Origin: Promethearchaeota archaeon
GTDB taxonomy: Archaea; Asgardarchaeota; Lokiarchaeia; Sigyniarchaeales; SOKP01
Direction: 5' to 3'
Length of the DNA stretch: 64,000 nucleotides
NCBI GenBank assembly: GCA_016839555.1
Contig: JAEOUA010000001.1
Location: 224,001-288,000, forward strand
The stretch's first letter is position 1. Every line of letters starts with the position of its first letter. Positions 1-64,000 of the stretch are shown here, piece by piece. The position numbers were made by a program, and so were the translations under genes. The notes under the pieces are model-generated. The model had not been told where the DNA came from. It searched no databases and saw only the letters and a program-made list of their open reading frames with translations.

Positions 1-1
1 A

Positions 2-280
2 GAAGACACCCGACCCCAACTCATAACTATAATCCAGCTTGGAGAACAAAAGATTACGGATGAATGCATAAGTTCTTTTAAAACTTATTTACCTACATTA
101 AAAATTGAAACCAAAGTAAATTCTCAACAAATACCACCCTCAAAACCAAAACCAGAATTGAGCTCAAAGTCAGATCCTAATCCTCAACCTGTAAAAAAAT
201 CTATGATACCCCAAAAAAAAGATTCAAAAAATATTAACTCAGATCGAGCCAGAGATCGCCTCAGAATTGGAAGAGATTGA
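2..280 (+). CDS. 3' part of a CDS entering from the left edge (hypothetical, Pro/Ser/Lys-rich C-terminus)
   Basis: Frame 2 is open from base 2 to TGA at 278-280 (EDTRPQLITIIQLGEQKITDECISSF...PPSKPKPELSSKSDPNPQP...RLRIGRD*); translated by hand. Confidence 0.65.
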   Translation, partial: EDTRPQLITIIQLGEQKITDECISSFKTYLPTLKIETKVNSQQIPPSKPKPELSSKSDPNPQPVKKSMIPQKKDSKNINSDRARDRLRIGRD

Positions 281-453
281 ATTACCTTATATATAAAAAT
301 TGAATAATATATCACTAAATGCTAAATCAGAGAATTAAATGAAAATATTTTACCCATCATAAATTTTTATATAAGGTAATTACTATTTCATTATTATAAA
401 CATTTCATTAAAAGTTTATATAATAATTAATTAAAATAAATGGTGATATCGAA

Positions 454-1410
454 TTGAGTAAAATACAAATTAAGGCTCCTAATACGGACGTTATTTTTGA
501 AAAATGGAAACAACAAGCAAATCGAAAAAGAAAAAAGAAACTGGAAAAAGAATTTGGAGTAAAAGGAGCAGTTTTTAGCATAGACAATATTTCAGCTGGA
601 GAAACTGTAAAAGATACAATGAAAGAAGCAGCCATCTATTTTGCTGTAAAAAAAACTATTGAACCTACTAAAGAAAAAGAAGAAGAAGTTATTGTTGAAC
701 CAGAAAAGGTAAAAAAAGAAACTTTCTATGAATTTAAAAAAGATGTAATAAAAGATAATTGGAAGGGAGATGATAAAGTACCTATCTTTTCTACACTTAC
801 TCCGAAACCTTGTCCTGAATGTAAGGGAAAAGGATTTATCGAAGAAAAATGCAAAGACTGTAAAGGAACTGGAAATATTGAGGAAGAGATGAAAATTTAT
901 CAAGATGAGGAACAAAATAAAGAAAAAAAGGTCTTTAAATATCCTTGTGCGACTTGCTATGGAACTGGAAAAGTAAAAGAACGCTGTAAGGAATGCGGAG
1001 GCTCTAAAAATTTGTATGCCTATAAAATCAAACCTGTTCCATTTAAAAGAAAGGAAACTGGGATACCTATTTTACATAGTAGCGCCCAAACTAAATATGA
1101 GAAAGAAATCAGAGAAGATCTTCATAAATTAATAGATGAAGTAGAAGGAATTAAATTCAGTAATTTTAAAGACCTTGATAAAAAAGCAGAGCCCTCTCTT
1201 GGATATTATAACAAAAACATTAAAAAAACTACAAAAGAGGCTGGGAAAGATTATGATAAATACGAAAAAGATAAAGATACAAAAATTGTCAGTCAAATCT
1301 ATTTGTTCCCAATGATCCAATTATTCTGTGAAACGAAAAATAAAGCAAAGTCATTTGAGATTTATGCATTAGGCTCTGATAAGAATTTTATGATCTATTC
1401 AAATTTTTAA
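454..1410 (+). CDS. DnaJ-type Zn-finger protein without a J domain, SSUH2-like
   Basis: Four CxxCxGxG-type repeats (CPECKGKG, CKDCKGTG, CATCYGTG, CKECGGSK); no HPD motif; TTG start. Confidence 0.75.
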   Translation: MSKIQIKAPNTDVIFEKWKQQANRKRKKKLEKEFGVKGAVFSIDNISAGETVKDTMKEAAIYFAVKKTIEPTKEKEEEVIVEPEKVKKETFYEFKKDVIKDNWKGDDKVPIFSTLTPKPCPECKGKGFIEEKCKDCKGTGNIEEEMKIYQDEEQNKEKKVFKYPCATCYGTGKVKERCKECGGSKNLYAYKIKPVPFKRKETGIPILHSSAQTKYEKEIREDLHKLIDEVEGIKFSNFKDLDKKAEPSLGYYNKNIKKTTKEAGKDYDKYEKDKDTKIVSQIYLFPMIQLFCETKNKAKSFEIYALGSDKNFMIYSNF

Positions 1411-1592
1411 AATATAATCATAGTTTTTTTCTTTTATTTCAAGATTTAACTTTTTTTTATATTTTCATTTAATAACTATAAATTTAATATCAAAATATAT
1501 AAGTTTCATCTTTTATAAGTTCAAACTTATATTTAAATTATATGGTATATTTTATTATATAGAATCTTAAAATTAAAAAAAAGGTATTTAAA

Positions 1593-2222
1593 ATGGAAGT
1601 AAAGAGTGAAGAAAAGAGTTTTGAATCAAAGGGTAAAAAAACATTTTATGGATATTATTACCCTACAAATGCATTAGTGATCGCATTAATTGGAATTTTT
1701 GGAGCCTTAACATGTATTCTTACGATGATACCTCAAATTCCTGTACCTGCGACTCAAGGATATATAAATATTGGAGATGCTGCTGTTATGCTAACTGCTC
1801 TTTTATTCGGTCCAATAGTCGGAAGTCTTGCAGGAGGAATAGGTTCTGCTTTAGCTGATATTATTTTGGGTTATAGTATCTATGCTCCCGCGACCTTAAT
1901 AATAAAAGGTCTTGAAGGATTAATTGTTGGTTTAATAGCTAATCCAAGAAAAATTTCTAAACGGATTCATTATAGGGACATTATTGCGGTTGCTATAGGA
2001 GGATTAATTATGGTCTTTGGCTATTTCATATACGAAATTATTATATATGGACTCGCAGCAGCTTTGACTGAAATAGTTTTGAATGGTTTAATTCAATATG
2101 GTATCGGAATTGGCTTGTCTCTTTTAATTATCATTCCACTTCGAAAAAGTTTAAAAAATGCAATGCCTCAAGTCTTTGATAATGTTTTTATCTCAAGAAG
2201 TTCAGACTCTAATTTAGAATAA
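1593..2222 (+). CDS. ECF transporter S-component
   Basis: About 6 TM helices; IPVPATQGYINIGDA and LFGPIVGSLAGGIGSALAD motifs typical of S-components. Confidence 0.85.
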   Translation: MEVKSEEKSFESKGKKTFYGYYYPTNALVIALIGIFGALTCILTMIPQIPVPATQGYINIGDAAVMLTALLFGPIVGSLAGGIGSALADIILGYSIYAPATLIIKGLEGLIVGLIANPRKISKRIHYRDIIAVAIGGLIMVFGYFIYEIIIYGLAAALTEIVLNGLIQYGIGIGLSLLIIIPLRKSLKNAMPQVFDNVFISRSSDSNLE

Positions 2223-3635
2223 AGCTATTAGCGTTTCTAACGCTTCTAACACTTTTTTTCCTTTATTTGTAATGGTGTAAAATACATTTTTACCTTCTTT
2301 TCTCCGCACAATTAATTCTTTCTCTTCTAACTCTTTAAGATGCTGATATATTGCCGGTAAACTAATAGTGCCCATCAATTCTTTTATTTTACTGCCATAA
2401 ATACCTTTTTCTTTAGAAAGAGAAATTTGAGATAAAATTTTTAATTTAGTGCTTAGAATCCCTCCCATTCCAGCTGTTTTTGCTCTTGATGAGAGAGCCT
2501 CAAGCATATATGGAGTTTTTAAGCCAGAACCAGTAATTAAACATACTATTTTTTCGTCTTTTTTAATTATTTTTTCTTGGAGAAGACTATTTAAAGCTGC
2601 GATAGTAAGAGCGGAAGCAGGTTCTGCAAAAATGCCCTCTTTACTAGCGAATTCTTCTGCAGAACTTAACATTAAATTTTCTTGAATTGCCAATGCGATT
2701 CCATTTGTTTCTTTTATAGCTTTCAATGCTAAATCTTGATAAAACGGCTCTTTTACAAGTATTCCTAATGCATAAGAGTTAATATTTTCATTGTTTTTGG
2801 TAATCTGTTCCTTAATTTTATTATATTTATTTACTATTGGCGAAGAAGTTTTGGTTTGAACTCCAATCATCTTAGGTACTTTTGAGATCTGCTTAGATTG
2901 CTTCAATTCTTTAAATCCTTTCCAGATACTTACTAATAAACCTCCACTCCCCATCGGTATAATAACCCCATCTATCTCTCCAATTTGATGAATTAATTCA
3001 TATGAGATCGTTTTTTGCCCCTCAATTGTTAATGGATTATATTCTGGAGTACATTGATAATAATTTTTATATTTTGGATTCAAAGCTTCTTGAATTGCCT
3101 CGTCAGAATATTTCCCTTTACTTTTTATTTTTGAATTATAGGCAATCATTTGAGCCTTTTTCCCCACATCTATTTTTTCAGGGATAAGATTTAGACATTT
3201 TATACCTTCAAGGGAGGCATAAGCTGCGATAGAGGCTCCTTGATTGCCATTAGATGCACACAAAACCTTGTTGTAATCAAGACTACGAGCATGTGATATT
3301 AAAAGTGCTGCAGCGCGATCTTTAAAAGAATTCGTAGGATTATGGGTCTCATCCTTAAAATATAAATTTTTAATATCCCATATTTTTCCTAATTTTTTTG
3401 ATGGTTTACATGGTGTTATCCCTTCTCCTAAACTTACAATAAAATCTTGATTTATTTCTGGAAAAATATCTCTAAAATCCCAAAAATTAGTAAATTTCCT
3501 TTCTTGATTAAAGAAATTTTGAACATTTACTTTAGGTGTTTTAACCCATAAAATCCCATTACAATTAGGACATTTATAGACAATGGAATTTAATTCAAAA
3601 CTCTTAGCACAATTAGTACAAATATAAGGTATCAA
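2214..3635 (-). CDS. Threonine synthase-family PLP enzyme with N-terminal Zn ribbon, fused to a C-terminal winged HTH
   Basis: CxxC-CxxC N-terminus; SLGEGITP; NPTNSFKDR (PLP Lys); ASNGNQG; PMGSGGL; AEPASA; ITGSGLK; tail ISLPAIYQHLKELEEKELIVRRKEGKNVFYTITNKGK is a wHTH. Confidence 0.85.
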   Translation of the reverse strand: MIPYICTNCAKSFELNSIVYKCPNCNGILWVKTPKVNVQNFFNQERKFTNFWDFRDIFPEINQDFIVSLGEGITPCKPSKKLGKIWDIKNLYFKDETHNPTNSFKDRAAALLISHARSLDYNKVLCASNGNQGASIAAYASLEGIKCLNLIPEKIDVGKKAQMIAYNSKIKSKGKYSDEAIQEALNPKYKNYYQCTPEYNPLTIEGQKTISYELIHQIGEIDGVIIPMGSGGLLVSIWKGFKELKQSKQISKVPKMIGVQTKTSSPIVNKYNKIKEQITKNNENINSYALGILVKEPFYQDLALKAIKETNGIALAIQENLMLSSAEEFASKEGIFAEPASALTIAALNSLLQEKIIKKDEKIVCLITGSGLKTPYMLEALSSRAKTAGMGGILSTKLKILSQISLSKEKGIYGSKIKELMGTISLPAIYQHLKELEEKELIVRRKEGKNVFYTITNKGKKVLEALETLIALF

Positions 3636-3778
3636 AGGAAGCTTTTCTCTTATTTAATTTCTTTAATTATTCCTATATTGTAAAATGTCTTAAAATATTT
3701 ATATTAATATAAATCTGGGTTTTTCTTAAATGGTAAGGATTACTTTTTGAAAGTATTTAGAATTAGAAAAAAAAGAAG

Positions 3779-4228
3779 TTAATAACTTGATTGTTCGCAA
3801 AAGCAAAATCGGGAGTTTAAAATAGTTTCTCCACATGGACATTCCTTCGGATGGCCATATTTTTCACATATTTTATTTATTGTTTCACAAGAGAATATAA
3901 GATTAAGCTTTTCGCTCTCTTCATGAGCCTTCTCTCGGCTTAGATGTATTTCTCGATATAATAACATTTCAATCAAATGTTTATGTCGCAAGATCTCTTT
4001 AGCTAACTCTTTTCCTTCACTTGTGAGTTTGACTTCATAATAGGGTTCATATTTCACTAAACCATGTGCCTTAAGTCTTCCAATACAACTTCCTAAAGTA
4101 GAATGAGGAACTTCCATTCTATTAGAAAGTTCTCCAATTTTTAGAAGGTTATTTGTTCTAAATAGAACTTTGATGACATCATAGTCTAGTTTTACCATCT
4201 TTGTTTTAATTTCTTTTTTCTTATCCAA
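3779..4228 (-). CDS. DtxR/MntR-family metal-dependent repressor
   Basis: wHTH followed by GLVKYEPYYEVKLTSEG, RHKHLIE and GHPKECPCG; overlaps the upstream ZIP gene by 8 nt. Confidence 0.85.
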   Translation of the reverse strand: MDKKKEIKTKMVKLDYDVIKVLFRTNNLLKIGELSNRMEVPHSTLGSCIGRLKAHGLVKYEPYYEVKLTSEGKELAKEILRHKHLIEMLLYREIHLSREKAHEESEKLNLIFSCETINKICEKYGHPKECPCGETILNSRFCFCEQSSY

Positions 4229-4976
4229 AGATAATTCTCACCATTAAAATTAATAATATTCCAATTATAAACGCAGAAAAATGTCCTAATCTGGTTAAAA
4301 ACGATTCACCATAATCCTCTTTTCCATGCTTTATTTCGGGAATTAAATCAGAAGCGGCAATATATATGAAATTTCCCGCGGCGAATGGTAGCAAAAAGGT
4401 TGTATCTATGCTTCCAGAAACAAAGAAAGTTATAATCCCTCCAGGAATTATAGTTAATGCAGAAATAAAGTTAAATATTAATGCATTTCTTTTTTCCCAC
4501 CCACTATGCAGAAGTACGCCATAATCACCCAATTCTTGCGGAATTTCATGAGCAGCTGCGGCTATCCATGTAATAACTCCAACTTCAAAACTAACCATAA
4601 ACGAACTTGCAATTGCTAATCCTCCAATAAAATTATGCACTCCATCTGCAACTAAAATTAAAAACCCCACAGGTTGTTTATATTCAGAAGGGACTTTATG
4701 TTGGTGTTGCCATTGTAGAAATTGTTCTAATAAAAAAAAGATAGCAAATCCAATTAGTAACCAAATGCATACAATAATAGGTTCACCGCCTTGATAAATA
4801 GATTCAGGTAATAAATGGAGAAACGCTCCGCCTAATAAAGCTCCCGCAGAGAATGCCACCAATACTAATAAAAGTTTCCGTAATATCCTTTCTTTAATAG
4901 ATAAAGTGATCAATCCTATCCAAGCTATTAGACTCATGAAAAACCCAAATAGAATTATTATAAAAAGAGTATTCAT
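4221..4976 (-). CDS. ZIP-family divalent metal transporter
   Basis: AFLHLLPE, His-rich loop (QHQHK), ADGVHNFIGG, AHEIPQELGD, AAGNFIYIA. Confidence 0.92.
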   Translation of the reverse strand: MNTLFIIILFGFFMSLIAWIGLITLSIKERILRKLLLVLVAFSAGALLGGAFLHLLPESIYQGGEPIIVCIWLLIGFAIFFLLEQFLQWQHQHKVPSEYKQPVGFLILVADGVHNFIGGLAIASSFMVSFEVGVITWIAAAAHEIPQELGDYGVLLHSGWEKRNALIFNFISALTIIPGGIITFFVSGSIDTTFLLPFAAGNFIYIAASDLIPEIKHGKEDYGESFLTRLGHFSAFIIGILLILMVRIIFG

Positions 4977-4996
4977 ATAGTTTATAAGTATGAAAG

Positions 4997-5025
4997 TTAT
5001 ATAAATTTTACGCCATATCGTAAAA
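4997..5025 (-). promoter_or_regulatory. TATA box with adjacent 7-6-7 palindrome (candidate DtxR/MntR operator) of the ZIP-repressor operon
   Basis: Minus-strand TTTATATAA (4997-5005) lies ~21-29 nt upstream of the ATG; perfect inverted repeat TTTTACG-CCATAT-CGTAAAA at 5006-5025 covers the BRE position. Confidence 0.55.
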
Positions 5026-5057
5026 AATATTTTTTAAAAAATTAAAGTAAAAAATTA

Positions 5058-5534
5058 TTATTTCACTATTTCTTTTGAAGCAAAAGCTTTAAGAATTTTT
5101 CCATAGAAATAATGATGGCTACTAAGATCTGATTTACTGGTATCAATTACTCTGCATTCATAATTCAATAAACAATTTTTAAGTGTAGGCACTTTTATAG
5201 TTACTCCTGGAAGGGTTTCTAATCCAGCCTCATCAAACTTATTAGTATCCCTACCAGAATAGGTACCAGCAATACTTACTGCATTCCTATTAGTATCAGA
5301 GGGAATATTTATTGTAAATTGTTTCATACCTTCCGTTAATAGTTTATAAGTATATCTGCTATAAGCAACCTGAGCTCGTATTACTAAATCACCATGATGA
5401 TCTTCCATTTTTTTCCAGTCTAAAGCCATCACATTTTTATTCCCATTTGAATCCATCGAGACTAATAATGCGGTATTTTCTCTAAAATATTCAACATATT
5501 CCTTTGGATCTATTTCAATTCTATTTTCTGACAT
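5058..5534 (-). CDS. Flavin reductase-like (split-barrel) protein
   Basis: NVMA, RYTYKLL, FTINIP, GTYSGRDTNKF, NYECRV, HHYFYGKI. Confidence 0.85.
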   Translation of the reverse strand: MSENRIEIDPKEYVEYFRENTALLVSMDSNGNKNVMALDWKKMEDHHGDLVIRAQVAYSRYTYKLLTEGMKQFTINIPSDTNRNAVSIAGTYSGRDTNKFDEAGLETLPGVTIKVPTLKNCLLNYECRVIDTSKSDLSSHHYFYGKILKAFASKEIVK

Positions 5535-5614
5535 TTTCTGTTTTCAATTTTCATTATAGGTAGTGAGAGTGATTATTGTTAAAAAATGAACTATCATTTA
5601 AAATTTTAGGACTT

Positions 5615-5938
5615 CTATTTAGGTGGCTTCATTCCAATTAATCCCATTGCTTCACCTAAATTGAAATAAACTTCCATTTCATATTGGTATCCTTCAATAT
5701 CGTGATAATCTATCATAATATTTTGCATTTTTATTAAAGCTTCATCAAGCTTACCGGTTTTTACCTCAATAACATTTAAAGATTTTATCACATTTCCCGA
5801 AACCTTAAGGGCCCCTTCTAGAATATTTTTCCTTAGAGATTTATCCGTAGGATATTTTTTTTTCTCTTCAATATAATGTTCCGCAACCTCTCTTGCTTTA
5901 TTAAAAGGAAACTGGGTTTTTATAATAATATACGGCAA
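5615..5938 (-). CDS. Hypothetical protein (small alpha/beta, lineage-specific type)
   Basis: 107 aa ORF with normal composition; GGTGA RBS before the TTG start. Confidence 0.7.
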   Translation of the reverse strand: MPYIIIKTQFPFNKAREVAEHYIEEKKKYPTDKSLRKNILEGALKVSGNVIKSLNVIEVKTGKLDEALIKMQNIMIDYHDIEGYQYEMEVYFNLGEAMGLIGMKPPK

Positions 5939-6160
5939 ATTATCACCTTTTTTTTTAATTTTTTATTTTTTAAATTTAGATTATTTATGGTCGATTTTTT
6001 TGTTTTATAAAGATATCATAATCTAAGTAAAACTTTCATCTTTGTATAAGTTTTGATTAAAATTATTAATGCTGCTTCAAACATAGATGATTTAATAATT
6101 AAGCTGACTTTTTAGTAAATAGCTCTTTATAAATAATAATTATTGGAAAATTAGATAAAA

Positions 6161-7117
6161 ATGGTAGATATAATTTCTATAGGCGAACTTTTGGTCGAAA
6201 TAATGCGAGAAAAAGTCGATACCCCCCATAGTAAAATCGGCGCGATCTATAGAGGGCCATACCCGAGTGGGGCACCCGCAATATTTATAGATTCTGCCGC
6301 ACGGATGGCGAAACCCTTCAATATTTCTACAGGATTTATTGGTGTCGTTGGAAATGATCAGTTCGGAGAATGCATACTTCACAAATTAAAAAGGGATGGA
6401 GTTGATATTTCACAAATAAGGACTGCTAGCAATAAAACTACAGGGATTGCTTTTAATCAGTATAATTCTGATGGCTCACGAAAGTTTATTTTCGCGGCTG
6501 GTGCTGCAGGAGATACATCCCCAGATGATATTAATCCAACTTATTTTGAGAACATTAAAAATTTACATATTATGGGAAGCGCTTTATCTATTAGTGAAAG
6601 CTCAAAGGAAGCTTGCTATAAGGCTTTAAGAATTGCAAAACAAAAAAATCCAGATGTTATTATAAGTTTTGACCCAAATTTAAGGCCTGAGATGCTCGAT
6701 TTAGATACAATATTAAAGATTTCTAACCCAGTTTTGGAACAAACCAGAATTTTGTTACCGAGTGGAGAGGAGGCTGAGATGCTGGCTGGTATAAAAGGTG
6801 AAAAAAAAGCTTGTATTAATCTACTAGATAAGGGTCCCGAAATCATTGCACTAAAACAAGGAAAAAAAGGATGCACTATATTTTTAAAGGAAAATGAGCA
6901 GGGTATAAAGGTTCCTGCTTATAATGTAAAAGAGATTGATCCAACAGGTGCTGGAGATTCCTTTGGAGGTGGTTTTATAGTGGGATTTTTAAAAAATTGG
7001 GACTTAAAAAGAACCGCGAGTTTTGCTAATGCAGTAGGCGCATTGAAAGTACAATTTTTTGGACCAATGTCAAATACAACCTATGAAGAAGCAATTAAAT
7101 TGATGGAGAAAGATTAA
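6161..7117 (+). CDS. PfkB/ribokinase-family sugar kinase
   Basis: IGELLVE, SGAPA, VGNDQFG, FDPNLRP, DPTGAGDSFGGG. Confidence 0.92.
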   Translation: MVDIISIGELLVEIMREKVDTPHSKIGAIYRGPYPSGAPAIFIDSAARMAKPFNISTGFIGVVGNDQFGECILHKLKRDGVDISQIRTASNKTTGIAFNQYNSDGSRKFIFAAGAAGDTSPDDINPTYFENIKNLHIMGSALSISESSKEACYKALRIAKQKNPDVIISFDPNLRPEMLDLDTILKISNPVLEQTRILLPSGEEAEMLAGIKGEKKACINLLDKGPEIIALKQGKKGCTIFLKENEQGIKVPAYNVKEIDPTGAGDSFGGGFIVGFLKNWDLKRTASFANAVGALKVQFFGPMSNTTYEEAIKLMEKD

Positions 7118-7128
7118 TTTAATTCTTT

Positions 7129-9117
7129 TCAGTGTCCATTATTTTTAAGTTGAAGTGAATAAACTTGAACCTTGCTTATGAGATGGTTTTCCACTTTAAT
7201 AATGCGAAATCCCGGAGATTTAACTTTAAATTTTGAAGAAAGGGGTCCTAAGCCTTGCGTATGGAAAATAAAGGGCTTATTCGCTTCAAACCATGTTTTT
7301 AATTGAGATTCATTATTAAATTGTTCTATAGTATCTCTATAACGACTGGTATATATTTTACAAGGCATTTTAATGTAAATTGGTAAGAAATAAAAGCCAA
7401 AATTTACTCTTTGCATCTCTGATTCTTCAGCTTCTTCAATTCTAAATTCTTTTAAAGTATGAGTATGCCCGCATAAAACAAGATCTACCTTCTTTTTAAT
7501 AATTTCATCTGACCCTACTAAAATTTTCATTAGCGTAGCCCAACGATACATAATCGTTTGGTATTTAAAATATAAGATTGTTTCAAGTCTTTTGGAGTCT
7601 GTATATTTTGTAATATTTTCTTCATATAAATCAGCCCATTCAATATCTCTGTCTAAACCAAATTTTCTTTTTAATTTCCATTTTTTAATCCTATTGAAAT
7701 TAGGAGATAAAGGAGGAGCATGCATAAACACAATTATTCGTTTCCTGTTGGATTGTGTTATAAATGCTCTTAATAATTCTATTTGGAATCTCTTCAATCC
7801 TCTTGTGCTGGGAGCACTTCTCATTAAATCAAACAAATTTGCGATAGAATCCATTCCTGTATCTAAAAATAGTAGGGAATACTTCTCTCCAATAGATATT
7901 TTGTAATTTAAATTGGGATTGATAAGCAGCAGATAATTGTTAAGAAATTTAGTTCTGGAATATAAAGCTCTTAAATAATGAAATAATTTTCCATCTTTAT
8001 ATTCTTTAATATCTTTTCTCTTTAAACCAAATTTTCTATAAATCGTGCCGGTCTTAATACTATAAAATCCGGCTCGATAATCATGATTTCCAACAATGGT
8101 AAATATTGGAGCCATAATTTCCATTTTGTTTTCGAAATCTTCATCTTTTAATTCTGGGTCTCTATTTATTCCTAAGAGAATATCAAACAGAAATTGAAAG
8201 TTATTTTCATAGTGATCATCATAATTTGCGGGATCCACGTAATCTACTAAATCTCCCGTAAGCACAACAAAATCTAATTCATTTTCTTTAACTTTATTAT
8301 TAACATAGGAAATAAAGAGGCGAAGGTTTATATTAAAATTGAATTTTCCATGTCGAAATCGTTCTAATTTTTGTTCTTGAAATTCTTCCTTAAAACTAAA
8401 ATCTCGGTCTAAAATAAATGAATATGTTTGCACTTTTTCAACTCTACTTCTTTCCACTTTATTTAATGCTTTTTTCTTAAGAAAGCGAGTTATAAAGTCA
8501 TTTCTTCTTGCGATATGAGAATCAGAAGCATGAATAAACTGAAACTCTTTCCAATCTTTATTAAATAGGGCGATAGCATGAAAATTTACCTTCTCAGTAC
8601 CTAACTTGGGATAATTTTGGATTAAATCACACAATAGATTATTGCTCTTTTTTTCTTTTAAAATCTGAGATAGTTCACGACTTTTTTTAATTACTAATTC
8701 AATTTTAAATAATTGATCCCGTATTTTTCCAAAACCTTTCTTTTTTATAGCATGATAAATATCCCATAGTTCACATAATTCTTCTTTTGGATTTTCTTCT
8801 ATTCTAAAATCCTTATATTCTTTTCTTATAATCTTATTAAGTTCTAATGGAAACTTCTTTCCTCTTCTTTGATCAAAATTTCCAGAATCCATTAAAATTG
8901 GTTGAAGATAAATATTATTATCTAGTTGCTTCTGAATTTCATCTGATGATATTCCAGATTTAGCCAATAATATCGCATTAAATCTTATTTTTTTCGAAAC
9001 AGAACCATATTCATCTATATATTCCCTCAAATTAATTATTAAAGGCTGACCCAAATTTGGTTTAATAATTATTGGATATTTCTCATCAATATGGACTAAA
9101 TCTTTAAAATTATTCAT
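7129..9117 (-). CDS. Large calcineurin-like metallophosphoesterase with a long N-terminal extension
   Basis: All five motifs present: SDSH, TGDLVD, GNHDY, MHAPP, GHTH. Confidence 0.85.
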   Translation of the reverse strand: MNNFKDLVHIDEKYPIIIKPNLGQPLIINLREYIDEYGSVSKKIRFNAILLAKSGISSDEIQKQLDNNIYLQPILMDSGNFDQRRGKKFPLELNKIIRKEYKDFRIEENPKEELCELWDIYHAIKKKGFGKIRDQLFKIELVIKKSRELSQILKEKKSNNLLCDLIQNYPKLGTEKVNFHAIALFNKDWKEFQFIHASDSHIARRNDFITRFLKKKALNKVERSRVEKVQTYSFILDRDFSFKEEFQEQKLERFRHGKFNFNINLRLFISYVNNKVKENELDFVVLTGDLVDYVDPANYDDHYENNFQFLFDILLGINRDPELKDEDFENKMEIMAPIFTIVGNHDYRAGFYSIKTGTIYRKFGLKRKDIKEYKDGKLFHYLRALYSRTKFLNNYLLLINPNLNYKISIGEKYSLLFLDTGMDSIANLFDLMRSAPSTRGLKRFQIELLRAFITQSNRKRIIVFMHAPPLSPNFNRIKKWKLKRKFGLDRDIEWADLYEENITKYTDSKRLETILYFKYQTIMYRWATLMKILVGSDEIIKKKVDLVLCGHTHTLKEFRIEEAEESEMQRVNFGFYFLPIYIKMPCKIYTSRYRDTIEQFNNESQLKTWFEANKPFIFHTQGLGPLSSKFKVKSPGFRIIKVENHLISKVQVYSLQLKNNGH

Positions 9118-9282
9118 CTTATATCGTAAAAATATATAATCATTCTAATATTTTTAATGATTTAAAAGATAAAATAAGATCTTTATTTGCAAATTTGTTT
9201 GTCTTATTAATTTATCAATTAATTTAATATTTTTTTATTATTTTAACTAAATATTAAAATTGCTATCCATGTTATTGTTAAA

Positions 9283-10767
9283 ATGAGTGAAAGATTATAC
9301 CAACCCGACTTTTCATGTATTTTTGGGAAACAATTTAGTAATGCATTTCTCTATGATCAAATAGATACGCTAGTATGGCCAATCTTTGAAGATGTCAAGA
9401 AATCAGATGCTTTAAAAGAATTACTTTCTCTTAAAAATCAAACAGGCCATCCTTATTTTTATTATCGAAAAATAACTCTCGAAGATCTCAAAGTAGAGTT
9501 AGAATGTGCTAATATTGATAAAGCTTTTCTTCAAGCTATGGATTTAGGAAAAAATTACGGAATTACAAATACCGATATTATCAACGCAATGGAAAAGGAA
9601 GCGGATCTATTTAAAGCTGTTTTATCTTTCGATATAACCGATGAATCTACAAATATAAAGAGTAAATTAGATCATTTCGCTAATCAAGTTGATGTAATTG
9701 GAATTGCATTATATCCCAGTTATATTAAATTAGATTTGAATGATAATGAGAATAATAATCTAAAGGATCTATTAAAATATTTGCACAAAAACAATTTATT
9801 TCTTAAAATTGATCTGGGAAATGGAAGTTTACCGAATTATCAAGGAGGGTTTCTTTCTAAGGAAATATTACAATCCTTTCTCTCAAAATACCCCAAAAAT
9901 ATTATTGTTTTAAGTGGATTAGATCTATCTGGAGATTTTAGACTCTATTATCAATTATTAAAATATTTTAATAATCTTTGGTTTGAACTCGATCCTCGTG
10001 CTATAGGTGGTATGACGCCAACATCCTATTTTCAGGAAATGTTTAAGTTACAAGGATTTATCCAAAATGCGTGGCATAGAATAATGATTGGAAGCGCAAC
10101 GCCTACTTTAGAAAGCTCTCAAATGCGTAAAGGCTTTTTAGAGGCTACAGATACTTTAGCCTTTAGTCAAAAATGTCTTTTGAGAACGTGGAGTTTCAGA
10201 AATAGTAATAGGATTAATCCAAAATTGTTCAAACTGAAAAGCCAAAAGAACTCAAAGATATATGAAACAATTCAGAATATTAATCAAAAACAAATCATAG
10301 AAAACAATAATGAAATAAATGTCAGATATGAAGTAAAACTTAGAAGTTATAGCATAACTCAGTTACTTTTCATTACAGACTTAATAAAACAATTAGTAGA
10401 AAAAACATTGACAAAATATCCCAAATATACTAATGGTGAGCTATTTCTTCGCACCTATCATACAACTACTTCATTAATAATAAATGAGCACGAATTTGGA
10501 AATTATCTTGATCTTCATTATAAATTTGCTGAGATCTCGAAACAAGATAGCACACCATATTTTCACACCGTTTCAGCTTTAGAGAATAGAGCAGATTTTA
10601 ATCGTTTCGATCATGATTTAGCTACTATGAATGGAAGAAGACGAATAATCCTCCCTATATTAGATGGAAAATTGGAAATAGGTAGTAGAGAAAACTTCTA
10701 TGTGCTGGTGACATTTGGTCCAAGAACTTTTCATCTATATTGCAATATCAAATTATTAAAACAATAA
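9283..10767 (+). CDS. Degenerate amidohydrolase-like TIM barrel fused to a YjbQ/UPF0047-like domain
   Basis: N-terminal part: GIALYP, YFNNLWFE, RIMIGSATP; C-terminal part: HTTTSLIINE, LPILDGKLEIGSRE, FGPRT. Confidence 0.65.
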   Translation: MSERLYQPDFSCIFGKQFSNAFLYDQIDTLVWPIFEDVKKSDALKELLSLKNQTGHPYFYYRKITLEDLKVELECANIDKAFLQAMDLGKNYGITNTDIINAMEKEADLFKAVLSFDITDESTNIKSKLDHFANQVDVIGIALYPSYIKLDLNDNENNNLKDLLKYLHKNNLFLKIDLGNGSLPNYQGGFLSKEILQSFLSKYPKNIIVLSGLDLSGDFRLYYQLLKYFNNLWFELDPRAIGGMTPTSYFQEMFKLQGFIQNAWHRIMIGSATPTLESSQMRKGFLEATDTLAFSQKCLLRTWSFRNSNRINPKLFKLKSQKNSKIYETIQNINQKQIIENNNEINVRYEVKLRSYSITQLLFITDLIKQLVEKTLTKYPKYTNGELFLRTYHTTTSLIINEHEFGNYLDLHYKFAEISKQDSTPYFHTVSALENRADFNRFDHDLATMNGRRRIILPILDGKLEIGSRENFYVLVTFGPRTFHLYCNIKLLKQ

Positions 10768-10803
10768 AAATATAAAAGAATTAATCGTATATAAGCAAAA
10801 TAA

Positions 10804-11280
10804 CTAAAAACGAATCTTTTTGGCAAAATGTTTTACCTTTTTAGTGCTTATTTTAAAAAATCCTCGAAAATTTTGAGTATATATGACCTTTGCTCCTTTG
10901 GCTTCAATTTTTGATTTCATGTACTCCACAGTACCTTCTCCAGTAAATCTTGCGGTAGAAAATATAATTATCTTCTTATCTTTAATATCTTTCATTCGCT
11001 CTAATATTTCATCAAAAACCTTAGGGGGAAGATTTCCATAAGTAGGCATCCCAATAAAAATTATGTCATATTTTTCAGAATCAAGAGAATTTAGAGTATC
11101 CTCCATCATAGAAAAATCTCTATTATTAAATTTTTCCACAATTTTTAACTTTTCACTAAGATTTCCGCTGAATTCAAAAGGAAGATACGCAATATCATAT
11201 TGGGGGAGCGCATCCACGATAGTTTGAGCAACTTTTTTGGTTCTTCCTCCCATTGTGAAATATATCATTAAAGCTTTCAT
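10804..11280 (-). CDS. Flavodoxin-like protein
   Basis: IYFTMGGRTKKVA, YDIIFIGMPTYG, IIFST. Confidence 0.85.
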   Translation of the reverse strand: MKALMIYFTMGGRTKKVAQTIVDALPQYDIAYLPFEFSGNLSEKLKIVEKFNNRDFSMMEDTLNSLDSEKYDIIFIGMPTYGNLPPKVFDEILERMKDIKDKKIIIFSTARFTGEGTVEYMKSKIEAKGAKVIYTQNFRGFFKISTKKVKHFAKKIRF

Positions 11281-11705
11281 AATAGAGAATTAATTTTAAA
11301 ATATAAAAAAATATTCTAGACCAATTTTTGTGTTTTTAACTAAATTAATTAAAAAACCTAATTTCTAAAAAATTAAGATAATAAATCTAAATATATAGAA
11401 AACGGTCTAAATACAACTTTTCCTTGATATGTGATTCCTTTTATGAATACCTATGAAATATTTTTAACAAAATATATGAAAAATGTATTTTTTTTCGAAG
11501 AAAAAAATTTGAAAAACCAAATTTAAATAATTAAAAACAATTATATTTGTTAAGGAAGAAGGTACAGAAAATTGATTTTATTCAAACAACTATTTGTTTA
11601 TTATAAGAGATCTTTAAACAAAAATTTTTGGAGATTTAATCACATCTATTTAAACTCCAATAAAGATTAAATTTATTTAAACTTCTTAAAAATTCAAACT
11701 AATTA

Positions 11706-13163
11706 TTGAAAATTGAGGCTATAATAGTGACACAAGAATCCAATAACGAGGAAAAGAATGAAAAATCTGGAAATGAATTAGAAAAAGTCGATAAAGAATC
11801 TCTAACGTCTGCTAAAGATTCACGCGATTTAATAGAAAAAAATTTGCGAATTTTTGAGGATAGTATTGAATCTATTGAAGAAGGATTAAAACAAAAAGAA
11901 AATACCGTAGAAATAAGTGCGGATAAGATTGACGAATTGACTAAAATAAAGGAAGCAATAGAAAATTTTAAAAATATTAGGAGACAAATTGAACAGAGGA
12001 CTGAATATCTAAAAGCAATAGAACAGAAAATTGCGGAACTGGAAGAAAAATATAATCGAAAAAATGATGATCTATCAAGCATTGAAGAGAGAATAGAAAT
12101 TGTTCAAGAAAGTAAACAGAATTTAGAAGAAGAATATCAAGAAGTAATAAAACGAAACGAACAGTTAGTAAATAATCTGGAACAACGACAAGTTGATTTA
12201 GTAGTATTATCTGATAAAGTTAAAGAGAAAGTTTCTGTCAGAGATGAATTAAGGAATGAAGTCGCAAAATTAAAGGATGAAATGGAAGATATAAAAGAAG
12301 AAACCGAGGCAAAAAAAGAAGAAATTGATGCTCTAGAATCAAAATTAAAAAGTCTTAATGCGGAAAATGAAGCGGTGAAAGTATCTATTGAAAAAAATAA
12401 AGTTGAACTAGAACATTCAAATAACCTCATTGAAGCAAAAGAAGATGAATTGAAATTATTAAATGAGCAAGTAGAGAGAAAAAAGAAACGCGCAGAAAAA
12501 TTAGATGAGGATATTCAAGCTTATAAAGAAGGTTTTCCAGAAATGGAAGAAAAAAAACGCACCTACCAAGAAGTGCTTGATAAATATAAAATCGAAATGA
12601 CAGAAAAACAACAAAAAATCGTCGATCTAGAATCTCGTATAGAGACATTAAATGATAAATTAAAAAATTTGAATGAAGAAATCGAAAAGAAAAAGGAATT
12701 GAACGAGGCAATTGAAAAGAGATCCAGGGAATTAAAGGACGTCATGGAATCATTAGAAAAAGAACATGATGAGCGGGAAGAAAGAGTAGACGCAATAACA
12801 GAAAAATATGAAGCTATTAATAAAGAACATGAGAGATTAGTAGCGGCGAATATAAAAATAGAGGAAAGCACCCGGGATTTAAAAGAGCTTTTTGAAAAAA
12901 TGAAAAGTCAACTTCAAACTCAAGAGGAGGAAATACGAGATAAAGAAAGTCGTATTCATAGGTTAGAAGTTTTAGGAGTAATATATCGTCTCTCTAAATT
13001 TTTTGGAGGGCTTTTAATATTTGTTGGTATTTTCTTCTTAATTTGGAGTTTAGGCACAATTTTCGGAATATTACCAAAAATTGAAGAGGCTCTGGTGTTA
13101 TTTTTGATAGTCGGAGCTGGTCTAACAATTGCTTCAGGATTATTTCACCTAGAAAAGTCATAA
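11706..13163 (+). CDS. Long coiled-coil protein with a C-terminal two-helix membrane anchor
   Basis: About 400 aa of E/K-rich heptad pattern, then two hydrophobic segments (FFGGLLIFVGIFFLIWSLG; LVLFLIVGAGLTIASGLF); start may be GTG 11727. Confidence 0.8.
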   Translation: MKIEAIIVTQESNNEEKNEKSGNELEKVDKESLTSAKDSRDLIEKNLRIFEDSIESIEEGLKQKENTVEISADKIDELTKIKEAIENFKNIRRQIEQRTEYLKAIEQKIAELEEKYNRKNDDLSSIEERIEIVQESKQNLEEEYQEVIKRNEQLVNNLEQRQVDLVVLSDKVKEKVSVRDELRNEVAKLKDEMEDIKEETEAKKEEIDALESKLKSLNAENEAVKVSIEKNKVELEHSNNLIEAKEDELKLLNEQVERKKKRAEKLDEDIQAYKEGFPEMEEKKRTYQEVLDKYKIEMTEKQQKIVDLESRIETLNDKLKNLNEEIEKKKELNEAIEKRSRELKDVMESLEKEHDEREERVDAITEKYEAINKEHERLVAANIKIEESTRDLKELFEKMKSQLQTQEEEIRDKESRIHRLEVLGVIYRLSKFFGGLLIFVGIFFLIWSLGTIFGILPKIEEALVLFLIVGAGLTIASGLFHLEKS

Positions 13164-13326
13164 TTAAAAAAATTAGAATTTTCATTCAAATCAATTTATT
13201 GCTTTCCTTTAACTGAATTATTCTATTTTTAAAATAAATCACAAAAGCTTTTTTCATTAATACTTATTATAAAGATAAATACTCCTCTCCAATGTTTTTT
13301 GTTATAGTAAAAAATAATGATATAGG

Positions 13327-13851
13327 ATGAAATGGAAAAAAAACCAAAAAAACCAAAATAAGAAGGAAAAAAAGGATACTCTTATAAAGAGGTCACTTAT
13401 TAAAAGCATTGTCTATCGAGTGATAACATTAGCACTGGGAACCTTAACAAGCTATATTTTTACTGGCGACATCGGTGTTGCTACTGGCCTTGCTCTTTTA
13501 ACTGAAACAGTTCAATCCGTTAATTATTTCGTCTTTGAAACGATCTGGAGCTACTATGAAAGAAAAAGATTAAGGGAGAAAATTGAAAAAGAGATTATTA
13601 GAGAAATAGATTTAAAAATAAATTACGAGTTTCTCCGTGAACTTTCTTATGAATTAAGCCGTTTTGATACATTTGTCGAAGAAATTTATAGATCTATTAT
13701 AAATTTCTATAATAAATTACTAAAAAATGAACAATTAGAAGATATGCATGAGGAAATTAAAAAACATAGAGAAGTATTTATTAAAGCCCATAAAGGAAGA
13801 AATTTTAAAGAAATTCCCATAGAAGAAGAAATTTATGAGGAGGAAGAATAG
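13327..13851 (+). CDS. DUF2061-like membrane protein with a C-terminal helical extension
   Basis: RSLIKSIVYRVIT...NYFVFETIW. Confidence 0.7.
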   Translation: MKWKKNQKNQNKKEKKDTLIKRSLIKSIVYRVITLALGTLTSYIFTGDIGVATGLALLTETVQSVNYFVFETIWSYYERKRLREKIEKEIIREIDLKINYEFLRELSYELSRFDTFVEEIYRSIINFYNKLLKNEQLEDMHEEIKKHREVFIKAHKGRNFKEIPIEEEIYEEEE

Positions 13852-14666
13852 GTACGTAGACTTTCAATTTCTTGTTCTGTAAGAATAAAATCCGAGGCCC
13901 TTGCATTTTCTTTCAGATGGGAAATGGAAGAAGTTCTCGGAATTGCTATTACATTCTCATGATTAATAACCCAAGCTAAAGCAATTTGCATTGGAGAATA
14001 ACCATATTTATCTGCTAATTGATTTAAATAATTTTTTACCTCCTGATTTAGCCCATTGAGGTTTGCTTTAGCTAAGGGAGTATAAGCCGTCAGGATTATC
14101 CCCTCCCTTTTATAAAAATCTAAATTTTTAAGTTCTTTCTGTTCTATAATATTAATTTTAAGCTGATTGGTGATTAATTCATATTTTTTAAGATAAGTTT
14201 GTGCTTTTTGAAATTCTGAAACAGAAAAATTGCTTACGCCAATATAGCGTGTCTTTCCTAAGTCAATTAGCTTCTCAAAAAAATTCATAATTTTTTTTAT
14301 GGAACTATCACCCTCTAACCAATGGATTAAATAGAGGTCAACATGATTGACTCCTAATCTCTTCAGACTATTATCGATTGCTTTTTCCATTTGTGAATCT
14401 ATTTTATTTGAAGGAAGCATTTTTGTGGTAATGAAAATCTCCTCTCTTTCAAATTCTTTAAGTACTTCTCCAACGACTCTTTCAGAATATCCATCACCAT
14501 ATAATTCTGCGGTATCAATATGATTCATGCCTAACTCGATTCCTTTTTTTAGCACATTTTTCCAATTTTTATGCTCTTGTTCGGATTGACTGGAAAAAAT
14601 TCCATAGGTTCCTTGTCCTAAGATCGGGATTTTTTCACCAGAACTGGGGATCTTAATCTGTCTCAT
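13833..14666 (-). CDS. Aldo/keto reductase
   Basis: LGQGTY, IDTAELYG, FITTK, DLYLIHW, YIGVSNF, AYTPL, IPRTS. Confidence 0.93.
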   Translation of the reverse strand: MRQIKIPSSGEKIPILGQGTYGIFSSQSEQEHKNWKNVLKKGIELGMNHIDTAELYGDGYSERVVGEVLKEFEREEIFITTKMLPSNKIDSQMEKAIDNSLKRLGVNHVDLYLIHWLEGDSSIKKIMNFFEKLIDLGKTRYIGVSNFSVSEFQKAQTYLKKYELITNQLKINIIEQKELKNLDFYKREGIILTAYTPLAKANLNGLNQEVKNYLNQLADKYGYSPMQIALAWVINHENVIAIPRTSSISHLKENARASDFILTEQEIESLRTYSSSS

Positions 14667-14744
14667 TTCATTAATGCTAAGATTATAGTAAAAAATTTAA
14701 TTATGATTATTATAAATTATTAAAACAAGAGGAGTATAGAAGGT

Positions 14745-15482
14745 ATGACTATTCCAAAAATCAATCTTCACATTCATTCCATCTATTCTGATGGTAGAAA
14801 TAAAATCGAAACCATCGTGAAAAGTGCTCATAAATTAAAATTTGAATTTATCGCAATAACAGATCATTTTTCTGATTCTTGGAAGGCAGGAGTAATAAAA
14901 ACCTTAGATTCTCATCAAAAAATAAATAATTATTTGGAAAAAATTTCTGCTCAAAATGAAGAATTGCGAGCTAAGAATAGTAACTTGAAGGTTTTAAAAG
15001 GAATTGAAATCGATTTAGGAAGTTCTCGAAGACATATTGAATCTTTAATCGATCCCAGCAAGTATGATTTAATTCTCCTCGAATATTTGCATTCTCCTGA
15101 GGCTATTGGCTTTGTAAGAAATATATTAAACAATTGGGAAGGAATTCTTCAAAAGCAAGATAAAAGCTTCCCTTTATTAGGTTTGGCTCATTTTGATCCC
15201 TCACAGTTTATATTTGGTAAAGTAGAAATTTTGCTTGAGTTTCTTCAACAATATAATATCTATTTTGAATTTAATTCCGCATATGCAAGCTATTATAGTA
15301 TCAAATATAAAGAAAGCTTTTTTGATAAATTCAATAATTTCAATATATTAGTTGGTATCGGTGCTGATGCACATTCTGTAAATGAACTCGATCTTATTCA
15401 TGAACCATTAGATATGATAAAATATTATAATCTGGAAAATAATTTAAAAAATTTAATAAAATTGTTAAAAAACATTCGCTAG
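14745..15482 (+). CDS. PHP-family phosphoesterase
   Basis: LHIHSIYSDG, ITDH, GIEID, LAH, GADAH. Confidence 0.88.
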   Translation: MTIPKINLHIHSIYSDGRNKIETIVKSAHKLKFEFIAITDHFSDSWKAGVIKTLDSHQKINNYLEKISAQNEELRAKNSNLKVLKGIEIDLGSSRRHIESLIDPSKYDLILLEYLHSPEAIGFVRNILNNWEGILQKQDKSFPLLGLAHFDPSQFIFGKVEILLEFLQQYNIYFEFNSAYASYYSIKYKESFFDKFNNFNILVGIGADAHSVNELDLIHEPLDMIKYYNLENNLKNLIKLLKNIR

Positions 15483-15604
15483 CAAAAATCTTTAAAAATT
15501 CCTTCTCTTTCTTTTAAAAATCGGACTATATAAAAAATATAAATCGATCTTTCTTTTATTTATATAATACAAATAAAATCATTTTAGAATAATTATAAAT
15601 AAAA

Positions 15605-16402
15605 ATGTATTGTCCTAATTGTGGGGAAGAAATAAAGTCTGAGGAACAAAAATATTGCGAACAATGTGGCGCTGAATTACCTGAAAGAAAACCTGAACCT
15701 GTTCAATCTCAAGAACAAGATGAATCAGTGGTTCAAAAAGGCGGGCTATTCGATCTGAGCCGTAAAATGTATGTTCTTCGTGAGAAGTATTGGGATTTCG
15801 GCTCTGGCGATATCTATGATAAAGAGGGAAAAATAATTGGAAAAATGGATCGAAAATTCTTCGATTTTAGGCGGACTATAAAATTAAGGGAAGTTGATGG
15901 AACTGTTGCTGCAACAATTCATGAGAAAATAATATCAATTCAAGGCGAAAACATTTTATTAGATGCGCAAGGAAATTTAATAGCACGCTTTAAGAAAAAA
16001 ATTACCTCATTTTTCCATCCTAAATTTTGGTTAGAAGACCCAAACGGTACAAGATGGTATGAAGCTATAGGAGAATTTATGGGCTGGTCATTTGGAATAA
16101 GAGAAATTGCTACGGGAAAAACAGTTGCTGAGATTGAAAAAGCAGATCGCTGGCGAGATATTTTTTTGGGTGGCTTTTTTGATTTTCAAGATACTTATGC
16201 GTTAAGAATTCTTGATAATGAAACTGACAGACGTATTCTTGTGGGATTTGTGTTATCAATCGATAATGTATTACATGATAATAGACATGGGATGGGGTAT
16301 CGGTTCCCTTGGGGTCTTGGACCATTCCCGCCTGGAAGAATGCCTTGGCCTCGTCGAATACCACCAGGAAGAAGACCCTGGCCTGCTCGATGGCCTTTTT
16401 AA
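15605..16402 (+). CDS. Zn-ribbon + LURP-one/scramblase (tubby-C-like) domain + Pro/Trp/Arg-rich tail
   Basis: CPNCG/CEQCG; YVLREKYWDFG..IYDKEG, AIGEFMGWSF, DTYALRI, VLSIDNVLH; tail PFPPGRMPWPRRIPPGRRPWPARWPF. Confidence 0.75.
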   Translation: MYCPNCGEEIKSEEQKYCEQCGAELPERKPEPVQSQEQDESVVQKGGLFDLSRKMYVLREKYWDFGSGDIYDKEGKIIGKMDRKFFDFRRTIKLREVDGTVAATIHEKIISIQGENILLDAQGNLIARFKKKITSFFHPKFWLEDPNGTRWYEAIGEFMGWSFGIREIATGKTVAEIEKADRWRDIFLGGFFDFQDTYALRILDNETDRRILVGFVLSIDNVLHDNRHGMGYRFPWGLGPFPPGRMPWPRRIPPGRRPWPARWPF

Positions 16403-16570
16403 ATCTTTTTATTTTAATTTTAGTAAAACCATATTATTTCAACTGTTTATCACTGTTTAAATTTTCCAAATTGTTTTATTTTATATTGTTGAAAATTTTT
16501 CTTAATAAAAATAGGAAAATTATACTTACTAACCATTAAATCTTTTTAACTGAATATCTTATTAGTTATT

Positions 16571-17329
16571 ATGGATTTAGAAGAAAAAATAGAAACTGCG
16601 GCGCAATGGATTGCTGAAGCGGAGCATTTTGTGGCATTTACAGGAGCTGGAATTTCGACCTCAAGTGGACTTCCTGATTTTCGCGGACCTAATGGTGTCT
16701 GGACGAGGCGTGATAAAGGACTCCCTCCTCCGAAAATGAAAGTATCATGGGATCAAGTAAAACCTAATCAAGGACATTATGCCATTGTTGACTTATTAAA
16801 AATGGGCAAGTTAGATTATCTTATTTCTCAGAATGTTGATGGTCTTCATGCAAAATCTGGAATCCCATTTGAGAGACTCGCTGAATTACATGGAAATCAA
16901 TTCTTTATGAAATGTTTAAACTGCGGTAAAAAAATGACCTTTGAAGAGGCTGGTTGGGATAAAAATATTTGGGGAAATGGATATAGAACAACTCCAGTAC
17001 AAAAAGGACAACCGAAATGTCCAGATTGTAATGGAAGAATTATTTCAACTATTGTAAATTTTGGAGATTCTCTTCCTGAAGATGAGTTATATCAAGCCTA
17101 CATCCATTCAGAAAAATCGGATGTATTTTTTGTGATTGGCTCTTCACTTGTAGTGTCTCCAGCAGCAAATATGCCTGGTATAGCAAAAAAAAATGATGCA
17201 AAGCTGATAATACTTAATATGCAAGAGACACCCTATGATAATATCGCTGATTTAAGATTTTTTGAAGATATTAATGAAGTTCTACTTCCAATTGTAGAAA
17301 AAGTAAAAGATATATTAGGAAGTAGTTAA
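16571..17329 (+). CDS. NAD-dependent deacylase (sirtuin), class IV/SIRT6-like signature
   Basis: TGAGISTSSGLPDFRGPNGVWT, SQNVDGLH, LAELHGN, CxxC/CxxC, GSSLVVSPA. Confidence 0.93.
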   Translation: MDLEEKIETAAQWIAEAEHFVAFTGAGISTSSGLPDFRGPNGVWTRRDKGLPPPKMKVSWDQVKPNQGHYAIVDLLKMGKLDYLISQNVDGLHAKSGIPFERLAELHGNQFFMKCLNCGKKMTFEEAGWDKNIWGNGYRTTPVQKGQPKCPDCNGRIISTIVNFGDSLPEDELYQAYIHSEKSDVFFVIGSSLVVSPAANMPGIAKKNDAKLIILNMQETPYDNIADLRFFEDINEVLLPIVEKVKDILGSS

Positions 17330-17346
17330 ATTTATAAATTTGATTT

Positions 17347-19005
17347 TTATTTCAGTTTCCCGTAAATATCTTTTTGTTGCTTATAGTTTTTTAAGATTTT
17401 TTTAGCTTCCCGATTTGAGAGGGATAGACTAATATCCGCATTTCTTGAAAGCGCACCTGTAAAAATTAATTTATTATCCGTAAAAACTTCAATATTATTA
17501 GAAGCATATTGCTCGGGTGCTTTAATAAGAATTTTGTTACGCTTTACTTCCACGTTAAGATTAATTTTTTCTCCAATTTGTTCCTCTCTCGGAAATGGGG
17601 AAGATTTTTCATAATCCGAAAACTTTTTCCTAGTCTTTATGGGATTAATAGGATTTAATACAACATCTTGTCCAAATGAATAGATTTCAAAAGCTAATTG
17701 ATTTGTCTCAAAGACTCTTACTTCAATAACCGGTCTTGCCAAATCTTTATCTCTAAAACCTGAAGGAACTTTAACCGTCATTCGTACAATTAAAACAGTT
17801 TCAATATCTCCTCCTTCGATAAAAATAATTGTATCAATTATCGATGGGAGCATTCCAAGTTCAACCCTTCCAATAAATCTTTGAATCGCATCAATGGCAG
17901 AAGAACTGTGTACTACTCCAATCATTCCAACTCCGGATAAACGAAAATCCTTATATATCTCAAAATCTTTAGTAGTTCTTACTTCATCAAATATAGTAAA
18001 ATCGGGGCGAACCAGCAAAAGTACATCAGCAGAATTTTCCAGATTGCCTTCAAGCTTAGTATATTGGGTAATTTCCGGGCGAACTTGTAAATCCCTCACA
18101 CTTTCCAAAGTTTTCACAATTTTATGACTTTCTAAGTAATAGTTGGCTAATGCTGCTGAAAATGTGGACTTTCCTGCCCCAGGAGCTCCGCAAACTAAAA
18201 TTCCTTCTGCCTTATCTAATCTTTTCTGAAGACGTTGATTTATTGAATAATCAGATAATTCTAAACTCACGAGAGGGCGTACAGCGGTGATTTCAACATC
18301 ATTAGAGAATGGAGGACGTGTAATTACAATTCGAAAATCTCTCATTTGAGCAACTAAAGCTCCTGTTTTTTCTATTTCAATAAAAGAATGTTGATCTTCT
18401 CGTACAAATTCTATTATTTCTAAAGCCACCTCCTCTATTTTTTGATTGGTTATTGGAATACTTGAAATCTTTTCAAGTCGCCAATTTCCCGGGGATCCTT
18501 TTTTAGCATAGGGTTGAATATTTCTTTTTAGATGAACGCTCATTGTTTCTTTGTCAAAAAATTCTAATAATTGTAGAGATAAAAGTTCTTTAGAGGTTGA
18601 AACATCTTTATCCTTTACATAAACTACCTCTAATCCTTCAAACTTACCAATATCTCCTTGGATACGATCTGTGGTTATTAAATGAGCATTATTTGCTTTA
18701 GCTTCTCGACGTATTAACGCATCTAACTCTCCTCCCGGAGATAATTTAATTTCCTCACGGGAGGGACGTTTTCCAGTTATGATTAATGTAATTTCTCCTT
18801 TATTATGAAGTTCCCGTAGAGTTTTTAAAATATCAATTCCAAAAAATCCAATCTCTTTTTTTATATTTGAGCGATATTCTATTTCAGCAATGACCACGTT
18901 CGGAATAATTATATTAGGTTTTTCTCCGAGGTCACCATCCTCTATCAACTTAATAATTTGCCCATTAAAAATTACAGATGTATCACATACAAATTTATCT
19001 GCCAT
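17347..19005 (-). CDS. PIN-domain ATPase (PINA/MJ1533 family)
   Basis: N-terminal PIN (CDTSV, IAEIE, LDALI, TDRIQ); Walker A GAPGAGKST; DEVR; GVVH; ATG 19005 preferred over 19020. Confidence 0.9.
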   Translation of the reverse strand: MADKFVCDTSVIFNGQIIKLIEDGDLGEKPNIIIPNVVIAEIEYRSNIKKEIGFFGIDILKTLRELHNKGEITLIITGKRPSREEIKLSPGGELDALIRREAKANNAHLITTDRIQGDIGKFEGLEVVYVKDKDVSTSKELLSLQLLEFFDKETMSVHLKRNIQPYAKKGSPGNWRLEKISSIPITNQKIEEVALEIIEFVREDQHSFIEIEKTGALVAQMRDFRIVITRPPFSNDVEITAVRPLVSLELSDYSINQRLQKRLDKAEGILVCGAPGAGKSTFSAALANYYLESHKIVKTLESVRDLQVRPEITQYTKLEGNLENSADVLLLVRPDFTIFDEVRTTKDFEIYKDFRLSGVGMIGVVHSSSAIDAIQRFIGRVELGMLPSIIDTIIFIEGGDIETVLIVRMTVKVPSGFRDKDLARPVIEVRVFETNQLAFEIYSFGQDVVLNPINPIKTRKKFSDYEKSSPFPREEQIGEKINLNVEVKRNKILIKAPEQYASNNIEVFTDNKLIFTGALSRNADISLSLSNREAKKILKNYKQQKDIYGKLK

Positions 19006-19621
19006 AGCTTTTACTATCACCCTCTATGTCTTTATTTAAAATTTCAAATTTTTTGACCTGGTAGTATATAGGACGACTTAATCGGTCTACAGTCGCCACA
19101 ATTAATTCTTTACGCGACCCTAGAGCCACCCTTGAGTTTCTATCTAAATCTCTTAATTGAATTGGACTTCCTTCAAACACAGGATAAATTAAATATTTTG
19201 CGGTATCTTTTCTAAAATCCGCACCTCGTTTATAGACCATAAAATCGATACCACCTCCAAAACCCGAGCGTACAATATAGCCCCTCCTTCTTAAGTCCAT
19301 ATAAATTATATATTTTTGCCATAGAAATTCATCATACTGAGAAAAATGGCTTAATAATCCTTCAAAATTATAGAGATCTTTAGTTTTATCATTATTTTCC
19401 CAGAGAAGTATCCTTTGTCGTTCATGGAGCAAGAGAACTTCAACAGGTTCTAAAACTAAAATTGTTTTATTATTTTTTTCTTCAATAATACCTATATAAC
19501 TTTGTTCATAGAATTCATTAATTCCTTCTTGATCTTCTACAAAAACTTTATTATTTTCGATGATGCCCTCTACTTGGATCTTTTCCTCATTATTTTCATT
19601 ATCGTGCTCATTATTAGACAT
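18995..19621 (-). CDS. tRNA-intron endonuclease subunit, probably the non-catalytic/structural type
   Basis: LEPVEVLLL, YMDLRRRGYIVRSG, DFMVYKRG, RVALGSRKELIVA; the usual catalytic Tyr (KYG) reads GGG and the His position reads TA. Confidence 0.82.
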   Translation of the reverse strand: MSNNEHDNENNEEKIQVEGIIENNKVFVEDQEGINEFYEQSYIGIIEEKNNKTILVLEPVEVLLLHERQRILLWENNDKTKDLYNFEGLLSHFSQYDEFLWQKYIIYMDLRRRGYIVRSGFGGGIDFMVYKRGADFRKDTAKYLIYPVFEGSPIQLRDLDRNSRVALGSRKELIVATVDRLSRPIYYQVKKFEILNKDIEGDSKSYGR

Positions 19622-19688
19622 TTCCTAAGTAGAAGAAATATTCTCTCTCTAATGAATTTTATCTTTTTATGTTTATTACCAATTTTCA

Positions 19689-20666
19689 TTAAACTCTCAA
19701 AAATTCTTCTGGTTCGAGACTCGTTGCAAGCATAACTTGGTTTATGTCCTTATATTCGCTCCATTGTTGATAAATAACCCAATAATCAATTATATCTCGT
19801 CCTAAATCCCAATATGAGTGTAATTTTTTCAATTTTTTTAAAGCTTCTAAACCGATCGCCAATCCCAATTCTCGAAATGCGAGTGTATGAGTATTTTTAT
19901 TAAAAAGTTGAAGTCCGTATTTTACAGCATTTAAAATTTTGGAAATAAAATTTGGATTCTCATTCATCTGATGGAGTCGATAAGCATCTACAAGTAATTC
20001 ACCTATCCCCAGAGGATCTGTTGTGGGTAATCTTACAGATTGTGCTAATCTATGAATTTTTGCTATTTGTTCCTTTAAATTTACATCAACATGCTTATCT
20101 ATCACTTTAAAGGTAACATATCCATTTAGGGCATCATTTTGCCCCATAGATGGGATTAAAGGTCTACTAAGATCAATACTCATTTTCCAATACATCCGGT
20201 CATCATGAATAAATGACTCGGACGCTTTCATGAGGTCTACTGCCCATATATTATATTTTTTTTCTTTAGAAACTTCTCCCATTTTAATTAGAGCAATCAT
20301 CCATTTCGTTAGGTAGTGGAAATATTGACCATCCCGCTCCCATTCAAGAAACTCATTTAATTCCTCATTCGGCTTTCTTTCTGGTAACGATTTCCCTATT
20401 CTAAGACCCTTTCTTGTTGGATGGTCTTCATTGGAAAGCCACCCTTCACGATCATCATCTTTCCTATGCTTTCCAAGTATATCATGAACTTGATTTACTA
20501 AATCTATTGCCAATTGCTTATATGAAATATCTTCTGTCTTTTTGTATAATTGAATAAAATTGCATACAGCAAACGCATCTGTCCATAAATATCTCCTTGG
20601 AGGCTTATTGGAACTTAATCCTGTGCTTTCGGCAAATTCCAACATCAGAGTTTCGGCAATACTCAT
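19689..20666 (-). CDS. Conserved hypothetical protein (predicted alpha/alpha toroid, six-hairpin-like)
   Basis: RRYLWTDAFAVCNF, ERDGQYFHYLTKWM, RMYWKMSIDLSRP, LAFRELGLAIGL, DINQVMLATSL. Confidence 0.7.
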   Translation of the reverse strand: MSIAETLMLEFAESTGLSSNKPPRRYLWTDAFAVCNFIQLYKKTEDISYKQLAIDLVNQVHDILGKHRKDDDREGWLSNEDHPTRKGLRIGKSLPERKPNEELNEFLEWERDGQYFHYLTKWMIALIKMGEVSKEKKYNIWAVDLMKASESFIHDDRMYWKMSIDLSRPLIPSMGQNDALNGYVTFKVIDKHVDVNLKEQIAKIHRLAQSVRLPTTDPLGIGELLVDAYRLHQMNENPNFISKILNAVKYGLQLFNKNTHTLAFRELGLAIGLEALKKLKKLHSYWDLGRDIIDYWVIYQQWSEYKDINQVMLATSLEPEEFLRV

Positions 20667-20753
20667 AATTTATGAATGTGAAGGGTAAATTATAAATTTT
20701 GGGAGTTCTTTACTCTTCCCACAATATATCCAAAATTTTAATAAAAAAAATAA

Positions 20754-22631
20754 TTAGTATAAATCTTTTACAACAAAACCTAAATCTAAACTATTTAGTG
20801 TTTCCTCCAGTGGATAGCCATTTTCTGGATTCCAACCCATTTTCTCGCAAAATCCCTTAAAATCAGATTTATAATCAATTTTCTTTCCACGATTAGGACC
20901 TGTTTCAAATGGAGGGTCTCCAACTACCCTTCCTGGCAATTCACTGTTAGCTAATATAACACCTTCTCTCAGCGTAAAAGCTTGTCTTAAATTCTGGATT
21001 CTTAAGCCTTTTTCTAAAATATCATCAATAGAGAGATCCCAACCAACAACTGCTTTAATAATTTCGAGTAAAGGATATGTTTGAAACCAGTAGGTGAAAT
21101 AACACATTCCAAGAGAATTAATACATTGATGGAACGCAGCGCACATCTTCATACCTTCATATCTAGCATCACCAGGTCTTTTAAATCCTCTTGGGAGTTG
21201 AAATTCTTTGACATATTTATTCCTATTCATAAAGCCTGATGATATGAAATGATCTAAACTGGAAGCAGTATGACGGCCTGGTGTTGGATCATACGCGTAA
21301 GTGCGAGCCATTGTGTTAAAAAATTTTGGATCATGCATAGCAAGTACTTGTCCTTTTGAATGCATCGCGAACTTTTCAGATCCTTTTCCTATAGTTTCTG
21401 CTGCTGATTTTGGACCATCTGCCAAAATTTTACCAAATCCTTCGTTATTAATTATTTTTTTAACAATTTCTATTATTGCATCCGTGTTTCCCCAAGTTAA
21501 TTCTATTCCATCGGTATCCTCTTTGTTTATTATTTGATTCTCAAAACATTCAACTGCAAATGCTACGCTCCCTCCAACTGAGATCACATCTAAACCAGCA
21601 CGATTACATAAGTCGTTTAAAATAAATAAGGAAATCAGGTCATCATTTAACAAGAGAGGACCGAAAGCCATGCATGTTTCATATGGAGGAATATGGGTCT
21701 CATCGATGTTTGCCTCCGGCACTTTCATTACAGCCCCACATTGAACTGGGCATGAAAAGCAACCATAATTTCTTACCCGGTATTTATTTATTTCATCCGC
21801 CACAATTTTATTCAATTTTTCCATAGGAAAATCTTCTGGCGTCCCTCCCCAGTTTTTTATTGGAGCATCTCCTGAAATAACAGAAGAAAAATTGAGACAA
21901 GATAATCCAAATTTATTATAAAGATACATCGCACCTGACTCGGCATTTTTAGCGCTAGTGTTATATTCTTTAGTGATTTGAACTAAGGCATTATTATTTG
22001 CTATTGAAAGTTTTTGATCTCCTTTAATTGCCAATGCTTTGAGTTTTTTAGAACCCATTACTGCTCCAAAACCAGATCTTCCAGCAGCTCTCATTTTATC
22101 GTGAATTATACACGATATTAACGAAAGTCTTTCACCAGCAGGACCAATCGCAGCAATTTTTACATTTCTGTGCTTTTCAATTATCTTATCTTCCGTTTCA
22201 TAAATATTTAATCCCCATAATTCATCTGCATCTAAGATTTGCTTATCATTATTGATAATCGTAATATATTTAGGAGTTTCAGCTACCCCCTTAATTAATA
22301 TCCCATCATAGCCACATTTCTTAATTTCTCTACCAAAATATCCACCACAATTAGAATCGCCCCAAGTGCCCGTTAAAGGAGACTTTCCTGCAAGCATAAC
22401 GCGTCCAGTTAGAGGAGCTATTGATCCCGTTAAAAGACCTGGAAAATACCCAATTATGGCATCAGGACCTAGTGCATCCGTTTTTTTAGGCATATTTTCG
22501 TAAATTAATTTTACAGCAAGACCATAACCTCCCAAATATTGCTGATATATCTCGTCTGGTAATTTTTCTTCTCTGAATGTTCCCTCCGATAAATCTATCC
22601 ACAAAATTTTTCCATGATATGCATTAGGCAT
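20754..22631 (-). CDS. aor: Aldehyde:ferredoxin oxidoreductase (W/Mo-pterin) family
   Basis: KSPLTG, SNCGG, IGPAGE, AAGRSGFGAVMGSKKLKA, CFSCPVQC, SLGMC, MGW. Confidence 0.93.
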   Translation of the reverse strand: MPNAYHGKILWIDLSEGTFREEKLPDEIYQQYLGGYGLAVKLIYENMPKKTDALGPDAIIGYFPGLLTGSIAPLTGRVMLAGKSPLTGTWGDSNCGGYFGREIKKCGYDGILIKGVAETPKYITIINNDKQILDADELWGLNIYETEDKIIEKHRNVKIAAIGPAGERLSLISCIIHDKMRAAGRSGFGAVMGSKKLKALAIKGDQKLSIANNNALVQITKEYNTSAKNAESGAMYLYNKFGLSCLNFSSVISGDAPIKNWGGTPEDFPMEKLNKIVADEINKYRVRNYGCFSCPVQCGAVMKVPEANIDETHIPPYETCMAFGPLLLNDDLISLFILNDLCNRAGLDVISVGGSVAFAVECFENQIINKEDTDGIELTWGNTDAIIEIVKKIINNEGFGKILADGPKSAAETIGKGSEKFAMHSKGQVLAMHDPKFFNTMARTYAYDPTPGRHTASSLDHFISSGFMNRNKYVKEFQLPRGFKRPGDARYEGMKMCAAFHQCINSLGMCYFTYWFQTYPLLEIIKAVVGWDLSIDDILEKGLRIQNLRQAFTLREGVILANSELPGRVVGDPPFETGPNRGKKIDYKSDFKGFCEKMGWNPENGYPLEETLNSLDLGFVVKDLY

Positions 22632-22810
22632 TATTTTTATCTAGTTTATTATATTATTATTAATTTATTATTTAGTCCATTTGCCTTAATAAAAGTTATG
22701 TTGAATGCCAATTCGGAATGAATTTAAATAAATGAGATAACATAAAATCTTTCTTATTTTTTAAAATTCTTTATAATACTAACTCTAACCACAAAAGTTA
22801 ATTAAAAATA

Positions 22811-23398
22811 ATGATTAATCCATTTGGTATGGAAGACTTATTTAATAAGCTTAAAAAACGCTTAAAAAACGCTGAAAGGATAGTTTTTATTGGAATTGGC
22901 GAAGTGAAGATGACTGATGATGCTGTGGGACCATATATAATAACGGAACTATTAGATAAAAAAAATGAAAGATTCCTTTTTATTAATGCGGGAATTGACC
23001 CATTAGCTAGAATTGACCAAATAATCGGATTTAAACCATCTCATATAATTATTTTAGACACCTGTACTTTAAATAAGGAACCAGGAACAGTAGCGATAAT
23101 TGAGCGTGAAAATATGACAGATCTGGTCCCAATTTCAACGCATACCATACCTATTCATATTGTGATTGATTATATTATAGAAAAAATACCTAATGTTGAT
23201 ATTTTTATGCTGGGATTCGTTCCTGAAAGCATAGATGGATTTACAATCTTGAAAATGTATGGGGAAGGAAAATATTCTATCCAAGAATTAAATGAAAATG
23301 AGGATCTACCCTTTTTCGGATTTCAATTAACGCCTACCCTTAAAAAAACCGCGAAACGAGTCATAGAAATAATTGAACAATTACTTCAAGTTATTTAA
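22811..23398 (+). CDS. Hydrogenase maturation protease (HycI-like)
   Basis: IGIG..MTDDAVG, IILD, EPGTV, STHTIP. Confidence 0.85.
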   Translation: MINPFGMEDLFNKLKKRLKNAERIVFIGIGEVKMTDDAVGPYIITELLDKKNERFLFINAGIDPLARIDQIIGFKPSHIIILDTCTLNKEPGTVAIIERENMTDLVPISTHTIPIHIVIDYIIEKIPNVDIFMLGFVPESIDGFTILKMYGEGKYSIQELNENEDLPFFGFQLTPTLKKTAKRVIEIIEQLLQVI

Positions 23399-23582
23399 AT
23401 TTTGATTAATATCTAACTATTTTCTATTTTATACCTTAATTGAACTGAGAAGGAAGTTCTTAGAAATTCAACTAATGATTAATTCTCGTATAAAACAAAT
23501 TTCTTTTCTTAAATGGAATATTTTATTTGGTTCTTCTTTTAACAATGATAAAAACTTTTTTACCTTTCTAACTTATTTTTAA

Positions 23583-24407
23583 TCATTTTCCTTTAAATTT
23601 AGGTGGTCGTTTTAATGCAAAAGCTCTTGTTGCTTCTCTGAAATCATGAGTTTTTGTTATTGTTTGATTGTTTGTATTCTCCAAATCCAATATTTTAGTA
23701 AGAATATCTTTAAAATACGTGTGAATAGTTTTTTTCATTAGCTTTATAGCAACACTAGGACCTTTCGGAGGTATTAAACGTAATGCTTGTTCCCTTGCAT
23801 ATGGAATAAGTTGCTCTGCGGGAAGAACTTTATTTACTAACCCTAAAGTTTCAGCTTCCCTTGCGGTGATCTTATCACCAAGATAGAGTAATTCTTTTGC
23901 TTTTTGAAGACCTATTAATCGGGGTAGAATAAAATGTGTACCAAGAATCGGTAAAACGGCATTTCTTATATAATATAATCCCATCCATGCATCCTCGGAC
24001 ATATAAATTAAATCTCCTCCTAAAAGACAAATACTTACTGCAGAACCTATAGCAAGCCCGTTAATGGCAAATATGACAAGCTTGGAGAAGTCCCAAAATT
24101 TAAGAGCTATTTTTTTTTCTGCAACGTCTAAAAAATCAATCTCATTTTTGATTTCTGGTTTAATGTCTTGAAAACTTCCAAAATAATTTCCGGAAGAAAA
24201 CGCATTAGCCTCTTCGCACCCAGTAAATATTAAAACATTAGCATTTTTATCAAGTTCCATATCATTTAAAGCGGTTTCAATTTCTAAGAAAGTGATTTTT
24301 GACATTGCATTTTTTCTTTTTGGAATATTAAGAGTTATTGTACAAATCCCATTTTCTTCTTTATTATATATTATTTCATTAAAATCTTCAATTTGCATAA
24401 TATTCAA
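23583..24407 (-). CDS. Enoyl-CoA hydratase/isomerase (crotonase) family
   Basis: ITLN.P.RKNAM, AFSSG, AINGLAIG, LPRLIG, AETLGLVNKV, DFREA..AF..KRPPKFKG. Confidence 0.9.
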   Translation of the reverse strand: MNIMQIEDFNEIIYNKEENGICTITLNIPKRKNAMSKITFLEIETALNDMELDKNANVLIFTGCEEANAFSSGNYFGSFQDIKPEIKNEIDFLDVAEKKIALKFWDFSKLVIFAINGLAIGSAVSICLLGGDLIYMSEDAWMGLYYIRNAVLPILGTHFILPRLIGLQKAKELLYLGDKITAREAETLGLVNKVLPAEQLIPYAREQALRLIPPKGPSVAIKLMKKTIHTYFKDILTKILDLENTNNQTITKTHDFREATRAFALKRPPKFKGK

Positions 24408-24643
24408 TTCAATTATTTAATTTTTGAAATAAATTAAGATTATCTTTAGTATATTTATAACTTCTCTTTTTATCTATTATTAATTAAATCTTAAAAATTG
24501 AGGAAAATTGATTATCTTCAAAAAACAAAAAAAAATTTTGATAAGACGATAAGAAATTAAAAAAAATACCAAATAAATTCTTTTTATTTTTAGGAAAGTA
24601 ATTTTCTGGAATTCTACTTTGAATAATAAAGATTAAAAAAAAA

Positions 24644-24853
24644 TTAATCATCATTTTCTTCCAATTTTTCATTTTCTCCTAAAGTATTAATATAATCCAC
24701 TATTAAATTTATAGTTTCATTTACTACTTTTTTTTCCTTTTCTTCTAATAATTGTTTGAACGCCTCTAAAAATTTTACTGCTTTCTCTGCATCATGTATT
24801 TTCCTAAGATAATTAGTTCCTTTTTTGTTTAGTGAGCCTCCCCATACAGTCAT
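24644..24853 (-). CDS. Small hypothetical protein
   Basis: 69 aa helical ORF, same direction as the TusA/DsrE genes. Confidence 0.55.
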   Translation of the reverse strand: MTVWGGSLNKKGTNYLRKIHDAEKAVKFLEAFKQLLEEKEKKVVNETINLIVDYINTLGENEKLEENDD

Positions 24854-24927
24854 TTAAGAACAAAATCTATTTGATATGATTATATTTAATTAAGAAGATA
24901 AGATTTTTAAGAGTTTTTATCATAATC

Positions 24928-25155
24928 CTATTGCTTTTCGATCTTTAAATAATAAGTTTTTCCTTGCGTTTTGAATTCTAAAACTTTATCCCCATGAGTT
25001 TCAACATACCTTTGAATATTTTCTCCTGCTTCTGGGAAATCTCCTTCAATTTCAAGAATATCTTTAGGATTCATTTGACTTAATTCTTTTTTTGTTTTTG
25101 CAACAGGCATTGGACAAACCAAGCCTGAGCAATCTAACTTTTTAGATTCCGGCAT
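24928..25155 (-). CDS. tusA: TusA/SirA-family sulfur carrier
   Basis: LDCSGLVCPMPV motif; GAGGTG RBS. Confidence 0.9.
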   Translation of the reverse strand: MPESKKLDCSGLVCPMPVAKTKKELSQMNPKDILEIEGDFPEAGENIQRYVETHGDKVLEFKTQGKTYYLKIEKQ

Positions 25156-25169
25156 TTTTTCACCTCATT

Positions 25170-25538
25170 TCATGCAAAAAGTATCTTGTCTGCTTCCTTA
25201 CACATTTCTAAGAAACCATGCATTGTTGTGGGGGTGCATCCCTCCATTAATTCATCTTCCTTCATTCCACGAGCTTTCATACATACACCACAGACTAAAA
25301 CTTTTGCACCTTCTTCAATAACGTTTGCAAGCCACTGTCCCACATTATCATAAGTTGTGGGGTCTTGATTTTTATGTCCTACCCATATTCCATCTTCAAC
25401 GAGAAAAATATTTATCTTATGTCCATCCAACAGAGCAGTGTAAGCAAATCTGAGCATAGTATAGGGTCTCTCTGTGGTGTATTGTCCAGATCCGATGGCG
25501 ATTGTGAATGTTAACTGTTTATCAGACAAATTTTTCAA
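25170..25538 (-). CDS. DsrE/TusD-family sulfurtransferase
   Basis: IFLVEDG, VCGVCMKARG; directly upstream of tusA. Confidence 0.88.
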   Translation of the reverse strand: MKNLSDKQLTFTIAIGSGQYTTERPYTMLRFAYTALLDGHKINIFLVEDGIWVGHKNQDPTTYDNVGQWLANVIEEGAKVLVCGVCMKARGMKEDELMEGCTPTTMHGFLEMCKEADKILFA

Positions 25539-25702
25539 CCTAATTCAATTTAATTGTTTATTATTAAGAAGGATAATATTAAATATTTATTAACCTTTTC
25601 GCTAATTTTTATTAATATAATCGATAAATAGCCAATAATTTACAAAAATTGTTTTTTTAATGAAGAGAAATTTATTTAAATAATTACATTGAAGGATTTA
25701 AT

Positions 25703-26524
25703 ATGAAAGAAAAAGAACTGAAAAACAAAATAGCGATTATTACTGGCGCTGCAGGAGGAATTGGAAAAGAAGTCGTCAAACTCTTTGACGAAAAAGGAAT
25801 AAAATTAGTCTTGACAGATGTTAATTTAGAGCCTCTAAAAGAATTAGAAAAGGAATTACACCAAGAGCCTCTCTTTATTTCTTGTGATATTAGAAACTTA
25901 GATGAAATTAAAGCTGTAATTTCAAAAGCAATTCAAACACACGGGAAAATCGATATTTTGGTAAATACTGTTGGAATTATTATCCCCTCTCTTTTTGAAA
26001 ATACTACTTATGAGGATATTCATAAACAAATTGATATAAATCTAATTGGCACTATTCAATTTACTAAAGAAATAATTCCTTTTATGAAGAAAGGTGGTGG
26101 AGGGAATATTGTAACTATCTCATCTTTAGCGGGAATCGTCCCTGAGACACATAGCTCAATTTATACAGCTAGCAAATTCGCATTACGAGGATTAAATTGG
26201 ACTTTGAATTTGGAATTAGAAGATCATGATATTTTTGTTTCAACAATTTTCCCCGATTCCGTCGACACTCCAATGCTCGAATATGAGGCTAAACATGGAG
26301 GTTCGCCTTTAACTTTCCTTCATGACCCAGTAGATCCTCAAAAAGTGGCGGAGGGAATTCTTAAAGCAATTTTAAAAAAGAAAGTGGAAGTATGTGTGCC
26401 GCATTCTGAGGGAATACTTTCAAAAATAATTATGTGTCTCCCAAGTCAAGTGAAGAGACTCTGGCCTAAATATGAAAAGAAGGGAGAAAAGAAACGAGAA
26501 GAATATCTAAAGAATTTAGATTAG
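25703..26524 (+). CDS. Short-chain dehydrogenase/reductase
   Basis: TGAAGGIG, IDILVN, ISSLAG, YTASK. Confidence 0.93.
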   Translation: MKEKELKNKIAIITGAAGGIGKEVVKLFDEKGIKLVLTDVNLEPLKELEKELHQEPLFISCDIRNLDEIKAVISKAIQTHGKIDILVNTVGIIIPSLFENTTYEDIHKQIDINLIGTIQFTKEIIPFMKKGGGGNIVTISSLAGIVPETHSSIYTASKFALRGLNWTLNLELEDHDIFVSTIFPDSVDTPMLEYEAKHGGSPLTFLHDPVDPQKVAEGILKAILKKKVEVCVPHSEGILSKIIMCLPSQVKRLWPKYEKKGEKKREEYLKNLD

Positions 26525-26527
26525 ACA

Positions 26528-26776
26528 TTACAATTTTTTATTAATTTTATCGAGGCTAATAGTTGCTTTATAATCAGAAAGAGTAGAATCGAAAGAAAAT
26601 CTGGCAGACGATAATAATTTTATTACATTTTTTTTAATCTTTTCTGAATACTCTGAATTAAGGAACTAACTACAGGGGAAATCAAAAACATAATAAAATG
26701 AATTAGTTTTTGAAGTTGGTTTTTTAGACACGAATTTTCCAACGGTTTATGAACAAATGCTTCAAAAAGAGAAAAT
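26528..26776 (-). pseudogene. Dead copy of the 3' end of the 27608..28912 gene
   Basis: 26521-26780 aligns without gaps to 27601-27860 (offset 1080; 52 mismatches in 260 nt by hand count, ~80%); translates IFSF*SICS*TVGKFVSKK...FDFPCS*FLNSEYSEKIKKNVIKLLSSARFSFDSTLSDY...KKL* with three internal stops. Confidence 0.9.
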
Positions 26777-26842
26777 TTTTCTATCTAAGTTCTTTTCAAG
26801 ATGATATTAATATATTTTAATAAATATTATAAAAATATCAAT

Positions 26843-27604
26843 ATGAAATCAGAAGTATATAAAAATATCAACAATATTAAGCTCCGAATGCGGATATTTG
26901 AGTCTAAAGATAGCGTATCAGAAGATTTAAAAGGAGCACTCATATTTCTCCAAGGATCTGGAGGTGCACAATTTTTTCCTCAATGCAAGTACTTTGCAAA
27001 GAGAGGTATGGTAACTCTTACAGCACAATTTCGTGTGCCAATCAGACATAAGAAATTTTGGCCATATTTTGAGAGTATTTCTGATGGAAAATCTGCCATT
27101 CGCTATATTAGAAGTAATGCTTCGAGATTTAATATTGATCCAAATAAAATTGCTGTTTCTGGTGCCTCTCAAGGCTCAATTTACGCATTAGGGTCCGCCT
27201 TAATCAAAGGTTTAGAATCTAAGGGTGAAGATCTTAATATTAGTTCAGAACCGAATGCTTTAATATTACTCAGTACGCCAATTCCATATTGGAAATTTAT
27301 TATTGATTACATTCATAAACGAAGACCCAATGAAATAACCCCTATACATCACATTAAAGAAGAACTCCCTCCTACAATTCTCATTCATTCTATCGAAGAT
27401 GCTATCGAAGATGTTAAGAAATTTACACGGAAAATGAAAGATTTAGGTGATGATTGCGAATTATTTTCATTCGAAGGTAAAGAACATGGATTTATCAAGC
27501 GTGGAAGGTCTGATGATGGGAAGTATGACAATAACCCTTATGAAAAATCACTCGTTATAATAGATAAATTCCTTTCAAGATTAGGTTATCTTATTGTGGC
27601 GTAG
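26843..27604 (+). CDS. Alpha/beta hydrolase (HSL-like esterase), possibly degenerating
   Basis: IDPNKIAVSGASQG nucleophile elbow, PPTILIH, GKEHGF; HGGG oxyanion motif absent; ORF track start is 26801, ATG 26843 preferred. Confidence 0.75.
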   Translation: MKSEVYKNINNIKLRMRIFESKDSVSEDLKGALIFLQGSGGAQFFPQCKYFAKRGMVTLTAQFRVPIRHKKFWPYFESISDGKSAIRYIRSNASRFNIDPNKIAVSGASQGSIYALGSALIKGLESKGEDLNISSEPNALILLSTPIPYWKFIIDYIHKRRPNEITPIHHIKEELPPTILIHSIEDAIEDVKKFTRKMKDLGDDCELFSFEGKEHGFIKRGRSDDGKYDNNPYEKSLVIIDKFLSRLGYLIVA

Positions 27605-27607
27605 ATA

Positions 27608-28912
27608 CTAAAATTTTTTTTTAATTTTATCAAAACTAATATCCACTATATAATCAGAAAGAGTAGAATCAAAAGAAAATGTAGCAGAGGATAATACTTT
27701 TATCACATTTCTTTTAATCTTTTCTATATAATCTGAATTAAAGAACCAACTACGAGGGAAATCGAAAACATAATAAAATAAATTAAATTTAGAATTAGGA
27801 TTCTTAGATAAAAATTTTCCAACAATCTGAGAACAAGCGCTCCAGAAAGAAAAAATATCACCTTGAACTAAAGTAGATTCATTTACAGGCTCTCGGCGAA
27901 ACTCTTTCATAGATAAAATCATCATCAACGGCAAAGTGTATTTAAATTGAATTCTGGGGTGTTCATCTCCTAAAGAACTTTGAAATTGTTTCCAATCCGT
28001 TCCAATAAGAGCAAGACCTTCCTCAATTTTTGAATAATAAAAATTTTCCGTTAAATATGGTTTCACAGTAATAAATTGAAAAATTCTTAAGGAGCATGCG
28101 ATCCTCCATTTTAAATTCTGAGTATCTAATTGGAATAAAGATTTTTCAAGATATTTCTTCTGTGATTCTTCTTTTTTAACTTTGAAGCAATGTGTAAATA
28201 CCTCAGTTAAATTTGCACATATTTCATCATAATAATAGAAATAATGATCATAAATCTGGGAGTAATTATATCCCCATATATCAACGAACGTAAAGACTTT
28301 TAATGTTTTAAATAAGATTTGAATATGATAATCAGAAATTGGTTTATTATCATCTTTTAAATCAGAATAGAGCGCGATACTTCCATAATAACTGCTCTCT
28401 CCCGTAAAAATTGTACCGATTAGTAAATGATGCTTAATTGAGATTAAGATCAATTTTTTAATAATTTTAGAGAGATTAAAGCGGTCTAAAAAGTGGTGTT
28501 CTCTGATAAGTTTTTCTGATTCAATAGTATGCCACGTTCTATTAAAGGGACGACTAAGATCATGATATAATAAAATAAGTGGAAAATAAAGAGGCTGGAA
28601 TTCATATAATTCTTCCAATTGATTTCTTAAAATTATTATATTATTTTTATTGATGTCTTTTTCAAATTGATTATTGATGATTGAAAAATAGTTATAAAGA
28701 GCGTGAAAAGTATGTCGTAAAGTTCTAAATGCCTCATATTTATCTTGCTCTATCCCTTTTATCACAAAATCAAACCATTTTGGGAAGAGAATAGAGAGCT
28801 GTTTCACCTCTTCTGAATTAATTAGATCCGTCTCTGATATTTGCCAAATATTTAAGTTAGATTCTATAAAAATCTTTTCTAGTTTCTGATAGTAATTTTT
28901 TTCTAATTCCAT
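27608..28912 (-). CDS. HD-domain protein (GlnD-type HD spacing)
   Basis: LRHT...LLYHDLSRP...WH...IKHHL...FVDIWG. Confidence 0.6.
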   Translation of the reverse strand: MELEKNYYQKLEKIFIESNLNIWQISETDLINSEEVKQLSILFPKWFDFVIKGIEQDKYEAFRTLRHTFHALYNYFSIINNQFEKDINKNNIIILRNQLEELYEFQPLYFPLILLYHDLSRPFNRTWHTIESEKLIREHHFLDRFNLSKIIKKLILISIKHHLLIGTIFTGESSYYGSIALYSDLKDDNKPISDYHIQILFKTLKVFTFVDIWGYNYSQIYDHYFYYYDEICANLTEVFTHCFKVKKEESQKKYLEKSLFQLDTQNLKWRIACSLRIFQFITVKPYLTENFYYSKIEEGLALIGTDWKQFQSSLGDEHPRIQFKYTLPLMMILSMKEFRREPVNESTLVQGDIFSFWSACSQIVGKFLSKNPNSKFNLFYYVFDFPRSWFFNSDYIEKIKRNVIKVLSSATFSFDSTLSDYIVDISFDKIKKKF

Positions 28913-28927
28913 TATAAGCGTTTTAAA

Positions 28928-30160
28928 TTATAAAAAAATCCATAAAAAAACTCCAACAATTATTCCTATAATTATAAGGAAAAAAACCCCTGCCCAAGAA
29001 AACAAGAAATTTCTTACATAATTAATTTTAAAATCTACCGCTTCATAAGGGCACAATTCAGCACAACAATAACAAAATATACATTTCTTTCTTTCCCAAC
29101 TTGGAGTATTACCCTTCTTGATTATTTCTGGTGGAGTGATCGCATTACCAGGACAATTTTCCCAACAAGTAGAGCAAAGCCTGCATTTATTTGGATCAAA
29201 TTTTATCGTAGCTCTGAACACCACATTTCCCATATAATCTGCTAACCATGATGGTAAAGGTACAGATACTGGATGCTTCCTTGGTATTTTAAATTTGCGA
29301 GAAACATCTTTTAAATTTTCCCCTAAGAATTGAATTTCCGAGATATCAGAAGTCCCAAGATTTTTTTCTACTGCTTTCTCAATATATTTAACTTTTTGTG
29401 GATCGAGCCCAATAATTTTACATACAGCGGTATCTAAGGCCACACCATCAAATCCCGCTATAATTAAATCCAACTTAACTATCTCTCCCTTGCTGGGACC
29501 TTTTCCTTCTTGACATAAATACCCATCAATTACAGTTAATTGTGGATTTGATACAGAATAAATATCGGCTAAAGCTGCAGAAAATGCATCTAAGGTTGAA
29601 AATCTCGCATGTGTTTTTGCTTTATTTCCCAAAATTAAAGTCCCAAACATATTTTTTATGCAGCAGGTTAATAATGTTTGCCAGTGGGTCTTTATTTTCG
29701 GAATATTGATAATTAAATCAGCTTCTTTTAATAATGGAGAAGAGACAAATTGCTCGAGGACTAAGGGATTTTTGACATCATATTTTATACGTTCTGTTTT
29801 TTCAAATGGAGTCCAATTTACATTTTCTTCTTGACATATCTTTTTTATTCCGCTCCCTTCAAATGCTTTTTCAGTAACTCCTGGTGATGATGTACCGCTT
29901 GATTCAGCAACGATAATATCATTCTGGTTATGATGCTTTATCCATTTTATCACCGCCCTAACTATTTCTGGATGAGTTGTTACTGCCCGCTCTGGCTCTT
30001 TACTCTTCAAAATATTAGGTTTAATTACAATCTTCATAGCATTTTTATTAAATAATGATTCTGCATTTATTAAATCAAGAGCCTCAAAGACTGCACGTTC
30101 AATCTCATTGTTTTTAATCTTCACAATCGAGATCTTATTGTTTTTCATGGGAAAGTTCAC
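28928..30160 (-). CDS. DUF362 Fe-S protein with a 2x[4Fe-4S] ferredoxin domain and C-terminal TM helix
   Basis: IKPN, TTHPE, PKIKTH, IKNMFG, EGKGP; CRLCSTCWENCP and CIFCYCCAELCP. Confidence 0.88.
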   Translation of the reverse strand: MNFPMKNNKISIVKIKNNEIERAVFEALDLINAESLFNKNAMKIVIKPNILKSKEPERAVTTHPEIVRAVIKWIKHHNQNDIIVAESSGTSSPGVTEKAFEGSGIKKICQEENVNWTPFEKTERIKYDVKNPLVLEQFVSSPLLKEADLIINIPKIKTHWQTLLTCCIKNMFGTLILGNKAKTHARFSTLDAFSAALADIYSVSNPQLTVIDGYLCQEGKGPSKGEIVKLDLIIAGFDGVALDTAVCKIIGLDPQKVKYIEKAVEKNLGTSDISEIQFLGENLKDVSRKFKIPRKHPVSVPLPSWLADYMGNVVFRATIKFDPNKCRLCSTCWENCPGNAITPPEIIKKGNTPSWERKKCIFCYCCAELCPYEAVDFKINYVRNFLFSWAGVFFLIIIGIIVGVFLWIFL

Positions 30161-30268
30161 ATTTTAAATATTAATTCATTTAAATAACAACTTTTAAAAA
30201 AAATTCTTTTTTTATTTTGGTATAATTTTATAATCTAAAAAAATCAATTGATTAAAAAGGAGATACTT

Positions 30269-30451
30269 ATGAGTGTTAATATAAAAGAAAAAAGTGTAAA
30301 AATAATTGGAATCCTTATAGCTATTATTGGAGGTTTAATTGCTTTTATCGGTGGAATAAAAATAGGAAACGCTGTTGGAAACATATGGAATATTTTCGGG
30401 GGAATGGCTCTCGCAGCTATAGGAGGACATATCACCAACCTAATTAAGTAA
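30269..30451 (+). CDS. Small two-TM membrane protein
   Basis: AAGGAG RBS before ATG 30269; two Gly-rich hydrophobic helices. Confidence 0.65.
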   Translation: MSVNIKEKSVKIIGILIAIIGGLIAFIGGIKIGNAVGNIWNIFGGMALAAIGGHITNLIK

Positions 30452-30708
30452 AATATCCTAAATTGCATCCTTTTTTTTATTTTAAATTTTTTATTAAGGA
30501 TAATAGAAATAATTTATGAAATATAGACAAGAATTTAATATATTCTCAAACTCACTTCTAAAATAAAAATAAGATTATTTAAGAAGAAAAATCAAGTACT
30601 AATTTATATAAAATAAGACCTTAGGTTTTTAATTATTATAACTATGTTTAAAAATTAATTTAGATTTTTATGATTACATAAAAAACAATTCAATAGAGGT
30701 GGAATTAA

Positions 30709-31260
30709 ATGAAACAAATGACTCAACAAAATTTAATAAATGCCTTTGGTGGCGAAAGTATGGCTCATATGAGATACCTTCATTTTTCAAATACAGCCCA
30801 AAAAGAAGGGTATCCTAATGTAGCGAGGTTATTTAAGGCGATTTCACATGCAGAATATATTCATGCTGGCGATCATTATAAGGAAATTAAACATTTAAAC
30901 GGAGGTTTTGTAGCTAATAGTATGGGTGCTTTTGGACCAGGAGATACTTATAAAAATTTAGGTTTAGGTATCGATGGGGAGACTTTCGAAATAAATGAAA
31001 TGTATCCCACTTATATTCAAACGGCTAAATTTCAAGAAGAAGGTGGAGCAGTCCGTACTTTTCAATGGTCTTTAAGCACAGAAAAAGAACATAAACGATT
31101 ATTTGAAAAAGCAAAAACTGCTGTTGATAATAATAAAGATGTAGAATTAGTTGATGTCCAAGTATGTAGTGTTTGCGGTTATACTTTAGAAGGAGGAGCG
31201 CCTGATAAATGTCCAATTTGTGGTGCTAAGAAAGAAAAATTTGTAACCTTTGAAAAATAA
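30709..31260 (+). CDS. rbr: Rubrerythrin
   Basis: AFGGES, AEYIHA, GETFE..MYP, EKEH; rubredoxin domain CSVCGY/CPICG. Confidence 0.93.
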   Translation: MKQMTQQNLINAFGGESMAHMRYLHFSNTAQKEGYPNVARLFKAISHAEYIHAGDHYKEIKHLNGGFVANSMGAFGPGDTYKNLGLGIDGETFEINEMYPTYIQTAKFQEEGGAVRTFQWSLSTEKEHKRLFEKAKTAVDNNKDVELVDVQVCSVCGYTLEGGAPDKCPICGAKKEKFVTFEK

Positions 31261-31541
31261 CCAATAAACTTTTTATTTTTTATTTTAATAAATTTTGAAA
31301 TCTATAAAATTCTGTTTATACTCAAAAGATTTTAATTAAACAAAAATCAACATGATCTTATTAAATACTTATAAATATCCCATAGTTCTTTTATATAATT
31401 CTTTAATAAAGAATAAAAATTTAAAAAAATAGGATATACAAATCCTTATTGGTAAATATATACAAGTTAAAATCATTTTATGGATTTATAACTTGTAGAT
31501 TTAACTTTTTATTTACCTAAAAAGAAACATACCCACAATAT

Positions 31542-31991
31542 TTAAGATTTTAATTTTATTCCATAATAGCTGCATAGTTCTTCATTATGCTTGGATGGAG
31601 AAACTGTCTCATATGTTTTTTCAATATTCCAATCTTCGTTAATTAACCATGTTCTACGTTTAACTCTGCCTTGAGAAATTGCCCCAAAAGCTTTTGCTGC
31701 CTTTTTTTCTGGATCTGATAATAAAGTAAAAGGTAAATCATATTTAGTTTGAAAATTTTTATGCGATTTCACGGAATCAGCACTTATCCCAATTATAGTT
31801 ATATCTTTTTCCTCATACTCTTTAATTGAATCTCGGAAATTTGTCGCTTCTGTAGTACAACCTGGTGTGTTATCTTTGGGATAGAAGTATACTACTAATT
31901 TTTTTCCTTTATAATCATTGAGTTTTACTAAATCTCCATTTTGATTCAGCAATTCGATATCCTCTGGTGCCGGATCTCCTTTTTTTAACAT
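31542..31991 (-). CDS. bcp: Bcp/PrxQ peroxiredoxin
   Basis: YFYPKDNTPGCT, GISADS, LLSDP; GGAGGT RBS before ATG 31991. Confidence 0.92.
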   Translation of the reverse strand: MLKKGDPAPEDIELLNQNGDLVKLNDYKGKKLVVYFYPKDNTPGCTTEATNFRDSIKEYEEKDITIIGISADSVKSHKNFQTKYDLPFTLLSDPEKKAAKAFGAISQGRVKRRTWLINEDWNIEKTYETVSPSKHNEELCSYYGIKLKS

Positions 31992-32260
31992 ATATTTTAC
32001 CTCCAATTAATATTGTTCTTCTATTAATATTTGTTTTATTTCTGTGAGAAAAAAGATATTTAAAATTAAATATAATTTGGTTTTAAAATATACATAACTC
32101 CAGTTAGAGTCGTATATCAATAAATCTTTCTTTTTAATATTTTAATATTTTAAAAAATGGTGATTCTTACAAGATCTTAGGTTTCTAATTCTTATTCTTT
32201 TTTATTTAGTTTGCTATAATTTCCATAGCTTTTAAAATAATTATTCTTTTTTACTTTATT

Positions 32261-32959
32261 ATGAACTTAAAAACAATATTAAAAAAACCATTTGAAAAAC
32301 TTTCACTGCCCTATTGGGGGATTATTGCTATCATTATTCTTGCCATAGGTTCTTTAGTTCCTTCAATCGCTTATTCAGGAAAGGATGGAGAAGCTTATAG
32401 TTTTCTTAACCATGCAATCTCAGAGCTTGGAGAACTGGGAGTCTCTGAATTAGCAATTCTATTTAACATTTGTGTATTTTTTGGAGCTCTATTTACATTG
32501 ATTTTCTTTATAGGATTATCTTTTTATATCAATAACATAATTTCCTCGATTGGGGGAATAATCGGAGTAATTTCATCACTAGGTGGGGTTTTTGTGGGGA
32601 TCTTTCCCATGAATTACCTTGTTCCCCATTATATTGCTGCTATGACTTTCTTTTTTGGAGGAATGCTTACCGTTGCCGTATTCTCAATCGCTATTCTTTT
32701 TGATAAAGAGAAAAAAATACATTGGATTTTCTCTCTTCTAGGGTTTATCGTGGTGGTATTTTTTGCTTTATTCTTGTTTTATCCATATGCTGAGACTTAT
32801 CGTGTTAATCCTGCATTAAGTATTTTGTATAATCTCTTTTATGATCGTCCCGCATTTTTATTGCCCTCCTTTTTCGAATGGATGACACTGATCACCATTA
32901 TGATTTGGGTTGGATTACTTTCTATAGTATTTTTAATCAAAAAAGTTAATCTTATCTAA
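32261..32959 (+). CDS. DUF998-like multi-pass membrane protein
   Basis: YSFLNHAISELG, FN, VGIFP, H, FEW. Confidence 0.75.
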   Translation: MNLKTILKKPFEKLSLPYWGIIAIIILAIGSLVPSIAYSGKDGEAYSFLNHAISELGELGVSELAILFNICVFFGALFTLIFFIGLSFYINNIISSIGGIIGVISSLGGVFVGIFPMNYLVPHYIAAMTFFFGGMLTVAVFSIAILFDKEKKIHWIFSLLGFIVVVFFALFLFYPYAETYRVNPALSILYNLFYDRPAFLLPSFFEWMTLITIMIWVGLLSIVFLIKKVNLI

Positions 32960-33097
32960 CTTTTTTTTATTTTTTAATCTGAACTGTTTTTACATTTTAA
33001 ATATGCTAAAAGACCCAAAAAGAATCTAATTACCTGTAATAGTTAAAAAAAGAAAAAACAAAGGAAATATTAAAAAAATTTTAAAATAAGGATTTTA

Positions 33098-33352
33098 TTA
33101 CACTCCGCCAGCTTGAGTGGCCATCACGGTAATTACATCCTTCTTTGGGTGAATCCCAACTTTAGAAAACTTTAAGTCGTCAGGCAATACTTTTCCCTTG
33201 AAGATAAATTGAATTGCGAGCACTGGATTTAGTTTATATTCTTGCTGGACAGTTTTTTTAATATCAGCAATATTCTGACTTGGATCCACTTCGATTTGCT
33301 TAATTGCTTGATCTGGAGGAACTCCAGTTAATCGAAACCTATATTGTGTCAT
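33098..33352 (-). CDS. Eukaryote-type ubiquitin-like protein ending GG-V
   Basis: Beta-grasp pattern IEVDPSQNIADIKKTV...QFIFKGKVLPDD...; C-terminus TQAGGV; GAGGT RBS. Confidence 0.85.
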   Translation of the reverse strand: MTQYRFRLTGVPPDQAIKQIEVDPSQNIADIKKTVQQEYKLNPVLAIQFIFKGKVLPDDLKFSKVGIHPKKDVITVMATQAGGV

Positions 33353-33477
33353 TTTTTATACCTCTTATGATCTTTAAATTTTAATATTTAGTTAAGAATA
33401 GAATATAGAGAAAATATTAAAATACTCTTGTGAACTGAAGTGAACTTAAGTATATACTAAAGTCAAATTACTAAGAT

Positions 33478-35520
33478 TTAATTCTCTGGCAATTTTTTTG
33501 TCTCAAGCATGTCAAGAAATTCTTTCTCATTTAAAATCTTAGTGCCTTCTTTCTTTGCTTCAGCTAATTTTGATCCAGGATTTTTTCCTACTACCAAAAA
33601 ATCAGTTGCTGAGCTGACACTTGAGGTTGCTCTGCCGCCATATTGTCTCACTTTCTCTGAAGCTTCATCGCGAGTATATTTTTCAAGTGCCCCCGTGAAA
33701 ACAAATTTTTTTCCCTCTAAAAATTGCTCACGTTCTTCTTCCTCTATGCTCATCCTAACTCCATGGTCTTTTAATCGGTTTATTAATTCTTTATTTTTTT
33801 CTTCTTCGAAAAAGGAAACTACACTTTCAGCAATTTGAGGTCCAATCTCATCAATTTTTTCAAATTTTGCTTTTGATGCATTTATTATATTATCAATATT
33901 TTTAAAATTCTCTGCTAGTACTCTTGCTATGTGTTGACCTACATAAGGAATGCCAATTCCGTATAATACTCTTGGAAGCTCTCTGTCTTTACTTTCTTTA
34001 ATATTATTTAACAAATTCATCGAAGATTTTTTTCCCATTCGTTCGATTTTTTTAAGCTCATTCAAATCCAATTCATAGAGATCCGCAACATTTTTAGCAA
34101 GCCCCTCTTCAACTAATTTATTAACTAACATTGTTCCCAAACCATCAATATCCATTGCTTCTCTATCTCCCCAATGTTCAATCCTTTGCTTCACTTGAGC
34201 CGGACATTGAGCATTAACACACCTCCGAATAATATCGCTTCCTATTTTTTTGGCTGAGCTGCCACAAATTGGACATTTAGTGGGCATCTCAAATTTTCTC
34301 TCACTACCATCTCGCTTTTCTTTAATTACCTTAACGACTTGGGGTATTATTTCACCTGCTTTTTCTACTAAGACGGTATCTCCCACTCTTATATCCTTTC
34401 GCTGTATTTCATTTTCATTATGAAGTGATGCACGCGATACAGTTGTTCCAGATAATTGGATAGGATCTAAAATAGCGACGGGAGTTAATTTACCAGTTCT
34501 ACCAACCATTATTTCAATATCTTGTATTTTGGTAGTTTTTCTGGTGGGAGGATATTTATACGCTATCGCCCATCGAGGGTGATGAGTAGTGTATCCTAAA
34601 ATGTCATGTGCTTCTAAATTATTAACTTTAAGTACCATTCCATCTATTTCATAGTCAAGTTGATCTTTTTTTTCTTGATATTCTTCTAAATAGGTAATTA
34701 CATTATCTATACCTTTAAATACCTCAAATTTATTTATTTTTAATCCAGCTTTTTTCATCTCTTCCAGAGTTTTTACATGAGTTGTAAAAGCACCATTTTC
34801 GTAATAACTTAAGGTATATATGAAGATATCTAAAGGGCGTTTTGCTACTATTTGTGGATCTTTGGTTCTCATTGTACCTGCAGTCGCATTTCTCGGATTA
34901 GCGAAAGGTTCTTGACCTTTTTTTATTCTCTCTTCATTCATTTCATCAAAAGCATTTCGAGGCATAAACACCTCACCTCGGAATTCAGCAGTATTTAATA
35001 TTGAATCATCCGATAATCTTAGTGGAACTGATTTTATTGTTTTTACATTAGGGGTAATATCCTCACCTCTGGCACCATCCCCTCTGGTTGCTGCTCGTTT
35101 TAAGGATTTATTCTCGTAATAAAGCGCAACCCCTAATCCATCTATTTTAGTTTCAACTACATATTCAATTTCTTTGTCTTTCCACCTTTTTTTAACTCGT
35201 TCATCAAATTCTTTTAATTCTTCATAGTTATAAGCTTTATCTAAACTTAGCATTACTACTTTATGTTCTATGGTCTTAAACTCCTCGATCTCTTCACTTC
35301 CTATCCTTTGTGTTGGAGAATCTTCTGTTATAAATTGTGGATAAGCCTCCTCTAATACTTCAAGCTCTCGTACTAATTGGTCATATTCATAATCGCTAAT
35401 TTCAGGCTGATTATCCACAAAATATTTTCTATTATGATATCGAATTTCTTTTCGAAGTTCTTTTATTCGGCTTTCTGCCTTTTTTTTATCCTCTGGAATT
35501 TCAAAATCTTCGTTCGACAT
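33478..35520 (-). CDS. ligA: NAD+-dependent DNA ligase
   Basis: MLSLDKA, ETKIDG (adenylated Lys), TRGDG, NPRNA, IDGMVLK, C4 Zn finger, HhH motifs, BRCT (FVFTGAL...GKNPGSKL). Confidence 0.96.
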   Translation of the reverse strand: MSNEDFEIPEDKKKAESRIKELRKEIRYHNRKYFVDNQPEISDYEYDQLVRELEVLEEAYPQFITEDSPTQRIGSEEIEEFKTIEHKVVMLSLDKAYNYEELKEFDERVKKRWKDKEIEYVVETKIDGLGVALYYENKSLKRAATRGDGARGEDITPNVKTIKSVPLRLSDDSILNTAEFRGEVFMPRNAFDEMNEERIKKGQEPFANPRNATAGTMRTKDPQIVAKRPLDIFIYTLSYYENGAFTTHVKTLEEMKKAGLKINKFEVFKGIDNVITYLEEYQEKKDQLDYEIDGMVLKVNNLEAHDILGYTTHHPRWAIAYKYPPTRKTTKIQDIEIMVGRTGKLTPVAILDPIQLSGTTVSRASLHNENEIQRKDIRVGDTVLVEKAGEIIPQVVKVIKEKRDGSERKFEMPTKCPICGSSAKKIGSDIIRRCVNAQCPAQVKQRIEHWGDREAMDIDGLGTMLVNKLVEEGLAKNVADLYELDLNELKKIERMGKKSSMNLLNNIKESKDRELPRVLYGIGIPYVGQHIARVLAENFKNIDNIINASKAKFEKIDEIGPQIAESVVSFFEEEKNKELINRLKDHGVRMSIEEEEREQFLEGKKFVFTGALEKYTRDEASEKVRQYGGRATSSVSSATDFLVVGKNPGSKLAEAKKEGTKILNEKEFLDMLETKKLPEN

Positions 35521-35579
35521 CTTACCTTTTTTCGCTCTACATTAAATATGAAAATTAAATATTTAAACTAAAGAATTCT

Positions 35580-35753
35580 TTAAAATCTAAAAGGTTCAGG
35601 TCCTTCACCGGGTTTAAATGGTTGAGGACCAGGCGGAGGGCTTGGAAACCTTTTTAATAATCTCTCAAGTTGAGCTATTCTTTTTTCTAAAGAATCCAGT
35701 CTCTCTTCTATTGTTTTAATTCTTTCTAACAAATTAGGATTTTGTATAGACAT
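35580..35753 (-). CDS. 57-aa coiled-coil + polyproline microprotein (below the ORF-track cut-off)
   Basis: Hand translation MSIQNPNLLERIKTIEERLDSLEKRIAQLERLLKRFPSPPPGPQPFKPGEGPEPFRF*; clean heptads; GC-richer than flanks. Confidence 0.7.
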   Translation of the reverse strand: MSIQNPNLLERIKTIEERLDSLEKRIAQLERLLKRFPSPPPGPQPFKPGEGPEPFRF

Positions 35754-35913
35754 TTTTATATTTTAAATATGTTTATATTAATGGTTTCAATTTAAACATA
35801 TAGATTTGCGTTCATTTTAATTAATAAATGTAAATTATATAAATTTATCGTCTTTTGGTTATAAATTTTAAAAGGATGCGCTCTGAATTAGGTTTCATAG
35901 TTATTCAGAAAAA

Positions 35914-35945
35914 TTTTTGTTCGCAAAAACATTTAAGTTCGAACT
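35914..35945. promoter_or_regulatory. Two palindromes in the divergent promoter upstream of the wHTH gene
   Basis: TTTTTG-TTCG-CAAAAA (35914-35929) and AGTTCGAACT (35936-35945), just upstream of a TATA-like CTTATAT. Confidence 0.3.
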
Positions 35946-36004
35946 ACCTTATATGTATTAATACAATCGTATAAGTTTTAATCATTTATTCTAAATATAT
36001 TAAT

Positions 36005-37312
36005 ATGGAAAAATACAAAAAATCTGGGAATAGCGATACAAAGATTTCTAAAATCATACAAAATATGGAATATGATAAACGTATTTTATATGCCCTTGAG
36101 AATATAGGTCCTCAAAGATTTTCTGATTTAAATGAGATTTGTGAGATGAGTAAATCAAGTTTGTCAAAATACTTAAAACTTCATCTTCAAGAGCAAAATA
36201 TTGAAAAAAAAATCCATAATAAAGCTCCCCATTACTTCTTAACAGGAAAAGGAAGAGAAACACTCAATGAAGATCGTTCCAATTCAGAAGAGTATTTATT
36301 TTATATAAATGAGATTAAGAGTACCTATATCCAATCAACTGACTTGATTGAATTTTACAGAAAAATAGGAATAGAGGAATCAATTCTTTTCCAAATTTTA
36401 GGAATAATTAATAAAATTGGCAATAAATTTTTTCAAATGAATCAAAACCGGGAACTCTTTCTCGCTTTATTTTATATTTTTCTAAATTCGGTTTTAACTC
36501 GAGAATATAAATTTGAAATAAAGGAATTTTGTAAATATTATAATGTAAAACAATTAAGAATTGATTTTCATGTGGATAAGATAATGTCTAGTAAATGCGG
36601 TTTTTTTATGTTTACTCGAGACGAGGATGTATTTTTTTTCCATAGAGATGATATTTTGGGGACAGTCACATTACGATTAATAAAGAACCAATTAATAGAA
36701 GAAGTAAATCATATTAGCCTAAAAGGATATCGAGATATTTATGATTTAGACCAAATGGCAGAAATTATTGCTAAACAATTAATTAGGATGGATTTAATTT
36801 GGGATAAAATTGTCGAACCGTTTGAAATGCTTATTGAGAAAATGATTATCAAAATGGCTTTAGATATGGGTTTCTCAAAAACATTTTTAATGGATGTTGT
36901 TGTCCAGTCCGAAAAATTATCTAAATCTGAGGGAGGAATAAATTCTTTAGTTAATATTATCAAAGGATCTGAAAAATATGAGGATTTAAATATTGTTTCC
37001 ATCTCGGCATCGACTCAAAGAAAATTAGACGAAGTTCTTGATAAAATAGAAGGATTTTGCCCAAATTGCGGTAAATCAATTTTAAAAAGAGATACAAAGA
37101 AAATATGTACCAGATGCAAAGAAAGATTCGAACCTCAAGAACTATTAAAAAGCATAGATAAAGCTAATGAAGCAAGTTTGAAATATAAAAAACAAATATT
37201 AAAAGAAGAGGAATTAATTATTTGTCCTAATCCAGAATGTGAAGCAAAAGTCTCACCCAGTTGGGAATATTGTCCCGTTTGCCACTCTAAGATTAAAAAA
37301 GACAATCATTAA
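36005..37312 (+). CDS. wHTH protein with two C-terminal Zn ribbons
   Basis: PQRFSDL..MSKSSLSKYLK...YFLTGKG; CPNC/CTRC and CPNPEC/CPVC. Confidence 0.78.
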   Translation: MEKYKKSGNSDTKISKIIQNMEYDKRILYALENIGPQRFSDLNEICEMSKSSLSKYLKLHLQEQNIEKKIHNKAPHYFLTGKGRETLNEDRSNSEEYLFYINEIKSTYIQSTDLIEFYRKIGIEESILFQILGIINKIGNKFFQMNQNRELFLALFYIFLNSVLTREYKFEIKEFCKYYNVKQLRIDFHVDKIMSSKCGFFMFTRDEDVFFFHRDDILGTVTLRLIKNQLIEEVNHISLKGYRDIYDLDQMAEIIAKQLIRMDLIWDKIVEPFEMLIEKMIIKMALDMGFSKTFLMDVVVQSEKLSKSEGGINSLVNIIKGSEKYEDLNIVSISASTQRKLDEVLDKIEGFCPNCGKSILKRDTKKICTRCKERFEPQELLKSIDKANEASLKYKKQILKEEELIICPNPECEAKVSPSWEYCPVCHSKIKKDNH

Positions 37313-37522
37313 ACCTGATTAATTAATTTTATTTCCGGTTTTATAGATTAAGGACCTGCTTATAATCTCTAAAGATTGCTTTTTATATTAATTTAAATTG
37401 TACCAATAAATTAAATAAACTATAAATTGAAGATTAAAAATTAAGCTCTGTTTATAATTATTTGAGAAGTATTAATGTAAAAACTTTCAAAATTAAAATT
37501 TAAAAATATATAATGATTTTTT

Positions 37523-39238
37523 ATGAGATCTGTTTTAAATAAAAAAGTTGCGGATATATTATTTGAGATTGCTGATTTACTTGAATTAAAGGGCGTTCAA
37601 TTTAAACCACGAGCATATAGAAGAGCTGCACAAAATATAAATAATTTTTCAGAAGATATTACAATCTTTTATGAAAATGAAAATTTAGAAGATATAGAAG
37701 GTGTTGGTAAGAGTATTGCCTTAAAAATAAAGGAAATTATAGAAACCGGCTCACTTAAATATTTAAAAGAGTTACGGCAAGAATTTCCTCAGGGTTTACA
37801 AGAAATGATGGATATCCAAGGATTAGGACCAAAATCCCTAATGAAATTATATAATGAACTTAATATTCAAAATATAGATGAGCTAGAAAAGGCAGCTAAA
37901 AACCAAAAAATTCGGAGTATCGAGGGATTTGGAGAAAAGTCTGAGGAAAATATTCTAAAAAATATTGAAATGTATAAAAAATATCAAGAAAGGTTTTTAT
38001 TGGGAGATATTTTACCTATTGCTGAAAATATTGAAAAAAAATTAGCTAATCTTAAAGAAGTGAAACGAATTGATCTAGCAGGATCAATTCGCCGTAAAAA
38101 AGAAACTATTGGAGATGTGGATATTTTAATTATCTCACCTAACCCCAATAAAGTAATGGATTTTTTCACAGAACTCGAGGAGGCAAAAAGAGTGGTCTCT
38201 AAAGGACATACACGGAGCACTATAATTACAGTAGAAAATTTACAAGTTGATTTAAGAGTCGTTGAGAAAGAGAGCTATGGATCAGCTTTGCAATATTTTA
38301 CGGGTTCAAAAGAACATAATATAAAACTTCGAAGCATAGCCTTAAAAAAGAACTGGAAATTGAGCGAATATGGATTAATAGATAAAGATTTAACAGAGAC
38401 TATAGCAAGCGAAAACGAAGCAGATATTTATAAGGCTTTAGGATTAGATTATATAGAACCCGAATTGAGAGAAGATCGAGGGGAAATTGAGGCAGCTCAG
38501 GAAGGAAAACTTCCTACTCTTATCAAATTGGATGATATAAAAGGAGATTTACATATGCATACCAAATGGAGTGAAGGTTCTAATACAATTGAGGAAATGG
38601 CTCAAGCAGCAAAAGAGATAGGATATCAATATATAGCTATATGTGATCATGCTGAGACTTTACAAGTAGCAAGTGGACTTTCTTCTAAAGAGATTCGAGA
38701 ACAAATGAATGAAATTGATGAAATTAATAAAAAAGTAGAAGGAATTACGATTTTATCAGGGATAGAAGCAAATATAGATGCTGAAGGAAAATTAGACGTA
38801 AAAAATGAGGTTTTAAAAGATTTAGATATTGTAGTTGCAAGTATTCACTCGGGATTTAAAAACTCCGAAGAAATTATGACTACTCGCATTTTAAATGCTA
38901 TGCATAATGATTATGTTAATATTATAGGGCATCCCACAGGAAGATTGCTTAATAAAAGAGAACCTTATGAGGTAAATTTATCTAAAATATTTGAAACTGC
39001 TGCTGATCTCGGAATATTTTTAGAATTGAATGCTTTTCCAGATCGCTTAGACCTAAGCGATGTAAATTGCCGAGCGGCGAAAGATAATGATATATTGATC
39101 ACTATTAATACCGATTCTCATCATAAAGATCATTTAAGATATATGAAATACGGAATAGCGACTGCCAGGAGAGGATGGCTTGAAAAAAAAGATGTCGCAA
39201 ATACATTGATTTTAAAAGAATTAAAAAAATTACTCTAA
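37523..39238 (+). CDS. polX: DNA polymerase X with PHP domain
   Basis: RAYRRAA, GVGKSIA, GSIRRKKETIGDVDI, QVDLR, YFTGSKEHN; PHP motifs GDLHMHT, CDH, GHPTGR, TDSH. Confidence 0.95.
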   Translation: MRSVLNKKVADILFEIADLLELKGVQFKPRAYRRAAQNINNFSEDITIFYENENLEDIEGVGKSIALKIKEIIETGSLKYLKELRQEFPQGLQEMMDIQGLGPKSLMKLYNELNIQNIDELEKAAKNQKIRSIEGFGEKSEENILKNIEMYKKYQERFLLGDILPIAENIEKKLANLKEVKRIDLAGSIRRKKETIGDVDILIISPNPNKVMDFFTELEEAKRVVSKGHTRSTIITVENLQVDLRVVEKESYGSALQYFTGSKEHNIKLRSIALKKNWKLSEYGLIDKDLTETIASENEADIYKALGLDYIEPELREDRGEIEAAQEGKLPTLIKLDDIKGDLHMHTKWSEGSNTIEEMAQAAKEIGYQYIAICDHAETLQVASGLSSKEIREQMNEIDEINKKVEGITILSGIEANIDAEGKLDVKNEVLKDLDIVVASIHSGFKNSEEIMTTRILNAMHNDYVNIIGHPTGRLLNKREPYEVNLSKIFETAADLGIFLELNAFPDRLDLSDVNCRAAKDNDILITINTDSHHKDHLRYMKYGIATARRGWLEKKDVANTLILKELKKLL

Positions 39239-39268
39239 ACACAATTTCTGAGTTTATTATGAATAAAA

Positions 39269-40039
39269 TTAAGAGTTATTTTCAATCTTAATCCCAATTG
39301 GGCAATGATCTGATCCGATAATCTCTTCTAATCGATAACTATCCTTTACCTTATCTTTTATTTCTTTATTTATTATAAAATAGTCGATTCTCCATCCAAT
39401 ATTTTTTTCTCTAGCATTATAGCGATAAGTCCAATAAGTATATTTCCCCCCTTCTTGTTCAAATTCTCTGAACGTATCTACATATCCCTTCTTTAAAAAT
39501 CTTGAAAACCATTCTCTTTCTTCAATGGTAAAACCTGCATTCTGTTGATTACCATCTGGATTTGCCAAATCCTTTTCCTTATGGGCAACATTAAAATCTC
39601 CCCCAATTATAACAGCTTTCTCTTCTCTTAATTGCTCGCAAAAATGAAGAAATTCTTTATTAAACCATATTTTAAAATCCAGTCTTTTTAAATTTCTTCC
39701 CGCATTAGGAAAATAAACATTAATAACATAATAATTTTGAAATTCTAAAGTCATTAATCTCCCTTCATCATCGAACTTTTTAATTCCCAGTCCTTTTTGA
39801 ACAGATAATGGTTCTTTTTTAGAAAAAGTTAATATTCCACTATATCCTTTTTTATTTTTTGAAGAACACCAATAAACATCATATTCATCAACATCACTTA
39901 AATTATCTTTTGCGTCCTCTTTTGTAGTTTTAGTCTCTTGAAATAGATATACATCCGCTTTTTGTTCTTTGATAAATTCTATTAATCCCTTCTGAACGCT
40001 TGCTTTAAGACCATTTATGTTCCATGATATTAGATTCAT
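39269..40039 (-). CDS. xth: Exonuclease III / AP endonuclease
   Basis: SWNINGL, QETK, GYSG, VYFPN, GDFNVAH, YTYWTYR, GWRIDY, GSDHCP. Confidence 0.96.
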   Translation of the reverse strand: MNLISWNINGLKASVQKGLIEFIKEQKADVYLFQETKTTKEDAKDNLSDVDEYDVYWCSSKNKKGYSGILTFSKKEPLSVQKGLGIKKFDDEGRLMTLEFQNYYVINVYFPNAGRNLKRLDFKIWFNKEFLHFCEQLREEKAVIIGGDFNVAHKEKDLANPDGNQQNAGFTIEEREWFSRFLKKGYVDTFREFEQEGGKYTYWTYRYNAREKNIGWRIDYFIINKEIKDKVKDSYRLEEIIGSDHCPIGIKIENNS

Positions 40040-40115
40040 AAATTAATATCCTTCTTTTATTATAATTTAAAAAAAGTCCTATAACTTATATAAATAGTTT
40101 TATGAACAAAACTAT

Positions 40116-40436
40116 CTATGAAAACCATAATAAGTCAGATCTCGGAGTTTTGGGTTCTTCTTCGATATTTGAAACACCACCAAACATATACAATTCAATA
40201 TCCGATACTTTTAATCCATGCCTTAATGATACTATTGAGTGCATTAATTCGTGCACCATTATTGAGCCCAGGATAATAAAACCATTAATTAATCCAATGA
40301 TAATAAAATTTATTATATCAGAATTTCCAGTAACAGCGTAATACAATTGCGCGGCGTAAAAACCTACTAATCCAACAATTATTAACGTAGATAAATGTAA
40401 TTTTAACTCAATTCCTTTAACTGTACCAATTTTCAT
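40116..40436 (-). pseudogene. Truncated site-2 (M50) protease; only the N-terminal fragment remains
   Basis: KIGTVKGIELKLH, HELMH (HExxH), ELYMFGGVS..EEEPKTP, then a stop; no AGP or NxxPxxxxDG motif. Confidence 0.78.
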
Positions 40437-41033
40437 CTATATAATTTCACCCAATTTTATATTTAAAAATATATAATCACTTTCCGAAAAATTCGAAAAT
40501 TGATTACTAAATTAATTTATTCTTTTACAATTTCAAAAAAAATTTTCAAATATTAATAAATATGGTCTAAAATTTATAGAATAAGTGAATAGTTCAATTA
40601 TTTTTTAAAACTATAAAAGGATTCTTTTTTTTAATTTATTCAAAAAAATCCTTATACTAGAAATTTTGTTAAGAAAATTTTAATTCTTAATCCAACAATT
40701 TTTCGTTATAATAAATAGAATTTTTGACTTGAAATTAATTATGCCTTATTTTTCCTTTAATATCTTATTTCAATTAAATGCGTGATTTTATTTTTAATAA
40801 TTTAAAAAACTAATAATTAAAAAAATAGATTATATATTTAAGAATAAATAAAAATAAACCCCTAAATTTAAGAAAAAAGATACCCAAAGATCATATAAGA
40901 AAATATACTTAATTGTATATTGATAACAAAGATATTCATATTATAAGAAGTGAATATAAAACACATATCTCAATATATAATAATATATATAATAATTAAA
41001 TAAAAGGTAAAGATAAAATATTTTTGAATTCAA

Positions 41034-41369
41034 ATGGATAATCTAACTGATGAAGTGGTTAATTTACTCAAAGTTTTATCAGATTACACGCGTCTGAATA
41101 TTTTAGAATTATTAAAAGATAATAAAATGTATGCCAACTCGATTCAAAAAAAACTTAAGAAGAGCCAGAGTACGATTAGTCAGCAATTAGGGATTCTCCT
41201 CAATGCGGATATTATTACATATGAGAAGAAAGGAAAAAAGAATTTGTATTCAATAAAGAACCCTCAGATATTAAAAATATTAGCATCAGTTCAAAGATAC
41301 ATCCTTAACCAGAAGAAAGAAAAATTGAAAACTATTGCAGATTTTGACATATACGATACGCTATTTTAA
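41034..41369 (+). CDS. ArsR/SmtB-family regulator
   Basis: LKVLSDYTRLNILELL, SQSTISQQL..L, KKGKKNLYSI. Confidence 0.9.
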   Translation: MDNLTDEVVNLLKVLSDYTRLNILELLKDNKMYANSIQKKLKKSQSTISQQLGILLNADIITYEKKGKKNLYSIKNPQILKILASVQRYILNQKKEKLKTIADFDIYDTLF

Positions 41370-41438
41370 AATAAATAATTTATCTATTTCTATTTTTTAT
41401 CTTTAATCAAACCATATGAAATATGTTCTTTTTAAATA

Positions 41439-42245
41439 TTATATCCCTTTATTAAATTCAAATTTGATTAGCTGGGATAATTCTATTAAACAGTCTTCAA
41501 GCAGGTTAACTCGTTTTATCCATTCTTCTTGAGATTGAAATTCTAAAAGCCATTGTTGATATCCTAAGGATTTAATTTCGTTCTCATACTGATCTGCTGT
41601 TTCCCATTCCAGTCCTTCTACTTCAATGTAATCGGCGGAACGCGCCCATTTCCAGAATAAAATTGGCCATGTTCCGTAGAAACCTGTTTTAGTGACATGT
41701 TCAATGGTAAGAATTTTTTCTGCTAACCTTTTATTAATTATATAGCAGACTGAAATAATATCTTTAATCCCAGAAAAATCTAATATTTTGGATGCTATTT
41801 TATTTACAATACCCTCTGTATAGGTTTGAGTAGGAGGATGAGATGCAAATGCCCTCTTTGTTCGCCCAATATGATAATATTCTTGATTTTCATATTTTAA
41901 AAAAAGTTGTTTTAGCTCATTTGGATAATTATCAAACCAATGTAAAAATCTGTCTAAATCAGAATAAAATATCCTCTCCCTAATAGGATTTTGTATTATA
42001 TCAATCGAATTCTTTAAAGCTTCCTTATATGTATCTATTTGTCTCATAGATGGCGAGGAAATCAATTTAAAATCATTAGTTTCCAGTAAATCTATAATTT
42101 TTTTATTTGTTTCAGGAGTATAACAAATGATTTTTTGAATGAATAAATTATGAATCTTAGGAAAAACTTTCTTTATCAGATTTTCTAACCGCTTGTTTGG
42201 ATCATTTAAGGTTGATGCAAGAATGAATTGGTTTGAATTCGCCAT
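41439..42245 (-). CDS. Conserved hypothetical protein (possible GT-A-like fold)
   Basis: YSDLDRFLHW, IGRTKRAFASHP, IEVEGLEWET. Confidence 0.6.
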   Translation of the reverse strand: MANSNQFILASTLNDPNKRLENLIKKVFPKIHNLFIQKIICYTPETNKKIIDLLETNDFKLISSPSMRQIDTYKEALKNSIDIIQNPIRERIFYSDLDRFLHWFDNYPNELKQLFLKYENQEYYHIGRTKRAFASHPPTQTYTEGIVNKIASKILDFSGIKDIISVCYIINKRLAEKILTIEHVTKTGFYGTWPILFWKWARSADYIEVEGLEWETADQYENEIKSLGYQQWLLEFQSQEEWIKRVNLLEDCLIELSQLIKFEFNKGI

Positions 42246-42296
42246 ACTTATTCCTTCACATTTCAGTTATTTTTCATTAATATATGAAAATATTTA

Positions 42297-43274
42297 TTAT
42301 TTGGAATATTGAAGCATTTTATTAATAGGATTTAACGCTCGTTGAGCAATCTCTTCGGGAACTTTCACCTCATATTCTACAAGCTTTTTAGATTTATTTT
42401 TATCTAGAAGTTTTAATATTTTTTCTATTGTTTGAAGCTTGTTTTTCTTCATATCTTTACATATGAGGTTTTGAGATGGTAAATAGAATTTATTATTGGG
42501 AAAATCTGCCGCTAATCTGTCAAGAAGCCCTTTTTCTGTTCCAATTATGAAGTCTTTATAATTCTTATAATTTTTTTTTACATAATTATACATCCCTGCT
42601 GTAGAGCCAATAAAATCGGCATAATCCCTCACTTCTTGAATACATTCTGGATGAACTAACACTTTTGAGTTTGGATGAGCATTATGAGTGAATTTAACTT
42701 TATCTAACGTTAAATGTGAATGTACGTAACAATGCCCATCTCCCGGAATTTTAATAATCTTTACTCCTGATTTCTCTTCAGCATATTCCGCTAAATTATT
42801 ATCTGGTCCAAATAACACTTCATTTACATTAAATTCTTCTTTAATTCTTTTCACAATGTAAACAGAATTAGAAGAGGTACAGCAAACATCTGATTCTGCC
42901 TTAACTGCCGCTGTAGTATTAACATATGTTACAACTGGAAGCTCGGGATATGCTCTTCTAAACTCTTTAACAATATTCGGATTTAAAAAATTAGCTAATG
43001 GACAACATGCTTCTTTCTCGGGAACCAATATATGTTTATCTTGGTTTAAAATAGAAGCAGTTTCAGCCATAAATAATACCCCAGCAAAGATGATATATTT
43101 TGTTTTTGTTTTTCTATTAGCTATTTGAGATAAACCCAGTGAATCTCCTAAATAATCCGCGATTTCTTGGATTTCTATATCTTGATAATAATGAGCTAAA
43201 ATTGTAACATCATTATTTTCTTTCAATCTAACTATATTTTTTTGTAATTCTTTAATAGACATGCTAAATTGCAT
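42297..43274 (-). CDS. nadA: Quinolinate synthase
   Basis: ILAHYYQ, GDSL, FMAETA, ACCPLA, YVNT, CCTSSN, GHCYVH, VHPEC, ICKDMK. Confidence 0.96.
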   Translation of the reverse strand: MQFSMSIKELQKNIVRLKENNDVTILAHYYQDIEIQEIADYLGDSLGLSQIANRKTKTKYIIFAGVLFMAETASILNQDKHILVPEKEACCPLANFLNPNIVKEFRRAYPELPVVTYVNTTAAVKAESDVCCTSSNSVYIVKRIKEEFNVNEVLFGPDNNLAEYAEEKSGVKIIKIPGDGHCYVHSHLTLDKVKFTHNAHPNSKVLVHPECIQEVRDYADFIGSTAGMYNYVKKNYKNYKDFIIGTEKGLLDRLAADFPNNKFYLPSQNLICKDMKKNKLQTIEKILKLLDKNKSKKLVEYEVKVPEEIAQRALNPINKMLQYSK

Positions 43275-43444
43275 CTTTTTTAAATGGTTTTAAATAGAAA
43301 AATAATTTGCTACTTTTTAAAGCATTCAATAATAATTTTAACTTACTCAAACTAATTTAATTTCGATTAAAAATTTTATATTACTATATAATAAATTAAA
43401 CTCGGATGATCTGGATCTAAATCTCCCAAAGAAATATTCCTTAA

Positions 43445-44662
43445 TTAAATAAGGTGATATTTTTCAGCAATTTCGAGGAACACTTGGGTAAAATATTTCA
43501 CTTGATCCCAACTGAGATTAAATGTATTAAATTTTATCTCTTTTGAAATTCCTGGTAATAATCCCAGAATACCGCGCTCTTTAAATTCCTCTCTAAGGAA
43601 AAATCCTCTTCTTGAATGCGTTTCCGCCACTTTTTCAAAACAAGGCGTTTCTATATTTGTTAAAGGATGTTTTTTAGGTAATTTTCCTAATACTTTTAAA
43701 TCTTTAATTTTTTGGATATTATCTATGACATAATTCGCTTTTTCAGCTTCTTGTTTCACATATTTTTCTTGAGTGCGTTTCACGATTGTTGGAAAACTTG
43801 CCATTAAAGTAATTAACGGGGCTCCATAAACTGGAGGACAGCCCATAAATGTACAAATTTTATTTGGAAATGACTTATTAGTGAGGTTTCCTTCGATTTT
43901 GGAATGAACCATCACATCATCATAATATTTATCTTTAAATCCTAACAGGCCAATAGGTCCTGAGGCGGCCATAGATTTATGCCCACTACAAGCTAAAAAA
44001 TCAATGTGAGATTTATTACAATCAATTGGTAGAATCCCTCCTGAATAAGCAGCATTCAGTAAAAAAGGGATTTTAAATTCTTTACAAATTTCTCCTATTG
44101 GTTTAGGATTATTATAGTTTCCATATTTATAATCTACATGAGTTAAAACGACTAATAAGGGGAGTTCTCCTTCATCTTTTTGTAATTGCTCGATGGCGGC
44201 TCGAAAATCTTCACTCTTAAGCTCAAATTCGGGATAACCGGTATTTGGAACTTCTTTTACTCGTAAATTATTAGTTTCAATCGCTAAATAAGTTGTATAA
44301 TGCGATAAGCTGTCTATTATTACTGTTTTTCTCTTAGGAAATTTTTCAGATAAAACCTTCATCGCAATCTGTTTAGATTTTCTGGCAGCTGCAGTAGGCA
44401 TCACATTATCAATATTAAAATAAGTAGCCACATCCTTTAAGAAATCAACCACGGGAGGATTCTCAATTTTATCAATTCTTCCCTTAAGACAATTATCACA
44501 GAGACTATAACCGTCGCCATATGAAATTAATGATTTATATGCCTCTGGTGTTAAAATCCCACCTCTCTGAATGGGGTGGATATTAATAAATTCTTCATTT
44601 ACCGTTCTGCTTAAATGAGCATATTTTTGTTTTAACTCATTATTGTATTTTAAATCTGTCAA
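43445..44662 (-). CDS. pscS: O-phosphoseryl-tRNA:Cys-tRNA synthase (SepCysS)
   Basis: INIHPIQRGG, GDGYSLCDNC, HYTT, LLNAAY, SGHKS (PLP Lys), MGC, RRGFFL. Confidence 0.92.
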   Translation of the reverse strand: MTDLKYNNELKQKYAHLSRTVNEEFINIHPIQRGGILTPEAYKSLISYGDGYSLCDNCLKGRIDKIENPPVVDFLKDVATYFNIDNVMPTAAARKSKQIAMKVLSEKFPKRKTVIIDSLSHYTTYLAIETNNLRVKEVPNTGYPEFELKSEDFRAAIEQLQKDEGELPLLVVLTHVDYKYGNYNNPKPIGEICKEFKIPFLLNAAYSGGILPIDCNKSHIDFLACSGHKSMAASGPIGLLGFKDKYYDDVMVHSKIEGNLTNKSFPNKICTFMGCPPVYGAPLITLMASFPTIVKRTQEKYVKQEAEKANYVIDNIQKIKDLKVLGKLPKKHPLTNIETPCFEKVAETHSRRGFFLREEFKERGILGLLPGISKEIKFNTFNLSWDQVKYFTQVFLEIAEKYHLI

Positions 44663-44809
44663 ATCTTTCCAAAAATGTTTCTAATAGTTATTATTTAAAA
44701 TAATCCATAAGATTTTAAAATAATTTTTATAATGGATTAAATATAAAAATTTATTGAGTAAAATATCCAAAATTTATAAATTAAAAGAAAAAAAAATTAT
44801 TAAATGGGA

Positions 44810-45589
44810 TTATTTTGGAAAAACTCTTCCATCAGGGTCGATTACTTCATGTATTATTCTTAAATCTTCTTCTGTTGGTGGTGTAGTAGTTCCAATATCT
44901 TCTGAAATCTTAAATTTAAAACCGGTTGCTTTTATCACATCTTCAACCGTGATACCTGGATGAGTAGCAATTAATCTCATAACTTTAGTTTCGGGATCAA
45001 AATCAAATAAGCATAAATCAGTTATCACTTTAGAGGGACCCGTTCCCGGAGATAATCCTTCTTCTTCACGAGCATTGGGACCATATAAATACCCCGGTGT
45101 AGTAATAAAATCTACTTTTTCCACAAATCTTCTTGGGCTATGGCGATCCATGATTATTAACGTTTCCCATGCGAGTGATCCAAAGTCGTTTGCACCCCCT
45201 GAACCGGGAAATCTCACTTTGGGGATGTCATAATTATCACCAATCATGGTTGAATTCAAATTTCCATATTTATCTATTTGGGCTCCGCCCAAAAAAGCAT
45301 AGTCTATAAATCCTCTACGCATGGTATCCATTATATCTATTAGAGTAGTTGTGCATAATGCTTTATGGATCGTTCGTGAATCTCCTACAGATATAGGTAA
45401 TGTTGGTAATTGTGGAGCAATTCCCCCTGCTTCAAAAAATATTACTAAATTTGGAGCATGAGTCTGTTGTGCCAGCATCGCAGCTACTAAAGGCAATCCG
45501 GTTCCAACCGCAACGGATTTACCATCTCCTAATTGTCTTGCAGCAACCACCGCCATTAATTCTCTTAATGTGTAATTTTTTTTCGCCAT
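44810..45589 (-). CDS. Family I CoA-transferase beta subunit (GctB-like)
   Basis: VGTGLP, FFEAG (catalytic Glu), FLGGAQIDKYGNLN, PGSGGAND, VITDL. Confidence 0.9.
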   Translation of the reverse strand: MAKKNYTLRELMAVVAARQLGDGKSVAVGTGLPLVAAMLAQQTHAPNLVIFFEAGGIAPQLPTLPISVGDSRTIHKALCTTTLIDIMDTMRRGFIDYAFLGGAQIDKYGNLNSTMIGDNYDIPKVRFPGSGGANDFGSLAWETLIIMDRHSPRRFVEKVDFITTPGYLYGPNAREEEGLSPGTGPSKVITDLCLFDFDPETKVMRLIATHPGITVEDVIKATGFKFKISEDIGTTTPPTEEDLRIIHEVIDPDGRVFPK

Positions 45590-45596
45590 TTTTTAC

Positions 45597-46610
45597 TCAC
45601 CTCACAGGAGGTCTTAAAAATTCTAAATCTCTAAGATTATATAGTCTCTTAGCTCCTATTTTTGTTAGATATTCATCAAAATCATTAAGACTATATACCC
45701 ATTCATCTAACCATCTTTCTATAACTTGCGGATCATTATCCCTTCCTGCGGCTAAATAGTCTTCGGTAAATTGATGATCGAAATAATACTTATAAGGCAT
45801 GTTTCCTGGGTGGGATCCCCACGGTTGTTCTATAACGGCATCAACCATATAGAAAGGAATTATAGTTTTTCCAGGGTCAGCTCTTATTTTTTCGTCACTA
45901 ATCAATTCTTCACATGTTACTATCACTCTTTTAGAAGCTCTTGCTTGTAAATCATCCTTGACTATATGGCCATCAATTTGAACGTCTCCATACATATCTG
46001 CTTTATGAGCGTGTATAATACATACATCTGGGTTAAGTGAAGGGAGTAATAATACTTTCTCTCCTGTAAATGGACATTTTACTACCTTTCCTGGAGAATG
46101 CATCATTGTATCAGTACCTAACATTACTTTAACTGGAATAAATGGAACACCCTGAGCGCCAGCTCTTATTCTATATGACATTGCCCCATTAGTATAATCT
46201 GCCTTTTTTACCTCTCCGCTTTCAAAAAGCCTTCTCTGAACCCCAGAAAGGCCTCTTAATTCGAATCCTACTACATATGCTATATCAACATTAGAAACAC
46301 ATCCTCCTGCCATTAATACATCTATATCTTGCACAGCAGTATGTCCAGCTACAGATAAATTTTTAATTTTTTGTCTTACAATCTCATAAATTAATGCCAT
46401 TGGAATCCTTATATGCCCAAATCCTCCAATAGCAATATAATCTCCATCTTTGACGAATTTTTTGATTGCATCTTTTATTCTCATGCGTTTATCGATTAAA
46501 GCACGAGGTTTATTTATTCTTGTCCAATTTCTTATTTCTGTAGGTGTATTTTTACAAAAGATCTCTCCTGTCCCTTCTTTCAGAATTTTCATTTCAGATA
46601 TTTTTAACAC
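45597..46610 (-). CDS. Family I CoA-transferase alpha subunit (GctA-like)
   Basis: VKDGD.IAIGGF, PMALIYEI, AGAQGVPF, IHAHKADMYG, GSHP; start may be ATG 46592. Confidence 0.9.
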   Translation of the reverse strand: MLKISEMKILKEGTGEIFCKNTPTEIRNWTRINKPRALIDKRMRIKDAIKKFVKDGDYIAIGGFGHIRIPMALIYEIVRQKIKNLSVAGHTAVQDIDVLMAGGCVSNVDIAYVVGFELRGLSGVQRRLFESGEVKKADYTNGAMSYRIRAGAQGVPFIPVKVMLGTDTMMHSPGKVVKCPFTGEKVLLLPSLNPDVCIIHAHKADMYGDVQIDGHIVKDDLQARASKRVIVTCEELISDEKIRADPGKTIIPFYMVDAVIEQPWGSHPGNMPYKYYFDHQFTEDYLAAGRDNDPQVIERWLDEWVYSLNDFDEYLTKIGAKRLYNLRDLEFLRPPVR

Positions 46611-46968
46611 CTTTTGTTTATGAATCTTTTCTAAGTATTAAAATGAATAATTTCATTAATAAATTTATTTAAAACATTAATTATATTCATAAAGACAATA
46701 TTTCTTGTCAATATGATAAAATTTTTTAACTTTATAAAAGAATTGCTAAGTATTAATGAGATAAGGCATTTAATTATGATTAAATTCAAATACTACTTAC
46801 TTGTAAGAATAAAAATGAATATTTTTTATTAGATTGCTTATAATGAGAAAGATTTACTGTTTAATAACCATTTTCTCGTTATTTTTATTAAGTTTTTTGG
46901 AACTTTTAAAAAATATACAAATGGTATATTTAGGATATTATATTTACTAAAACAAACTGATTTTAAAA

Positions 46969-47517
46969 ATGCCAATAATTATACCTAGTCCTAGGACGGG
47001 AAAAACACCTCAGATTCATGAAAATGTGTTTATTGCTCCTAATGCTGTAATTATCGGGGATGTTCATTTAAAGGAGGGCGTAAATGTATGGTTCGGAGCC
47101 GTTTTAAGGGCTGAATGGGGCACAATCCAAGTAGGGAAGAACACAAGTATCCAAGAGCATGTAACAATTCATATAGAAGTAGGAAAATCAGCTATAATCG
47201 GCTCTGATTGCATTATTGGGCATCATGCGATGATTCATGGACCTTGTGAGATTGCAGATGGCTGTTTGGTAGGAATTGGTTCACAAGTATTACATAATTC
47301 TAAATTAGGAGAAGGATGCGTACTAGCAGCAGGAGCAGTTTTGTTAAATAAAGAAATTCCACCTCGAAGTTTAGCAGTCGGTATACCCGCAACTGTTAAA
47401 AAAGAAGGAATTTATAGCGGAAAGTTGGAAGGATCAAAAACCTCAGGGGAATATGCTAAAAACGGGGCTTACTTTAAAAAGTACTTTCAAGATAATCCAG
47501 ATTCAGTCAATATTTAA
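46969..47517 (+). CDS. Gamma-carbonic anhydrase/PaaY-CaiE family hexapeptide-repeat protein
   Basis: IAPNAVIIGDV, VWFGAVLR, three His (TIH, IGH, MIHG), AVGIPA. Confidence 0.9.
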   Translation: MPIIIPSPRTGKTPQIHENVFIAPNAVIIGDVHLKEGVNVWFGAVLRAEWGTIQVGKNTSIQEHVTIHIEVGKSAIIGSDCIIGHHAMIHGPCEIADGCLVGIGSQVLHNSKLGEGCVLAAGAVLLNKEIPPRSLAVGIPATVKKEGIYSGKLEGSKTSGEYAKNGAYFKKYFQDNPDSVNI

Positions 47518-47586
47518 TCTTTTTCTCTTTTTCCATCGCTTAAGCCCTTTATATTAAAAGTTTATAGTTGTTATATAACTTCTCTC

Positions 47587-48321
47587 TTAATGAGAGCAAA
47601 TACACGCATCATTTTTTACCACATCGATTTTATTGAAACTCATATCCAGGAGGTTAACCATTAGCAACTTGTTTTCCAAATTTGGCAGCCCTAACACTGT
47701 TTTAATTACTTCCAATGCTTCCATAGTACCTAGGATTCCCGGAGTAGCCCCAAGAACAGGTAAAGGAGATATACTAACTCGTTCAGTTACAGGTTCTGAA
47801 AATACACACTGATAGCACGCACTTGTTTTTGGGTCTACAGTAATGATCTGACCATAGAAGTCCTTTATTCCCGCTATTACACAATGAATTCCTTTTTGGA
47901 CCGCAATTCGATTGATTAAAAATTTTGTTTTCATATTATCGCTACAATCCACAATAAAATCCTTATTTTGGGCATATTTTTGCATAGATTCTTCGGTTAC
48001 ATAATCTTTGTGGGCGTAAATAGATACATTGGAATTTAATGCGGTTAATCTTTTTTCCGCTATTCGGACCTTATCTTTTTCTATATCTTCTTCCGTATAA
48101 AGTATTTGACGGTGTAGATTTGATAAGGAGATGGTATCATTATCAATTATAGTAAGTTCTCCGATACCTGCTGCTACTAAATAAAATGCGCACGATGATC
48201 CGAGTCCACCGGCTCCAATTTGAAGGACTTTAGTTTGTGATAATTTTTCTTGCCCCTCTTCTCCAATAGATTTCGAAATTATTTGTCTTGAATACCTTTC
48301 TTTTTCTTTTTCATTTAACAT
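47587..48321 (-). CDS. ThiF/MoeB (E1-like) adenylyltransferase
   Basis: RYSRQI, IGAGGLG, DNDTISLSNLHRQ, VDCSDN, ACYQC; no Cys in the crossover loop. Confidence 0.92.
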   Translation of the reverse strand: MLNEKEKERYSRQIISKSIGEEGQEKLSQTKVLQIGAGGLGSSCAFYLVAAGIGELTIIDNDTISLSNLHRQILYTEEDIEKDKVRIAEKRLTALNSNVSIYAHKDYVTEESMQKYAQNKDFIVDCSDNMKTKFLINRIAVQKGIHCVIAGIKDFYGQIITVDPKTSACYQCVFSEPVTERVSISPLPVLGATPGILGTMEALEVIKTVLGLPNLENKLLMVNLLDMSFNKIDVVKNDACICSH

Positions 48322-48582
48322 TCTAAAAATTCCTTTTAATTCTTTAAATTATGGCATCTAATATAATCTATATGTTTTAAATTACTTTTGAATAAACTAA
48401 ATCAATTAATAAATAGCGTTTATATTAATTTTATTTTAACGGTTTTTTCTGATTACTTTTAATTATTTGATATTATTTTTATTTAGAAGACAAGAATACC
48501 ACTTTTCTTCTAAATAATGAATCTATTAAATTTATGGAATCTAATAAGAAGGAGAATTTACTATATTTTAAAATAGGTGGTA

Positions 48583-48786
48583 TTATTTGTTATTAAAAGC
48601 TTTTGTACCGTTAAAACTTCTTGTTCTAGTATTCCAAGAGGGACTTCTTAATTTTGTGGTTCTACCAAACCCGCAGCTCGCACAATATCCTTTCCTTCTA
48701 TGGAATGAATGGTTCCCACAACGTCGACAAGTAGTATGTGTTGCTGTTTTATTTTTCTTTCCTTTACTAGCGGTTCCTTTTCCCAT
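48583..48786 (-). CDS. rpl37e: Large-subunit ribosomal protein eL37
   Basis: [24 protein letters not shown]; GGGGGA RBS. Confidence 0.96.
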
Positions 48787-48800
48787 ATTAAATCCCCCCT

Positions 48801-49121
48801 TTAATATCCCTCTTCATCTGGTTCTTCTTGATATCTAATCTTTCTTTTCCCTTCATCCTCATCAATATCTCCAGTAAATAGTAATTTCTCACGATCTTGT
48901 CCAATAAATATAATTGATGCTCCCCGAATCATGACAGTACCAAGGGCTTTGCTTCGTTTACCCCCTCTCCCAAAATAGATCTCTTTGGCATCTTCAACGA
49001 TTAAATTCATATAGTTATCGAATTTTACTAATTTTCCCGTGAGGTAGGTATTCCATATTTTCAGTTTTATACGCACTTTTTCCTTTAAAATTGCCTTGCT
49101 CAATGTTCGAGAAATTGCCAC
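48801..49121 (-). CDS. Sm/Lsm-like protein with an acidic C-terminal tail
   Basis: Sm1 motif [12 protein letters not shown], Sm2 motif IRGASI; canonical archaeal position upstream of rpl37e; GTG start. Confidence 0.9.
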
Positions 49122-49636
49122 GTGTCAGAACCTTTTGTTTATGATAAAAAAGATTAAACTTTGAAATGAGTTAGTATTACTAAATATTTGTGGTTTATTA
49201 ATTTTACACTTTATGAGTTTGATGAGAAAGATTATTCTTTCTTGATTATATTGAATATTGATTCTTTTAAGCCTTTGAAGAAGCCACAGACTTTTTCGGC
49301 TATTGCTCGACATCTGCGCAAGTAATACAAGATATTTCTTTGCATCAATTAATCGGGTGTATAGTACTGGAAGGAACATTTTTAAATTTATTATGAAGAT
49401 CATAAGTAAGTAATAAATTTTATATCACACTTATCCTCAAAAATGATAAATGGATTCTCTTTAATTTGCTATTTACAAAACGTTTTAATTCTTTTAATCT
49501 ATAAGAAAGCATATCATTAAAAATAATAAGATATAACCAAGTTAAATTATCATCATCTCTATGATTATTCATTATTTTTTTAAATTTTAAAAGATTTTAT
49601 ATTAAAGAACGCTTAAAATAGGATGGGGTAAAAAAA

Positions 49637-50674
49637 TTGAAAAAGATCGCAATTATAGACGCTTGTGTGGATACGCCCGAAGAAATCATACTTGCGGGAG
49701 ACTTAGATGCTTATAGACTTTTTGGAGATCCTTCTATAGCCCCTACTACTGCGGATGAACATGTTCCTGCGTCTCACTGTGTATGGACACGAAATATTTT
49801 AGAGCAAGGATTAAGGGGCCTACCTAATGATATTGTAGGCTTGGTATCAACGCATGGATGTGACTGTACAAATCGTCAATTTGATATCTGGTTAGATACC
49901 GTTGATTTAGATTTTATGTATTTTTTGAATTCTCCATTGAAAAGAGACCAAACAGCGAAAGACTTTTTTATTCAAGATATGAAAGAGTTAATCAGACAAT
50001 TAGAAGACCATTTTAATATTGAAATTACTGACCAAAAATTAAGAGAACAAATTGTATTAATGAATAAAATTCGCAGAAAACTCAAAGAACTCTCCGAATA
50101 TAGAACTAAAATGATGTTGAAATTCTCAGAATTACATCAATTAATAAAATCGACCTTGACGACCGATAAAACTCACGCTTTACAAATGTTGAATGAAAAA
50201 TTAGAGGAGCTAAAAACCAGGGAATCATTTTCGGATGAAAGTTTAAAGCATGTATTATTAACGGGATCCGTAATTGATGATAATTCATTCGTAAAAAATA
50301 TTGAAAATGCCGGCTTTCATATTGTTATAGATGATATGTGTATAGGAACGCATTATTTTTGGAATACAATGGATGAATCGGGCGATCCTCTGGAAGCGAT
50401 CGCGAACTATCATTTTGAAAAACCCATTTATTCTACAAAAGTTCCCTCTCATCAAAGGTTTAAGTTCATAGAAAGCCTCATTGATAAATATCAAGTGGAC
50501 GGAGTTATCAATATCGCGCAGAAATTTTGTGAATCAATTCTCTATGATCATCCTTTCCTGAGCGATAAATTTAGACAGAATAAGATGCCATATCTATTTG
50601 TAGAAAAAGAATATAATCGGGAAGCATACAAACAACTCTCAACCAGGTTTGATGCGTTTGCCGAAATAATTTAA
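49637..50674 (+). CDS. 2-hydroxyacyl-CoA dehydratase/BcrC-like subunit (HgdB-type)
   Basis: PEEII.AG, SHCVW, HGCDC, DDMCIG, DGVI..QKFCE, TRFDAF. Confidence 0.85.
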   Translation: MKKIAIIDACVDTPEEIILAGDLDAYRLFGDPSIAPTTADEHVPASHCVWTRNILEQGLRGLPNDIVGLVSTHGCDCTNRQFDIWLDTVDLDFMYFLNSPLKRDQTAKDFFIQDMKELIRQLEDHFNIEITDQKLREQIVLMNKIRRKLKELSEYRTKMMLKFSELHQLIKSTLTTDKTHALQMLNEKLEELKTRESFSDESLKHVLLTGSVIDDNSFVKNIENAGFHIVIDDMCIGTHYFWNTMDESGDPLEAIANYHFEKPIYSTKVPSHQRFKFIESLIDKYQVDGVINIAQKFCESILYDHPFLSDKFRQNKMPYLFVEKEYNREAYKQLSTRFDAFAEII

Positions 50675-50684
50675 GTGGTGAAAT

Positions 50685-51944
50685 ATGACAACTCAAGAAG
50701 AACCAATACGACGAAAAGTATTGGATGCAACAATGGGCTTGAAAAATATTATGGGCCGTCACTATCTTGCTGTTGAGCAAGCTTATAGAGATGGTAAGCC
50801 AACTGCATGGGCAACCTCTGGGACTCCTGTAGAACTTTTATATGCGATGGATGTACAACCCATGTTGCCAGAAAATTCGGCGACAATTTCAGCTGCCCAA
50901 CATTTTTCTAAAGATTTCATTGAAACAGCTGAAGAGCAAGGATTTTCCTATGATTTATGCTCGTATTTTAAAACCAATATTGGAGCTGTTGCAAACAAGG
51001 CTGATATGTTAAAGGGAGGTACCAGAAAACCTACTTTTATGCTTTCGAGTGATGTGATCTGTGATACTCACGTTGATTGGTTTCAAACGCAAGCGGAACG
51101 TATGAATGTTCCTCATTTTATTATTGATGTACCGCATATAGTTAGTAATACAAATCAGAGACAATACGAGTATTACAAAAAATATGTCAGCAAGCAACTT
51201 TGGGAATTTATGGAGTTTGTAGAAGAAATCACGGGGCATGAAATAAATATGGAGAAAGCAAAAGAAGTGGCTAAAAACTCTTATGAATTAGGAATTCTCT
51301 GGCAAGATATCTTTGAACTTAGAAAGAATATCCCGTGTCCCGTCTCTACACGAGATACATTTGGGGGTCTTTTTCCCCTCTTTACAATGACCGGACTTAA
51401 AGCCCCAATCCGCCTTTATAAACGAATGTATAAAGAAGCTAAAGATAGAGTAGAGAATGGAATTGGTGCGTTGAGAGAGGAGAAATTTCGGCTTGCCTTC
51501 GAAGGAATCCCTTTCTGGTATAATCTAAAATTCTTTTCCAAATTGGAGCAATGGGGAGCCATAATAGTATATGAAACTTATACTTATGCGTTCAGCAAAT
51601 ATGTGAATCCCAATATTACAAGAGACATGGTACTGAATCAACCTATTGAAGCAATGTCAGAATTAATGCTTAAATTTTGGTATATTTATGATTTACAAAC
51701 AAGAATAAAAAAATATAAGGAAATGGTTGATGATTGGAAAGTAGATGGGGTTTTGCTCCATAATAATATGTCATGTCGACCAAATTCATGTGGACTTTAT
51801 GATTTAAAACGCCACTTACAAGAGGATTATGATATCCCATGCTTAATAATAGATTGTGATATGAATGATCCCAGAAAAATGAATGAGACGCAAATTGAAA
51901 ATAAATTATCCAGCTTTTTCGAAATTTTGGAAGAACGAAAATAA
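50685..51944 (+). CDS. 2-hydroxyacyl-CoA dehydratase/BcrB-like subunit (HgdA-type)
   Basis: PVELLYAMD, PEN, DLCSY, ICD, DGVLLH..SCRP, DCDMNDPR. Confidence 0.88.
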   Translation: MTTQEEPIRRKVLDATMGLKNIMGRHYLAVEQAYRDGKPTAWATSGTPVELLYAMDVQPMLPENSATISAAQHFSKDFIETAEEQGFSYDLCSYFKTNIGAVANKADMLKGGTRKPTFMLSSDVICDTHVDWFQTQAERMNVPHFIIDVPHIVSNTNQRQYEYYKKYVSKQLWEFMEFVEEITGHEINMEKAKEVAKNSYELGILWQDIFELRKNIPCPVSTRDTFGGLFPLFTMTGLKAPIRLYKRMYKEAKDRVENGIGALREEKFRLAFEGIPFWYNLKFFSKLEQWGAIIVYETYTYAFSKYVNPNITRDMVLNQPIEAMSELMLKFWYIYDLQTRIKKYKEMVDDWKVDGVLLHNNMSCRPNSCGLYDLKRHLQEDYDIPCLIIDCDMNDPRKMNETQIENKLSSFFEILEERK

Positions 51945-52103
51945 TTTACTTTTTTCTTAAAATAATATTTTTTCTTCTTCTTACTTAATATCTTATCTAT
52001 TTTTTATAATTTTGATTAAGACTAATTTTTGAATAAGATTTACTAAGATAAAAAAATGAAATTTATGAGATAATTTATAAAAATCTCAGAACCTATATTA
52101 TCT

Positions 52104-52556
52104 TTATATCAAAATATTCTTTCTATTACTATTCAAGGTTTTAATAAATGTATTTATCTCAGAATTGAAATCTTCCCATATTGTTGGTAAATTTTCTGCG
52201 AGTGGAATTAATTTTTCTTTTTCTAATTTAACGCCATAACCATGAGTAAAAAAGTGGCGAAATGCGAGATATTCATTTAATTTATTTGAGAGTTCTTTAC
52301 TAATTATATTTTTATCAACGGATAAATCTAATAAATCTTTATGCCAAGATTTTGAGGAAGGAATAGATATCCCTTTAAATTTTAAAATTCTTTTAAGAGA
52401 ATTTTCTATACCACTATATGTATTTTGGAGAAATGTAGCGATAGCTGCTAATTCTATGATGGTCATTTCCCTCCGTTTCATTGCTTCTTCTAAAGCATCA
52501 AGAGTTGTTTCCATTTGCTCTTTTTCAGCTTCTATTTCATTGATAAATCTATCCAT
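52104..52556 (-). CDS. HEPN-domain RNase toxin (HepT-like)
   Basis: Rx4H motif FRHFFTHGY; SWHKDLL; overlaps the upstream MNT gene. Confidence 0.88.
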   Translation of the reverse strand: MDRFINEIEAEKEQMETTLDALEEAMKRREMTIIELAAIATFLQNTYSGIENSLKRILKFKGISIPSSKSWHKDLLDLSVDKNIISKELSNKLNEYLAFRHFFTHGYGVKLEKEKLIPLAENLPTIWEDFNSEINTFIKTLNSNRKNILI

Positions 52557-52815
52557 AAATTTTGATACTATTTTCTTTAATTAATTCATTAAATAAGGAT
52601 TTATGTGATAAATCGATAAGATCTACAGGTTTTGGAAGATTTCTTATTAATTCCCCATAAAATTTAAAAAAAGAACTTGGTTTAATACCTTTCACAGCAA
52701 GATCTATATCGTTATAATCATGTTGATTTAAGGCAGACCCAAATAAATAAACTGAAGAAACGGAATATTTTTTCGCATAATGGATAATAATTTCTTTTTC
52801 GGTTTCACTTATCAT
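52549..52815 (-). CDS. Minimal nucleotidyltransferase (MNT) antitoxin
   Basis: YLFGS...NDIDLAV, VDLID. Confidence 0.9.
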   Translation of the reverse strand: MISETEKEIIIHYAKKYSVSSVYLFGSALNQHDYNDIDLAVKGIKPSSFFKFYGELIRNLPKPVDLIDLSHKSLFNELIKENSIKIYG

Positions 52816-53008
52816 ATTAGAAGAATTCTTTGTTGAAATTTAAAATCATGATAATAGAAATTTCTAATCTTATAAATAAATGATATATTTCTTAAAAAAA
52901 TCTTTATCTCTTTTTAATGAATCATTTTTTTTTAAATTCCGACCAATTTTCAAGTTTGTTTACTAATTCATCATTATCAAATTCTAAAGTATCAAAAAAT
53001 TTTTAATT

Positions 53009-53121
53009 AAAGAAATGGTTAATGAGTGGAATGTGATATGAACGATCCTCGAAAGATGAATGAAACGCAAATAGAAAATAAATTGAGTAGCTTTTTTGAG
53101 ATATTAAAACAGCGAAAATAA
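53009..53121 (+). pseudogene. Dead copy of the 3' end of the 50685..51944 gene, with an internal deletion
   Basis: 53032-53121 aligns to 51855-51944 (offset 1177; 17/90 nt differ; 27/29 aa identical: CDMNDPRKMNETQIENKLSSFFEILKQRK*); 53009-53035 encodes KEMVNEWNV, matching KEMVDDWKV at 51717-51743. Confidence 0.9.
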
Positions 53122-53125
53122 TGAG

Positions 53126-53566
53126 TTAAAATAGTTCTTTCATCATCTTTTCAATTATCTCATTAAATGGCTCAAATTGGGATACTTCAGCATAACTTTT
53201 ATGATGATATTGAGATTTAAATTCCATAAGAATCTTTTCTAAAAAAGGCTTTATCTCTTTTTCAGTTATTTTATCAAAACCCTTTTTTTTATCTAAAATC
53301 AAGTAAGCATAAATATCTAATTCTAAATTTTGCTTATTGATAATTTTACTTTTATTAAACATAATAAACTTGGTTCCACTTTCAAAATATTCTACTAATG
53401 AATCAAATTTTTCTGCAAAAGCTAAGATACTCGATATATATGCAGATTTTGAAATATTATTTTTATCTCGAAGCTCTTCAGTAAGATTTTTATCAGAGAT
53501 CTCCTCAAAACTCCTGCAAATTACCGGAATGCCTCCAATTATGATTCCTATTTCACTGATTTTCAT
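53126..53566 (-). CDS. Longin/roadblock-like protein
   Basis: Beta-hairpin IGIIIGGIPVICRSF, helix SAYISSILAFAEK, strands VEYFE/FIMF/YAYLIL, C-terminal helices ILMEFKSQY...SQFEPF. Confidence 0.55.
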   Translation of the reverse strand: MKISEIGIIIGGIPVICRSFEEISDKNLTEELRDKNNISKSAYISSILAFAEKFDSLVEYFESGTKFIMFNKSKIINKQNLELDIYAYLILDKKKGFDKITEKEIKPFLEKILMEFKSQYHHKSYAEVSQFEPFNEIIEKMMKELF

Positions 53567-53798
53567 TTTAAAAATTCGATTCCTAATTATAAATAGAATA
53601 ATATAACATTTTATTTATTTATCTTTTGAAAAAAATACATTCCATTTTTGAATAAAGGTAAAAATTATCAAAATAAATAATTCAATTAAAAAATTTTGAT
53701 TAAAAGTGGTTTTTTAGACAGTTTTTTATAGTTGTAACATAAAGAAACCATTTATTTGAAAGAAAATCTTAAATTTTATGTTTATAGTAATTATCTAA

Positions 53799-54146
53799 TT
53801 AGTTTGAGATCCGAATCTGAGAATTAGGAGTTACAATAAGATAATTTTTCCCTAATCTTCCCATAGAGCCCCCGTATTCACTAATAAATGCTTTTATTTC
53901 ATCAATTACTTCTTTAAACTCCAAAATCTTGATATTTCCGCCTTTTAAAATTTTATTAACATTTATTATCAATATTTTCCGGCTCCTCAAATGATTTTTG
54001 ATATCATTGATTTGTTCTAAAGACCTTAATTCATATTTTTTAATAAAAAAGTCTTTCATGACTGAATCAAATTCGCTTGAAAACCCAAGTGTCTTTTTGG
54101 GAGACTCTAATAATTCTTCATCGTCTTTTTTCCCAAATAATTTCAT
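53799..54146 (-). CDS. sepF: Archaeal-type SepF cell-division protein
   Basis: ELRSLEQINDIKNHL..KILIINV...VIDEIK...GGSMGRLGKNYLIVTP. Confidence 0.8.
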   Translation of the reverse strand: MKLFGKKDDEELLESPKKTLGFSSEFDSVMKDFFIKKYELRSLEQINDIKNHLRSRKILIINVNKILKGGNIKILEFKEVIDEIKAFISEYGGSMGRLGKNYLIVTPNSQIRISN

Positions 54147-54514
54147 GATTATTTAATCTAAAAATATTGTAATTTTATGTGCTAATATTTTAACTATTTC
54201 GATTTTATTTAAATTATCATTATATTTGGATGATACATTAATAATATGTCTGTATTATTCGACTACTACCATTTTCTTTTTAATCAAGCACGTTTTATTT
54301 TAATTCTGGAATAAGCCTTTTATTCAAATATACTCTTTTTGCTATTATTCTTTCTCCGATTAATACAGATTTTATGAATTATTACTTCTAAATTATAAAT
54401 AGCTTGAAACATAATTATTTAATATCAATAATCATATTAAAAATAATAAAATTAATTAGAAAAAAATTGATTAGAGAAAAATAGATAAAAATAAAATAGG
54501 TAAAAGATTACAAT

Positions 54515-54976
54515 ATGAGCGAAAAAATTGTAGAAAAAACGAGGGGCCTAGTTAAAGCAGATTTCAGCTTTTGGGTTGGACTCTTCATGGATAAATTCTA
54601 TGAAGGTTTTGAGCAAAAAAAGATATTAGCCAATAAATGTCATAAATGTGGCATGGTTTTTGTCCCACCCAGAAAAATCTGTGGTAAATGTAGAGTGAAG
54701 CTTCCCCTAGATGAAAATTGGATGGAATTAGGCGATAAAGGAACTTTAATTAATTATACACGGACACCCTATAAGGTCACAGATAGAAGAGGAAGAAAAG
54801 CAAGGAGCTTAAATGATATTGGAATGGTGAAAATTGATGGAAGTGATACTGCAATAATATATCCTCTACTTGATTTCGAAAAGGATGAAATAAAGATCGG
54901 TATGGAAGTGAAGATTAAATGGATAGACGAACCAAAAGGCGGACCTTCGGATATAGAAGGGTTCGTAAAGGTGTGA
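54515..54976 (+). CDS. DUF35 Zn-ribbon/OB-fold acyl-CoA-binding protein
   Basis: ANKCHKCG.VFVPPR..CGKC, GTLINYT, IKIGMEV. Confidence 0.9.
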   Translation: MSEKIVEKTRGLVKADFSFWVGLFMDKFYEGFEQKKILANKCHKCGMVFVPPRKICGKCRVKLPLDENWMELGDKGTLINYTRTPYKVTDRRGRKARSLNDIGMVKIDGSDTAIIYPLLDFEKDEIKIGMEVKIKWIDEPKGGPSDIEGFVKV

Positions 54977-54991
54977 GGTGGTGGGAAAAAA

Positions 54992-56134
54992 ATGGATAAA
55001 GTAGGAATAGTAGGATATAATCAAGTAAAATTGTATACAAATGCGAATTATGGGCGTTATGAGATGATTTTTGAAGCCGTAAGGGGCGCTATTGATAGTG
55101 CTGGATTAAAGAAAAAAGATATTTCGACGGTTGTTTCAGCCACGAATGATTATTACGACGGAAGGACCATCTCAAACTGTTTTACAGTAGAGGTTGGAGG
55201 AGCATATTTGGCTGATGAGAGTAAAGTGGAAATGGACGGAGCACATGCCATGTTATATGGATTACTGAGAGTTTTATCGGGTAATCATAAACTGGCTGTT
55301 GTATGGGGTGGAAGTATGCCTTCGTGTTATCCATATCATTCTGCAAGGTTATATGAAACAGATCCCACGTGGGAAAGACCAAATGGCTATGTGAACGATA
55401 TAACCGCGAGCGGCTTTCAAATGAGAGCCTATATGGATAAATATGGGATAAGCCGAGAGGATATTGCGAAGGTTGCCGTAAAAAATAGACGAAATGCAGC
55501 TAAAAACCCACTTGCTGTAGAAGAATCACAGAATCCTAACATTACTGTTTCGGAAGTCTTGGAGTCGGATATATATGCCGATCCAGTGACTGAATTAATG
55601 GCTGCCCCTCCTTGTGATGGAGTTGCGGCTCTTTTATTGGCACCAGAAAAGCAAGCGTTAAAGATTACTGATAAACCCGTTTGGATAAAGGGAGTAGGAT
55701 GGAATCAAGAAACATATTATCTTGGAGAGCGAGACCTCTCGACTAGTAATTCTATGGAGAAAGCCGCTAAAATGGCATATGATATGGCAGGAATCAATGA
55801 TCCAAGAAATCAGATTGATTTGGCGGAATTATCTGAATTGTATGCCCACGAAGAATTGATCTTCACTGAAGCATTAGGATTAACTGAGAAAGGGAAAGGC
55901 TCAGAATTGAATACTGAAATCGGCGGAGAATTCCCAATTAATGCTTCTGGTGGAGCTTTAGGAGGAGATGCCCCTTGTGCGACTGGATTGATTAGAATCA
56001 TAGAGGCAGTGAAGCAAATAAGAGGAGAAGCTGGGCAGCATCAAATTAATAATGTGAACCGCGCAATCGCCACAGGGCAAATTGGAATGTGTGCCCAAAA
56101 TAATATAGTATACATATTGGAGAGTGGTGCATAA
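54992..56134 (+). CDS. SCP2-thiolase-superfamily protein, Ltp4-like
   Basis: DYYDGR, ESKVEMDG in place of the thiolase Cys, CDGVAA, AEL, INASGG, ATGL. Confidence 0.82.
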   Translation: MDKVGIVGYNQVKLYTNANYGRYEMIFEAVRGAIDSAGLKKKDISTVVSATNDYYDGRTISNCFTVEVGGAYLADESKVEMDGAHAMLYGLLRVLSGNHKLAVVWGGSMPSCYPYHSARLYETDPTWERPNGYVNDITASGFQMRAYMDKYGISREDIAKVAVKNRRNAAKNPLAVEESQNPNITVSEVLESDIYADPVTELMAAPPCDGVAALLLAPEKQALKITDKPVWIKGVGWNQETYYLGERDLSTSNSMEKAAKMAYDMAGINDPRNQIDLAELSELYAHEELIFTEALGLTEKGKGSELNTEIGGEFPINASGGALGGDAPCATGLIRIIEAVKQIRGEAGQHQINNVNRAIATGQIGMCAQNNIVYILESGA

Positions 56135-56135
56135 A

Positions 56136-57383
56136 ATGGGAAGACAAGTAGCTATTGCTTCTGCTGGTTTTTCTGAGCATGCCTCAAAACGTTCTGATGT
56201 AAGCATGCCGGAATTAGTTAACGAAGCCATAGAAGATTGTTTAGCAAAAGTTCCAAGTGTAGAATTAAGTGATATAGACGCGTTCGTGAATGGAAACATG
56301 CCAGCATTCGAAGGCTCAAATATCCCCGAATTATGGATGACTGACTGGTTGGGAGCGAGAGATAAACCCTTAATGCGAGTTACTACGGGAGGAACGACAG
56401 GTGGTTCTGTTGCTATTTCGGGATATTATACAGTAACTGCTGAGCTTCCTGGAATAGACACGGTATTGGCAGTTGCATTCGAACACCAGAGCCAAGGAGA
56501 CACGAGCGTAGGACTTGCAAGTGTTGCGTATGGAGAAATATCCATTCTTAATAGTTTGGGTGTCCCTTATGATCAATTAAACCGATTATTATCTGCGGGA
56601 GCAGCAATAGGAGTTGCTGCCTATCAAGCAACTACATATATGAACAAATGTAAAATAACTGAAGAAGATCTAGCAAGAGTGGTAGTTCAAAATCGGAGAA
56701 ATGCTGCTAAGACATGGTGGGCACACTTAAAGATGCCCAATCTCACGATTGAAGATGTTTTGGATACACCGTATGTACAATATCCTTTACGTTATGGAAT
56801 GGTTTGTCCTGCTTCCGATGGAGCTGTTGCTATGCTTTTCACGACTGAAGAAAAGGCAAAAGATATGTGCGATATTCCAGTATATGTAAATGGAGTGGCA
56901 AGTGTAGCTAATGAGACTGCTGTATTAGGATATGATGGAGGTGGTTCGGCACAACTCGATCCTTCTGCACAAATAGGTGCTATGAAATCAGCAGAATTAG
57001 CCTATAGTCAAGCGGGAATCTCATTACCCAGGAAAGAAATTGATTATGCTGAGGTTTATGCTCCATTCCCGAATCAAGAACTTATGTGGGTGGAGAAATT
57101 AGGGTTATTCGAAGAAACAACTGCTCCTGAAATGTATAAAACTGGGGTTACCGCACGAGAAGGAGAACTTCCGGTCAATTGCTCTGGTGGCGTAAACTCT
57201 ACCAATGCTATTGGAGCATCTGCGATGGAAAGACCTGCAGTATCGGCACTTCAAATAATGGGAAAAGCAGGCAATCAAGTTCCTAAAACTGTTCATACCT
57301 CTATAGGGAGTGGTTGGGGTGGAAGTTTAAATTTTATAACTCTAATGGCGATGTCCGATGAACCTCAGAGGAAATGGAAATAA
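56136..57383 (+). CDS. SCP2-thiolase-superfamily protein, Ltp3-like
   Basis: KRSDVSMPELV, FEG..PELW, KPLMRVTTGGTTGGS, CPASDGA, AEVYAPF, VNCSGG..STNAIGAS. Confidence 0.82.
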   Translation: MGRQVAIASAGFSEHASKRSDVSMPELVNEAIEDCLAKVPSVELSDIDAFVNGNMPAFEGSNIPELWMTDWLGARDKPLMRVTTGGTTGGSVAISGYYTVTAELPGIDTVLAVAFEHQSQGDTSVGLASVAYGEISILNSLGVPYDQLNRLLSAGAAIGVAAYQATTYMNKCKITEEDLARVVVQNRRNAAKTWWAHLKMPNLTIEDVLDTPYVQYPLRYGMVCPASDGAVAMLFTTEEKAKDMCDIPVYVNGVASVANETAVLGYDGGGSAQLDPSAQIGAMKSAELAYSQAGISLPRKEIDYAEVYAPFPNQELMWVEKLGLFEETTAPEMYKTGVTAREGELPVNCSGGVNSTNAIGASAMERPAVSALQIMGKAGNQVPKTVHTSIGSGWGGSLNFITLMAMSDEPQRKWK

Positions 57384-57401
57384 AAAAAAGGAGGAAAAAA
57401 A

Positions 57402-57926
57402 ATGTCAAAACAAACTCAAAGAAAATCTATGGAATATGTAAAGAAGGAATATAAAAGAACAAGAACAACGCCCGCAAGCTGGTATTTATCCAGTTATGAT
57501 TATAAATACAATATTACTCACATGCAACCTTTTCTAAGAAAGTTGAAAGAGAAAAAACTTGTTGCAAATAAATGTTCTGGTTGCAATCGAGTCTTTTATC
57601 CCCCTCGCTTAGTATGTGGAGAGTGTCTCGTCAAACCAGATCGATGGGTTGATATTAGAGATACCGCGTCTGTAGCTACCTATGCAATTGCATATTTAAA
57701 GGATGAGCATGGAGGGGTCGAAGAAAAACCTATGGTGTTGGTTCACCATGATGGAAGTGACACCTCTTCAATAGCCATGTTAGCTCCAGGGGTTAATGTT
57801 AAAGATACTTATATTGGTATGCCAATAAAAGCCCATTGGAAAGAGAATCCCGAAGGGGGATTAATGGATATTGAATATTATGATAAAGTGGAAGACGACG
57901 CAGAGGATATTGATATAAAAGAGTAA
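57402..57926 (+). CDS. DUF35 Zn-ribbon/OB-fold acyl-CoA-binding protein
   Basis: ANKCSGC.RVFYPPR..CGEC, IGMP; GGAGG RBS. Confidence 0.9.
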   Translation: MSKQTQRKSMEYVKKEYKRTRTTPASWYLSSYDYKYNITHMQPFLRKLKEKKLVANKCSGCNRVFYPPRLVCGECLVKPDRWVDIRDTASVATYAIAYLKDEHGGVEEKPMVLVHHDGSDTSSIAMLAPGVNVKDTYIGMPIKAHWKENPEGGLMDIEYYDKVEDDAEDIDIKE

Positions 57927-58070
57927 TTTAAATTTTAATATTTTACTTTTTTTCTTTAAATTCTTTTTTTTTGTTTTATCACTCTTTCATTATCCCATTT
58001 ATGGAACAAAATGTATTAATTTTAATAAAAAATTAAAGAATTTTTTTTTAATCTTACTATTTATGAATAT

Positions 58071-58604
58071 ATGGAAAAAAAATCGCTTGATTTTATCGAA
58101 TTTATAACCTCTCGTAAAAGTACGAGAAATTTTATTTTCGAAGAAATAAAAAAGGAGACTCTTGAAAATATCTTGGAGTGCGGGCGGTGGGCTCCCTCGG
58201 GGCTTAACAATCAGCCATGGCGCGTATGTGTAGCAGAACATCCCTTATTAAAAAAGATGCTGGCGGACACTACAGAATATGGAGGGATCCTTGAAAGTGC
58301 CTATTATAATCTTGTAATATTTCTTGAATTAGATAAAACCTATAATCGTGTAAAAGATCTTCAAGCAATTGGAGCTTTTATGGAAAATATTTTATTAGGT
58401 GCACATGCACTGGGACTAGGTGCCGTATGGATTGGAGAAATCCTAAATAATAAGGAAAAGGTAAATGAAATCTTTAAATTGAGTGCAGATAAATATGAAC
58501 TAATGGGTGTTATCGCCTTAGGAAAAATTGACAAGCAAATGGAAGCAAAAAAAGAAAAGGAAAGAACGAGAAGATTTCTTGATGATTTTGTTGAGTGGTA
58601 TTAA
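58071..58604 (+). CDS. Nitroreductase family protein
   Basis: SRKSTR, WAPSGLNNQPW, AHALGLGAVWIG. Confidence 0.92.
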   Translation: MEKKSLDFIEFITSRKSTRNFIFEEIKKETLENILECGRWAPSGLNNQPWRVCVAEHPLLKKMLADTTEYGGILESAYYNLVIFLELDKTYNRVKDLQAIGAFMENILLGAHALGLGAVWIGEILNNKEKVNEIFKLSADKYELMGVIALGKIDKQMEAKKEKERTRRFLDDFVEWY

Positions 58605-58821
58605 AATAAAAGTTGATTTTTATATTTAACCTATTATTTCTCCATTATCTAAAATATATTGTAAATTCTTATTCAAATTAAGCATTAAAAAAAAATATAA
58701 TTAAAATGAAAAATCCCATAACCCTATATTGATTTGCAATCATACAATCTTATATAGTTAATTATATTTACACAACCAATATAAGAATATATTAAAAAAA
58801 GAATAACGAAAAGTTTATACT

Positions 58822-60102
58822 ATGGCTCATCCATATCATGCAGAAAAAGAAGAACACAGAAAATATTTGGCACAATATGATATAGATCCCCGGAAAGCGA
58901 TGTTCACAATTATATTGTCTATTCTTGTTGATGTTTTTGGTTATTCTATGGTACTTCCTTTATTACCGACGATAGCAAAAACATTTGGCGCGTCTGATTT
59001 CTTTGTCGGAATATTAATTTCATCTAATGCATTAACTGCCCTTATTTTTGGACCAATTTGGGGGAGATTGAGTGATAGATATGGCAGAAAACCAATTCTT
59101 GTAATTTCTCAAGCAGGAACAGGCGTCTCTTTTTTATTTTTAGCCTTATCACCACAAGTTTATATGATCCTCTTCGCAAGAATCTTAGATGGGGTATTTG
59201 GAGGACAAATACCCGTAATTAGAGCTTATATCGCAGATATTACCACTCCAAGGTTCCGCTCTCAGGAAATGAGTAAAATAATGGTTGGACATACGGGTGG
59301 CATGATTTTTGGGCCAATCATTGGTGGATTCTTAGGTAGTATAAATTGGAGATATCCCTCATTCTTGGCGAGTGCATTATCAATCCTCGCAATTACACTT
59401 ACTCTAACAATATTAATAGAAAGTTTACCTAAAGAAAGAATTGCTGATATGAAAGATCATTATGAAATGATGGAAAAAACTACTGGAAATAAAAGGAGTA
59501 TTTGGAATAAAGAAGTTTTTATGCGATTAGTTCAAATTTTTCTGGTATTTATGATTAATAATATGCTTACAAGCTCTTTTCCCCTAATCCTAGATAAGAG
59601 ATTTGGCGCTGAACCGTTTGTTATTGGCACCATAATGAGCATTGCTGGCATAGTTATAATGATTTATGCTGGATTAATTTTAAAACCAGCGATAAGAAGA
59701 ATTGGTGAAAAATGGATGTTAATATTTAGCTTTTTCCTTATGATTATCAACTTCTTAATATTTCCCTATCTCTACGAGCTCTGGACGGCATATTTATTCG
59801 TTATACCTTTTGCGATAGGCATGGCTAGCCTTCCCCCGCTTATTCAAAGTAATTTGTCAAGAGCTGTAGATCCACATAAACAAGGTGCGGTTTCTGGGTT
59901 TGCCACAAATTTTCAATCATTTGCTCAAATATTGGCACCTTTACTTTCTACCTTTTATTTACAAATAGGTGGCTGGGCATTCTCTTCAGTTTACTTTAAT
60001 TCTTATCAATTAATTGGATTTTCTGCTGTATTATTTGGTATCATTCTAACAACTATAGGATTAGTAGATATTAAAAACCATCCACACCTTTATGAAGAGT
60101 AA
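58822..60102 (+). CDS. MFS transporter (DHA1/TetA-like)
   Basis: DVFGYSMVLPLLP, motif A GRLSDRYGRKP, ARILDG, AYIADIT, GPIIGG; about 12 TM. Confidence 0.92.
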   Translation: MAHPYHAEKEEHRKYLAQYDIDPRKAMFTIILSILVDVFGYSMVLPLLPTIAKTFGASDFFVGILISSNALTALIFGPIWGRLSDRYGRKPILVISQAGTGVSFLFLALSPQVYMILFARILDGVFGGQIPVIRAYIADITTPRFRSQEMSKIMVGHTGGMIFGPIIGGFLGSINWRYPSFLASALSILAITLTLTILIESLPKERIADMKDHYEMMEKTTGNKRSIWNKEVFMRLVQIFLVFMINNMLTSSFPLILDKRFGAEPFVIGTIMSIAGIVIMIYAGLILKPAIRRIGEKWMLIFSFFLMIINFLIFPYLYELWTAYLFVIPFAIGMASLPPLIQSNLSRAVDPHKQGAVSGFATNFQSFAQILAPLLSTFYLQIGGWAFSSVYFNSYQLIGFSAVLFGIILTTIGLVDIKNHPHLYEE

Positions 60103-60190
60103 TTAAATGTAAATTTTATTTATATTCTACCTAAAGCTCTTTTTGAACTGATTTAATAAAACAGAAACATTTACTTATTAATTAAATCTG

Positions 60191-60820
60191 TTATTGTTTT
60201 GAATCTTTTATACCATTTTTCAAATATTTATTTAATATTGTGAAAATCCCATTAATCCTCGGCTTCTTGACTGAGAATACCGCATTTATTTTTTGCCAAA
60301 ACAAGTAAACATGCGCTGAATGTTGCATCTGAAAAGGATTTAAACTGTAACTTTTATTAAGATCCATATCTTCAGAATTAATATTTGTGAAATATATAGG
60401 ATCATCTTTAAAAAAACTCAAAAAAATAATTACAAAGTTCTTCGGATTTTTTATCATTTATAAATTCTACACAGTATGCAAGGTCATGGGAGATAATGTA
60501 TTTACATAGTTTTAGAGCCTTTCTGTATTCAATCTGGAATAATTTCTCACCGATTTTAAAAAAATCCAAAGATGCAAGCATAATATTAAGTATTGATATT
60601 TGATCTGATTTAATGTGATAAATATCACTAATATCAAATATCTTGCACTTAATATCGAGATTTTCTAACTTATTTTGGATTTTATTGCAGAATATCATTC
60701 CCTCTTTAGACTCTGATATCATTATAAAGGGTAAAACATGGAGAATAATATTGATTTTTAATGATAAAGTTTATTCATTCCTTCTATAAAAAGCTTATCC
60801 AATTTCTTTTGAATATCTCA
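60191..60820 (-). pseudogene. Frameshifted or decayed hypothetical gene
   Basis: ORFs 60408..60722 and 60191..60457 join if one T is removed from the T7 run (GAG TTT TTT TAA AGA TGA becomes E F F K D D); upstream frames contain further stops and shifts. Confidence 0.55.
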
Positions 60821-60853
60821 ATATTTTAAATAATAATTTATTCTGATAAAGGA

Positions 60854-61495
60854 TTAAAGAAATATAAATTCAATAATGAATTTAAAGATATCTCCAAGCC
60901 AATAGTATAAATCCAACCAGAAATTATAGGTCAATCCCAGAAAAAGCAGCGCATATAGAGTTCCAAATGCAAATCCCGCAATTACATCTAACGGATAATG
61001 CATTCCTAAAATTAATCTACATATAGCCATAATAATATCCAAATAAATGAAAATAATTAATATGGTCCAGCTATTGAATACAAAGGCAAAAATATATCCA
61101 AATAATAAGAAAAAGGTGACGTGTCCAGAAGGAAATGAACAATTCTCTTTTATTAATTCATCTTCTTGCTTTACTCCATTTTGTTTTAACGTTATGTAAG
61201 GTCTATTGCGTTTAACTATTACATGCTTTATTAAAACATGAATAATTACACTCTGCTGAAAGCCACCTGTTATTAATAAAAACAAAAAATAATCTTTTGT
61301 AATAAACCCATAAATTCCTAAAAGCAACCAAATGACAAACCAGAAAAATAGGCTCCCAAAAAAAGAATATATTTTTGCAAATAAAATAAATCTTTTTTTC
61401 CTCAAATATTCACTGCTGTAAAGATCTAAGAAGACTTGAAAGTCCCATTCTTCAATTTTTTTAATAAAAATCTTAAGAGAAGTTTCTACCGTCAA
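60854..61495 (-). CDS. PAP2-family membrane phosphatase
   Basis: K..VKRNRP, SFPSGH, CRLILGMHYPLDV. Confidence 0.9.
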   Translation of the reverse strand: MTVETSLKIFIKKIEEWDFQVFLDLYSSEYLRKKRFILFAKIYSFFGSLFFWFVIWLLLGIYGFITKDYFLFLLITGGFQQSVIIHVLIKHVIVKRNRPYITLKQNGVKQEDELIKENCSFPSGHVTFFLLFGYIFAFVFNSWTILIIFIYLDIIMAICRLILGMHYPLDVIAGFAFGTLYALLFLGLTYNFWLDLYYWLGDIFKFIIEFIFL

Positions 61496-61689
61496 TCTAC
61501 TTTAAACTATTATTTTTATAAAAATCCTTTGCTTGTTTATGACAAAATTTTAGTATTTATATATATTATCCGACTATTACTCATATTGCTTATATTGATA
61601 TAATTTTGATACCTCTTAAGAGAAAATCCTTATAAATGAATATTTCTTATCTTTTAAACAATTTTTTGATAATATTTTATTGATGAGTT

Positions 61690-62064
61690 ATGAATTTTGA
61701 TAAAACTAAGTTTGGTGAAATCTGGGTTGATGGTGAGAAATATCCTCATGATATCTATTTTTTTCCAGATGGAACACTGAAAAAGCGAGATAAATCTCAC
61801 TCACCACGAATTGGAGGTCATAGATCACTTTCAGAGTGGGAATTAGGGCAAATTTTAGCAAGTAAACCCGAAATTATCATTATTGGAATGGGACAATCAG
61901 GAGTGCTTCCTTTTACCGAGGGTACAGAAGAAATGTTAGCTTCTATTAAAAATAAGAAAAATATTCAAATCATTAAAAGAAATACTCCAGATATACTTAA
62001 GAAAGCAAATGAAGTATTGAAATCAGGTAAAAAAGTTGCGGGAATTATCCATACAACCTGTTAG
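61690..62064 (+). CDS. MTH938/NDUFAF3 (DUF498)-like protein
   Basis: FGEIWVDGEKYPHD, PEIIIIGMG, GIIHTTC. Confidence 0.88.
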   Translation: MNFDKTKFGEIWVDGEKYPHDIYFFPDGTLKKRDKSHSPRIGGHRSLSEWELGQILASKPEIIIIGMGQSGVLPFTEGTEEMLASIKNKKNIQIIKRNTPDILKKANEVLKSGKKVAGIIHTTC

Positions 62065-62364
62065 ATTTTTATTACGGATTTTATTTATAGATTGTAATTA
62101 TATTTTTAATAAAAACTAATAGAAATCCTGATATTTGTGTAATTATAAACAAATTGACTATTTACACTAATAATCGAATTAAGACTTTTTATGAATTTTT
62201 ATTATTATTATTTTTTATTTGTTGAATCTACATAGTTTTTTAGATATTTAAGGCTTCTATGATTAAATTTTTAGTAATAAATAATTTTTTCAATTGTTGG
62301 TCTTACATAGTTTTATAAATAAAAAAAATTTTGGTTAGTATAATAATTAATAGAGGTAATATAA

Positions 62365-62898
62365 ATGAGTGAAAAAAATGCATTTTCTGAAGAAAGTTTG
62401 AGAGAAATAGCAGAGGAAAAATTCAAATTTCGTCTCTCGGTTCGGATTCATCTATGGGCATATATATGTGTAAATGGATTTTTAGTTTTACTTAATCTAC
62501 TTACATCTCCGTTTTATTTGTGGTCTCTCTATCCCATCCTAGGATGGGGGGTTGGATTGGCCGAACATGCTACTGCTTATATACTTTACGCGAAAGGAGT
62601 ATATCCGATGAGTAAAAGAGCTGTATATTTTCATGTTGTCGCATATGTATGCGTAATGGTATTGTTATTCTTTATCAATATCAATATAATGGGCTATGCC
62701 TTTAATATACCTACATGGGCATTCATTCCGGTGATTGCATGGGGTAGTGCTGTTGCTATTCATGGAATTGTATATAGAATTTATTTTGCTAAAATTATAA
62801 CTGAAGAAGGAGAAGTCAAAAGTAGAAAGGATATTGCAATAGAAAAAGAAATGGAAAAATTGAAAAAGGAAAGAGAAAACGAGGAGGATTTTTATTAG
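62365..62898 (+). CDS. Tandem 2TM-domain membrane protein
   Basis: Two repeats of H..AY..V...W..P...WG...H. Confidence 0.78.
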   Translation: MSEKNAFSEESLREIAEEKFKFRLSVRIHLWAYICVNGFLVLLNLLTSPFYLWSLYPILGWGVGLAEHATAYILYAKGVYPMSKRAVYFHVVAYVCVMVLLFFININIMGYAFNIPTWAFIPVIAWGSAVAIHGIVYRIYFAKIITEEGEVKSRKDIAIEKEMEKLKKERENEEDFY

Positions 62899-62912
62899 TT
62901 GGGTGATGCTAA

Positions 62913-63536
62913 ATGTGGCTTAATAAATTTTTAGACCTAGAGGATGATATTGAGCAATTAAGATCCAAAATAGAGGAGAATATCTTTAAAAAAATCAAAA
63001 AAACTCAATTAACACCATTACAATTTACGGTATTGGAAACAATTTTTAACGCTCATACTATATCTGGGTATGATTTAATTAAACTCCTAAATAAGCAATT
63101 CGCAAAAACATGGAAAGCAAGTTCAGGTACCATCTACCCTATTCTCTCGAAATTAGAAAAAAATGGCTATTTGACCTCAAAGCAAGTAAAAAGCCCCATA
63201 GGACCTCTGAGGACAGTTTATTCATTAACCGATGCTGGAAAACAAATAATCAAAACAAAAGTAAACAAAAACTTCCAAGAACAATTAAATTATATTGAAA
63301 ACTTCGTAACAGAACTCTCTCTAATCTATATAAAATCCTTTCCCAAAGAAGTAGCAGAGCAAAAAACAGAAGAGGTTAAATCTTTATTAAAGCAAATAAT
63401 AGACAATATCATTGAAAGAATTCCAGTAAATATGAAATTTCCGAGCTATTGTCCTCAATGCGGTTCAAAACTCGATAAGCAAGGTATTAAATTTTGTGCT
63501 TATTGTGGAGCTGACTTAAAAGGAAGAGTTTCTTAA
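62913..63536 (+). CDS. PadR-family regulator with a C-terminal Zn ribbon
   Basis: SGYDL, WKASSGTIYP.L.KLE, YSLTDAG; CPQCG/CAYCG. Confidence 0.88.
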   Translation: MWLNKFLDLEDDIEQLRSKIEENIFKKIKKTQLTPLQFTVLETIFNAHTISGYDLIKLLNKQFAKTWKASSGTIYPILSKLEKNGYLTSKQVKSPIGPLRTVYSLTDAGKQIIKTKVNKNFQEQLNYIENFVTELSLIYIKSFPKEVAEQKTEEVKSLLKQIIDNIIERIPVNMKFPSYCPQCGSKLDKQGIKFCAYCGADLKGRVS

Positions 63537-63760
63537 TCCTATTCTTTTTATTTTATTTTAATTATATTTTAAATTTTGATTATTTCTAAAATTATAATTA
63601 GTCTAAGATTTTTTAGAAATCATAACTTCTTAATTCTTTATTCGTGAAAGATTCATTTCCCGATGGAATGTCTATATCTAAATAATATAAGGAAAAAAAA
63701 AAAATAAAGCTTAATTCTTGTCTCTTGAATAAAGAAATTAGATCAAAGTAAGTCTATCTT

Positions 63761-64000
63761 TTAATAGATTACTCCCAAAATGAGATTCGTTATTATCATA
63801 AAGACAAAAGTTCCTATTCGTATTATCCCTGCATACCTTAAATAGGGATCATCATTTTTTTTACCATGAAGAATTATAAGGACCATGGGGATGATTAAAA
63901 TACTATCCATCACAAGCGTTTGAATAAAACTTAATAATGATGTAAAGTCTAAGAAGCTAATGGTAATATTAAAGGATAAGTTAAAAATATATTCAATAAT
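63761..64000 (-). CDS. 3' part of a membrane-protein CDS entering from the right edge
   Basis: Open minus frame of 80 codons ending TAA: ...LIIPMVLIILHGKKNDDPYLRYAGIIRIGTFVFMIITNLILGVIY*; translated by hand. Confidence 0.65.
   Translation of the reverse strand: MIEYIFNLSFNITISFLDFTSLLSFIQTLVMDSILIIPMVLIILHGKKNDDPYLRYAGIIRIGTFVFMIITNLILGVIY

What the first reader, a model, noticed from the sequence alone, without database searches (positions are those of the whole stretch)
26521..53121. Recurrent integrase-free '3'-end replacement' insertions: two loci with identical geometry
Seen: two unrelated loci share one layout: intact gene A, then cargo on the opposite strand (tail to tail), then a dead ~80%-identical copy of A's 3' end, then the stop of a convergent neighbour only 3-4 nt away. 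Locus 1: HD gene, hydrolase cargo, remnant 26528-26776, SDR stop 26524, offset 1080. Locus 2: dehydratase, MNT-HEPN cargo, remnant 53009-53121, longin-like stop 53126, offset 1177. Neither locus shows an integrase, transposase, terminal inverted repeats or exact target-site duplication. Inference: the remnant abutting the neighbour is the original 3' end. It was displaced when a ~1.1-1.3 kb piece from a related lineage (orthologous 3' end plus cargo) recombined in, either by single crossover of a small circle or by homology-facilitated illegitimate recombination, which leaves gene A intact. Two cases in 64 kb suggest this could be a routine gene-acquisition route in this lineage, with cargo hitchhiking on the tails of core genes.
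Basis: partly seen in the sequence, partly recalled or inferred. Interest (0 to 1): 0.8.

Follow-up and report, generated by a model that had tools for sequence, protein, structure and literature searches.

The report
Displaced gene tails beside inserted cassettes
In this Asgard archaeon, small accessory genes (mostly toxin-antitoxin pairs) have been slipped in directly behind core genes, each with a second copy of the gene's last 100-300 bases left alongside and no integrase. This is a recombination scar of a kind known in bacteria; I found no paper describing it in archaea.

Summary
An intact core gene is followed by a 0.8-1.9 kb cargo and then a dead or orphan copy of that gene's 3' end (79-91% nt identity). 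Repeat spacing is 1.06-1.94 kb.

Five of the eight cargos are toxin-antitoxin pairs (HEPN/MNT, PIN). The whole genome holds one tyrosine recombinase. I found no tRNA, no Rfam RNA, no terminal inverted repeats and no shared end motif.

Two metagenome contigs from sister lineages carry the empty site of locus 1: gene A stop, 3 nt, SDR stop. Three congeners lack the locus 2 cargo.

At locus 2 and at the best extra locus (C2), the differences between live tail and remnant are strongly synonymous. The two copies therefore diverged as working genes in separate lineages. Locus 1 fits either that history or an in-place duplication followed by decay.

Best reading: cassette gain anchored by homology in the gene tail (one-sided or Campbell-type recombination), with addiction modules surviving best. 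[quoted passage not shown]

This scan has already noted the same layout in several bacterial genomes. It is a new member of a known kind, of moderate interest. "Routine in this lineage" is not shown: 0 of about 24 MNT loci in congeners have flanking repeats.

The parts
25703..26524 (+). Conserved neighbour of locus 1: short-chain dehydrogenase (SDR). Its TAG stop (26522-26524) is the first 3 nt of the repeat.
   Evidence: Pfam adh_short E 1e-51. 92% aa identical and syntenic in L060; 3 nt from the gene A stop in L059/L060.
26522..26776 (-). Remnant 1: orphan copy of the last 83 codons of gene A plus 6 nt, with 3 in-frame stops.
   Evidence: 81% nt identity over 255 nt, ungapped, offset 1080. 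73% aa identity, E 2e-30. Stops seen.
26777..27601 (+). Insert 1 (825 nt): AT-rich promoter-like leader and alpha/beta-hydrolase ORF (26801-27604). The ORF ends on the TAG that belongs to the repeat.
   Evidence: Pfam BD-FAE/Abhydrolase_3. GxSxG motif seen in the translation. No homologue in the genus. Best relatives are bacterial at 40% identity or less. Absent from L059/L060.
27608..28912 (-). Gene A of locus 1: intact 434-aa protein. Some homologues are named HD-domain protein by their source; Pfam is silent. Its live tail (the repeat copy) is 27602-27856.
   Evidence: DUF362-A-SDR synteny is conserved in congeners and in L059/L060.
50685..51944 (+). Gene A of locus 2: intact 2-hydroxyacyl-CoA dehydratase D-component (419 aa). 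Its live tail (the repeat copy) is 51852-51945.
   Evidence: Pfam HGD-D E 2e-70. 89% aa identical to the syntenic G005 gene.
52104..52815 (-). Cargo 2: HepT-like HEPN toxin (52104-52556) and MNT nucleotidyltransferase antitoxin (52549-52815). The two ORFs overlap by 8 nt.
   Evidence: Pfam HepT-like_2 E 2e-24 and Polbeta E 2e-10. No close homologue in relatives; best is 40% in another genus.
52937..53002 (-). Relic of a different antitoxin gene (16 of 22 aa match the C-terminus of the antitoxin in the C5 cassette). It is a trace of an earlier cassette in the same slot.
   Evidence: blastn 80% over 74 nt, the only other hit in the genome. tblastn E 9e-8.
53008..53122 (+). Remnant 2: orphan copy of the end of the HGD-D gene (last 31 codons plus stop, preceded by a 27-nt piece). 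It has an internal deletion of about 115 nt.
   Evidence: 81% over 94 nt, offset 1177; 27-nt piece at offset 1292. 27 of 31 aa identical. Codon-position differences 5/1/14, including a TCC/AGT serine codon switch.
53126..53566 (-). Conserved neighbour of locus 2: 146-aa protein of a multi-copy Asgard family (no Pfam hit). Its stop lies 4 nt from the remnant's stop. SepF follows.
   Evidence: The SepF-146aa-...-HGD synteny holds in G005, G003 and G001.

Best explanation
Both loci are scars of recombinase-free cassette gain in a slot just behind a core gene.

DNA carrying a homologous copy of the core gene's 3' end next to an accessory gene or gene pair recombined with the chromosome through that homology. 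The route was either a one-sided homologous crossover with an illegitimate join at the far end (HFIR) or a single crossover of a small circle (Campbell-type insertion-duplication). The core gene stays whole, the cargo lands tail to tail behind it, and a second copy of the tail is stranded next to the old neighbour, where it decays by stops and deletions.

The source was a related Asgard lineage about 10-20% diverged at the nucleotide level. Toxin-antitoxin cargo dominates, probably because addiction modules resist loss through recombination between the two repeat copies.

Shown: the repeat geometry, the empty sites, absence of the cargo from relatives, the lack of integrases, the recurrence, and synonymous-biased divergence at locus 2 and at C2.

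Inferred: the recombination route, the intermediate, which tail is native, and the role of addiction.
For: Geometry and significance.

Empty sites: L059 and L060 show A stop, 3 nt, SDR stop, within a 12-kb syntenic block whose shared proteins are 84-98% aa identical apart from gene A and one poorly conserved neighbour. G006 has A and SDR 26 nt apart. G005 and G002 have the empty site for the C2 locus.

Cargo absent from congeners.

Recurrence, eight loci in all: W1, W2, C2:33809-35954, C5:125805-128937, C5:120301-121657, C6:50363-53426, C10:315907-318185, C3:51572-55039. Units are 1.06-1.94 kb. Five of the eight cargos are TA pairs.

Live-versus-remnant differences by codon position: W2 5/1/14 with only 4 aa changes in 31 and a TCC/AGT serine switch; C2 5/2/23 with no stop in 90 codons. 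In-place duplication plus neutral decay predicts at least as many changes at positions 1+2 as at position 3. Binomial P = 0.0026 (C2), 0.039 (W2), and 0.0045 for the four long cases pooled.

The live tail is closer to tails in other genomes than to its own remnant: W1 87% against 81%, W2 82% against 79%, C5a 91.5% against 87% aa.

There is one PF00589 recombinase in 3.74 Mb, no tRNA or Rfam RNA, and no motif shared by the eight inserts.

In 51-nt segments of locus 1, the remnant is the more diverged copy at its 5' end and the live tail at its 3' end. This is the hybrid pattern expected from a crossover inside the tail (my own 2x2 estimate gives P of about 0.04, suggestive only).
Against: Locus 1 alone does not reject in-place duplication. 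Remnant-specific changes are 6/6/11 by codon position with 3 stops. Its per-site change (9%) matches the third-position change of the live tail.

At locus 1 the repeat seems to run through the neighbour's stop codon. This points to a primary event that duplicated the recipient's own target.

No donor-type arrangement (same cargo behind an orthologous gene) was found in any other genome.

No remnant-type allele closer than the live tail was found in 5.8 billion proteins.

No clear microhomology is visible at the junctions.

A relic of a C5-type antitoxin gene behind a different core gene shows that cassettes also reach non-orthologous sites. Homology in the tail cannot explain that.

Homologous recombination at 80-90% identity over 100-300 nt is expected to be inefficient (general knowledge).

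Read-level support for the assembly was not available.
Confidence: 0.6

Rival explanations
1. Insertion with long target duplication, in place. Foreign DNA was joined illegitimately at two staggered points 100-300 nt apart in the recipient's own gene tail. Both copies started identical and diverged afterwards, the live one under selection and the orphan neutrally. This is the pattern Kobayashi's group described for restriction-modification genes.
For: Locus 1 fits. Remnant-specific changes are 6/6/11 by codon position with 3 stops, live-specific changes are 2/1/7, and the implied ages match. The four-point distance sums weakly pair live with remnant. The repeat includes the SDR-type stop codon, which the hydrolase ORF uses as its own. 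The cargo has only bacterial relatives, so a related Asgard donor is not evident. A primary illegitimate event is needed anyway to bring a cassette to a new gene.
Against: C2 (5/2/23) and W2 (5/1/14, with a serine codon-family switch) have far too many third-position differences for a neutral orphan. In C2 the live branch has 13 third-position changes against 13 changes over all 270 sites of the remnant. In the published RM cases I read in Table 3, the two repeats are more alike than either is to the empty target, for example 417/423 against 345/370 (PMC2853133). Here the reverse holds.
Confidence: 0.25
2. These are degenerate integrative elements. Each was inserted by a site-specific integrase into the 3' end of its target gene, bringing a replacement end as tRNA-targeting islands do. 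The integrase gene was later lost or acts in trans.
For: The layout (intact target, element-borne replacement end, displaced old end) is what such elements produce (established knowledge).
Against: There is one tyrosine recombinase in the genome, yet eight unrelated targets. No exact core is shared by the two copies at a boundary, and no motif is common to the inserts. Inserts are only 0.8-1.9 kb and are filled by the cargo ORFs. There is no tRNA.
Confidence: 0.05
3. Assembly artefact: two strain alleles of the same region were stitched in tandem in a metagenome-assembled genome.
For: The genome is a MAG-like assembly (12 contigs, 6.4% contamination). The remnants at C2 and C5a are still open reading frames.
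Against: Remnants 1 and 2 are pseudogenes (3 stops; a 115-nt deletion), not live alleles. Copies at 79-91% identity would not be collapsed or chained by an assembler. Each remnant has a sharp junction with unique cargo sequence. The same layout occurs at 8 loci on 6 contigs.
Confidence: 0.04
4. Decayed tandem paralogue: the remnant is what is left of a second full gene copy, most of which has been deleted.
For: The HGD-D family has several paralogues nearby. The genome holds many tandem paralogue arrays.
Against: Each remnant matches only its adjacent gene and only its 3' end. It stops at or within about 120 nt after the stop codon. Sister lineages have a single copy abutting the neighbour. 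The cargo is absent from relatives.
Confidence: 0.04

Closest known systems
Homology-facilitated illegitimate recombination (HFIR) in transformable bacteria (de Vries & Wackernagel 2002; Prudhomme et al. 2002; Meier & Wackernagel 2003; cited via PMC5361080)
   Same: A homologous anchor on one side only brings in non-homologous DNA. No element-encoded recombinase is involved. Short pieces of foreign DNA are acquired.
   Different: It has been shown experimentally only in bacteria with natural competence. Here the host is an Asgard archaeon, DNA uptake is unknown, no junction microhomology was seen, and the outcome is a duplication of the recipient's tail rather than the deletion I recall as more usual.
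C-terminal (3'-end) displacement at Rhs, CDI and T6SS effector-immunity loci (Jackson et al. 2009; Koskiniemi et al. 2014; Kirchberger et al. 2017, PMC5361080)
   Same: An incoming module carries the conserved part of the gene plus new downstream genes. The old 3' end is pushed downstream and left as an orphan. There is no integrase, and events repeat at one site.
   Different: In those loci the displaced tips are variable toxin domains with their immunity genes, and diversity of the tip is the point. Here the tails are orthologous ends of ordinary metabolic genes, and the payload is unrelated cargo behind the gene.
Insertion with long target duplication of restriction-modification gene complexes (Nobusato et al. 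2000; Furuta, Abe & Kobayashi 2010, PMC2853133)
   Same: Small selfish 'addiction' gene pairs are flanked by direct repeats of tens to hundreds of bp that correspond to one copy in the empty-site genome. There are no mobility genes.
   Different: In the rows I read (Table 3), the published repeats are nearly identical to each other and less like the empty target. Here the copies are 79-91% identical and, at two loci, differ mostly at synonymous sites. [quoted passage not shown]
Integrative elements that target the 3' end of tRNA or protein genes and carry a replacement end
   Same: The target gene stays intact, with a replacement end on the element and the displaced end on the far side.
   Different: Those elements need an integrase and an exact core at both junctions. 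Neither is present here.
Earlier notes of this scan on bacterial genomes (TA cassettes bracketed by duplicated moaA, dnaE, flgC, sdhB or ettA tails)
   Same: Same layout and same dominant cargo class (TA pairs), with no recombinase and recurrent hits at one slot.
   Different: All of those are bacteria, and they are unchecked AI notes. This is the first case among the notes I retrieved that is archaeal, with eight loci in one genome.

Membership tests
HFIR-type / Campbell-type homology-anchored insertion | Homology between incoming DNA and recipient on one side only (the gene tail); the other junction is non-homologous | tested here: met
   Similarity starts and stops sharply. It ends between 13 nt before and about 120 nt after the stop codon. 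Flanks on the cargo side are unrelated.
HFIR-type / Campbell-type homology-anchored insertion | The two homologous copies derive from different lineages (donor and recipient) | tested here: inconclusive
   Met at W2 and C2 (synonymous-biased differences). Compatible but not required at W1 and C5a.
HFIR-type / Campbell-type homology-anchored insertion | Microhomology of a few bases at the illegitimate joint | tested here: inconclusive
   No clear microhomology was seen by eye at the eight boundaries. At 80-90% identity the exact joint cannot be placed.
HFIR-type / Campbell-type homology-anchored insertion | Empty-site allele in close relatives | tested here: met
   L059/L060 and G006 for W1. 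G005 and G002 for C2. Cargo-free G001/G003/G005 for W2.
HFIR-type / Campbell-type homology-anchored insertion | DNA uptake route and circular or linear intermediate | not testable with these tools
   Needs reads or experiments.
Insertion with long target duplication (Kobayashi type) | Direct repeats longer than 30 bp flank the insert and match a single copy in the empty-site genome; no mobility gene | tested here: met
   W1: 255-nt repeat, single copy in L059/L060. No integrase or transposase-like ORF in the insert.
Insertion with long target duplication (Kobayashi type) | The two repeats are each other's closest relatives (both derive from the recipient's own target) | tested here: not met
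   W1: live-remnant 81% against live-L059 87%. W2: 79% against 82% to G005. C2 and W2 differences are synonymous-biased. W1 could still fit if the event is old.
Site-specific integrative element | Integrase in the element or enough integrases in the genome | tested here: not met
   One PF00589 match in 3.74 Mb, on another contig. The inserts are filled by cargo ORFs.
Site-specific integrative element | Exact core sequence shared by both junctions | tested here: not met
   No exact core at a boundary in W1 or W2.
Integron gene cassette | attC recombination site at the cassette end and an IntI platform | not tested
   No attC model was run. The spacer behind the cargo ranges from 3 nt (W1) to 443 nt (C5a), so no constant attC-sized element is present. 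The only tyrosine recombinase is elsewhere.
Type II toxin-antitoxin module (the cargo of locus 2) | Two small adjacent or overlapping genes with toxin and antitoxin domains | tested here: met
   HepT-like_2 (E 2e-24) and Polbeta/MNT (E 2e-10), overlapping by 8 nt. Activity was not tested.

The most novel reading that the evidence does not exclude
Asgard archaea may have a recombinase-free cassette traffic addressed by homology. A unit of 'gene tail plus cargo' would pop out as a 1-2 kb circle by recombination between the two tail copies, then re-enter the same gene in another lineage by a single crossover. Toxin-antitoxin pairs would act as the stabilising payload, and the same route would fix genes of bacterial origin, such as the locus 1 hydrolase, behind core genes.
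Probability: 0.15. Interest if true: 0.7.

Novelty: new member of a known kind. Interest (0 to 1): 0.45.

Why it matters
How Asgard archaea take up and fix foreign genes, bacterial ones included, bears on models of eukaryote origins. Their known mobile elements are few.

These scars give dated, sequence-level evidence that small accessory genes enter behind core genes by host recombination alone. They also show that related lineages 10-20% diverged still exchange DNA.

The displaced tails are a practical marker. They can be counted in any genome to measure this kind of gene gain, and their decay gives a relative age for each event.

For toxin-antitoxin biology, they show one way such modules can move without a vehicle.

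Tried and rejected
- Integrase in trans: only one PF00589 match in the genome.
- tRNA or structured-RNA attachment site: none.
- Common end motif or shared sequence among the eight inserts: none, apart from one antitoxin relic shared by W2 and C5a.
- Gene A remnants in the equivalent slots of congeners: none.
- Donor-type arrangement: the hydrolase has no homologue in the genus, and its best relatives among 185k species are bacterial at 40% or less. The HepT cargo's best match is 40%, in another genus.
- A 'live' remnant-type allele, sought in 5.8 billion proteins for C5a and C2: nothing closer than the genome's own live tail. Inconclusive.
- Mosaic break in the live genes against G005: no visible discontinuity; the outgroup is too distant.
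- G006 context for C5a: not syntenic, uninformative.
- Same layout at MNT loci of five congeners: 0 of about 24 loci within ±1.5 kb.
- My first intergenic-only tblastn screen missed C2 and C5a because their remnants are still ORFs of more than 70 aa. The blastn self-comparison found them.
Full report
**What is there**

The window is G000:C4:224001-288000 of a 3.74-Mb, 12-contig, 29.6% GC genome. Homologues of its proteins are named Promethearchaeota or Lokiarchaeota by their sources, so this is an Asgard archaeon.

*Locus 1*
- An intact 434-aa gene (27608-28912, minus strand) ends 3 nt from the stop of an intact alpha/beta-hydrolase ORF (26801-27604, plus strand).
- 25 nt beyond the hydrolase start lies a 255-nt ungapped copy of the gene's last 83 codons plus 6 nt (26522-26776). 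It is 81% identical and has 3 in-frame stops.
- The remnant's stop codon lies 3 nt from the stop of a conserved SDR gene.

*Locus 2*
- An intact HGD-D dehydratase gene (50685-51944) is followed by a HepT-HEPN/MNT pair on the opposite strand.
- Next comes a 115-nt copy of the gene's end (53008-53122). The last 94 nt are 81% identical, 27 of 31 codons are kept, and about 115 nt have been deleted internally.
- The remnant ends 4 nt from the stop of a conserved 146-aa gene.

**Is it more than chance, and does it recur?**

The two repeats score E 2e-62 and 1e-16 in a whole-genome self-comparison. That comparison, read against a simple ORF map, gives six more loci with the same layout:

| Locus (genome coordinates) | Core gene | Remnant | Cargo |
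|---|---|---|---|
| C2:33809-34501 | ATP-grasp subunit of ADP-forming acyl-CoA synthetase | 272 nt, 89%, still an ORF | NTase + HEPN |
| C5:125805-127157 | FAD oxidoreductase | 298 nt, 91%, still an ORF | PIN + 90-aa partner |
| C5:121262-121657 | LMW phosphatase | internal fragment | HepT + MNT |
| C6:52329-53426 | CoA-transferase | 74 nt, 89% | PIN and RHH genes |
| C10:317733-318185 | 150-aa ORF (no Pfam match) | 129 nt, 83% | 492-aa ORF |
| C3:53642-55039 | phosphoglucomutase | about 200 nt, 86% | MFS transporter |

- All eight units are 1.06-1.94 kb long, and five cargos are toxin-antitoxin pairs.
- A protein-level screen of the first and last 100 residues of every gene against its ±6 kb surroundings finds 12 genes with a C-terminal fragment downstream on the same strand. 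Five of these are over 70% identical and are loci already listed above. It also finds comparable numbers of other fragment classes, mostly low-identity relics in paralogue arrays. The tail-downstream class is therefore clear but not overwhelming.
- About four loci show the mirror image, a duplicated 5' end or promoter around a one-gene cargo.

**Empty sites**
- *Locus 1, congeners.* The order DUF362 - gene A - SDR is kept. G006 has A and SDR convergent, 26 nt apart. G002 and G004 hold an orthologous 187-aa rubredoxin-like membrane ORF in the slot, and G005 holds a DUF6935 ORF. None has a gene A remnant.
- *Locus 1, metagenome.* Two contigs from a single metagenome (L059, L060) are much closer: gene A is 86-87% nt identical, and the SDR and DUF362 are 88-90% nt identical. 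L060 is collinear over 12 kb. Both show gene A stop, 3 nt, SDR stop, with no hydrolase and no second tail.
- *Locus 2.* G005, G003 and G001 keep SepF - 146-aa gene - (a second paralogue) - HGD-D, without HEPN/MNT.
- *Locus C2.* G005 and G002 have the gene followed directly by the large downstream gene.
- *Cargo.* The cargos have no close homologue in 40 relatives. The hydrolase's best relatives among 185,579 species are bacterial: Planctomycetota 40%, Bacteroidales 36%.

**In-place duplication or import?**

If the two copies arose in place and the orphan then drifted, differences at codon positions 1+2 should at least equal those at position 3. The observed counts (positions 1/2/3) are:

| Locus | Differences | Other features |
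|---|---|---|
| C2 | 5/2/23 | no stop in 90 codons |
| W2 | 5/1/14 | 4 aa changes in 31, AGA/CGA and TCC/AGT synonymous switches |
| C5a | 9/3/14 | no stop in 94 codons |
| W1 | 10/12/25 | 3 stops |

- Binomial tests against a 1:1 expectation give P = 0.0026, 0.039, 0.42 and 0.39, and 0.0045 pooled.
- With G005 as outgroup, C2's live branch has 13 changes, all at third positions. Its remnant branch has 13 changes spread 5/2/6. The branches are equal in length, and the live gene has too many silent changes for the orphan's overall rate.
- At C2 and W2 the copies therefore diverged mainly as parts of working genes, that is, in different lineages.
- The live tails are also closer to tails elsewhere than to their own remnants: W1 87% (L059) against 81%; W2 82% (G005) against 79%; C5a 91.5% (P0003) against 87% aa.
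- Locus 1 by itself is undecided. Remnant-only changes are 6/6/11, and their per-site amount (9%) equals the silent change of the live tail, as an old in-place duplication would give.
- The locus 1 repeat also appears to include the SDR-type stop codon (live TAT-CTA, remnant TGT-CTA, L059 TGG-CTA), and the hydrolase ORF ends on that codon. This points to a primary event that duplicated a real A-SDR junction, in this lineage or in a donor.
- Cut into 51-nt segments, the locus 1 remnant is the odd one out at its 5' end (69-78% to L059/L060, against 82-90% for the live tail). The live tail is the odd one out in the last segment (72-78% against 80-82%). This is the mirror pattern a crossover inside the tail would leave. 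My own 2x2 estimate on these counts gives P of about 0.04, so it is suggestive only.

**What it is not**
- *Not integrase-driven.* There is one tyrosine recombinase in the whole genome and eight unrelated targets. No exact core, terminal inverted repeat or common motif was found, and no tRNA or Rfam RNA.
- *Not a tandem paralogue.* Each remnant matches only the adjacent gene's end, and sister lineages have one copy.
- *Unlikely an assembly artefact.* Two remnants are pseudogenes, junctions are sharp, and the pattern is on six contigs. Reads were not available to confirm this.

**How it most likely works**

My best account (0.6) is homology-anchored cassette gain:
1. DNA from a related lineage carries the gene's end next to a cargo.
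2. It pairs with the recipient's gene.
3. One crossover there, plus either an illegitimate join (HFIR) or closure of a small circle (Campbell insertion-duplication), leaves gene - cargo - second tail - old neighbour.

Convergent gene ends are tolerant landing places, which explains the tail-to-tail geometry. Addiction modules would resist loss by recombination between the repeats, which explains why they dominate what survives.

A relic of a C5-type antitoxin gene next to remnant 2, and the different occupants of the locus 1 slot in congeners, show repeated turnover at the same slots. They also show that cassettes reach non-orthologous genes, so some primary illegitimate insertions, possibly with long target duplication, must occur as well (rival, 0.25).

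**Comparison with what is known**
- The process resembles HFIR and the 3'-end displacement seen at Rhs, CDI and T6SS loci (PMC5361080).
- It also resembles 'insertion with long target duplication' of restriction-modification genes (PMC2853133). In that paper's Table 3 rows that I read, the repeats were nearly identical, and no archaeal case passed the screen.
- This scan's own notes record the same layout, mostly with toxin-antitoxin cargo, in several bacterial genomes (unchecked notes).
- My paper searches turned up no description of it in archaea.
- I file it as a new member of a known kind.

**Limits**
- No donor arrangement was found, and no junction microhomology.
- There are no read data.
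- The claim that this is routine in the lineage is not supported. None of about 24 MNT loci in five congeners has flanking repeats within ±1.5 kb, though those assemblies are fragmented.

Noticed in passing
genome C6:6-1378, 15576-15831, 22102, 23239, 23312 (outside the window): A 37-nt CRISPR repeat forms arrays of 19 and 4 copies. Three further solo copies lie between successive MNT/HEPN-like gene pairs (20388-21276, 22436-23070, 23399-24264). A 571-nt direct repeat at 90.5% identity ends on a CRISPR repeat. Toxin-antitoxin cassettes seem interleaved with CRISPR repeats.
   Followed up: partly
window 52937-53002 (-): Relic of the C-terminus of an antitoxin gene like the one in the C5:128054-128326 cassette. 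It lies between the MNT start and remnant 2, so an earlier, different cassette occupied this slot.
   Followed up: yes
window 53008-53034 versus 51716-51742: Remnant 2 carries an internal deletion of about 115 nt, seemingly between short similar motifs (TGGAA.GT / GAT). This would be deletion-driven decay of the orphan tail.
   Followed up: partly
genome C8:53529/55092, C9:29075/30101, C5:23548/24895, C4:300325/305557: Mirror-image cases: 56-149 nt duplicates of a gene's promoter or 5' end bracket a one-gene cargo (one is another alpha/beta hydrolase), or in one case eight small genes including a PIN protein.
   Followed up: partly
L006:920-1483, L004:2809-3372, L002:518-1015 (congeners, slot between gene A and SDR): The same convergent slot holds different genes in different species: a 187-aa rubredoxin-like membrane protein in G002 and G004 (72% identical to each other), a DUF6935 protein in G005, and nothing in G006. 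It is a long-lived variable slot.
   Followed up: partly
L063:1096-1317 (G001): A fragment 57% identical to the HEPN cargo of the C2 locus lies on the other side of the orthologous ATP-grasp gene in congener G001, between it and the upstream gene.
   Followed up: no
window 26801-27604: The hydrolase cargo has its nearest detectable relatives in bacteria (Planctomycetota 40%, Bacteroidales 36%) and none in the genus. It is a candidate inter-domain import. Its annotated ORF may really start at the second ATG (26843), leaving an AT-rich promoter-like 66 nt.
   Followed up: partly
L059 and L060 (one metagenome, Ga0102944): Two distinct sister lineages of this organism (gene A bodies 90% nt identical to each other) coexist in one sample. 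Diverged partners for recombination are therefore present together in nature.
   Followed up: partly
genome C11:290213-291467: Possible ninth case: a 25-aa and a 16-aa match (56-69% identity) to the C-terminus of a 207-aa gene, about 550 nt downstream on the same strand.
   Followed up: no
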